The translations under genes were made by a program, and so were the position numbers. The notes under the pieces were generated by a model. That model saw only the letters and a program-made list of their open reading frames with translations, did not search any database and had not been told where the DNA came from. From Bacillota bacterium (GTDB taxonomy: Bacteria > Bacillota > Limnochordia > Darwinibacteriales > Darwinibacteriaceae), in assembly GCA_029776155.1 (NCBI GenBank), contig JAKOTU010000006.1, positions 3,102 to 35,101 of the forward strand: a stretch of DNA of 32,000 bases, given 5' to 3'. Below, piece by piece: positions 1 to 32,000 of the stretch (the stretch's first letter is position 1; the number at the start of each line of letters is the position of its first letter).

Positions 1-15
1 CTGCACCTTCTTTCT

Positions 16-741
16 CTACAGCGTGAAATTCGCCCCCAGATAGTACTTCCTGGCCAGTTCGCTTGCTGCCACCTCTTGGGTAGTGCCGGCTACCAGCACT
101 TGCCCCAGGTGGATAATGTAGGCCCGATCAGTAATGCGCAGGGTCTCCCGCACATTGTGATCCGTGATCACAATCCCTAGGTTGCTGGAGCGCAGGCGGG
201 CCACTATTTCCTGAATCTCCCCCACGGCAATAGGGTCCACACCGGCAAAGGGCTCATCAAGGAAGATAAAAGCCGGATCCAGGGCCAGGGCCCTGGCGAT
301 TTCGGTACGCCTCCGCTCCCCGCCGGACAGCTGGTAGCCCCTTTGGTTACGCACCTCTTCCAGCTTGAACTCGGCGAGCAGGCGGCCCAGTTCCCCTTCC
401 CGCTCTGCTTTGGAGAGATCCTCGCGCAGCTGGAGTACTGCCCGCAGGTTTTCCTCCACGGTGAGCTTGCGGAACACCGAGGGCTCCTGGGGCAGGTAGC
501 CTAAGCCCAAACGGGTACGTTTGTACATGGGCAGCAGGGTGATCTCCTCTCCATCGAGGAAAATCCTTCCTGAATTGGGCTTTGTCAGCCCCAGGATCAT
601 ACCGAAGATGGTGGTTTTGCCGGCGCCGTTGGGGCCCAAGAGGCCCACAATCTCACCGCGGTTGGCCTGGAAATCCACGCCCTGCACCACGGTGCGCCGG
701 CCGTACACTTTCACCAGCTGTTCAGCCACTAATTGCGCCAT
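16..741 (-). CDS. lptB: LPS export ABC transporter ATP-binding protein LptB
   Basis: ORF 16..753 (-). It has Walker A GPNGAGKTT, signature LSGGERRR, Walker B FIFLDEPFAGVDP and H-loop ITDHN. The N-terminus MAQLVAEQLVKVYG is LptB-like. I prefer the ATG at 741 (GGTGGAGA upstream) over the GTG at 753. The 5' end overlaps the lpxB stop at 722. Confidence 0.85.
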   Translation of the reverse strand: MAQLVAEQLVKVYGRRTVVQGVDFQANRGEIVGLLGPNGAGKTTIFGMILGLTKPNSGRIFLDGEEITLLPMYKRTRLGLGYLPQEPSVFRKLTVEENLRAVLQLREDLSKAEREGELGRLLAEFKLEEVRNQRGYQLSGGERRRTEIARALALDPAFIFLDEPFAGVDPIAVGEIQEIVARLRSSNLGIVITDHNVRETLRITDRAYIIHLGQVLVAGTTQEVAASELARKYYLGANFTL

Positions 742-1963
742 GCTCTCCACCACATCCAGCCATGGCCAAAACTACCCGCACGGCCCGCTCCACTGCGCCA
801 GGCTCGCCCAACTCCTTGTCGAGCTGGGCAAGGGCCTCCAGCATCCCTTGGCGCACCTTTTGGTCATAGAGGAGTTCGGCAATGGCCTCAGCGATTTTCT
901 GATGATTGACAAAGCCTTGGATAAACTCGGGTATCACATTCTTTCGTAAGATCTTGTTGGTTATGGTCATAGAGGGCTTGCGGTCCAGGACCTTCTCGGC
1001 AAAATAAGTAGAGTGGGGCACCCGGTAGACGGCCAGGGAAGGCACGCCCAAAAGGGAAGCCTCCAGCGATGCTGTGCCAATGGAAGTAATGGCCGCATCG
1101 GCGGCGCTAAGGACGCAGTAAGTGTCCCGCTCCAGGCGCACATTGCTGCAAGGGGCGCCCTCTAGAATCTCTTCCACTACCCCCGTGCGGATGGTGGGGG
1201 CCAGGGAGATCAGCACCTGAAGTTCGGAGTGGTCCTGGGTCACCTGACAAAGGGCTTTCAAAACCGGGGGAAGGACATTCTTCACTTCCACTTCCCGGGC
1301 CCCCGGCAGCACCGCGGCCACTTTGCCCGCTGGGTCGATCCCCAGCCTTTCCCGGGCCTGCTGCGGGCTTAGGGAACGGTCCGCCAGATCCACCAAGGGG
1401 TGGCCCACGAACTCCACATCCACGCCAGCCTCCCTGCACAAAGCGGCTTCTGTGCGGCTGATGGCCAACACTTTATTTACCACGCTGCTGAACTTGCGCA
1501 TATTGGCACTGCTCAACCCCCTACTGAAGGGGGTGTAGTAGTATAACACCGGGATCCCCCGGGACCGGGCAATTTCCAAGAGCTTAAGGCCAAAAACAGG
1601 CAGCCCGATCTGGAGAACCACCGAAGGCTCTTCCTGATCCATGGCTTCCACCACCCGAGCAATGAGCCGCTTGAGCACGGCGGAACCCTTCACGGACTGG
1701 AACGCACCTAAACTGACAATCTCGGAAATATCAAAAAGCAGGCGCACCCCCGCTTCTTCCATCAATGGGCCCCCAACCCCGTAAACAGCTGCCTGCGGGC
1801 ACAACTCATAGATCTTGGCTGTAAGTGCGGCGCCAAAACGGTCGCTGGTATTGTCGCCTCCAATGATCAAAATCCTGCCCGCCCCCTGGACTCTTTCCCC
1901 AGGACTGGCTGCTGCGGACCCTGCCGCGCTGGAGAAGTTCTCTCCGGGTACATCCATCACCAC
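722..1963 (-). CDS. lpxB: Lipid-A-disaccharide synthase (GT19)
   Basis: 413-aa ORF. It has the N-terminal ILIIGGDNTSD motif (equivalent of AGExSGD), IPVLYYYTPF and the EFVGHPLVDL motif typical of LpxB. The GTG start at 1963 lies 6 nt after AAGGAG. The roughly 30-aa Ala/Ser-rich N-terminal extension is unusual. Confidence 0.75.
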   Translation of the reverse strand: MVMDVPGENFSSAAGSAAASPGERVQGAGRILIIGGDNTSDRFGAALTAKIYELCPQAAVYGVGGPLMEEAGVRLLFDISEIVSLGAFQSVKGSAVLKRLIARVVEAMDQEEPSVVLQIGLPVFGLKLLEIARSRGIPVLYYYTPFSRGLSSANMRKFSSVVNKVLAISRTEAALCREAGVDVEFVGHPLVDLADRSLSPQQARERLGIDPAGKVAAVLPGAREVEVKNVLPPVLKALCQVTQDHSELQVLISLAPTIRTGVVEEILEGAPCSNVRLERDTYCVLSAADAAITSIGTASLEASLLGVPSLAVYRVPHSTYFAEKVLDRKPSMTITNKILRKNVIPEFIQGFVNHQKIAEAIAELLYDQKVRQGMLEALAQLDKELGEPGAVERAVRVVLAMAGCGGEHGAISG

Positions 1964-2062
1964 TAGTCACTCCTTGTCGCTGCAAAAATCCCGCAACTCA
2001 CTAAGCTGTTATAGAGGGTTCGGCATGAGTCCAGCATTTCCTCTTTTTCCATATTTTACTCC

Positions 2063-2791
2063 TCAGTTCATGAGCAGCTTCCGGTACAGCCCTGCCACTT
2101 CCGAGCGGGGCTGGGAGAACACCTTTTCTGGCTCGCCCTCCTCCACCACCATGCCTTTGTCCATGAACACAATGCGGTCCGCGGCCCTGAGGGCAAAGGA
2201 TACTTCGTGGGTGACAATTACCATGGTCGTACCTGTGGTCTTTACCAGTTCCTCCATAACCTCCAGCACCTCCCCCACCAGGATGGGGTCCAGGGAGGCG
2301 GTGGGCTCGTCCCAGAGCATGACCTCGGGATTGGCAACCAGCGCCCGGGCGATGCCCACCCGCTGCTGCTGGCCCCCGCTGAGCTGGCTTGGACGGCGCT
2401 GCGCCGCCTCTTTGAGACCCACCTTGTCCAGGGCAGCCAAGGCCCTTTCCCTAGCTTCTTCCCGCTCCATCCCTGCTAGAACCAGGTGGAACATGACGTT
2501 CTCCACGGCGGTGAGGCGGGCAATGAGGTTAAAGTGCTGGAATACAAAGCCTACTCTGCGCCTAAACTGCTGCAGCTCCTGCCCGGCAAGGGCCAGAACG
2601 TCCTGGCCCGCTAACGTAATAGAGCCGCGGTCAGGCTCGGTCAGTCGGTTGATGCAGCGGATCAACGTCGATTTCCCGCAGCCCGAGGGCCCCATGATCA
2701 CCACCGTCTCCCCCTTAGCCACATCCAGATCCACGCCGGCCAAGGCTTCCGTCTTGCCATAGGACTTATACAGATCCCTAATTTCCAGCAC
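2063..2791 (-). CDS. ABC transporter ATP-binding protein, polar-amino-acid (GlnQ/MetN) type
   Basis: 242 aa. It has Walker A GPSGCGKST, Q-loop VFQHFNL, signature LSGGQQQRVGIARAL, Walker B MLWDEPTASLDP and H-loop VTHE. The FALRAADRIVFMDKGMVVEEGEP tail is typical of type-I importer ATPases. The GTG start lies 6 nt after GGGAGGTGG. The gene is 53 bp downstream of the 707-aa membrane protein gene. Confidence 0.85.
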   Translation of the reverse strand: MLEIRDLYKSYGKTEALAGVDLDVAKGETVVIMGPSGCGKSTLIRCINRLTEPDRGSITLAGQDVLALAGQELQQFRRRVGFVFQHFNLIARLTAVENVMFHLVLAGMEREEARERALAALDKVGLKEAAQRRPSQLSGGQQQRVGIARALVANPEVMLWDEPTASLDPILVGEVLEVMEELVKTTGTTMVIVTHEVSFALRAADRIVFMDKGMVVEEGEPEKVFSQPRSEVAGLYRKLLMN

Positions 2792-2844
2792 CAGCTTCCA
2801 CCTCCCATCTTTATAATCCTACTTTTTGTATCTTGCTCCTGGCA

Positions 2845-4968
2845 TCAAAACTGCTGCTTGAACCTGTTAAGCACATTAAGCAGCCCGGGCCTGCCGGAGG
2901 GGATAACCACTTCCCGCATGATCTGCACATGGGACAGTCCCAGGGCCTGGCCGGCCATCAGCTCCATGCCGTCCACGGGGCTGAACCGCTCCGAAAGGGC
3001 CGCCACCGCAGCCCCCAGTCCAAAGCCCAAAGTCGCGATGACCGCCGGCGTGAACAGGGGAATCTGCCCGCCTGCGAGCTTGTAAATGCTGCTCAAAAGG
3101 GCACTGCCCACCACTCCCCCCAGGAGGAGCAGGGGATCCAACCAGCGCAGCCAGGGTCTGGCGGGGGCCTTCATTCCAGCGCGCAGCTGCTTGAGGGTAC
3201 TGAAAATGGTGGCATGGTCCAGCACCAAGGCGATCAGGGTAAAGACAATGGCCAGAAGCCCTGCCACAATGGAGCGCACTTCCCGCAAAATGCGGAAGAT
3301 CTCGCCCCGGGCGTCGGGGGAGATCATGCCCGCGGAGGTGGAGTAGGTGTGCAGATACGGGTTGTCCAGTTCCCTCTGGAACAGCTTTTCCAGTTCCTTT
3401 TCATTTGGTTTCTTGCCCTCAATAAGGAGCTGGACGCGCTCTCCGGGGATCACCTGGCCGCCCAAATAGGTGTTGATCAAGCGGATAGACTGGCCGATTT
3501 CCGCATCGCTCAGATCGGGCAGGGTGTCCCGGACAAAGCCGATCTGTTCCATAATGGCCGCCACATCGATCTGCTGCACGTTGGCGATCTGGGTGCTGAT
3601 CCCGTCCAGGCTGCGGCGCATCTCCTCAATATCCAAATTCTCCAGGGAATCCAAGGACTCTTCGCCGCTGCTCAAAACGCTCTGGGCCAGGGTCTGGAAC
3701 AGGCCGTTGAGCAAAAGGGTAAGCAGGAACTGCTCTCCAGAGGCTCCGCCCTCACCCCTTGTGATGCCCTCATTGAGTTGGCGCATCTGCACCTGGAGCA
3801 CCTCTAACTGCATGAGGGCTTCTTGGAAGGTGACCAGCACCGCCTCAGCATTGTCCACCGCGGCGCTGGCCTGCACCGCCAGCTCCTCCAACTCCGCCAA
3901 GAGCCGCAGGCTTTCCTCCACGGCATAGGCCAGGCGGTAGCGTTCGTTTTCGATCTCCACTTTCCCCGCAAACTCGCCGGGGACACCATCGCTTTGCAGG
4001 CGAAAGCCCTGGTGCACAACGGTATCGGTGGTCTGCACCGGGGAACCTTGGATGATCATGCCTTCGGCCAGCTCCCCAAATACACCAGTCACTTCCACAA
4101 TCAGCTCCTGGCCGGCATCGGCCTGGCCTTCCAGCACCAAGCGCTCACCCACCGCCAGGGCAATCCCGGGAGCGGGGAAAATGCGCACTTTGGAGGCGTA
4201 ACTGCCCAGAAAGTCCCGCATTTCCACCAGGGTCTTCAAAAAAGCGTCCAAGTCTTCTCCGTACTGGGCGGAGGTGATGTTGGAAAAACGGCTGGCCTGC
4301 AGGCTGTCCTGGGCGCGCAAAATCTTGAGAGCCTGTTCCCCCACTTCCTGGGTATCCACGGCAAAGCCCATGGGAAAGCGCAGCTCCAAAATGTGGTACT
4401 GTTCCAAGATGCCCTCAATGGCTGCTGCTGCCTTATCCAACTCAGCCTCCCCTTCTACCAGCACCACCAGGTTGTTTCCATCCTTTACGGCAAAGCGCAC
4501 TCCGGAAAGGGCTTCGATCCGCTCCCTCAGTTCCTCACGCACCCCAGGGTGCACGCCCCGGATGAGCACACTGGGCTGCACCATAAGCGTATAACCGTTC
4601 AGACCGGGAACCGCGCCAAAAAAGGAGGTGATGCTCTCCAACACCTCCCTGGTCCGATACTCTGGCGGCAGCCCGAAAAACACATTGGCCTGCCCGGCAA
4701 TGATCAGGCTCTCCTTCAGTTTGAAACCGGGGAAGGACTGCCCGCCGATGCGCTCCAGCTCCCGCAAGGCCGCCTCCTTGGCCTCGGCGCGGATATGCAG
4801 AATCAGGTCATATTCGCCGTAACCGCCGATCAGCTCTTCCAGGGTATCGCCGAAGTACGCATCAATGGCCCAGGCAATGCCCTGGGAAAAAACGGCGCCG
4901 ACCACAATGGTGACAACGAGCAAAAGCGCCAGATCTTTATAGAATCCATCGCGGAAAAAATCGAGCAT
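2845..4968 (-). CDS. Atypical ABC transporter membrane component: 4 predicted TM helices, ~530-aa extracytoplasmic domain, C-terminal EAA-type coupling motif
   Basis: 707 aa. There is one N-terminal hydrophobic helix (LALLLVVTIVVGAVF). A long soluble region follows, with coiled-coil-like stretches (LAELEELAVQASAAVDNAEAVLVTFQEALMQLEVLQVQMRQL). Three C-terminal helices lie at about residues 567-583, 613-629 and 638-658, and the TM2-TM3 loop is K/R-rich. The tail MAGQALGLSHVQIMREVVIPSGRPGLL aligns position by position with the EAAxxxGxxxxxxxxxIxLP loop of binding-protein-dependent permeases. The ATG at 4968 lies 7 nt after GGAGG. I did not recognise a family for the large domain. Confidence 0.7.
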   Translation of the reverse strand: MLDFFRDGFYKDLALLLVVTIVVGAVFSQGIAWAIDAYFGDTLEELIGGYGEYDLILHIRAEAKEAALRELERIGGQSFPGFKLKESLIIAGQANVFFGLPPEYRTREVLESITSFFGAVPGLNGYTLMVQPSVLIRGVHPGVREELRERIEALSGVRFAVKDGNNLVVLVEGEAELDKAAAAIEGILEQYHILELRFPMGFAVDTQEVGEQALKILRAQDSLQASRFSNITSAQYGEDLDAFLKTLVEMRDFLGSYASKVRIFPAPGIALAVGERLVLEGQADAGQELIVEVTGVFGELAEGMIIQGSPVQTTDTVVHQGFRLQSDGVPGEFAGKVEIENERYRLAYAVEESLRLLAELEELAVQASAAVDNAEAVLVTFQEALMQLEVLQVQMRQLNEGITRGEGGASGEQFLLTLLLNGLFQTLAQSVLSSGEESLDSLENLDIEEMRRSLDGISTQIANVQQIDVAAIMEQIGFVRDTLPDLSDAEIGQSIRLINTYLGGQVIPGERVQLLIEGKKPNEKELEKLFQRELDNPYLHTYSTSAGMISPDARGEIFRILREVRSIVAGLLAIVFTLIALVLDHATIFSTLKQLRAGMKAPARPWLRWLDPLLLLGGVVGSALLSSIYKLAGGQIPLFTPAVIATLGFGLGAAVAALSERFSPVDGMELMAGQALGLSHVQIMREVVIPSGRPGLLNVLNRFKQQF

Positions 4969-4995
4969 TACCCTTCCTCCTCACCCAGTGCATTC

Positions 4996-5024
4996 ATTAT
5001 AACATGCCTCTAGCTGGGTCTTAA
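4996..5024 (-). promoter_or_regulatory. Putative sigma-A promoter with extended -10, upstream of the ABC pair
   Basis: The minus strand reads TTAAGA-N17-TGT-TATAAT. The -35 is at 5019..5024, the TGn extension at 5002..5004 and a perfect TATAAT at 4996..5001. The -10 is about 28 nt upstream of the ATG at 4968, with GGAGG between them. Confidence 0.45.
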
Positions 5025-5058
5025 GTGGTAATGCCCGACAATACTGTTAGATCTTACT

Positions 5059-5628
5059 CTATTCCCGCTCGGTGTTGAACAGTCCCTGGAAGGCGCCGAA
5101 GAACTGCAGTTCCCTCGTTTCTAGGAACATGACGAACTTCTCGCCCTCTAATACCCCATCTTCAAACTCCACCTTCACCTGGCCGGTGAACACAGCCCTA
5201 TCTGTTTCCTCATCGTAATCCAGCTGCTGGGCGTACACGGTGGCGTCCTCCGTGACCACAACGACGCTGCCCACGGCCTGGAGCCTCTTTTCGCTCCCGA
5301 AATACTCCACCGTCTCCGCGGTGAGGGTAAAATCCTCTTTGGTGAGGGTGGCCCCGCCGGTGAAGATCAGGTAGTCATCTTCCGTGCGCCACTCCATTTT
5401 CTGGCCCACCAGGCGTACTTCCTCGAAGGTAACGTGAATGGCCGCCCCGGCAAAGTCCCTTACATCCGCGGCAAACACCCCTGATTCCCGGTTGTAACGC
5501 CCGGTGGCCGCATCCGCAGGTACTCCCATAATCTCCAGCCTGCCCCTTTGGCCCTGGGCCTGACACGCCCCCGATGCGCCCATGATAACCAAGGCGAGCA
5601 CAAAGAGCACAATCCACTTCTTAGTCAC
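5059..5628 (-). CDS. lptA: Periplasmic LPS transport protein LptA (OstA-like beta-jellyroll)
   Basis: ORF 5059..5649. I prefer the GTG at 5628, which lies 6 nt after GGAGGAGGGGG and gives MTKKWIVLFVLALVIMGASGACQA, a signal peptide. The rest is repetitive OstA_N-like beta strands (LTAETVEYFGSEKRLQAVGSVVVVTEDATVYAQQLDYDEETDRAVFTGQVKV). The gene overlaps the lptC 3' end. Confidence 0.65.
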   Translation of the reverse strand: MTKKWIVLFVLALVIMGASGACQAQGQRGRLEIMGVPADAATGRYNRESGVFAADVRDFAGAAIHVTFEEVRLVGQKMEWRTEDDYLIFTGGATLTKEDFTLTAETVEYFGSEKRLQAVGSVVVVTEDATVYAQQLDYDEETDRAVFTGQVKVEFEDGVLEGEKFVMFLETRELQFFGAFQGLFNTERE

Positions 5629-6256
5629 TGCCTGCCCCCTCCTCCACAACTACATTTCCGTAAAAGTCCAGTACTTCCCCGTCCAGATCGTAGACCGCTT
5701 CTTCCAGCTTCCACAAGAGGGTTCCCTCCCGGATTTCCACGCTGCGCCTCAGGTGCACCTGGGCCTGCTCCGTATCCAGGCTCATCTCCTCAGCTGTGAT
5801 CTCCAGGCCCTGCCAAAGCATGCGCACAGGACCCGGGGAGAACAGCCGGCCGGTACGCCCCTCCCACTCCAAGTAATCGCTTTCCAGGCGGAACCCGTCT
5901 TCACCTTCCACCACAACCGGGCCGTGCAGCTTCAAAAGCTCGGCTCTGCGTTCCCACTGGGCCCGGGGTGTGCGGATGTTTAGATAAGGCTCCCCATCCT
6001 GGAACACCACCATTTTCTCCAGATCGCTTAAGGTAACCAGATTCCCTTCCTGGAGCACACTGCGGCTGATGATCTCCCACTGCCGCTGGCCACCTCGCCG
6101 CCCCACCAGCCGGCTTTCCACCAGCTGGACACTGGGGGGCACGCTCACCGCAGGGGGAGACGGCTGGAGCAGAAAGCGCAGGGTAAAAAAGAGGATGACC
6201 CCAACCAGGACTGCGCCCGCGGCCAGTATTCCCTTTGCCTTGGCTGTCAGGCTCAT
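5621..6256 (-). CDS. lptC: LPS export system protein LptC (membrane-anchored)
   Basis: About 211 aa. It has an N-terminal TM anchor (GILAAGAVLVGVILFF) followed by an LptC/OstA-like beta-rich domain. The ATG at 6254..6256 overlaps the lptD TGA (TGATG coupling). It lies immediately upstream of lptA, as in canonical lptC-lptA. Confidence 0.6.
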   Translation of the reverse strand: MSLTAKAKGILAAGAVLVGVILFFTLRFLLQPSPPAVSVPPSVQLVESRLVGRRGGQRQWEIISRSVLQEGNLVTLSDLEKMVVFQDGEPYLNIRTPRAQWERRAELLKLHGPVVVEGEDGFRLESDYLEWEGRTGRLFSPGPVRMLWQGLEITAEEMSLDTEQAQVHLRRSVEIREGTLLWKLEEAVYDLDGEVLDFYGNVVVEEGAGSD

Positions 6257-8391
6257 CACTCCTTCACATCGATAATATCCGCCACATCCTCCAGGTCAAA
6301 CAGGCTCAAGCCCCCTTGGCTGTCCCAGCCAATGGGCAGCGTGGGGAAGGCGTTGATGGTGAGCTGCACCGCAAAGCGGCCCGCCACATGGTCATAGGAG
6401 AACCCCAGCTGACGGCAGTGCAGATCCCTGCTGATGGTAATCTGCCCCTTGGTGAACTGCTGGGCTGCCGGAGCATAGATGCTGTCATAACTCACCTTCC
6501 AAGCTGAGCCCACGGGCAGGCTGAAACGCAGATCCACCCGCTCCAGCTCACGGCTTGGCGGCCTGTAGCGCAGACCCAGCTTCAGGCTGAACTGATCATG
6601 CTTGTATTCGGCCATGGGCACCAAACGGGTCCAGCTTCTGGTGTTGAGATCATAACTGGCGTAAAGGTCCAAGGTCCAGCGCTCGGAAGGCTTGAGATAG
6701 GCATTCAGAGTCAAAGTGCTGAAGCGCTTGTTTACAAAATCATAGACGGTAGAGGCATAACCCCGCGCATTCCCCCGGCTGTAGCTAAGGCGCAGGCTCA
6801 GATCCTCTAGTTTTCCCTGGGCATCGAACTTGAAGGGCGTGCTGCCCCACACATCCCGGCGCCGATAGGTACTGCTAAAAGAAAGGTGTTTGCCCAGGTT
6901 TTGATTTAAGGAGACCCGCCCGTACAACCAGGCCTGGCTGCTGCCATCCGAATACACCGCGCCGTTCAAATCGCCCTGGTAGGTGAGGCTCGTACCTGCG
7001 CGGGGACGCCAGGTCCTGGCCCTTAACGCCACCTGGCCGTAGCCCCTGCTTTGGATAACCATGGAGGGGGTTTCTTCATAGTGCCCCAGAACCAGCTGCC
7101 CTTGGAGGGGCAGGCTGTTCAGGCCCAGATCGCCTATTTCCCACTTCAGCTCCGGCCTGCGCTGTAGGCTGCGCCAATCCTTGGTCCCGGTGTCCAGCAG
7201 ATCCGGGTTGAACTGCTGCTCCATGGTAAGGGTCAACCGGTGCTTCCCCTGGTTGTACACGGCGGCCAGGAGGTAGTTCATGAGCCGCACCTCTTCCGTG
7301 GTGCGCTTTTGGGCGTAGCTGCCCTCCACATTGAGGGTCAAACGATCGCCCAGGGGCTTGGACCACTGCATGCCAGCGCTGGTCTCTTCCTTGGTGGTGG
7401 CCTGGGGATTCTTTTTGTAGGTCAGCCAAAGCTTGCCCTTAAGATCCCCTGCGCTCACATGCAGGGCGGTGTCGGAGCTGATCTCGTCCTTCAACCAGGT
7501 CTTCTCCACGCTGTTCTTGGTGGCAAAGGTCCAGCTGTCCTTGGTTAAGCTGTGTTCCCAGGCCGCTTTGTAGTGCTTTTCCGCCGCGGTGGGCACCCCC
7601 CACAGGTACAAGTGCCCCTGGCCCAGTTCTTGGAGCTTGTAGTGGTGCTTCACGCCTGCACCCAGCCCCAAGCGGGTGTACAGGTCCACATAGAGGTTGC
7701 CGTAGGAGTTCTCAGTGAAGAAATAGTTGAAGGCGCTCTTGATAAAGTACCCTTCATAGTCGCCGTAGCCCACCACGGGCAGGCTGACCAGAAGGTCTTC
7801 CAGATCCCGCCCTAGAGGCACTACTAAATAGGGCCAATAAAAAAGGGGGATCTGCCCTTCGTAGTACACCACATGGCGGATGATGGCCTTGTCACCGGGG
7901 ATAAACTCCATTTCTTTGGTGACCAGGCGGTAGTGGCTCTGCTCCAAATCGCAGGTGGTGAAGGCGGCCTGGGCAATGGAGTACTGCTCCTGATCAAAGA
8001 GGATCAGGCGCCCAGAAGCGTACACCGTCCCATCGGGCACGGCAAGCTCGGCGCGCACTTCTTCAAAGGACCCTTCGCCCGTATTTAGGTTGTAGACCAA
8101 AAAGGCACCCCTTATCTCCTGCCCATCCTGGATCAGGCGCACATCCCCCTCCAAGGTGACTAAGCCCTCGGCCAAATCGGCGCGCAGCACACTACCCAAG
8201 AGCATCAGCCCGTCCACGTGCACCTCCACATCCCCTTCAGCCGTAAACACCTGGCTTTCCAGATCGTAAGAGCCGGTTTTGCTCGCGGCAATGCGCACCC
8301 CCTGTTCCGCACTGAAAGCAGGGGGCGCCGGCCAGATGAGCACCACAATTAGAGCCGCGACCAGAAGCGGTGCGCCCTTCCCCAGCTGCAT
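6256..8391 (-). CDS. lptD: LPS-assembly outer membrane protein LptD (OstA)
   Basis: ORF 6256..8442. I prefer the ATG at 8391 (GGGGAGAG SD), giving the signal peptide MQLGKGAPLLVAALIVVLIWPAPPAFSA. It has an N-terminal OstA_N-like repeat (AEGDVEVHVDGLMLLGSVLRADLAEGLVTLEGDVRL). It also has the FTTCD motif and IPLFYWPY, both typical of LptD. A long C-terminal region has an amphipathic beta-strand pattern. Confidence 0.75.
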   Translation of the reverse strand: MQLGKGAPLLVAALIVVLIWPAPPAFSAEQGVRIAASKTGSYDLESQVFTAEGDVEVHVDGLMLLGSVLRADLAEGLVTLEGDVRLIQDGQEIRGAFLVYNLNTGEGSFEEVRAELAVPDGTVYASGRLILFDQEQYSIAQAAFTTCDLEQSHYRLVTKEMEFIPGDKAIIRHVVYYEGQIPLFYWPYLVVPLGRDLEDLLVSLPVVGYGDYEGYFIKSAFNYFFTENSYGNLYVDLYTRLGLGAGVKHHYKLQELGQGHLYLWGVPTAAEKHYKAAWEHSLTKDSWTFATKNSVEKTWLKDEISSDTALHVSAGDLKGKLWLTYKKNPQATTKEETSAGMQWSKPLGDRLTLNVEGSYAQKRTTEEVRLMNYLLAAVYNQGKHRLTLTMEQQFNPDLLDTGTKDWRSLQRRPELKWEIGDLGLNSLPLQGQLVLGHYEETPSMVIQSRGYGQVALRARTWRPRAGTSLTYQGDLNGAVYSDGSSQAWLYGRVSLNQNLGKHLSFSSTYRRRDVWGSTPFKFDAQGKLEDLSLRLSYSRGNARGYASTVYDFVNKRFSTLTLNAYLKPSERWTLDLYASYDLNTRSWTRLVPMAEYKHDQFSLKLGLRYRPPSRELERVDLRFSLPVGSAWKVSYDSIYAPAAQQFTKGQITISRDLHCRQLGFSYDHVAGRFAVQLTINAFPTLPIGWDSQGGLSLFDLEDVADIIDVKE

Positions 8392-8407
8392 AGCTCTCTC
8401 CCCACTT

Positions 8408-9484
8408 CTAATACCAGCGGTCCGCGAGGACCAGCAACACAAACCCGCTTACGGCAAAGAGGCTGTTCACCAGCCAAGCTGCCACCAAGGGCGGCAGAAC
8501 TTCGTTGATCCCCAAGGAGCGGGACACCGAGACGGCCACATAGTACACGAGCAGGATGACCAGGCTCACAATAATCCCGTAGGCCCGCCCCCCCTTCCCC
8601 AGGAGGGCCAAGGGCGCGGCAAAGAGGGCAAAGACAAAGGAAGACATGGGTAGAGAAAGGCGCATGTGGTGCTCCACCACCCAAGAACGCACCTTCAGAC
8701 CGCCGCGCTGAAAACGCTCAATGTACTCGGCCAGCTCCCGCCGGCTCATCTCTTCCACAGAGCGCTGATTACCGAAGTAAACTTCCCCTTCCTGCTCTGT
8801 GACGATTTCCATACGCTCAAAGCGGCTTTCAAACTGCACAAAACCCTCTTCATCCAACTCCTGATACACTCCGTCAAAGAGCACCCACACATTGTCGTGG
8901 AAAACCCCCGTCTTGGCACTGGTGATGCTGGGAAAACCACTGGAAGACAGCTCGTAGACCAGGATCTTCTTCAGCTCGTGGGTCTTGGTGTCCACTTCCC
9001 CGATGTAGAAATAGCGGTCATCACCTCCGTGGAAGAACACGTTTTCCTCCACCAGGGGCACCCCGTCGGAGAAGATGATCCGCCTGAGAATGTTCTCAAA
9101 CTTGGTGTTGGCGGCGGGCACAATGTATTCCGACGCCAGGTACGTGCCGATGCTGATCAACAGGCCCAGCACTAAAAAGGGCACAATCAGCCGGGGGTAG
9201 GCAATGCCGCTGCCCCGCATCACCGTCATTTCATTGTCCTGCACCAAGCGGCCCACGGCCAGCAGGGTAGCGAACAAGGTGGCAATGGGTAGGGTCATTA
9301 CCACCGTGGCGGGAATGCGGTAGAGGAGCAGGCGAGCCACTGTGGGCACGTCCACATCGTGCACAAAAATCAAATCGGTAAGCTGGAACAAAAGCCCGCT
9401 GATGAGTACCACTGTGAACCCAAAGACACAGAAGAAAAAAGGTCCCAGAAGCTCACGGGTGAGATAGCGGTCAAAGATTCTCAT
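8408..9484 (-). CDS. LPS export ABC transporter permease, LptF/LptG (YjgP/YjgQ) family
   Basis: 358 aa. The N-terminus MRIFDRYLTRELLGPFFFCVFGFTVVL is characteristic of LptF/G. Three TM helices, a roughly 130-aa periplasmic beta domain and three more TM helices follow. The ATG lies 8 nt after GAGGTG. It is the only copy in this window. Confidence 0.85.
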   Translation of the reverse strand: MRIFDRYLTRELLGPFFFCVFGFTVVLISGLLFQLTDLIFVHDVDVPTVARLLLYRIPATVVMTLPIATLFATLLAVGRLVQDNEMTVMRGSGIAYPRLIVPFLVLGLLISIGTYLASEYIVPAANTKFENILRRIIFSDGVPLVEENVFFHGGDDRYFYIGEVDTKTHELKKILVYELSSSGFPSITSAKTGVFHDNVWVLFDGVYQELDEEGFVQFESRFERMEIVTEQEGEVYFGNQRSVEEMSRRELAEYIERFQRGGLKVRSWVVEHHMRLSLPMSSFVFALFAAPLALLGKGGRAYGIIVSLVILLVYYVAVSVSRSLGINEVLPPLVAAWLVNSLFAVSGFVLLVLADRWY

Positions 9485-9512
9485 CCCACTAGCACCTCAC
9501 GGCGAGGGTAAA

Positions 9513-10109
9513 CTAAAAGTCCAGGCGGTAATGGATCCCCGCGCTCAGCCCCCGGCCCAAGGCCACGCCCAGATCAACTCCCAGTTCGGGACTGAACTGG
9601 GCCTGCAGACCCCCGGAAAGGCCGATCCCATCGTACTCCAGGAACAGGGAAGTGGTGGGCACATCGCTCACCTTGACCGGGTTAAGCATCACGGTCACCC
9701 CAGCCATGCCCCGGGAGTATCGGCCCAACCCCCACGCCAGGTGCCCCCGCACGTGGGGTGCGCCCAGCTGTTTGGAAAGTACAGCGTAAAGATCCTGCCG
9801 GCCGGCGGAGAACTCGCCCCCCAAGGCCAGGGCAGGCCACTCTTCCGTTTCCTCGGCGAGCACGGCCTTCACCGCGGCAGAGAGCTTACCCCCAATCTCC
9901 TGCTGCACCGCGGCACTGAATTGGGGATGCAGCCCCAGTTCCAGACGGACAGTATGCCGGCCGCGGTGATAGGCATAATCCAGCTGCAAGCTCCCAGCCT
10001 GCACGGCATCGGCGGTGGGCATGGCCAGGATCTGTGCGGCCTGGCCTGAGCCTGTGGAGATCAGCAGAAGTACAATTATGCTCCAAATTGCGCTGCGAAT
10101 TTTCCTCAT
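9513..10109 (-). CDS. Small secreted protein, probable outer-membrane beta-barrel (unknown family)
   Basis: About 198 aa. It has a signal peptide (MRKIRSAIWSIIVLLLISTGSGQA). The rest shows alternating hydrophobic/polar strand patterns, is Gly-rich, and ends in a C-terminal aromatic beta-signal-like ...GIHYRLDF. It is the first gene of the lptFG-lptD-lptC-lptA run. Confidence 0.45.
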   Translation of the reverse strand: MRKIRSAIWSIIVLLLISTGSGQAAQILAMPTADAVQAGSLQLDYAYHRGRHTVRLELGLHPQFSAAVQQEIGGKLSAAVKAVLAEETEEWPALALGGEFSAGRQDLYAVLSKQLGAPHVRGHLAWGLGRYSRGMAGVTVMLNPVKVSDVPTTSLFLEYDGIGLSGGLQAQFSPELGVDLGVALGRGLSAGIHYRLDF

Positions 10110-10194
10110 CACTGCAACCTCATCTCCTTCGTTTACCTTGTAATTCTCCCCTAGCGGAATGATTACCTGCCAGAAGGGTCTTGGCAGTTGGTGG

Positions 10195-10219
10195 ATTTTA
10201 AAACCGCCTGGCGGCGGTT
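10195..10219 (-). terminator. Weak intrinsic terminator after skp
   Basis: The minus strand reads AACCGCC-GCCA-GGCGGTT followed by TTAAAAT. The stem is 7 bp and overlaps the TAA stop. The U-tract is short. Confidence 0.4.
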
Positions 10220-10691
10220 ACTTCAATTTGCTGATTACTTCATCGGTTAAGTCCGTTCCCCCGTAGCGGATCACATCGCTATCCAACACGACTGAAATGC
10301 CCTTTCTTTCTGCCACTTCCTTAACCGCAGCGTTCACTTCCCGCTCCAACTGCAGCTCCAACTCCTGCCGATAGGCTAGGTATTCGGCATAGGCCTGCCG
10401 CTCCCTGGCGGCCCGGTCCACATCCCCTTCCGTCGGCTCATCTTCCAGATCAAAGCGGGTTAAAAGTTCCTGGTAGCGCTGGGCCAGCAGTTCATTAAGC
10501 TCCTGGGCCCGTGGGCTTTCATCCACCACCCGCATCAGGTTCACAACTCCCACTGCCTGCCCGGTCGGCCCCGCGAGCAGGGCCCAAACCAAAGCCAGGG
10601 CCAGAAGGCCGGCCAGAGCCCAAGGCAGATACTTCAATCTCCTCACCACCTTACCTAAGGCTGAGCGTCGTTCCACCTTAGTATGACCCAT
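10218..10691 (-). CDS. skp: Periplasmic chaperone Skp/OmpH
   Basis: 157-aa ORF. It has an N-terminal hydrophobic segment (LPWALAGLLALALVWALLAG) and then a charged helical region. The pattern VGVVNLMRVVDESPRAQE...LQLEREVNAAVKEVAERKGISVVLDSDVIRYGGTDLTDEVISKL is typical of OmpH. The gene is next to bamA. The start is uncertain; an internal TTG after GGTGAGGAGA is possible. Confidence 0.7.
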   Translation of the reverse strand: MGHTKVERRSALGKVVRRLKYLPWALAGLLALALVWALLAGPTGQAVGVVNLMRVVDESPRAQELNELLAQRYQELLTRFDLEDEPTEGDVDRAARERQAYAEYLAYRQELELQLEREVNAAVKEVAERKGISVVLDSDVIRYGGTDLTDEVISKLK

Positions 10692-11271
10692 TTGCCTGGG
10701 CCCTAGACAAAGCGAGGCGGTAGAGGGCGAGCTCCTCCTGGACGGCCTGGAAAAGTTCTACTTCCAAGGCAGCGAGGCGTCTTCCGAGCTCTGCTTCGTG
10801 GATAGTTTGGAGCTCTTCCATTCGTTCCTTATACTCCGCCTCCAGCTGGTCTTGGAGGTCCCGCAGCTCCTCCTGGACAGCGGCCAGCTCTAAGAGCTTC
10901 TCCTCCTCTTCCTGGGGAGCAAGGGAGACAAAAAGGAGTTCTAGCTGCAGTCCTAAAAGCTCTTTGTTCAAATCCTGCTGCTCAGCCGCGGCCCGGGCCT
11001 GCAGCTCTTCTCTGAGGGCAGCAGCGGCATCATGGAGCTTTTGGGCCTGTTCCCGCCTGAGCTCTCCCCCTTTTTCAGCAAACAGCTCCTCCGCCGCCTG
11101 CAGCAGTTCCTGCTCATAGTTGGCCCCCTCAGCCTGCTGGGCATAGAGCTGCACCGCGCTCCAGCCCAATCCGCCAGGAGCCCCTTGGCGCCCTGCACCC
11201 AAAGACAGTGCGGAGCCCGAGAGCAGAGCCGCAAGCAAAGCCAGGCCGATCAGCCCTGTTAGCTGCCGCAT
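10678..11271 (-). CDS. Periplasmic coiled-coil protein, possible second Skp/OmpH-like chaperone
   Basis: ORF 10678..11448. I prefer the ATG at 11271, which lies 7 nt after AGAGGGGA and gives the signal peptide MRQLTGLIGLALLAALLSGSALSLGA. The remainder is a Glu/Leu/Gln-rich helical region. It overlaps the skp start by 14 bp. Confidence 0.4.
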   Translation of the reverse strand: MRQLTGLIGLALLAALLSGSALSLGAGRQGAPGGLGWSAVQLYAQQAEGANYEQELLQAAEELFAEKGGELRREQAQKLHDAAAALREELQARAAAEQQDLNKELLGLQLELLFVSLAPQEEEEKLLELAAVQEELRDLQDQLEAEYKERMEELQTIHEAELGRRLAALEVELFQAVQEELALYRLALSRAQANGSY

Positions 11272-11328
11272 CAGTTCATCCCCTCTTTCTGGTGTCATTA
11301 TAACAACACCCGGGCAGGGGAACAAATG

Positions 11329-11370
11329 CAAAAAAAGCCAGTGAGCTGGCCAAAAGCCTGCCCACTGGCT
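11329..11370 (-). terminator. Intrinsic terminator after bamA
   Basis: The minus strand reads AGCCAGTG GGCAGGCTTTTGGCCAGCT CACTGGCT followed by TTTTTT. The outer stem is 8 bp and there is further pairing inside the loop. It starts 12 nt after the bamA TAA. Confidence 0.75.
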
Positions 11371-11381
11371 GATTTGTGATC

Positions 11382-13115
11382 TTAGAAAGTCTGGCCGATG
11401 CCGAAGTAGAACTGCCCCTTGCGGGTCTGGTCGGCAGTTTTGCCCCAACCGTAGTCCAGGCGCAGGAGTCCCAGGGGCGTATCCAGGCGCACGCCAAGTC
11501 CGAAGGAGTTCTTCAGATCCTGCAGCGACAGCGTCTCACCCCGGTCCCAGGCGGTGCCCCAGTCGGTAAAGACTACGCCCTGGATCTTCTCCACGATGGG
11601 GAAGCGGAATTCCGCGTTCATGACCAGCATATTGTCCCCCACCAGGTCCTGCGACGGGTCGCCGTAGCTGTAACCCCTCAGGGTATCTGCTCCGCCGATG
11701 CGGAACTTGTCGCTTCCGGGCAGCTCGCCGCCTAAGAGCCGGCCGCCAATGCCCCGCACGGCCAGCACATAGCCGCCGTCGCGCACTTCAAAGTAGCGGC
11801 TGTGCTCCAGGCGCAGCTTGGCATAGTTGCTGCTGCCGCCGAACAGGGTGGTACCCAGCTCCAGGTAGATATCGTTCTTGTAACCTTCCGTGGGGAAGAA
11901 GGGATGATCCACCGTGTTGGTGTTCAGACCGATCCCGATGTTGCGCGTCTTAGAATCATCCGGCTTCCAGGCCTGGCCTTCTTCCAGGTAATCATAGGCG
12001 TTGTTCTCCAGCTTAAAGGTGAGGCGGCCGCGGGTAAACTCGGACAAGGGCTTGCCTAAAGTCAGGCTGCCACCGAGGCTGGTACGCTTGCTTTCATACT
12101 CCACGCCGGTCTCGGGATGTTTGGCCTTCTCATTGCCAGTCTGGCGGTACAGGCTGGTGCCCAGGGAAATTCCGGACTTGGTGATATAGGGCTCATAGAA
12201 CTCAAACTCGTAAGAGGTGGTCTTTTTGCCTAGGCTCACGTTGGCCTTGATTCTCTGGCCCCGGCCAAAGAAGTTGTCATCGGACACCTGGATGAAGCCC
12301 ACTAGACCTTCTGCGGTGCTGTAGCCTACACCGAAGGTGGCTGCGCCGGTTTTGCGCTCGGTGAGGTTGATGGTGAGCACAGTCTGGTCCGTGCCTTCTT
12401 CTTCCGCAAGTTCTCTGCTGATCTCGTCAAAAAAGCCCAGCATGAGCAGCCTGCGCAGGCTCTGATCGATCTCCTGAATGTTCACCGGTTCGCCCACTTT
12501 AAAGCTGAGCTCCCGCTCGATCACGAAGTCTTTGGTCTTTTCATTGCCCGTGATCACAATCTCCTTCAGGATGCTTTGGGCCAGCTCGATGGTGATGTAT
12601 CCATCGGTGTCAGCGCTCAGGGAGGTTATGCGGGTCAGGTACCCGTATTCTTCCAGAATCCATTTCCAGAGGCCATCCAGATCCTCCCACAGATCGTGGG
12701 CATTGAGGATATACCCAGGCTGGGTTTTCATCTTTTTGGCATAGTCTTTAAAGGCCACACCCGGCACTCCAGAGAAGGTTACTTCCCGCACAATGGGGTT
12801 TTCCACGACGTGGAACACTACCTCTACTCCACCCAAAGCAGGGTCAATTGTGGCCTGCACATCTTCGAAGAAGCCCAGATCGTAAATGGCCCGAATGTCG
12901 TCGATGATCTTCTGCTCTTCCGCCGGCTCACCCAGCCGCGTCTTTAAGATGGCGGCTTTAATGGTCTCGGTGTCGATAATACTGTTGCCTTTGATGGTAA
13001 TCAGCCTCACGGTGCCGAGTTCCTGGGCCCGGGCCGGCACTGCTCCCCCGTGCGCCGCCAGGAGCACGCCCACTAGGATCAGCGCCATAACCACCCTGGC
13101 TGAAGGTTGCCTCAT
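11382..13115 (-). CDS. bamA: Outer membrane protein assembly factor BamA (Omp85, POTRA + beta-barrel)
   Basis: ORF 11382..13130. I prefer the ATG at 13115, 7 nt after GGGAGG. It has a signal peptide, POTRA-like repeats (IKGNSIIDTETIKAAILKTRLGEPAEEQKIIDDIRAIYDLGFFEDVQATIDP) and a C-terminal Omp85 barrel (RIGGADTLRGY, GVVFTDWG). It ends in the beta-signal FYFGIGQTF. Confidence 0.9.
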   Translation of the reverse strand: MRQPSARVVMALILVGVLLAAHGGAVPARAQELGTVRLITIKGNSIIDTETIKAAILKTRLGEPAEEQKIIDDIRAIYDLGFFEDVQATIDPALGGVEVVFHVVENPIVREVTFSGVPGVAFKDYAKKMKTQPGYILNAHDLWEDLDGLWKWILEEYGYLTRITSLSADTDGYITIELAQSILKEIVITGNEKTKDFVIERELSFKVGEPVNIQEIDQSLRRLLMLGFFDEISRELAEEEGTDQTVLTINLTERKTGAATFGVGYSTAEGLVGFIQVSDDNFFGRGQRIKANVSLGKKTTSYEFEFYEPYITKSGISLGTSLYRQTGNEKAKHPETGVEYESKRTSLGGSLTLGKPLSEFTRGRLTFKLENNAYDYLEEGQAWKPDDSKTRNIGIGLNTNTVDHPFFPTEGYKNDIYLELGTTLFGGSSNYAKLRLEHSRYFEVRDGGYVLAVRGIGGRLLGGELPGSDKFRIGGADTLRGYSYGDPSQDLVGDNMLVMNAEFRFPIVEKIQGVVFTDWGTAWDRGETLSLQDLKNSFGLGVRLDTPLGLLRLDYGWGKTADQTRKGQFYFGIGQTF

Positions 13116-13220
13116 TGTCCTGCCTCCCACATAGTAGTATTCAATCTTCTTCCTTTATTTCGCCCACCCTGGACAGATTCCTCTTGCCAAGTCCGGGGAC
13201 GAATGACAGAAAAAACCAGC

Positions 13221-14954
13221 CTAACGGTAAATGTTGAGGTCGAAGGTGGCCATGCCGTCCAAAACAAACTGCGTGGAAAGCCTCACCAGCACAGGCTCCA
13301 CCGGCTCGGCCCAGGCGTAGTAACCGAGGGCATCGAGCTCGGAGAATTCATCCTCTACGGATTCATCCCCCTGCTCCACGTTTTGCTCCAGGAAAGGGTA
13401 GAACTCGGCCACTAACTCGTTACTCCTCTCCCCATCCATATATTCCTCAATCAGGTCGTCCAAAGTGTCCGCATCAGCAATAAAAGCTTTCATAGGTTCT
13501 TCTTCTTCGTCGGAACTGGGCTCCAGGATGCTGGTATGTACTGGTGGTTTGGCGTTGTAGTAGCTCGCCGCCCCACTGCGCACCGTTACCGTGAGCAGTC
13601 CCTCCGCGGTATCCGGGGGGATCTGCAGGCGCAGGGTCCTGGTTTCCAGCTGACCCCGGAAGGGACGGATCAAAACCTCCACATCCACGCTGTCCCCTGC
13701 TTTGACATGGGAAGTGCTGGGTGTGGCCTTTTCAATAGTGGCCGTCTTGCGCTCCCGGGATACCTCCACCTCGATCTTAATCTGCTGCAGATCCACCGCC
13801 TGCAGGTTGTTGGTGAGCAGCAGCTCTAAGCCGGACACCAGATCCACCAGGCTCCAGACAGCGATGTCCGAGTCGCTGTAGAACAGGTTTTCCCTGATCA
13901 TGCGCTGGCCAAAGTCCTTGGATACAAACTCCAACCGCACATAGGCCGTACCATCGCCGATGCGGTCCAAGGCCGCATCAATACTCTGGTAGGCACTGGA
14001 GAGCACCAGGGGCAAAAGGACCTGCTCGTCCTTAACCGCCTCCACGTAGTAGCTCTTGCGCACGCCCCGCTCCGTATCGGTAATGGTAATGCTGATGGGC
14101 ACATAACCCACAGGCGTCCCCAAAACTCCGCCTACGCCGGCCATGCGGTCCTGGGAGACTTTGCCCACCGTCGCCCCCAAGGAAACCACCTTCATGGGTG
14201 CTTCAATATTGGGGATGGTGTAGTGCACGTAAGCCGCGGAGGCGAAGAAGTCCACTGTCCCCCGGTGGAACACGGGATGCCCCATGCCCACAAAACGGCC
14301 GTCGTCCTTTACATGGGTGACGGTTCCGTAAGTAGCTACCACAAAATCACCCCGGAGCAGCTGGACCCCAAACATGCTGCCCGGCTCAAAGGCCGCGGGG
14401 CCAGCGGAGGACGCAGCCGCGAAAGACGGCATGAGCTGCACCCGCTCTGCCCCCAGCGCCCGGAGGAGGTAATTGACATTGCGCTCGTTCATACCCTGCA
14501 CCACCAGGGGAGAGGCCACCGCGACCACATCCTCCGGCAGGGCAGGCTCGGGCAAGGCAATCTGATCATAAATCTTGAACATGTCCACCGCGGGCGTAAC
14601 TAAGCCGATACGGTGGTCTGAATAGGGGTAGGTATAGGCCAGAGCTCCGAGGAGGCGATCCTGGATGTAGACAGGGGACCCACTCATACCCCTGGCAATG
14701 CCTCCAGCCCGGTCGATGGCCTCGCCGCTCACTCTGACCATAATCAGGTTGCTCAAGGGTGGGCTTTGGGGCACCAGCCCCAGTACTTCCACATCAAAAG
14801 TCTCGATGGTATTGCCAGAGATCACCGTTTTGCCGATGCCGCGCAGACCCGGCCTCACTTCTTCAGGGAGGAACAATTCCACCGCTAGAACCGGACAGGA
14901 AACGATACTCGTCACGAGAAGGGCAATTCCAACCCACAACGGCAGTTTTCGCAT
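13221..14954 (-). CDS. Secreted peptidase S55 (SpoIVB-type) domain protein, possible lipoprotein
   Basis: 577 aa. The signal peptide ends in a lipobox-like IVSC. GGIARGMSGSPVYIQDRLLGALAY matches the SpoIVB Ser-motif GMSGSP. YGTVTHVKDDGRFVGMGHPV resembles the SpoIVB His-bearing segment. The ATG lies 5 nt after AGGGGTG. Confidence 0.6.
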   Translation of the reverse strand: MRKLPLWVGIALLVTSIVSCPVLAVELFLPEEVRPGLRGIGKTVISGNTIETFDVEVLGLVPQSPPLSNLIMVRVSGEAIDRAGGIARGMSGSPVYIQDRLLGALAYTYPYSDHRIGLVTPAVDMFKIYDQIALPEPALPEDVVAVASPLVVQGMNERNVNYLLRALGAERVQLMPSFAAASSAGPAAFEPGSMFGVQLLRGDFVVATYGTVTHVKDDGRFVGMGHPVFHRGTVDFFASAAYVHYTIPNIEAPMKVVSLGATVGKVSQDRMAGVGGVLGTPVGYVPISITITDTERGVRKSYYVEAVKDEQVLLPLVLSSAYQSIDAALDRIGDGTAYVRLEFVSKDFGQRMIRENLFYSDSDIAVWSLVDLVSGLELLLTNNLQAVDLQQIKIEVEVSRERKTATIEKATPSTSHVKAGDSVDVEVLIRPFRGQLETRTLRLQIPPDTAEGLLTVTVRSGAASYYNAKPPVHTSILEPSSDEEEEPMKAFIADADTLDDLIEEYMDGERSNELVAEFYPFLEQNVEQGDESVEDEFSELDALGYYAWAEPVEPVLVRLSTQFVLDGMATFDLNIYR

Positions 14955-14976
14955 GAAGCCACCCCTTCACTACCCT

Positions 14977-16383
14977 CTACTTAGAACCTGGAACAACCAC
15001 TATCGCATTTGCTACTGCTCTCTCTTTTCCATCTGAGGGCAGGTTCAAAACCAGGTTGCGGACAACCATGGTTGTGGAACCGCCACCATCTAGATTCATG
15101 GCCTCAAGCGCTCCCAGCTCAATTAGGAGGTTCCCCAGTTCTTCTAAAGTCATGCCTACGCTCACATTGGGCTGCCGACCGTTCACGGTAACCAGCAACA
15201 GTCTGTGATCCGCTGTAATCCCAATAGCGGTGCGGGGAGCCCGCCCCTTGAGAATATCATCTTTGAACTGCTCAGCTTCACCGGTAATCTCCAGCACGCC
15301 GCTGCGCACCAGCCGCGGGCCGCCGCCGATAATCTGCCTGACCCCCAGCTCGCTCCAGTCTGGCATCAAGCTGATCTTCAGCTCCACCCTGTCGCCGGGC
15401 TCCAGCTCGGCCAAGTGCTGGCGCATCACCCCGTGGGCGGAAAGCACAAAACCACCGGGCGGGATGGTGCTGTTCCCTTCCGGCTGCACCGCTACCACCA
15501 CCCCATCCACGACCACCACTTCATGGCCCCAGCGGTTGGTGTTGGTCTTGGTGCCGTAGGCTTCTGTGTACACAATGAGCTCATCCTGCAGCCTGGGGCG
15601 GTTCAGCCCCGAAACTGGGGCGAGCAGCCTGCCTTCGTGGCGCACTTCCCCGGCGAAGCTCACATTGTCCATTACCGCGCCCTGGGGCGTTAAACCCACT
15701 GCGGTGCGGTTGGCGTAGGGTTCGGTTATGAGCTCGCCGTCGATCATGAAAACGCCCAGAGGCCGCCCGTTGGAGGCGAAATAGGCGCCGTTGACCGCGG
15801 CGATGGCCCCGGTGCGCTTGGCCATATCACTGACCCGCTCCGCTCCATAGATGCGGTCCTGGGCCAAAACGAGCTTTACTTCCCAGTTGAGCTGCAGATC
15901 TATCTCCAAATAGTTTACCACATTGGGACCGAAACTGTCAGCCCTGCGCTGGTGCCCGTACACCACCCCGGGCTCCACAATCCGGGTTGTGGTGTCTACG
16001 AAGGTCTTGGGCACCACCAGGCGGAAATAGTCCCCATCTTCCTGCACGCTCCCTGGGGGAAGCTGGTAGTTAAACTCTAAAACCAGGCGCGAGGGGCCCG
16101 ACGCATCCTCGCTGTAGCGCAGCTCCCGCAGGGCAACATCCCCCACCAGCGCACTTGCGGGGAAGCCCGAAAGGGGCTGGTTGGAGTCCACAATCACTTT
16201 CATGGGATGGGAGGTATAACTTACGGCAAACTCCTGTCCCCCCGCTTTGGGCAGGGTGAGCACAACCTCTTGAGGCCAAACCTCCAGCGCCTCAGGCAGG
16301 GCAGCCGCGGCCAGTACCGAAGAGAAGGCAGTGAAAAGTGTTAATAATAAGAAAACAGCCGGCGGAGTCGCTCTCCACTGCAC
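14977..16383 (-). CDS. Secreted phosphodiester glycosidase family protein (NAGPA/DUF2233-like domain)
   Basis: ORF 14977..16389. I prefer the GTG at 16383, 7 nt after GGAGG. It has a signal peptide. The C-terminal half contains AAVNGAYFASNGRPLGVFMIDGELI, PRTAIGITADHRLLLVTVNGRQ and ALEAMNLDGGGSTTMVV, which are characteristic of the phosphodiester glycosidase fold. Confidence 0.7.
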   Translation of the reverse strand: MQWRATPPAVFLLLTLFTAFSSVLAAAALPEALEVWPQEVVLTLPKAGGQEFAVSYTSHPMKVIVDSNQPLSGFPASALVGDVALRELRYSEDASGPSRLVLEFNYQLPPGSVQEDGDYFRLVVPKTFVDTTTRIVEPGVVYGHQRRADSFGPNVVNYLEIDLQLNWEVKLVLAQDRIYGAERVSDMAKRTGAIAAVNGAYFASNGRPLGVFMIDGELITEPYANRTAVGLTPQGAVMDNVSFAGEVRHEGRLLAPVSGLNRPRLQDELIVYTEAYGTKTNTNRWGHEVVVVDGVVVAVQPEGNSTIPPGGFVLSAHGVMRQHLAELEPGDRVELKISLMPDWSELGVRQIIGGGPRLVRSGVLEITGEAEQFKDDILKGRAPRTAIGITADHRLLLVTVNGRQPNVSVGMTLEELGNLLIELGALEAMNLDGGGSTTMVVRNLVLNLPSDGKERAVANAIVVVPGSK

Positions 16384-16440
16384 AGCCAATCCTCCCTTGC
16401 TTTACCCATTACAATTCTTGACAGCAGGGTGTTTTCCTGC

Positions 16441-16478
16441 CACAAAATAAACTCCACAACGCCGGGTTTGTGGAGTTT
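16441..16478 (-). terminator. Strong intrinsic terminator after flgJ
   Basis: The minus strand reads AAACTCCACAA-ACCCGGCG-TTGTGGAGTTT followed by ATTTTGT. The stem is a perfect 11 bp. It starts 7 nt after the flgJ TAG. Confidence 0.8.
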
Positions 16479-16485
16479 AGAGGCT

Positions 16486-16803
16486 CTAGTCCTTATCCCC
16501 AGGAAGGTAGCGGGACATCTGCTCGTAGATAAGCTTAGCCAGGCCAATGCTTTGGGCTTGGGAGCTGTTTTGGGCCAATTCCTGATCCAAGAGGGACTGG
16601 AACAGCTTCTCCGCCCGCCGGTCCCCCAACAGATCGGTGTCAGGAACGGTGCGCCGCATCTCGGTAAGCAGCATCTGCACAAACAGGGCTTCAAACTGCT
16701 CCGCGGCCTCCCGCAGCGCCTTCTGGGAGGCGGTTTCTTGGCGTCTGCCCAGCTCTTCGGCCTTACTGGCCACAAGATCTCCAGGGCTCCAGTTTACCCG
16801 CAT
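16486..16803 (-). CDS. flgJ: Flagellar rod-binding protein (FlgJ N-terminal domain only, no muramidase domain)
   Basis: 105 aa. It carries the signature AAEQFEALFVQMLLTEMRRT of the Rod_binding domain. It lies directly downstream of flgI. Confidence 0.7.
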   Translation of the reverse strand: MRVNWSPGDLVASKAEELGRRQETASQKALREAAEQFEALFVQMLLTEMRRTVPDTDLLGDRRAEKLFQSLLDQELAQNSSQAQSIGLAKLIYEQMSRYLPGDKD

Positions 16804-16813
16804 AGGGACCCTC

Positions 16814-17929
16814 CTAAAGAATGATCAGCTCGCCGAACAGCGCGCCTGCCGCCTTGACAGCCTGCAAAATGGCGATAATATCCCGGGGGGATGCCCCCAC
16901 AGCATTTAAGGCATCCACCAGTTCCTGCACGCTGGGCGCCCCGCCCAGCATGGTGGTGGTGCCGTAGCGCTGCTCTGGGCCCCTTAATTCTCCAAAGAAG
17001 CCCCCGGTTCCTCCAAACATATCCTGGTTTTCTCCATTGCCCACCTGCACCTTGAGGTTCCCATGGGAAACCACCGCGGGAGCAATGCGCACCTGCGCGC
17101 CCATGACTACGGTGCCTGTACGCTCATTGATCACTACCCGGGCATTGCTGTCTGGACGGATGGGCAGCTCCTCGAGTTTGGCAATGAAGGGCACCACATT
17201 GCTCAAGTAGTCACTAGGAACTTGGATCTCCACCGTGGCCTGGTCCCGGGCCTTGGCCAGGCCCGCGCCGAACACCGCGTTCACCACCTCCGCCAGGCGG
17301 TGGGCAGTGGTGAAGTCCGGCTCCATGAGCACCAGCGAAACCCAGCCCTCCGCGGCCAGATCCTTCGTCTGGAGCTCCCGCTCCACTATGGCCCCGTTGG
17401 GCACCACCCCCACAGTGGTATGGGTGCTCTGGGCTCCGGAGCCCCGTCCCGCGACCCCGCCGATGGATACGGGGCCCTGGGCCACGGCATACACCTGCCC
17501 GTTGGCCGCCTGGAGGGGAGTCTGCAGTAGGTACCCTCCCTGGAGGCTGCGGGCATCGCCGATGGAAGAAACGGTCACATCAATGCGGTCCCCCGCCCTG
17601 AGGGAAGTGGGCAGATCTGCTGTGACCATGACCGCGGCGATGTTGCGCATGCGCAGGTCATCTGGAGATACGGAAATCCCGAAGTTTTCCAGCATATTGG
17701 CGATCATCTGCACGTTAGCCCGGGAGCCCGAACCGTCCCCCGTGCCCTGCAGCCCCACCACCAGGCCCAGTCCGAAGATCTGGTTATCCCGCACGCCCTG
17801 CACCCTGGCCACATCCTTAATCCGGACTATGGGCGTATCGTAGCGGATGGGCTCCACGCTCTGGGCCCAGGCTGTGCCTGCGCCGAACAGGATGGCCAAC
17901 AAAGCCAGCCAAGCAAGTTTGCTCCTCAT
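16814..17929 (-). CDS. flgI: Flagellar P-ring protein FlgI
   Basis: 371 aa. It has a signal peptide. VRIKDVARVQGVRDNQIFGLGLVVGLQGTGD and the C-terminal SPRDIIAILQAVKAAGAL are FlgI hallmarks. The SD is GAGGAGGA. Confidence 0.95.
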   Translation of the reverse strand: MRSKLAWLALLAILFGAGTAWAQSVEPIRYDTPIVRIKDVARVQGVRDNQIFGLGLVVGLQGTGDGSGSRANVQMIANMLENFGISVSPDDLRMRNIAAVMVTADLPTSLRAGDRIDVTVSSIGDARSLQGGYLLQTPLQAANGQVYAVAQGPVSIGGVAGRGSGAQSTHTTVGVVPNGAIVERELQTKDLAAEGWVSLVLMEPDFTTAHRLAEVVNAVFGAGLAKARDQATVEIQVPSDYLSNVVPFIAKLEELPIRPDSNARVVINERTGTVVMGAQVRIAPAVVSHGNLKVQVGNGENQDMFGGTGGFFGELRGPEQRYGTTTMLGGAPSVQELVDALNAVGASPRDIIAILQAVKAAGALFGELIIL

Positions 17930-17949
17930 CTGCGTTCCTCCTCATCCCG

Positions 17950-18546
17950 CTAGAACAGCCAGTTGAACAGGCGCGTGAGCAGCCCCGGCTTGTTCTTCTC
18001 GCCCACAATGCCTGTGCCCACGAAGGATATTTCCGCATCGGCCACAAAGGTGGAAAGCACAGTGTTGTCCGGGGCAATATCTTCAGTGCGTACCAAGCCG
18101 GTGAGCACAATTTCCTGTTCCTCGCCGTTCACGACAATCTTCTGCCGGCCTTCAATGCGCAGGGTGTTATTGGCAAAGGTTTCCACCACCCTAGTGGTGA
18201 TCTTAGCCGTAAGGCTCCCGCCCCTGGTCACGGCGCCGTCCGCGGAGAAGCTGTCCCCTCCCCCCAAACGCAGCAGGGGAATGAGATCGGCCAGCACACC
18301 TCCGCCGGGCCCCACGGACACTTCAGCATCCTTGCCCGTGCTGGTGGTAGCCGTCTGCCGAGCCTGGGCCTGCTCCACAATGATCACCGTGACCAGATCC
18401 CCTGGCCTCCTGGCTTTGCGATCCGCAAACAGGGAAGAAGGCTGGTCCACTGGAAACAAAGACTCTGCTAAGGCAAATGCAGAGCTGAACATCAAAAGCC
18501 CCGCAGCGCACAGCAGGACTATAGCAACTAAGGTGAACCGTCTCAC
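17950..18546 (-). CDS. flgH: Flagellar L-ring protein FlgH
   Basis: 198 aa. SLFADRKARRPGDLVTVIIVEQ and ITTRVVETFANNTLRIEGRQKIVVNGEEQEIVLTGLVR match FlgH. The GTG start overlaps the flgA TGA. The signal peptide lacks a canonical lipobox (VLLC; AFA-LAE is a likely SPase I site). Confidence 0.9.
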   Translation of the reverse strand: MRRFTLVAIVLLCAAGLLMFSSAFALAESLFPVDQPSSLFADRKARRPGDLVTVIIVEQAQARQTATTSTGKDAEVSVGPGGGVLADLIPLLRLGGGDSFSADGAVTRGGSLTAKITTRVVETFANNTLRIEGRQKIVVNGEEQEIVLTGLVRTEDIAPDNTVLSTFVADAEISFVGTGIVGEKNKPGLLTRLFNWLF

Positions 18547-19331
18547 GGCATACCTGCCCCCTTTGTATGCACCTGAACTGTGTGGGCATCAATTACTTCG
18601 CCGGTCACCCTCTGCCGGGAAAGGGTGTTTTCCACTTCGATTAAATCCCCCAAACCACCGCTCTGGCGGGCGATGCCCGGTGCGGTTACGGTCACGCTCC
18701 CGGTGTGCACTAGGATCGTAACCGCAGTTCCACGCTCAATGAGGGGTACTGCCTCCACATGGAGCTCGGTGAGGGGAGTACCGGCCAGCACCATCCTGGT
18801 GGTGCGCAGGCCGAGAAACTCTTCCAAACTGCGGCCTTCGCCCCAGCCGCCCCTGATCTCCCGCAGTTCAACTTGGAGATCGTCCGCGGTGAGAATCTCC
18901 CCCCGCCTTAGGTCCCGGGCGGCCACCACCACTTCCTGAACTAGGCGGTCTGCCCCCTGCGCGGGAGGGCTGTCAGCCGGTTCTTCCGTCACCCGGAACA
19001 CCCGCACGCTCTCGGCCCCCTGGAACTCCACCAGGCTGGGATGCACCCCACCCTGACGCAGACGGACTTCGATATGGCCCCTGGTCAATACCCGGGAACT
19101 GCCCATGCTCGGGGCGGCTCCCACTTTGATGGCCGCGAGCTGCTGCACCAGATCGGAGGGGCCCTGAAGCTCAGCCACTTCCCCCAGCAGGAGTTCTGAA
19201 CCGGTCACGTTGGCCGTCTCCGGCAGGAACACCACCGCCCTCTCCTGCTCAGCCCCCCAGGCCGCGGGGCCGGGCCAGAGAGTGAGTGCGATCAGTGCGG
19301 CCAACGCCACCAACCTCCTGGCGATCATCAA
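18543..19331 (-). CDS. flgA: Flagellar P-ring formation chaperone FlgA
   Basis: 262 aa. It has a signal peptide and a SAF-like domain. The C-terminal pattern GTAVTILVHTGSVTVTAPGIARQSGGLGDLIEVENTLSRQRVTGEVID is typical of FlgA. The start is the TTG at 19331 or the ATG at 19328. Confidence 0.8.
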   Translation of the reverse strand: MMIARRLVALAALIALTLWPGPAAWGAEQERAVVFLPETANVTGSELLLGEVAELQGPSDLVQQLAAIKVGAAPSMGSSRVLTRGHIEVRLRQGGVHPSLVEFQGAESVRVFRVTEEPADSPPAQGADRLVQEVVVAARDLRRGEILTADDLQVELREIRGGWGEGRSLEEFLGLRTTRMVLAGTPLTELHVEAVPLIERGTAVTILVHTGSVTVTAPGIARQSGGLGDLIEVENTLSRQRVTGEVIDAHTVQVHTKGAGMP

Positions 19332-19334
19332 AAA

Positions 19335-20123
19335 CTACCTGCGCAGATTATTGGCGGCCTGGAGCATCTCGTCGGAAGCCTGAATCGCCTTGGAATTGCT
19401 TTCATAGGCCCTTTGGGCCACGATCATGTTCACCATCTCTTCCACCACCTGGACGTTGGACATCTCCAGGAAGTTCTGGGCCAAGGTGCCGAAACCATCC
19501 ATGCCGGGCTGCCCCACAATGGGCGCTCCGCTGGCGGCGGTGGCTCGGTAGAGGTTGCGGCCCACGCTCTGCAACCCCGCGGGGTTCACAAAGCGGGCGA
19601 TCATAATGGTATCCCTCTCCTCTGGGTCGCTCACCCCGGGGTACATAACGGCCACAGTCCCATCGGAACTGATGCTGACCTCCACCGCCTCTTCGGGAAT
19701 CTGAATTTCCGGCTCAATGGGAAAACCATCCGAGGTGGTGAGGCGGCCGTAGGCATCGATTTTAAAGGCCCCATCCCGGGTGTAGCAGATGGTCCCATCG
19801 GGCAGGAGCACCTGGAAGAACCCATCCCCCTCAATCACCACATCCAGGGGATTGTCCGTCTGCTGGTACATACCTTGGGAGAACACCTTCTGGGTGGCCA
19901 CCGTCCTTACCCCGTGGCCCACCTGGATGCCCGTGGGGATCTGGGCTCCCGTGGTGGAGGGTGTCCCCGCATACTTCACGGTCTGGTAGAGCAGGTCCTG
20001 AAAATCGACCCGGCTCTTTTTGAAACCGACGGTATTCACGTTGGCCAGGTTGTTGGAGATGACATCAATTTTGGTCTGCTGGGCGGTCATGCCCGAGGCA
20101 GCCGTCCACAAAGCGCGCATCAT
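19335..20123 (-). CDS. flgG: Flagellar distal rod protein FlgG (FlhP-type)
   Basis: ORF 19335..20162. I prefer the ATG at 20123, 9 nt after AAGGAGGG, giving [35 protein letters not shown]. The C-terminus is [36 protein letters not shown]. Confidence 0.9.
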
Positions 20124-20184
20124 AACAAAACGCCCTCCTTTTGCTGTCCGCAATTTAAGCACAGCCTAAGAGAGGGGTATGGAT

Positions 20185-20212
20185 GAAGCTATCTCAGTCG
20201 GTCAATAGCTTC
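20185..20212. repeat. Inverted repeat GAAGCTAT-N12-ATAGCTTC in the flgF-flgG spacer
   Basis: The repeat is read directly: 8-bp perfect arms at 20185..20192 and 20205..20212. No U-tract follows on the minus strand. Confidence 0.5.
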
Positions 20213-20280
20213 CCGGCTTCTGTTTCCAGTCCAGCCTCTGATCCCCTCAGGCTTTCGTGCTTGCAGCTTCCTACCTGCCG

Positions 20281-21015
20281 CTATACATCGTTGATAATCT
20301 TGCCCAGCGTTTCATCGAAGGCCTGCACCACTTTCTGGTTGGCCTCGTAGGCCCGCTGGATGTTGATGAGATTCACCATTTCCCTAACCACATTCACATT
20401 GGCCAGTTCAATCATGCCCGGAGCGATTACCGCCCGGAAGCGGAAAGGATCGCCGGCTTCCGGCGTAGCTTCAAACAGGTTGGCTCCTCGGCGGATCAGC
20501 CCATTGCGGTCATTGAACTCCACCACCAACAGCCTGTCCACCACCTGGCCGTCCACCAGCACCTCGCCCGTTTCGCTGAACAGTACCTTCCCTTCACCCA
20601 CATAAATGGGGCCGTTTTCACCCAAGACCAAGTTCCCATCTAAGGTGGCCAAAAGGCCGCTGGGGTTCACCGCAAACCGTCCATCCCGGGTGTAGCGGTT
20701 GCCCTCGGGAGTCTGGATGACAAAAAAGCCTGCCCCCACCAGGGCCACGTCCAAGGGGTTCTCCGTTGTGCGGAGCACGCCGGGTGCGAAGGATGTGTGG
20801 CTGCCCTCCACCAAAGCACCGGTGCCCAAGGCACCCAGCAGGTGGGACTGCCCTTGATGGACCTTGTACAATGGGCGCTGGGGCGAGGAGTAAATGTGCG
20901 GGGTCTGCCGCTGAAAACCTGCCGTATCCACGTTGGCCAGGTTGTTGCTGGCCACATCCATGCGCATGGTTTCCACCAACATGCCCGATGCTGCTGTGTA
21001 AATTCCGCGGAGTAT
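20281..21015 (-). CDS. flgF: Flagellar proximal rod protein FlgF (FlhO-type), probable non-canonical ATA start
   Basis: The ATG-delimited ORF is 20281..20982. The same frame stays open upstream to the TAG at 21028..21030 and encodes ILRGIYTAASGM, the conserved rod-protein N-terminus. An SD, AGGGGGGTGATCC, ends 7 nt before the ATA at 21013..21015. The C-terminus is VVREMVNLINIQRAYEANQKV. Confidence 0.8.
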   Translation of the reverse strand: MLRGIYTAASGMLVETMRMDVASNNLANVDTAGFQRQTPHIYSSPQRPLYKVHQGQSHLLGALGTGALVEGSHTSFAPGVLRTTENPLDVALVGAGFFVIQTPEGNRYTRDGRFAVNPSGLLATLDGNLVLGENGPIYVGEGKVLFSETGEVLVDGQVVDRLLVVEFNDRNGLIRRGANLFEATPEAGDPFRFRAVIAPGMIELANVNVVREMVNLINIQRAYEANQKVVQAFDETLGKIINDV

Positions 21016-21060
21016 AGGATCACCCCCCTACTTTCCTGATCACCTTATCGGCATGGGGAC

Positions 21061-21089
21061 AAAAAACTTTAGGGCGCTCAGCGCGCCCT
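21061..21089 (-). terminator. Intrinsic terminator/attenuator after mbl
   Basis: The minus strand reads AGGGCGC-GCTGA-GCGCCCT followed by AAAGTTTTTT. The stem is 7 bp and contains the mbl stop codon. Confidence 0.6.
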
Positions 21090-22094
21090 GGTGTAACTGG
21101 CAATAAACTGGCTGCGGTTGGCAGTGCGATCCAGGGAATCCAGGATTTCGCCCGTACCCCGTACCACACAGCTTAACGGATCATCGGCCAAGGTCACCGG
21201 CACTCCCGTTTTTTCCTGCACCAGGCGGGCCATCCCGTCCAGCAAAGCCCCGCCACCAGTGAGGGCCATGCCCTTGTTCACAATGTCCGCGGCCAGCTCA
21301 GGCGGGGTAATCTCCAGAACACCCCGGATGGCATCCACGATGGTCACCAGAAGCTCCTCCAAAGCCGGGTAGATATCCACCGAGCTGATTTCCACGGTGG
21401 CGGGAAGCCCGGTCACCAGATCCCTGCCCCGAATGCTCATCTTGCGATCCGGGGTGGGATAGGCACTGGCTATGGAAATTTTGATATCCTCGGCCGTGCG
21501 TTCGCCAATGGCCAGGTTGTACACCTTTTTGATATGGCGGCTGATGGCTTCTTCCATATGGATGCCGCCTACTCGCACCGACTGGCTTGTCACCTCGGAA
21601 CCTAAAGAAATTACGGCGATATCAGTTGTACCGCCGCCGATATCCACAACCATGCTGCCGCTGGGAGCAGCAATGTCCAGCCCGCAGCCAACAGCCGCAG
21701 CAATGGGCTCTGTTACCAGGTAGACTTCCTTCGCTCCAGCCAGGTTGGCCGCTTCGATCACGGCCCTTTTTTCTACAGTGGTAATGCCCGATGGGACGCA
21801 GACCATAACCCGGGGGCGAAAGCCCCGTCCCGCTGCTTTGCGGATAAAATACTTGAGGATCTCCTCTGTTATTGTAAAATCGGCAATAACCCCTTCTTTC
21901 AAGGGCCTGATGGCCTGGATGTTTCCAGGGGTCCGCCCGATCATCTCCCGGGCTTCCTCACCAATCGCGCAGATCTTCTGTGTATTTACATCTACCGCCA
22001 CCACTGCGGGTTCGTGGATCACAACGCCCTTGCCGCGTACATGTACTAATATATTCGCAGTACCCAGATCAATGCCAATATCTTTACCGAACAC
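21078..22094 (-). CDS. mbl: Rod-shape-determining actin homologue MreB/Mbl
   Basis: ORF 21078..22157. I prefer the GTG at 22094, 6 nt after AGAGGGGGA, giving MFGKDIGIDLGTANILV, the canonical MreB N-terminus. DIGGGTTDIAVISLG and ALTGGGALL motifs are present. The position after spoIIID mirrors B. subtilis mbl. Confidence 0.9.
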   Translation of the reverse strand: MFGKDIGIDLGTANILVHVRGKGVVIHEPAVVAVDVNTQKICAIGEEAREMIGRTPGNIQAIRPLKEGVIADFTITEEILKYFIRKAAGRGFRPRVMVCVPSGITTVEKRAVIEAANLAGAKEVYLVTEPIAAAVGCGLDIAAPSGSMVVDIGGGTTDIAVISLGSEVTSQSVRVGGIHMEEAISRHIKKVYNLAIGERTAEDIKISIASAYPTPDRKMSIRGRDLVTGLPATVEISSVDIYPALEELLVTIVDAIRGVLEITPPELAADIVNKGMALTGGGALLDGMARLVQEKTGVPVTLADDPLSCVVRGTGEILDSLDRTANRSQFIASYTRAR

Positions 22095-22178
22095 TATTTG
22101 TCCCCCTCTGCCGCTACGCATAACTCCTTGCCATAGTGTTCGCCACAGAAGGGGCAAATCCTTTTTTCACCAGATGAT

Positions 22179-22445
22179 CTACGAAGCCCGGCTGGCTTTC
22201 TTCACCCCATATTTGCGCCTGGTGGCCTCGCCTCCCCGGATATGGCGTTCCGATTTATTTATCTCAAGAACCTTTTTCACCTGTTCGGCCAGTTCCTTGT
22301 TGATGCGTGGTAAGCGCTCGGTCACGTCTTTATGCACTGTGCTCTTGCTTACCCCAAAGACCAGAGCCGCCTGCCGCACAGTGGCGTTGGTTTTCACAAT
22401 ATAGAGGCTAACGTCCACTACCCGCTTGCGGATATAGTCTCTCAT
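22179..22445 (-). CDS. spoIIID: Stage III sporulation transcriptional regulator SpoIIID
   Basis: 88 aa. MRDYIRKRVVDVSLYIVKTNATVRQAALVFGVSKSTVHKDVTERLPRINKELAEQVKKVL matches the SpoIIID HTH protein almost throughout. Confidence 0.9.
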   Translation of the reverse strand: MRDYIRKRVVDVSLYIVKTNATVRQAALVFGVSKSTVHKDVTERLPRINKELAEQVKKVLEINKSERHIRGGEATRRKYGVKKASRAS

Positions 22446-22473
22446 CTGCGCTTCCCCCTAGCACTTTTTATAC

Positions 22474-22502
22474 ATGTATATGCCGCGAGGCCTGCATTAT
22501 GC
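22474..22502 (-). promoter_or_regulatory. Putative sigma-E-like (mother-cell) promoter of spoIIID, overlapping a 12-bp palindrome
   Basis: The minus strand reads GCATAAT (22496..22502), then 13-15 nt, then CATATACATG. The -35 fits the remembered consensus kmATAww. The -10 matches 6 of 8 positions of CATACAhT and contains the ATACA core. The perfect palindrome TATACATGTATA lies at 22469..22480, 23 nt upstream of the ATG. Confidence 0.35.
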
Positions 22503-22506
22503 TTGG

Positions 22507-23214
22507 CTAGTGGAGAAACGCCTCCGGGTTCACAGGCTGGCCGTTGAGGGTAAGGCCGAAAAACACCCGCCCTGTGCTCGCGGGCGCGGCTATGTTCTGG
22601 TTCTGCTGCACCTGCTCGCCGACGCTCACCTTAATACCCGTAATGGAACGGTAAATGCTGGCCCAGCCGCTGCCGTGCTCGATTACCAGCTCCATTTCGG
22701 CTCCGCTGGAATTGACCGCAGCCACCTTCCCCGGCAGCACAGTGCGCACAGCATCACCCGTGGCCGTAAACTCCACGCCCGCGTTAAAGCGCCAATCGCC
22801 GTACACGGGGTGGCGGTACCAGCCGAAGGGAGTAGTGATCTCACCCTGCACGGGCCAGATCAAGCGCTCAAAGGAGACCACCGGCTCCGGCTCAGGCTCC
22901 GGTCTGGGTTCGGTGGGCTCAGGCATGGGGTTTGGGGGTGGCTCCACCATCACCACTTGGGTGGGACCGTCCAGCACCCACGGATAAAGCTGGGCAATCA
23001 CGCTCTGCACCTTCTCCTGCACCAGCTCGTCCAGCTCCTCCCTGGTCACAGGAGGAACCGCCGCAGGCTGAGGCTGGGGCCAAGCGCGGTAGGCGCCCAG
23101 GCCGATCCCCGCGAGCAGGGCAAGGCCGATGACTACCCCCGTGATCACCCTCCGGTATTCCCGCCTGTACCAGGCCCTTTTCAATCGATCTCGGAAGCTC
23201 TGCCATACTTGCAT
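22507..23214 (-). CDS. SpoIIQ-like membrane protein with degenerate LytM/M23 domain
   Basis: 235 aa. It has a basic N-terminus plus one TM helix (VITGVVIGLALLAGIGLGA), a Pro/Glu-rich linker (PPPNPMPEPTEPRPEPEPEP) and then an M23 fold (LIWPVQGEITTPFGWYRHPVYGDWRFNAGVEF...LVIEHGSGWASIY...GEQVQQNQNI...). The HxxxD motif is replaced by NAGVE, and HLH is replaced by VFF. The SD is AGGTGGTGA. Confidence 0.55.
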   Translation of the reverse strand: MQVWQSFRDRLKRAWYRREYRRVITGVVIGLALLAGIGLGAYRAWPQPQPAAVPPVTREELDELVQEKVQSVIAQLYPWVLDGPTQVVMVEPPPNPMPEPTEPRPEPEPEPVVSFERLIWPVQGEITTPFGWYRHPVYGDWRFNAGVEFTATGDAVRTVLPGKVAAVNSSGAEMELVIEHGSGWASIYRSITGIKVSVGEQVQQNQNIAAPASTGRVFFGLTLNGQPVNPEAFLH

Positions 23215-23233
23215 ACTATCACCACCTAGGCGC

Positions 23234-23263
23234 TAGTATGCTCCTAAAATTTGGATTCTATGC
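23234..23263 (-). promoter_or_regulatory. Putative forespore (sigma-G/sigma-F type) promoter of the spoIIQ-like gene
   Basis: The minus strand reads GCATA (23259..23263), then 18 nt, then CATACTA (23234..23240). This fits the B. subtilis sigma-G consensus GHATR-N18-CATXHTA at every specified position. The -10 ends 19 nt upstream of the ATG. Confidence 0.5.
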
Positions 23264-23288
23264 AAAAAAGCCCCCGTAAACGGGAGCT
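23263..23288 (-). terminator. Intrinsic terminator after atpC
   Basis: The minus strand reads AGCTCCCG-TTTA-CGGGGGCT followed by TTTTTT. The stem is 8 bp with one G-U pair. Confidence 0.8.
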
Positions 23289-23315
23289 TGTTCTGCAGAG
23301 GATTTCTTGGTTTGG

Positions 23316-23719
23316 TCACTCACCATTGGCCACTTTCAAGCGCAGCAGCGCCTTCTGCAAGGAAACCTGGGCCCTGGCCACATCCACATCGCTCTGGCGG
23401 GAGCGCAGGCGTTCTTCGGCCCGGCGCTTCGCTTCCCGGGCCCGGAGCACGTCAATCTCCTCCGCCAGTTCCGCAGTGCGGGCCATAACCGTCATCTGGT
23501 TGCCGCGCATTTCCACAAAACCGCCCCCTAAGGCGATCTTCCTGCGCTTTCCGTGAAAGGGGCCAAACTCCAGCACGCCGATGTCCAGGGACGCCATGAG
23601 GGGCTGGTGGCCTGCCAAGACGCCGAAGGTACCATCCACACCCGGCAGCCGCACATATTCCACTTCCGTGCTCACCACAGTCCTTTCGGGAGTGAGTACT
23701 TGCAGGTGAAAGACCGCCA

Positions 23720-23720
<1 letters not shown>
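23316..23720 (-). CDS. atpC: F1 ATP synthase subunit epsilon
   Basis: 134 aa. The sequence LQVLTPERTVVSTEVEYVRLPGVDGTFGVLAGHQPLMASL is typical of epsilon. Its ATG overlaps the atpD TGA. Confidence 0.9.
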
Positions 23721-26031
<2,311 letters not shown>

Positions 26032-26042
26032 GTGCACCCCCC

Positions 26043-27551
26043 CTAACCGACAAACTCTTTCTTAAAGGCCACGATGGCCTTTTTCAGCTCTTCTTCAAGC
26101 TCCTCTGTGAACTTCTTCTCCGTGCGCAGCTTGGACATCAGCTCGGAGCGCTCCTTGCGCAAAAATTCGAGAAGTTCGCGCTCAAAGCGCACCACATCCT
26201 GGACAGCAATACTATCCAGGTAACCGTTGACTGCAACGTAAAGGGCCACGGCCTGCTCTTCCACGGGCATGGGTTTGTACTGTTCCTGCTTGAGCACCTC
26301 ATATAGGCGCTCGCCCCGGGCCAAGAGGGCCTGGGTCTGGCGGTCCAGATCAGAGCCGAACTGGGCAAAGGCAGCTAGCTCCCGGTACTGGGACAGCTCC
26401 AGGCGCAGTGTACCCGCGACCTTGCGCATCATGGGCACCTGGGCAGCGCCGCCGACCCGGGATACGGAGCGGCCTACGCTGATGGCCGGCCTGATACCCG
26501 CGTAGAACAGATCCGATTCCAGGTAAATCTGCCCGTCAGTAATGGAAATGACGTTGGTGGGGATATAGGCGGAAATATCCCCGGCCTGGGTCTCGATAAT
26601 GGGCAGCGCGGTGATGGAACCGCCCCCCAGCTTGTCATTGAGCTTGGCGGCCCGCTCCAAAAGGCGGGAGTGGATGTAGAAGATATCCCCTGGGAAGGCT
26701 TCCCGTCCCGGGGGCCTTCTCAGCAAAAGGGACATCTCCCGGTAAGCCGCGGCATGCTTGGAGAGATCATCGTAAACGATAAGCACGTCTCGGCCGGCGT
26801 ACATGAACTCCTCCGCCATGGCCACCCCCGCATAGGGTGCGATGTACAGCAGGGGCGACGGCTCACTGGCGGTGGCCGAAACCACAATGGTGTAGTCCAT
26901 GGCGCCGCGCTTGGTCAAGGTATCTACCACTGCCGCCACAGTAGAGGCCTTCTGCCCGATGGCCACATAAATGCAGATCACATCCTGGCCCTTTTGGTTG
27001 AGGATGGTATCTACCGCGATGGCGGTCTTGCCTGTCTGGCGGTCGCCGATAATCAGTTCCCGCTGCCCCCGGCCAATGGGCACCATGGAATCAATGGCCT
27101 TCAAGCCCGTCTGCAGGGGTTCTTTAACGCTCACCCGGTCCACTACTCCCGGCGCCTTAGCCTCAATGGGTCTAAACCGCTCGGTCTTGATGGGTCCCTT
27201 GCCGTCAATGGGCTGGCCCAGGGGGTTAACCACGCGGCCGATCATGGCTTCGCCCACGGGCACCTGTACAACCCGCTTGGTGCGCTTGACCGGGTCGCCC
27301 TCTTTAATGTGCTCGTAGGGGCCGAGGATAACCACGCCGATGTTGTCCTGCTCCAAGTTCAAAACCATGCCGTAGGTGCCCCCGGGGAACTCCAGGAGCT
27401 CTCCGGCCAGGGCCTTTTCCAATCCATAAACGCGGGCGATTCCGTCCCCCACCATGAGGACGGAACCCAGATCTTCCACCTGCAATTCGGTTTCGAACGC
27501 CTCGATCTGGCGCCTCAATATCGCTACGATCTCATCCGGTCGCATTGCCAT
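26043..27551 (-). CDS. atpA: F1 ATP synthase subunit alpha
   Basis: 502 aa. It has Walker A GDRQTGKT, plus [30 protein letters not shown] and ITDGQIYLE. Its SD, GGGGGA, lies 8 nt before the ATG, between the wecB stop codon and the atpA start. Confidence 0.97.
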
Positions 27552-27568
27552 AGAGCTTATCCCCCATT

Positions 27569-28675
27569 TTACTTATATTTCTCCTGCAGTATCGCGCAGA
27601 TCCGCTGCGCGGCGGTCCCATCGCCGTAAGGGTTGGGCGCGCTGGACATGCGCTCATAAAGTTCCCCATCACTGAGCAGCTCCAAAACGGCTTGGACAAT
27701 GCTCTCCGGGCGGGAACCGACCAGCCTCACCGTTCCCGCTTCTAAAGCCTCGGGCCGCTCCGTAACCTCGCGCATGACCAAAACTGGTTTGTGTAAGGCA
27801 GGTGCTTCCTCCTGCAGCCCCCCAGAATCGGTGAGCAGCAGGGTGCAGCGGGCCAAAAGGTTGGCAAACTCCTTGTAGCCCGGGGCATCCACCAGGGTGA
27901 TCTTGGGATCAGAACCCAACAGCCCCTTCATCACTGCCTGAATATCCGGATTTTTGTGCATGGCCACCAGGATCTGCGCGCTGCTGCGGGCACTGATCTC
28001 CAAAAGCGCCTGGCAGATCCCAACCAGGGGTTCTCCCCAGTTTTCCCGGCGGTGGGCGGTGACCACGATCGTTGGCCGGCTGAAATCAAGCCTCTGCAGC
28101 TCGGGTGTGGTAAACTGGTAGCCTTCCTCCACCACCGAGAGCACGGCATCGATCACCGTATTGCCCGTGACAAAAATGCGTTCTGGATCTACCCCTTCCC
28201 TGAGCAGGTTCTGGGCGGCCCGCTCCGTGGGGGCAAAATACCAGGTAGCTAAAACGTCGATGAGCCTGCGATTTGCTTCTTCTGGAAAAGGGTTCTGCAC
28301 CGAAGGGGTGCGCAGCCCCGCTTCCACATGGCCCACAGGGATGCGCTCATGAAAAGAAGCCAAAGCCGCCGCAAAGGCGGTGCTGGTATCCCCGTGCACC
28401 AGCACTAAATCGGGGCGCCACTCGCGGAAAATCCCGGCCATACCCCCTAAAGTGCGCCGGGCAATATCGTTTAGGGTCTGGCCGTGGCTCATGATATTCA
28501 GATCGTAATCTGCCTTCAGGCTGAAGATCTCCAGGACCTGATCCACCATCTCCCGGTGCTGTCCCGTGATGATCACCCGCGTCTCCCACTGGGCAACTCC
28601 TTGGCAGGCCTTGACCAGGGGGGCCATTTTGATGGCCTCGGGCCTGGTTCCGAACACTATGGCGAGTTTAAGCAT
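27569..28675 (-). CDS. wecB: UDP-N-acetylglucosamine 2-epimerase (non-hydrolysing)
   Basis: 368 aa. It has [29 protein letters not shown] and [12 protein letters not shown] motifs. Confidence 0.9.
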
Positions 28676-29705
28676 CCTTGTTTTCTCCTTTGTGTGATCC
28701 GAAGGGCTGGATCATGCCCACCCGTAGAGAACCATACCAGAAAACGAGCCCCAAGACCAGGGCCACCACCCAGGTGGTGCGGGAAAACTGGGCCGTGAGC
28801 ACGGAAATAGCGGCGGAAAGCCCGGTAATGAGGTAGGCTACGCCGGCGATCTGCCTCTGGGTAAAGCCCAGCTCCAACAAGCGGTGGTGGAAATGGGAGC
28901 GGTCGGCCTGGTAAAAGGGCACCCCTTTTTGCACCCGGCGGATCACCGCGCAGAGCAGATCGGTTACGGGAACGGCCAAGATCAAAATAGGCACAGAAAT
29001 ACTGATGGTGGCCGCACCCTTAAGGGCCCCTTCGGTGGAAATGGCCGCCAGGAGAAAGCCCAGCAGCATGGCGCCACCGTCGCCTAAATAGAGCTTGGCG
29101 GGGTTGAAGTTGTAAGGCAGAAAGCCCAGGGCAGCACCGGCGGTGATCACGGCGAGCAAGGCGGCGTCGAAACGCCCCAGGAGCACAGCCAGGAAGGCCA
29201 GCGCGGCCGCGGCGATAAAGCTGATGCCGGTGGTAAGCCCGTCAATGCCGTCGATGAAGTTCATAATGTTAATCAGGGTGAGCACCCAGAGCATGGTCAC
29301 TGGAATGGACAGCTTCCCTAAGTAAAACATGCCTCCGAAGGGGTTGCTCATAAACTCAATGCGCGGCCCCCACAGCACATAGAGGAGTACCACCGCGCAC
29401 TGGCCCGCAAACTTCACGCCCGCGGACAGCTGGAAACGGTCATCCAAGACGCCCAAGGCCAAAATGAACAGCGCGGTCAAGGCTGTTATGCCCAAATCGG
29501 GAAGGCCGCCCACCAAAGAGGCGGCTAAAAAGCCTCCGAAAATGGCCAACCCGCCCCCTGTGGGCATGGGAACCTTGTTGATCCGGCGGGGATTGGGCTC
29601 ATCCACGAGCCCCCATTTCCAAGCCGCTTTCCGGGCCAGGGGGCTGAGCGCCGCCGTTACACCCGCGGAAATGAAAAATGCTGAAACGAACTGAGTTATG
29701 TTCAT
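28668..29705 (-). CDS. Polyprenyl-phosphate GlcNAc-1-phosphate transferase (GT4, MraY/WecA/TagO family)
   Basis: ORF 28668..30008. I prefer the ATG at 29705, 5 nt after GGAGGAG and directly after the deaminase stop. The product is about 345 aa and multi-TM. It has KVPMPTGGGLAIF, LGVLDDRFQLS, NFIDGIDGL and the LGDGGAMLLGF motif. Confidence 0.8.
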   Translation of the reverse strand: MNITQFVSAFFISAGVTAALSPLARKAAWKWGLVDEPNPRRINKVPMPTGGGLAIFGGFLAASLVGGLPDLGITALTALFILALGVLDDRFQLSAGVKFAGQCAVVLLYVLWGPRIEFMSNPFGGMFYLGKLSIPVTMLWVLTLINIMNFIDGIDGLTTGISFIAAAALAFLAVLLGRFDAALLAVITAGAALGFLPYNFNPAKLYLGDGGAMLLGFLLAAISTEGALKGAATISISVPILILAVPVTDLLCAVIRRVQKGVPFYQADRSHFHHRLLELGFTQRQIAGVAYLITGLSAAISVLTAQFSRTTWVVALVLGLVFWYGSLRVGMIQPFGSHKGENKDA

Positions 29706-29707
29706 CC

Positions 29708-30190
29708 CTACTCCTCCCCCGCGCCGCGCCTTTCGATCTCCAGTCCGGCCTCGTTCATGAGCTCCAGAGCCAAGGCATCTGGATAGTCGCCCTGGAAGAC
29801 CACCCGCTTTACGCCAGCATTGATGAGCATCTTGGCGCATAAAATACAGGGCTGATGAGTGCAGTACAATGTGGCCCCGGCTGTACTCACCCCGTGCAGG
29901 GCCGCCTGGATAATGGCGTTTTGCTCCGCATGGGTTCCCCGGCACATTTCGTGCCGCTCGCCGGAAGGAATGTTCAGCTGATCCCGCAGGCAGCCCACAT
30001 CCAGGCAATGTGCAACTCCCCGGGGAGCCCCATTGTAGCCGGTGGCGATGATGTGTTTATCCCGCACCAGCACCGCTCCCACCTGCCGGCGCAGGCAGGT
30101 GGAGCGGGTGGACACCAAAACCGCGATGTCCATAAAGTATTGATCCCAGGAAGGCCTAGCCACGTGCCGCACCTCCGGCCCCGAAGTCAT
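29708..30190 (-). CDS. Deoxycytidylate (dCMP) deaminase, ComEB-type
   Basis: 160 aa. It has Zn-binding HAEQNAI and [19 protein letters not shown] (the HAE...PCxxC pattern). Confidence 0.9.
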
Positions 30191-30816
30191 TTGGTGCCGA
30201 AGAGGCGATCGCCGGCATCGCCCAGTCCAGGGACTATGTAGCCGTGGTCATTGAGCCGCTCATCAATGGCGGCCGTGAAAATGTCCACATCTGGATGTTC
30301 CCTTTGCAGGAGCTCGATTCCTTCCGGCGCTGCCAAGAGGCACATGAACTTAATGGACGTCACTTTACGGTCCTTTACAAACTTAATGGCTGCGGCCGCA
30401 GAACCTCCCGTGGCCAGCATGGGATCGAGGATAATCACCTGGCGCTCCTCCACATCCACCGGGAGTTTGCAGTAGTACTCCACCGGCTGCAGGCTGTCCG
30501 GATCCCGGTACACACCGATATGGCCCACTTTGGCCGCGGGGATGAGCTTCAGCACCCCGTTCACCATGCCCAAGCCGGCCCGGAGGATGGGTACAATCCC
30601 CACCTGGCGCCCGGCGATCACTTTGCCTATCATGCTGCCCATGGGAGTTTCCACTTCCACTTCTTCCAAGGGCATGTCCCGGGTTACCTCATAGGCCATG
30701 AGCATAGACACTTCCTCTAAGAGGTCCCTAAAGTCCTTGGGCCCTGTGGACTTGTCCCGCAGAATGGTCAGCTTGTGCTGTACTAAAGGGTGAGTAATTA
30801 AGTGCACCCGACTCAC
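30187..30816 (-). CDS. upp: Uracil phosphoribosyltransferase
   Basis: 209 aa. It has [36 protein letters not shown] and [16 protein letters not shown]. Confidence 0.95.
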
Positions 30817-30844
30817 TTGATCATCTCCTATCCTGATAAGGCCC

Positions 30845-31780
30845 TCAGCCTAGTGTTTCGATTTTATCCACCCTGGTCTTGTGCCTGCCTCCCAGGAAAC
30901 TTCCCTGCAGATAGGCCTGGATAATTTCGAGCATAAGCCCCATCCCCGTTACCCGTGCGCCAAGGCAGAGGATGTTGGCATCGTTGTGCTCCCTGGCCAT
31001 GCGGGCAGAAAAGGTGTCCCCGCAGAGCGCCGCCCGGATGCCCGGCACCTTGTTGGCAGCAATGGACATGCCGATGCCCGTACCGCAGATTAGAATACCC
31101 AAATCGCATTCGCCGCCGACTACGGCCTGGGCCACGGGTTTGGCGATATCGGGGTAATCACACGACTCTTCAGAGTGTGTGCCAAAATCCACAACCTGGA
31201 AACCCTGGGTGCGCAGATGCTCAATCACGGTCTGCTTGGCCTGGAAGCCGCCGTGATCAGCTCCCACGGCAATTCTCATGCTGTTGCCTCCTCTCCCCAT
31301 CCCCTGGGCTAAAAGAAGCTTAACCGCCGCATCAATTTCCTCCAGCGACTGGCGGTAAACCTCCAGCGACTGCCCATAGGGATCGCGTATCTCGAAATCT
31401 TTCTCCACTAAGTCCCCTTGTTCCTCCCCGCGCAGCAGGGTGTGTACATATTCCTTCAGCAGGAAGATTTTGCCTGCGTGCTCCGGCGCCAGCCGCAGCA
31501 GTTCTTCTTTGTGGCGGGCCGTCATAGCCAGCACCAGATCCGCCTCCGCCAGAAGTTGGGGATGCACCCGGCGGGAGCGGTGCCCCCGCGCGTCGATGCC
31601 CAGCTCTGCCAGGGCTTTCACCGCGTTTTCCGCGGCCGAATCGCCGGCGAAAGCGTGCAAACCTGCGGACTTAACCTCCAAGGCCGCTCCCGCTTCCCGG
31701 GCCCTATGCCTGAGCAGGTACTCCGCCATCACGCTGCGGCAGGTATTGCCTGTGCACACAAACAGAATGGACTTGCCCAT
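30845..31780 (-). CDS. rpiB: In-frame fusion: low-molecular-weight protein phosphatase (YwlE-type, CX5R) + ribose-5-phosphate isomerase B
   Basis: 311 aa. The N-terminal roughly 160 aa carry the P-loop VCTGNTCRS and DPYG. The C-terminal 144 aa begin [13 protein letters not shown] and contain [16 protein letters not shown] (RpiB/LacAB). The internal ATG at 31279 keeps its own SD, GGAGAGGAGG. Confidence 0.85.
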
Positions 31781-31798
31781 GCTTCCTCCCCGATCTCC

Positions 31799-32000
31799 TT
31801 ATGTTATGATCTCCCGGCCCTTGGCCGCCTTGCGCAGGCGGTTCATAATGGCCAGGCCCAGCCGCTCCTCGGGCACGCCCTCGGCAAAGAGCACCTCCAG
31901 GCCCAGTTCATCGGCGCGCCGCAACAGGTGGTACAGTCTGCTGGCTAGACCTGGAAGGTCCCCCTCTGGTCCCATGGAAAGCACGGTAAGCCCGGGATAA
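31799..32000 (-). CDS. L-threonylcarbamoyladenylate synthase (Sua5/YwlC) C-terminal end, truncated by window edge
   Basis: The frame is open to position 32000. LYHLLRRADELGLEVLFAEGVPEERLGLAIMNRLRKAA resembles the Sua5 C-terminal domain. The position upstream of ywlE/rpiB matches B. subtilis ywlC synteny. Confidence 0.6.
   Translation of the reverse strand, partial: YPGLTVLSMGPEGDLPGLASRLYHLLRRADELGLEVLFAEGVPEERLGLAIMNRLRKAAKGREIIT

Follow-up and report, generated by a model that had tools for sequence, protein, structure and literature searches.

The window analysed here is a stretch of 32,000 nucleotides from the genome of an uncultured biogas-reactor Limnochordia bacterium of the order DTU010 ('Ca. 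Darwinibacteriales', MBA03); DTU010, MBA03 and Darwinibacteriales are one order (PMC12663870). The placement follows the names attached to homologues with about 80% identity, Ca. Darwinibacter acetoxidans or Limnochordia. The genome is a MAG with 97% completeness and 6% contamination, and the genomes of the order compared with it are also MAGs. Pfam and NCBIfam searches confirmed that the sporulation, flagellar and outer-membrane (OM) gene sets named earlier all lie on the minus strand, as do all features given below with coordinates. Read in this direction, the window contains a backbone of UDP-GlcNAc 2-epimerase, GT4 (TagO/WecA type), dCMP deaminase, upp and a ywlE-ywlF-like fusion (27569..31780; Pfam), followed by atpA-atpG-atpD-atpC (23316..27551; Pfam; F1 genes only, in single copy).

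Behind the atp genes there is a forespore-type (sigma-F/G-like) promoter, GCATA-N18-CATACTA (23263-23234), which has no second match on the minus strand of the window and is kept in 9 relatives with a variable spacer, so that the promoter proposed for the next gene is borne out. This gene (22507..23214) encodes a SpoIIQ-like protein, a TM helix joined by a Pro/Glu linker to a degenerate LytM domain (M23; PF01551), in which HxxxD is changed to FNAGVE and HxH to VFFG; SpoIIIAH is encoded in the same genome. spoIIID (22179-22445; PF12116, 137 bits) and mbl (21078-22157; PF06723, 443 bits) come next. The core sporulation genes spo0A, spoIVA, spoIIIAE and spoIIIAH were found elsewhere in the genome, in agreement with the claim that the host belongs to a spore-forming lineage, and SpoIVA was detected in 77 of 81 Limnochordia genomes. 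The backbone gene order ywl-upp-atp ... spoIIQ/spoIID ... spoIIID-mbl-flhO-flhP of B. subtilis and Clostridia is the same as here, and in Clostridia an M23 SpoIIQ-type gene likewise stands beside spoIIID. The monoderm block stops after the two rod genes, whereas in this window it runs on into flgA/H/I/J and the OM genes. The results support an OM cluster that sits directly on the ywl-upp-atp-spoIIID-mbl backbone and is native to a spore-former-type Firmicute genome.

The flagellar unit starts with the distal rod genes flgF (flhO of B. subtilis; 20281-20982) and flgG (flhP of B. subtilis; 19335-20162), both with rod-protein Pfam domains, and continues with flgA (18543-19331; PF13144), flgH (17950-18546; PF02107), flgI (16814-17929; PF02119) and the rod-binding flgJ (16486-16803; PF10135). 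The last four (16486..19331) make up a P-ring and L-ring module. In diderm phyla outside Firmicutes, flgF-flgG-flgA-flgH-flgI form a single block.

The OM unit begins with a gene for a NAGPA phosphodiester glycosidase domain protein (14977..16389; PF09992, 152 bits), which is syntenic in Limnochordia and Negativicutes, and a gene for a secreted protein whose serine-peptidase domain is of the S55 (SpoIVB) type (13221..14954; PF05580), which has the same position in Limnochorda pilosa and Negativicutes. GMSGSP and GHPF are invariant in the S55 protein, and the N-terminal part of its model (pLDDT 81) matches SpoIVB 9lnf (105 aa, rmsd 2.3, prob 1.0) as well as Deg-type proteases. The only bamA of the genome (11382..13130; POTRA repeats and Omp85 barrel; PF07244 97 bits, PF01103 192 bits) is followed by an unassigned ORF with an uncertain start (10678..11335, longest frame to 11448); a terminator-like hairpin (11351-11336) falls within the longest frame. 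This ORF matches no Pfam family, gives no OmpH signal and does not resemble skp, leaving one supported skp (10218..10691; PF03938, 49.3 bits) where two skp-like genes had been proposed. Behind it lies a gene for an unassigned 199-aa secreted protein (9513..10112), which relatives also have between skp and lptF/G and which has a weak YjbH match only.

The lpt genes come next. A permease of the lptF/lptG family (8408..9484; PF03739, 308 bits) is present in single copy in the genome, while LpxC-bearing relatives have a second copy after lptB. The 728-aa lptD-like OM protein (6256..8442) was recognised through a profile of 4 orthologues that matches Neisseria LptD 7omm (E 1.9e-11) in the N-terminal jellyroll and the first part of the barrel. 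lptC (5621..6259) reaches 33.8 bits with PF06835 and 42.8 bits with TIGR04409 (cut-off 38), and the lptA-like periplasmic bridge protein (5059..5649) reaches 33.5 bits with PF03968 (cut-off 20.4) but stays under the TIGR03002 cut-off. A 707-aa membrane protein (2845..4968) is the probable permease partner of the adjacent ABC ATPase of FtsE/LolD/MacB type (2063..2791; Pfam and NCBIfam), whose position is kept in all Limnochordia loci examined. The 707-aa protein has no Pfam match. In its model (pLDDT 75), which resembles no PDB entry convincingly, an N-terminal TM helix is combined with tandem ferredoxin-like domains, a long coiled coil and a helical bundle at the C terminus; the homologues found are in Limnochordia-type MAGs only. 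A divergent lpxB-like GT19 glycosyltransferase gene (722..1963; PF02684, 183 bits) and lptB, which encodes the ATPase of the ABC transporter for LPS export (16..753; TIGR04406, 349.5 bits, cut-off 240), complete the series, and DUF3084 and SLH protein genes follow lptB. The OM gene list of the original prediction stands for flgA/H/I, bamA, an lptD-like gene, lptC, an lptA-like gene, a divergent lpxB and lptB, and has to be reduced to a single lptF/G and a single skp. Besides, the ABC ATPase, 707-aa membrane protein, S55 peptidase and NAGPA glycosidase genes lie inside the block and were missing from that list.

Terminator-like hairpins are located at 23289-23268, 21089-21071, 16479-16448 and 11351-11336, of which the one at the junction between the flagellar and OM units (16448..16479) has a 12-pair stem and then a T run. 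These terminators would divide the spoIIID-mbl, flagellar, bamA and lpt units, with the SpoIIQ-like gene under its own forespore promoter. The three gene sets are adjacent yet separate transcription units, not one operon. The promoter of the SpoIIQ-like gene is the sole sporulation-type promoter in the locus, and a crude pattern scan gave no sigma-F/G/E/K-like motif before the OM genes; contrary to the earlier suggestion, the locus does not inform how an OM is handled during engulfment.

The locus is of a known type, the envelope gene locus of two-membraned spore-forming Firmicutes. Antunes et al. 2016 (PMC5007114) described an OM locus including flgF/G/J/A/H/I, with DUF3084 as a conserved gene, in Negativicutes and Halanaerobiales, and Taib et al. 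2020, as cited in PMC11456536, added Limnochordia; published descriptions give all three groups an OM with LPS. What is alike is a single large locus with bamA, skp, lpt genes, lpxB, flgF/G/J/A/H/I, DUF3084 and an SLH/OmpM-type gene, together with sporulation genes in the same Firmicute, and the spoIIID-mbl and NAGPA-S55 flanks are the same in Negativicutes and L. pilosa. The difference is that lpxA, lpxC, lpxD, lpxI, lpxK, kdtA, the msbA-like gene and tamB are missing here and that only one lptF/G is present. L. pilosa (AP014924.1) has the identical gene order from atpC to bamA-skp, and the orf707-type gene and ABC ATPase come next as well, but lpxD, lpxC, lpxA, lpxI, the msbA-like gene and a second lptF/G-family gene occupy positions that are empty here, and its lpxB is canonical.

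The absence extends to the whole genome. LpxA, LpxC, LpxD, LpxK and KdtA have no Pfam match in it, tblastn with LpxA, LpxC, LpxD and LpxI of L. pilosa returned nothing, and TamB was not detected in this genome or in any of the 17 genomes of the family. The description as a full diderm set was wrong because lipid A synthesis is missing. LpxC is found in none of 26 sampled genomes of the order DTU010 and none of 4 of another family (f6), while it was detected in 48 of 50 sampled genomes of other families. LpxK and KdtA are missing from nearly the whole class, LpxC-positive genomes included, and therefore the ancestral lipid A of Limnochordia may already have been atypical. The lpxB-like gene is the sole lipid A pathway gene remaining. 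Its product is 34% identical to L. pilosa LpxB and keeps PGxR and GTAxLE, with AGEASGD changed to GGDNTSD, IDFPGFN to IGLPVFG and SPxAWAW to TPFSRGL. LpxB-like scores are 155-207 bits in LpxC-negative genomes versus 265-337 bits in LpxC-positive ones, and the protein has a long branch in the tree. Judged by these motifs and a dN/dS of 0.13, it has altered acceptor-side motifs, yet is under purifying selection.

The strongest alternative is that lipid A is still made, with lpx genes that are unassembled or replaced by undetectably divergent enzymes and with canonical Lpt and LpxB functions. The MAGs are incomplete, the LpxB-like protein passes the Pfam cut-off with donor-side motifs kept, and the Lpt set is complete. 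However, LpxC is missing in 30 of 30 sampled genomes of the affected families, most of them more than 90% complete, and the queries from within the class return nothing. The lpxC-lpxA-lpxI and msbA-like sites are contiguous and empty in 4 genomes, as compared with 6 LpxC-positive genomes, and LpxB of two families (f1 and f2) no longer has the conserved Trp or the residue that aligns with E. coli D98. We consider this alternative unlikely. It is quite unlikely, too, that the OM genes are decaying relics in a lineage that is functionally monoderm or near so. The lipid A genes, TamB and the second LptF/G are gone and LpxB evolves fast, but the retained genes are all intact over an order-level radiation, with dN/dS of 0.05-0.23 for the lpt, lpxB, bamA and flg genes (lptB 0.08 versus a congener) and 0.07-0.24 across flgA/H/I/J, rough values because dS is near saturation. 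Moreover, lptF/G and lptB are 88-92% identical between congeners, FlgH and FlgI, of use only with an OM, are conserved, and TolC-like OEP genes and an SLH (OmpM-like) gene are found in the genome.

For the origin of the locus, the junction of sporulation and OM genes is informative, as the original prediction expected. It recurs in 19 independent Limnochordia assemblies, the complete L. pilosa genome and all 14 flagellated Negativicutes that were sampled; it is therefore old and shared rather than special to this genome or new, and is consistent with vertical inheritance from a diderm ancestor. It is very unlikely that the OM cluster was gained by horizontal transfer and inserted beside the sporulation backbone. 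Among the loci recovered by a search that finds close pattern matches only, FlgI has its nearest relatives beyond the class in Armatimonadota, Ignavibacteriota and Spirochaetota, not in other Firmicutes. Against transfer, every 4-kb window in a scan of the contig has tetranucleotide usage inside the genome's own spread, and codon usage, proposed earlier as a check for foreign origin, is alike in the two halves (RSCU r = 0.96; 0.97-0.98 versus the genome). Since the junction with its accessory NAGPA and S55 genes is common to both classes, any transfer would predate both. Phylogenies in print argue for vertical descent (PMC5007114; Taib et al. 2020 as cited in PMC11456536), and trees of concatenated OM genes uniting Limnochordia, Negativicutes and Halanaerobiales, congruent with the species tree, are already in the literature. 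A chimeric assembly of a spore-forming Firmicute and a Gram-negative bacterium, for which the 6% contamination and the strong terminator at the proposed 16.4 kb join could be cited, is refuted for practical purposes by the recurrence of the junction in the 19 assemblies from different studies, in the genome of the isolate L. pilosa and in the 14 Negativicutes genomes, by tetranucleotide distance and GC that are flat through the join, by codon usage that does not differ between the halves, and by the single copy of all block genes in the bin.

In conclusion, we are fairly confident that the window is best explained as an ancestral, vertically inherited diderm locus that lost its lipid A genes by deletion in place, in a cell that probably kept its OM. 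The ancestral envelope locus would comprise atp, SpoIIQ-like, spoIIID, mbl, flgF-G-A-H-I-J, NAGPA, S55 and OM genes in an order common to L. pilosa and Negativicutes, and the monoderm spoIIID-mbl-flhO-flhP would be the stub left once everything after flgG was lost. In this lineage, deletion would have removed lpxC, lpxA and lpxI from the site between the ABC pair and lpxB and, around lptB, the msbA-like gene, glycosyltransferases and a second lptF/G-family gene; lpxD would have been lost too in DTU010. lptB, one lptF/G, lptC, lptA, lptD, bamA, skp, the P- and L-ring genes and the altered lpxB-like gene have been kept under purifying selection. Deletion of lipid A genes with the Lpt bridge, BamA and the flagellar outer rings kept looks new. 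As a lead by analogy, diderms that are LPS-free or export surface lipoproteins may likewise keep an Lpt-type trans-envelope system without the lipid A pathway: Borrelia burgdorferi has an LptD homologue (bioRxiv 10.1101/2022.12.21.521298; PMC10353723), and LptDE-dependent surface lipoprotein export has been reported (PMC12065857). Borrelia is of a different lineage, however, and the linkage of an lpxB-like gene to lptB is not described for spirochaetes; LptF/G-family genes were also detected in Thermus, Deinococcus and Thermotoga, which served as LPS-free controls. Judged from the retained and deleted genes, the OM is most likely kept and canonical lipid A gone, and the cell would still build an outer membrane. 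The Lpt bridge would carry other cargo, either surface lipoproteins or some other glycolipid, which the altered LpxB might produce.

All genes of interest in the window lie on the minus strand, and their assignment is based on Pfam and NCBIfam profiles. In the direction of transcription, the block begins with a ywlE/ywlF-like fusion, upp and a dCMP deaminase gene, followed by genes for a TagO/WecA-type GT4 and a UDP-GlcNAc 2-epimerase, and then atpA-G-D-C. After atpC come a gene for an M23/LytM membrane protein (22507-23214), spoIIID and mbl, and next the ring genes flgA, flgH and flgI, which stand together with flgF, flgG and the rod-binding flgJ in the order flgF-G-A-H-I-J. The phosphodiester glycosidase gene NAGPA (14977-16389) and the gene of an S55 (SpoIVB-type) peptidase-domain protein (13221-14954) lead to bamA (PF01103 plus POTRA), an unassigned ORF, skp (PF03938) and the gene of a secreted 199-aa protein (9513-10112). 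Then follow a single lptF/G, an lptD-like gene, lptC and an lptA-like gene, and the block ends with the gene of a 707-aa membrane protein (2845-4968), an ABC ATPase gene, lpxB and lptB. Just outside the window past lptB, the same contig carries a DUF3084 gene and then an SLH-domain protein with a coiled coil, which is cut by the contig end and has no barrel in the portion before it. The gene list of the original prediction is mainly correct, except that one skp gene is supported instead of two: profile search and comparison with skp found neither an OmpH signal nor skp similarity in the ORF at 10678-11448. Terminator-like hairpins lie 3' of atpC, mbl, flgJ and bamA, and therefore the three gene sets which the prediction had grouped are neighbours, not a single operon.

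Several details of the individual genes were also recorded. The ORF at 30845-31780 fuses a low-molecular-weight phosphatase domain (YwlE-like) with RpiB (YwlF-like). In the segment 23316-28675, atpA starts 17 bases past the UDP-GlcNAc 2-epimerase gene; atpB, atpE, atpF and atpH are absent from the window, each F1 gene occurs once in the genome, and some relatives (loci L016 and L019) have no atp genes at this site. Read from its first ATG, flgF falls about 13 residues short of the conserved rod N-terminus (20967-21030), and since its Pfam match begins at profile position 14 of 31, the true start may lie upstream at a non-standard codon. An ORF at 16341-16775 was rejected as a gene, being in the wrong frame with a dN/dS of about 1; the gene there is instead rod-binding flgJ, at 16486-16803.

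The contig is 94 kb long and belongs to a bin of 2.33 Mb in 96 contigs (97% complete, 6% contamination). A chimeric assembly or contamination was rejected, given the composition and codon usage of the contig, the single-copy status of its genes and the evidence of independent assemblies. In 4-kb windows, tetranucleotide distance and GC stay inside the spread of the genome with no step near 16.4 kb; the outer-membrane (OM) cluster sits directly on the backbone, as had been proposed. The relative synonymous codon usage (RSCU) of the OM half correlates with that of the backbone half at r = 0.96 and with the rest of the genome at 0.97-0.98, and all genes of the block are single copy in the bin. 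Besides, 19 independent assemblies from several studies share the order atpAGDC (where present)-M23-spoIIID-mbl-flgFGAHI-NAGPA-S55-bamA-skp-199-aa gene-lptFG-lptD. Recent horizontal acquisition is rejected on the same evidence together with the synteny shared with Negativicutes; GC and codon usage of the two halves are uniform and carry no signature of transfer.

The nearest loci come from anaerobic-digester MAGs, such as UBA3914, AS-series bins, "Peptococcaceae bacterium 1109" and a bin named Limnochordia, and proteins about 80% identical carry the names Candidatus Darwinibacter acetoxidans or Limnochordia bacterium. The group MBA03 of SILVA corresponds to the GTDB order DTU010 in class Limnochordia, which has been named "Ca. 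Darwinibacteriales" (PMC12663870); that paper makes no mention of outer membrane, LPS or sporulation.

The junction was compared with other diderm Firmicutes. In the cultured, diderm spore-former Limnochorda pilosa, whose genome is complete (AP014924.1), the genes run atpC, one gene, M23, spoIIID, mbl, flgF, flgG, flgA, flgH, flgI, and continue with a small gene, NAGPA, S55, bamA and skp and then lpx genes. For Negativicutes, a genome was reached via an S55 homologue and the class was then sampled for FlgI; all 14 loci obtained read (atp)-M23-spoIIID-mbl-flgF-G-A-H-I-J-NAGPA-S55, with an MlaF-like ATPase gene next. For example, in locus L064 mlaE, mlaF, mlaD, tolC and tamB come after S55. In non-Firmicute diderm phyla, flgF-flgG-flgA-flgH-flgI forms a single block. 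The junction is thus common to two distant diderm Firmicute classes, and the window carries the OM locus already described for diderm Firmicutes, native and in its usual place. It shares with that locus bamA and skp, the lpt genes, flgA/H/I with flgF/G/J, DUF3084 and an endospore-gene host, but the window genome has no tamB beside bamA and no lpx genes save a divergent lpxB.

The shared junction fits the published view that a conserved locus once included flgA/H/I and the OM genes and that monoderm Firmicutes have lost these (Antunes et al. 2016, PMC5007114). PMC11456536 reports that Taib et al. 2020 added 46 Limnochordia genomes to those with the OM cluster. The boundary runs from spoIIID-mbl-flgFG to the ring genes, NAGPA, S55 and the OM genes, and the monoderm locus looks like a truncated form of it. 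Because the same boundary occurs in Limnochordia and Negativicutes, it gives modest support to a two-membraned ancestor of Firmicutes, and to this extent the junction does inform on OM ancestry, as anticipated.

The unexpected part concerns lipid A. The cluster had been described as a full diderm set, which stands for bamA, skp, the lpt genes and the flg rings and fails for lipid A synthesis. Pfam searches of the genome gave no match to LpxC, KdtA, TamB, LpxK, the LpxA C-terminal domain or the LpxD N-terminal domain, nor did tblastn with LpxA, LpxC, LpxD and LpxI of L. pilosa, while LpxB of L. pilosa retrieved the window lpxB at 34% identity. We surveyed 81 Limnochordia genomes. No LpxC was found in the 26 other members of order DTU010 or in the 4 genomes of family f6, against 48 of the remaining 50 with the gene. 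LpxK and KdtA are absent from 79 of the 81 and occur in one family only (2 of 81). None of the 17 genomes of the window's family has the TamB domain, which is patchy in the rest of the class. This yields a series within the class: the full pathway, LpxK and KdtA included, occurs in one family; LpxA, LpxC, LpxI and LpxB, but neither LpxK nor KdtA, occur in most families; and LpxB alone is left in order DTU010 and one further family.

The gene order speaks to whether the lpx genes are simply missing from the data. In six LpxC-positive genomes, lptD-lptC-707-aa gene-ABC is followed by lpxC, a nucleotidyl transferase gene, lpxA, lpxI and lpxB, and past lpxB by a second glycosyltransferase gene, an msbA-like ABC exporter gene, sugar-modifying genes, lptB and a second lptF/G-family gene. 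On unbroken contigs of the window genome and three further LpxC-negative genomes, lpxB stands directly between the ABC gene and lptB, which argues against missing data. Judged from gene content, order DTU010 appears to have lost lipid A synthesis at this locus but to have retained the machinery of transport and assembly. A literature search, in which Taib et al. 2020 was covered as cited in PMC11456536, gave no statement of any Limnochordia without LPS genes.

LpxC-positive Limnochordia without LpxK and KdtA (L056-L061), the L. pilosa-type genome included, are a separate observation. Their pathway seems to end at the LpxB product or to use other enzymes, and the lipid A that they make may carry neither Kdo nor the 4'-phosphate. 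In LpxC-positive genomes, a second, weak LpxB-like glycosyltransferase (frames of 420-670 aa; e.g. L056, 7855-9252) comes right after lpxB, and it is absent from LpxC-negative genomes.

The remaining LpxB is widespread, with a match in 80 of the 81 genomes, but it scores 155-207 bits in LpxC-negative genomes against 265-337 bits in LpxC-positive ones. The window copy reaches 183 bits, above the Pfam cut-off. Its motifs were read from an alignment with E. coli LpxB (5w8s) and relatives. The N-terminal AGEASGD is GGDNTSD, so that GExSGD is replaced; IDFPGFN is IGLPVFG, which puts a Gly at the position of the Asp aligned with E. coli D98; SPxAWAW is TPFSRGL, with the Trp aligned with W126 replaced. 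The C-terminal PGxR and GTAxLE are retained. Different motifs are changed in different LpxC-negative families, which form long branches in the tree, and the gene is intact in every lineage. Against a congener, dN/dS is about 0.13 for lpxB, 0.10-0.15 for bamA and about 0.2 for lptA, lptC and lptD, rough values as dS is near saturation.

The LPS-transport bridge is present in the locus as lptB, lptF/G, lptC, lptA-like and lptD-like genes. The whole genome has LptB but a single LptF/G gene, in contrast to the two different permeases of LptB2FG. LptC exceeds the TIGR04409 cut-off, and the LptA-like protein the Pfam cut-off only. The N-terminal region of the LptD-like protein matches Neisseria LptD (7omm; E 1.9e-11) over the jellyroll and the first barrel strands. 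Purifying selection acts on bamA, skp, flgH, flgI, lptB and lptF/G; identity to a congener is 88% for lptB, and lptF/G is at 89-92%. The genome also has four TolC-like OEP genes. The selection on bamA, skp, flgH, flgI and lpt genes, the TolC-like genes, the adjoining SLH protein and the LptD match are signs that an OM is probably still made. LptF/G-family genes also occur in the LPS-free controls Thermus, Deinococcus and Thermotoga. Spirochaetes without LPS are reported to keep Lpt-like systems (bioRxiv 10.1101/2022.12.21.521298; PMC10353723), and such systems reportedly serve surface lipoproteins (PMC12065857); this is the nearest precedent found for Lpt kept without lipid A.

On the sporulation side, the 235-aa SpoIIQ-like product of the M23 gene has a single transmembrane helix after its basic N-terminus, and a LytM domain joined on by a Pro/Glu-rich linker. 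It has in common with SpoIIQ the N-terminal transmembrane segment and a degenerate LytM domain: HxxxD is FNAGVE and HxH is VFFG. All three metal ligands are replaced, which is further than in B. subtilis SpoIIQ. A putative forespore-type promoter, GCATA-N18-CATACTA, which fits the sigma-F/G consensus, lies 20 bases upstream of the start; it is the sole such motif on the minus strand of the 32 kb window and is kept in 9 species-level relatives with varying spacer sequence, in line with what had been predicted. Simple, crude consensus patterns found no sporulation-type promoter motifs ahead of bamA, lpt or other OM genes. The core sporulation genes sought elsewhere in the genome were found, namely two Spo0A-type genes, spoIVA, spoIIIAE and spoIIIAH, the last encoding the SpoIIQ partner, in addition to spoIIID in the locus. 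SpoIVA is present in 77 of 81 sampled Limnochordia genomes. The two separate Spo0A_C matches (contigs C70:44581-44871 and C14:130318-130617 of the source genome; frames of 253 and 254 aa) may reflect a paralogue or the 6% contamination of the bin.

Some accessory proteins are also conserved. NAGPA and S55 (13221-16389; L064-L079) form a pair between flgJ and the OM genes in Limnochordia and Negativicutes; Antunes 2016 (PMC5007114), in the text covered, does not list them as part of the OM locus. In the S55 model (pLDDT 81), the N-terminal part superposes on SpoIVB (9lnf; 105 residues, rmsd 2.3 Å, probability 1.0) and also on Deg-type proteases, with beta-rich domains after it; GMSGSP and GHPF are invariant in 30 homologues. 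From its fixed place by the OM genes in both classes, it may be a periplasmic protease tied to OM biogenesis. The ABC ATPase and the 707-aa protein (2063-4968) are kept between lpt and lpx genes in all Limnochordia loci examined, with or without LpxC. The model of the latter (pLDDT 75) combines a single N-terminal helix and a C-terminal helical bundle with tandem ferredoxin-like domains and a long coiled coil, and the fold search with it gave no usable structural match. The 199-aa protein, possibly a small OM protein, is conserved across the class between skp and lptF/G, with a homologue of the 707-aa gene in place of lptF/G in L. pilosa.

It is conceivable, if on balance doubtful, that DTU010, among the most abundant digester bacteria, are natural diderm endospore-formers without lipid A, in which a simplified Lpt bridge (LptB, single LptF/G, LptC, LptA and LptD), together with an LpxB-family glycosyltransferase turned to a new use, would supply the OM with surface lipoproteins or with a glycolipid other than LPS; with TamB also gone in the window's family, they would be a living intermediate from two membranes to one. 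The apparent stepwise erosion of LPS synthesis inside one class, at a conserved locus, is a more useful result than the junction. It provides a natural series for asking what an OM needs without lipid A and what the Lpt bridge then carries, and it changes the description of the cell envelope of a dominant biogas-reactor taxon.

Follow-up and report, generated by a model that had tools for sequence, protein, structure and literature searches.

An ABC pair with a truncated type-I permease domain within the LPS gene cluster of diderm Firmicutes

What kind of ABC system lies amid the lipopolysaccharide (LPS) and outer-membrane (OM) genes of a Bacillota bacterium? The window (the whole stretch of DNA that was analyzed, 32,000 nucleotides) carries on its minus strand an ABC ATPase gene and a gene for a 707-aa membrane protein, which an earlier note had described as an orphan pair located between lptA and lpxB-lptB. 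Both open reading frames are present, and Lpt and Lpx neighbors were identified on both sides (Table 1). The membrane subunit starts with ATG at 4968 with GGAGGA upstream, and the ATPase starts with GTG at 2791 with GGGAGG upstream. The extended -10 promoter that had been assigned to the pair exists as a site, with 10 of 12 consensus matches and the TG. However, our promoter scan found 1 such site versus 1.1 in shuffled sequence, a count no higher than chance, so the site is not significant by itself. The label "orphan" is apt in that neither a binding protein nor a second permease accompanies the pair, but the two-gene unit is self-contained.

Table 1. Coordinates of the pair, its parts and its neighbors in the window
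Feature	Position	Strand	Basis or remark
242-aa ABC ATPase, GlnQ-like (polar-amino-acid-importer type), without an extra domain	2063..2791	-	
707-aa membrane subunit (anchor at the N-terminus, periplasmic module, truncated type-I permease domain)	2845..4968	-	
EAA-type coupling motif S663-L697, SPVDGMELMAGQALGLSHVQIMREVVIPSGRPGLL	2878..2982	-	hhalign, MetI alignment, conservation
TM2-TM4, residues 566-660, with invariant D584	2989..3273	-	counterpart of the type-I permease helices preceding the EAA loop
Periplasmic module, residues 37-565	3274..4860	-	model secondary structure, Foldseek, deletion/insertion map
Long helical (coiled-coil) region, residues 342-502	3463..3945	-	AlphaFold2 model, length-variation map
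Hydrophobic helix FLLTLLLNGLFQTLAQSVL at the tip of the helical arm, residues 414-432	3673..3729	-	Kyte-Doolittle 1.52
TM1, residues 13-36	4861..4932	-	hydropathy and model
RBS GGAGGA of the 707-aa gene	4975..4980	-	read in the sequence
Promoter-like TTAAGA-17 nt-TATAAT with TG extension (TTAAGA-17-TGTTATAAT)	4996..5024	-	28 nt 5' of the start codon
LptB (downstream neighbor)	16-753	-	
LpxB (downstream neighbor)	722-1963	-	
LptA-like (upstream neighbor)	5059-5649	-	
LptC (upstream neighbor)	5621-6259	-	
LptD-like (upstream neighbor)	6256-8442	-	
LptF/G (upstream neighbor)	8408-9484	-	

The C-terminus of the membrane subunit provides the clearest indication of its origin. The 707-aa protein ends 10 residues after MAGQALGLSHVQIMREVVIPSGRPGLL (residues 671-697), within a predicted cytoplasmic segment that has the pattern EAA-x3-G-x9-I-x-LP. 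This EAA block is the most conserved segment of the family, and hhalign of the family against seven E. coli type-I permeases (MetI/Pot/Art/Gln) gave 94% and 96% probability (E=1.4e-7 and 3.4e-9), with the EAA segment aligned to MetI 111-158 in the same register as in type-I importers such as MetI, PotC, ArtQ/M and GlnP. The motif is therefore more than a chance resemblance, and the C-terminal EAA coupling loop proposed in the earlier note is genuine. Further, MetI and PotC ranked top in a PDB profile search (the MetI match spans 107-148), the weak NCBIfam matches were to type-I permeases only (PstC, PotC, PstA, MetI, ArtQ and HisM), and the top five Foldseek matches of the C-terminal fragment were to PotC, SugB and MalG with E about 1. 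The Pfam model BPD_transp_1 matched 13 of 24 family members, at best with E=9.3e-5 and 22.7 bits, every match falling short of the gathering threshold of 26.4 bits; the window protein itself had no match at E<=0.1. These alignments always pair model positions about 13-114 of 184 with the last roughly 100 residues, such that the helices before the EAA motif correspond to the first roughly 60% of the model and TM2-TM4 have the topology of MetI TM1-TM3. As judged from sequence, the 707-aa protein is derived from a type-I (BPD_transp_1, MetI-like) importer permease.

The permease-derived part stops after the EAA coupling helices and the last two core helices are thus missing. The two transmembrane helices expected after the EAA loop are absent from the 707-aa protein and from all family members, and the C-terminal end falls just past the motif throughout about 240 clusters at 50% identity. 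A permease-like domain that stops where a normal one would go on could also come from a truncated or decaying gene, or from an error of assembly or gene calling. However, the same C-terminus is found in more than 100 homologs from independent assemblies and from complete genomes of cultured species, the part next to it is the one most strongly conserved, and natural fusions to the ATPase exist. Six clusters are such gene fusions, in the order membrane domain to ATPase, with the ATPase domain beginning about 45 residues past the EAA motif. The conservation data refute decay or artefact, to which we assign practically no probability. The best reading of the 707-aa protein is a truncated type-I domain to which an anchor at the N-terminus and a large periplasmic module were added ahead of the permease part.

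The ATPase had been described as GlnQ-type rather than MacB/LolD/FtsE-type, and both the quoted motifs and our scores agree. At Walker B it has WDEPTASLDP, like GlnQ and ArtP, and not ADEPTGNLD. It shares 50% identity with E. coli GlnQ (219 bits), while LolD, FtsE and MacB reach 145-157 bits; overall GlnQ, ArtP and MetN clearly outscore MacB, FtsE and LolD, and the best NCBIfam match was GlnQ with 260.9 bits, ahead of FtsE, LolD and MacB. Given that the cut-off of the GlnQ equivalog (NF007027) is 379 bits, the ATPase is GlnQ-like yet not GlnQ.

An importer-clade ATPase is also what type-I importers with MetN or GlnQ employ and, together with the permease-type EAA loop, it is consistent with an ordinary polar-amino-acid importer with a fused receptor, whose position in the LPS cluster would be functionally meaningless. 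Fusions of N-terminal extracytoplasmic domains to the polar-amino-acid permease family are known, for instance Lactococcus lactis GlnPQ, which likewise combines a GlnQ-type ATPase with a permease of the same superfamily that has extracytoplasmic domains at its N-terminus. One JGI record even calls a homolog "ABC-type amino acid transport system permease subunit". However, the post-EAA helices are lacking family-wide, the ATPase stays below the equivalog cut-off (as does the pair for every curated cut-off) and the lpx/lpt position, which is not a nutrient-uptake context, persists from class to class at identities of about 30%. A fused binding-protein domain was rejected since hhalign of the periplasmic module against GlnH/ArtJ/ArtI gave 0.3%, and no substrate-binding-protein (SBP) Pfam match was found in the window protein or the 24 family members. 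Further, no SBP gene adjoins the pair at any locus examined. An amino acid importer therefore seems quite unlikely. Relative to type-I importers, the 707-aa protein not only lacks two helices but also has an extra anchor and a module of 530 aa; relative to GlnPQ, its module does not have a binding-protein fold and its permease is truncated. A receptor-permease fusion of the GlnPQ type is nonetheless a plausible evolutionary starting point for the pair.

The earlier note had also proposed that the protein has one transmembrane helix, an external domain of ~530 aa and then TM2-TM4, with loops that obey the positive-inside rule. Hydropathy places hydrophobic segments at residues 13-31, 566-584, 610-631 and 638-656, and the TM1-TM2 loop is 529 aa long and acidic (83 D/E versus 45 K/R). 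The TM2-TM3 loop has 5 K/R in 23 residues while the TM3-TM4 loop has none, which argues for an N-in/C-in orientation, and the proposed topology is thus borne out. The cytoplasmic N-terminus before TM1 is conserved (MLxFFRDGFxKD). TM1 is probably an uncleaved anchor that runs on into the periplasm as a stalk helix (2-47 in the model).

Four helices per subunit, with TM1 and TM2 separated by a large periplasmic domain, is also the arrangement of the type-VII systems MacB, LolCDE and FtsEX, raising the possibility that the 707-aa protein is a divergent member of this class and its EAA resemblance secondary. The predicted model has stalk-like long helices (2-47 and 553-597) with beta-alpha-beta units beside the membrane, and FtsX and LolC/E do occur low in the Foldseek lists (rank 41, and ranks 7 and 9 for the C-terminal fragment). 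However, these Foldseek matches to the MacB/LolCE/FtsX class are not significant, hhalign against LolC/LolE/FtsX/MacB gave 5% probability, the FtsX (PF02687) and MacB_PCD models matched 0 of 24 members even at E<=10, and the ATPase scores point to the importer clade. We consider a type-VII origin very improbable, and the "hybrid" of the earlier note, in so far as it implied MacB/LolCE/FtsX ancestry, is not upheld: all detectable homology is to type-I permeases. Sequence homology to the type-VII class is undetectable and the likeness is topological, extending to the long stalk helices, the envelope-related context and a probable homodimer (here predicted). The type-VII coupling helix lies between TM2 and TM3, whereas coupling here falls to the C-terminal EAA motif; the type-VII periplasmic domain is about half as large, and the coiled coil and the importer-clade ATPase are found only on the side of the pair. 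Thus the membrane domain of a type-I derivative is, on sequence and predicted topology, one that converges on the MacB/FtsX arrangement. By analogy, the pair most plausibly works like MacB, LolCDE and FtsEX.

The periplasmic module was described from predicted models, which are monomers of moderate quality (pLDDT about 75, pTM 0.44 and 0.62). Model secondary structure suggests two ferredoxin/ACT-like beta-alpha-beta-beta-alpha-beta units at residues about 55-197, a beta-rich domain at about 255-344 that is missing from short variants, and a final beta-alpha-beta-beta unit at 511-550. In the AlphaFold2 prediction, residues 342-404, 412-432 and 447-502 form long helices, in line with the partly coiled-coil external domain of the earlier note. 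The tip of this coiled coil (residues about 398-445) is modeled with low confidence and is the most variable segment, a length-variation hot-spot where other lineages have +41 to +115 residues. The hydrophobic tip helix is conserved within Limnochordia. Foldseek searches returned no significant fold match for the 707-aa protein; listed were ACT tandems (probability 0.97) and the RND proteins MmpL4/5 (best 9mvz_D and 9syt_B), and a Pfam search gave weak NapD-like matches in 10 of 24 family members. MmpL4/MmpL5 share the order of membrane helix, ferredoxin-like (porter-type) domain, coiled-coil insertion and membrane, but this likeness (E=3e-3 to 5.5e-3, TM-score about 0.1) is architectural and neither significant nor a sign of homology, and MmpL proteins are proton-driven with 12 helices, unlike the pair. 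Neither a membrane-fusion-protein origin of the beta domain and hairpin nor an Lpt beta-jellyroll as the fold of the beta-rich region was supported by hhalign (0.1% with MacA plus a Sporomusa HlyD-type protein as targets, and 2.6% with LptA, LptC and a YjbH-like OMP, respectively), and both were rejected.

The combination of these parts had been put forward as undescribed. We found no family in Pfam, NCBIfam or PDB that covers the 707-aa protein, and its homologs in cultured Sporomusa, Pelosinus and Thermosinus are annotated "hypothetical protein", as are family members generally. Neither Antunes 2016 nor Poppleton 2017 mentions the pair, nor does the main text of the 2026 Acetonema paper. Named family members are Limnochordia and Sporomusaceae, and the family is probably present in Acetonema too; the distant clusters are mostly metagenome proteins, the named ones being Limnochordales. 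A profile search of the protein database returned the Limnochordia set alone and added no taxa. The ATPase gene is directly downstream of the membrane-subunit gene in 81 of 82 loci (median gap 23 nt), and lpx/lpt/bamA/ompH genes occur within 10 kb on either side of 76 of the 82, which substantiates the LPS/OM linkage that had been claimed from one locus. This linkage is kept at 26-34% identity across at least two diderm Firmicute classes, the fused and short forms of the pair also sit within lpx/lpt-type flanks, and no locus in a recognizably monoderm context was among those seen. Because the pair stays in the cluster across these classes, the synteny points to a probable function in the construction of the outer membrane.

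In nearly all loci the pair is immediately between lptA and lpxC or lpxB. It lies directly upstream of lpxC in Negativicutes and many other lineages, and in Sporomusa it is preceded by a lipid A acyltransferase gene. These neighbors are consistent with a pair acting on LPS or lipid A, for instance as an accessory or checkpoint of Lpt/Lpx that senses or extracts lipid A-core on the periplasmic side of the inner membrane or controls LpxC. LptB2FG-C, an ABC machine of the same cluster, likewise extracts lipid from the inner membrane, but its LptF_LptG membrane fold is unrelated to that of the pair. However, a full LptB-LptF/G-LptC-LptA-LptD set is in place already, as is MsbA (LptB and LptF/G are encoded in the window itself), the pair has no beta-jellyroll similarity and a substrate cannot be identified from gene order alone, so that we view an LPS-directed function as tentative and rather doubtful.

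Another candidate function is suggested by what diderm Firmicutes lack. Negativicutes, including Acetonema longum, have no LolA/B or Lol pathway and yet have a predicted OM lipoprotein, SonB (PMC5007114, PMC13018214). The earlier statement that diderm Firmicutes lack Lol is true of Negativicutes but not of Halanaerobiales, where LolA/LolCDE are present (PMC5007114); outside this order diderm Firmicutes lack Lol, and LptE, BamB-E, MlaA and MlaC are missing from diderm Firmicutes as well (PMC5007114, PMC13018214). A pair with the topology of the extractor LolCDE, located within the OM cluster of Sporomusaceae and Limnochordia, might substitute for Lol by extracting lipoproteins from the inner membrane and passing them across the periplasm via its helical arm. 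However, our probes did not find lgt, lsp, lnt or LolA-like genes linked to the pair (+/-10 kb flanks), the lpx and lpt neighbors point to LPS and not to lipoproteins, and hhalign detected no homology to LolC/E. We give little credence to a Lol substitute.

Rather, we think it on balance probable that the pair is a self-contained ABC machine that belongs to the OM/LPS gene set of diderm Firmicutes, with (membrane subunit)2(ATPase)2 as its most likely composition. The EAA helices would dock in the ATPase groove as in MetNI or MalFGK2. In an eight-helix dimer without the canonical translocation helices, alternating-access import would probably be impossible, and ATP binding and hydrolysis would therefore be expected to move the stalk helices and periplasmic module, i.e., ferredoxin-like domains at the base and a coiled-coil arm whose length varies. 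We consider it most likely that the pair serves OM biogenesis as a mechanotransmitter driven by ATP, or as an extractor that could pull a lipid-anchored component of the envelope out of the inner membrane. Its substrate or partner may be LPS or a lipid A intermediate, a lipoprotein or some other OM component, and a missing partner membrane protein may be encoded elsewhere. Bolder, and in our judgment unlikely, is the proposal of an unrecognized ABC class in which a type-I-derived four-helix subunit carries out no inner-membrane transport and the EAA/ATPase engine drives an arm reaching through the periplasm, as a core OM biogenesis factor of diderm Firmicutes that supplies an apparently absent function, e.g., extracting lipoproteins or lipids and delivering them to the outer membrane without Lol.

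The classification of ABC systems follows the fold of the membrane domain. If the reading given here is true, the pair would represent a second, independent route from transporter to mechanotransmitter, by way of the front half of the type-I fold and its coupling helices. How diderm Firmicutes construct their outer membrane is an open problem, and the pair is a conserved, uncharacterized and predicted ATP-consuming component in the middle of the cluster, which makes it a concrete and testable candidate for OM biogenesis. Two detailed surveys of the cluster pass over it. It occurs in cultured species with complete genomes (Sporomusa, Pelosinus and Thermosinus).

Finally, five stand-alone paralogs occur outside the LPS cluster in Sporomusaceae and have only the two genes in common, so the association of the module with LPS genes has exceptions. 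In Sporomusa rhizae the second copy follows TetR-MFP-AcrB; as this is the only locus with such an arrangement, a link to RND efflux was dismissed as incidental.

We found that the 707-aa large subunit resembles MacB and FtsX in topology but not in ancestry. The open reading frames, the C-terminal motif and the ATPase motifs are as the earlier note described them, and the MacB-like topology that it reported is borne out by hydropathy, with four strong hydrophobic segments (residues 13-31, 566-584, 610-631 and 638-656) and a charge distribution that fits an N-in/C-in protein with an acidic periplasmic loop of 529 aa. The EAA motif occupies residues 671-697 of a protein that ends at 707. No Pfam or NCBIfam model reached its curated threshold on the large subunit. 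BPD_transp_1 was matched below threshold by 13 of 24 alignment members (best E = 9.3e-5), model positions about 13-114 of 184 always aligning to the last ~100 residues, whereas FtsX and MacB_PCD, also proposed as search models, matched none of the 24. Weak NCBIfam matches in a broader alignment were to PstC, PotC, PstA, MetI, ArtQ, HisM and similar type-I permeases, and a search of the family profile against all PDB sequences placed MetI and PotC at the top, aligned on the EAA loop. Using hhalign with two profiles built from E. coli K-12 reference genes, we aligned the family with MetI, PotB, PotC, PotI, ArtM, ArtQ and GlnP at 94% probability (E = 1.4e-7), exactly on the EAA region, and the C-terminal fragment alone with the same seven permeases on that region at 96% (E = 3.4e-9); the value against LolC, LolE, FtsX and MacB was 5%. 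These results uphold an importer-type EAA motif at the C-terminus and, with a weak signal that is type-I permease throughout, speak against the proposed hybrid with MacB/LolCE/FtsX.

When residues 545-707 were modelled on their own with AlphaFold2 (pLDDT 75, pTM 0.62), the five best Foldseek matches were to PotC, SugB and MalG, at E about 1, which may be read as no more than a consistent hint. The TM1-TM2-TM3-EAA order of MetI matches TM2-TM3-TM4-EAA of the large subunit, but two helices normally follow the coupling loop in type-I permeases and the large subunit lacks them. We conclude that it is a type-I membrane domain without the last two helices, with an anchor helix and a large periplasmic insertion in front of it, and that it is perhaps like MacB and FtsX in mode of action too.

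The truncation and the ATPase partnership are real features of the family. An exhaustive profile search covering 1.84 billion representatives returned only 242 clusters, every one a family member, with no leakage into ordinary permeases. All full-length members (about 600-900 aa) end just past the EAA motif, and in six clusters of 930-996 aa (fusion proteins P0216, P0220, P0223, P0233, P0239 and P0244) an ABC_tran domain is fused after it. One fusion comes from a Limnochordales MAG, and one lies in the usual place within the LPS cluster. The ATPase gene is directly downstream in 81 of 82 loci (median gap 23 nt; 53 nt in the window), the remaining contig ending before it. Identity of the window ATPase to E. 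coli GlnQ is 50%, to ArtP 41% and to MetN 38%; its scores against MacB, FtsE, LolD and the LptB of the window are lower, in keeping with the GlnQ/MetN-like assignment, although it falls under the NCBIfam GlnQ equivalog cut-off.

In the full-length AlphaFold2 model (24-sequence alignment, pLDDT 75.8, pTM 0.44) the chain opens with a long helix (2-47) and continues through two beta-alpha-beta-beta-alpha-beta units (about 55-197), then a beta-rich region (about 255-344; about 260-340 in the model), long helices at 342-404, 412-432 and 447-502, and a last beta-alpha-beta-beta unit (511-550) followed by a long helix (553-597) into the membrane. Foldseek gave no significant match to this model, its best rows being MmpL5 and MmpL4, proteins with a periplasmic coiled coil, and ACT/ferredoxin tandems. 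The EAA block is the best conserved part of the family (mean column identity 0.58-0.71), ahead of the helix into TM2 and of the N-terminus together with the first ferredoxin-like units. Short variants (577-676 aa) lack the beta-rich domain; in long variants the arm tip, where model confidence is low, is extended by 41-115 residues at 423-433. Anchor, ferredoxin-like base, three permease helices and EAA loop therefore form a conserved engine, and the arm is adjustable. At the arm tip, Limnochordia conserve a hydrophobic helix (residues 414-432, consensus EQLLVSLLLNGLFQxLAQ) with Gly/Ser-rich loops on both sides, which could contact membrane or ligand; longer helical insertions replace it outside Limnochordia.

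Features of the gene pair, its neighbours and selected homologous loci (window coordinates unless a locus is named)
Feature	Position	Strand	Remarks
Large subunit, 707 aa	2845-4968	-	good ribosome-binding site
ABC ATPase, 242 aa	2063-2791	-	good ribosome-binding site; second gene
Arm-tip hydrophobic helix, residues 414-432	3673-3729	-	conserved in Limnochordia
LptB	16-753		downstream of pair; Pfam + NCBIfam
LpxB	722-1963		downstream of pair; Pfam + NCBIfam
LptA-like protein	5059-5649		upstream of pair; Pfam + NCBIfam
LptC	5621-6259		upstream of pair; Pfam + NCBIfam
LptD-like protein, 728 aa	6256-8442	-	upstream; Pfam + NCBIfam
LptF/G	8408-9484	-	upstream; Pfam + NCBIfam
YjbH-like protein, ~200 aa	9513-10112	-
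ORF between BamA and OmpH	10678-11448	-	no Pfam match
S55 peptidase-domain and NAGPA proteins	13221-16389	-	between BamA and flagellar ring genes
FlgI (P-ring), FlgH (L-ring), FlgA, rod genes	16814-20982	-	directly beside OM cluster
YjbH-like protein, homologous locus L057	7927-8559
Large subunit-ATPase fusion, homologous locus L085	10001-12799
Stand-alone second copy, Sporomusa rhizae locus L068	5617-13102

Beyond LptF/G lie genes for a YjbH-like small OMP, OmpH/Skp, BamA and the flagellar P- and L-rings, and the whole is an envelope cluster typical of a diderm Firmicute. The extended -10 promoter claimed for the pair is present as one site with 10/12 matches and a TG extension, but shuffled sequence yields about the same number, so it does not rise above chance.

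The nearest homologues belong to Candidatus Darwinibacter acetoxidans and to MAGs of the Limnochordia. When one genome for each GTDB species was scanned, 126 matches were obtained and 80 retained; the named hosts were Limnochordia and unclassified Bacillota MAGs and, at ~30% identity, cultured members of the Negativicutes from the Sporomusaceae group (Sporomusa acidovorans, S. rhizae, S. aerivorans, Pelosinus, Anaerospora, Dendrosporobacter and Massilibacillus). Searching proteins with the Sporomusa copy added Thermosinus and Methylomusa, its homologues all being named 'hypothetical protein'. Synteny was mapped by probing with envelope proteins encoded in the window; the order was BamA-OmpH-YjbH-like-LptF/G-LptD-LptC-LptA-[pair]-(FabZ)-LpxB-LptB in Limnochordia and BamA...OmpH-LpxD-YjbH-like-LpxL-[pair]-LpxC-FabZ-LpxA-LpxI-LpxB-MsbA in Negativicutes. 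Such genes flank 76 of 82 loci, and the adjacency to lpt/lpx genes first noticed in one genome is conserved in both groups. Among the others, a 2-kb contig accounts for one locus and second copies in Negativicutes for five; these copies share no neighbour beyond the pair itself. A full LPS cluster is present at the locus in MAGs labelled Natronincola, Syntrophothermus or Bacilli, so those labels are no sign of monoderms. Besides the S. rhizae second copy, which follows TetR, HlyD-type adaptor and AcrB-type pump genes, Sporomusaceae copies outside the LPS cluster occur at loci L055, L067, L073 and L075, where this neighbourhood is absent.

The pair is an ABC system whose membrane-subunit architecture is absent from curated libraries and the PDB, as the suggestion that it matched no described family had anticipated. 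It is not mentioned in the detailed cluster description of Antunes et al. 2016 (PMC5007114), nor in the accessible part of that in the 2026 Acetonema longum study, which lists the adjoining YjbH-like OMP F7NM17 and LpxL F7NM16 (PMC13018214).

The fusions would point to a half-transporter that dimerises. Given the coupling motif, the ATPase type and what is established for type-I importers, each large subunit would dock one ATPase as in MetNI. Solute import seems unlikely, as an eight-helix dimer would be without the helices lining the type-I pathway; the pair includes no binding protein and the periplasmic module no binding-protein fold. On the simplest reading, ATP-driven closure of the ATPases would shift TM2 and TM4 together with the stalk helices, and thereby the periplasmic module, the same logic as in MacB, LolCDE and FtsEX. 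The neighbouring genes suggest that the target may be LPS, lipid A or outer-membrane biogenesis in general. Lipoproteins are an attractive alternative, since Negativicutes have a predicted outer-membrane lipoprotein but no Lol (PMC5007114; PMC13018214), but nothing in this analysis ties the pair to them.

Several neighbours deserve mention. For the LptD-like protein, similarity is confined to the N-terminal jellyroll and part of the E. coli LptD model (NCBIfam E = 3.4e-9, well under cut-off), and no LptE gene is visible, in agreement with the atypical LptD described from Acetonema. The LptF/G-type gene is single in this part of the cluster and scores alike with LptF and LptG models; in several related loci, including L001 and L002 (products of 1048-1092 aa), it is fused to, or directly precedes, the LptD-like gene. 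The YjbH-like gene, kept in almost every cluster, adjoins LptF/G in Limnochordia and LpxD in Negativicutes. Against Pfam YjbH, the copy in the window reaches no more than E = 3e-4, the Sporomusa copy 3.4e-14. The Acetonema study enters the homologue F7NM17 as a 12-stranded OMP with no role assigned (PMC13018214). Between BamA and OmpH, the ORF without Pfam match, read from a probable internal start, encodes a signal peptide and a Glu/Leu-rich helical protein that may be a second Skp-like chaperone. The next interval encodes a 577-aa SpoIVB-type S55 peptidase-domain protein and a 470-aa phosphodiester glycosidase (NAGPA), and the flagellar genes beyond it stand where a diderm flagellum would lead one to expect them. 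Every identified gene of the window lies on the minus strand, and each 1-kb bin has a negative GC skew, a pattern compatible with co-orientation of the genes with replication.
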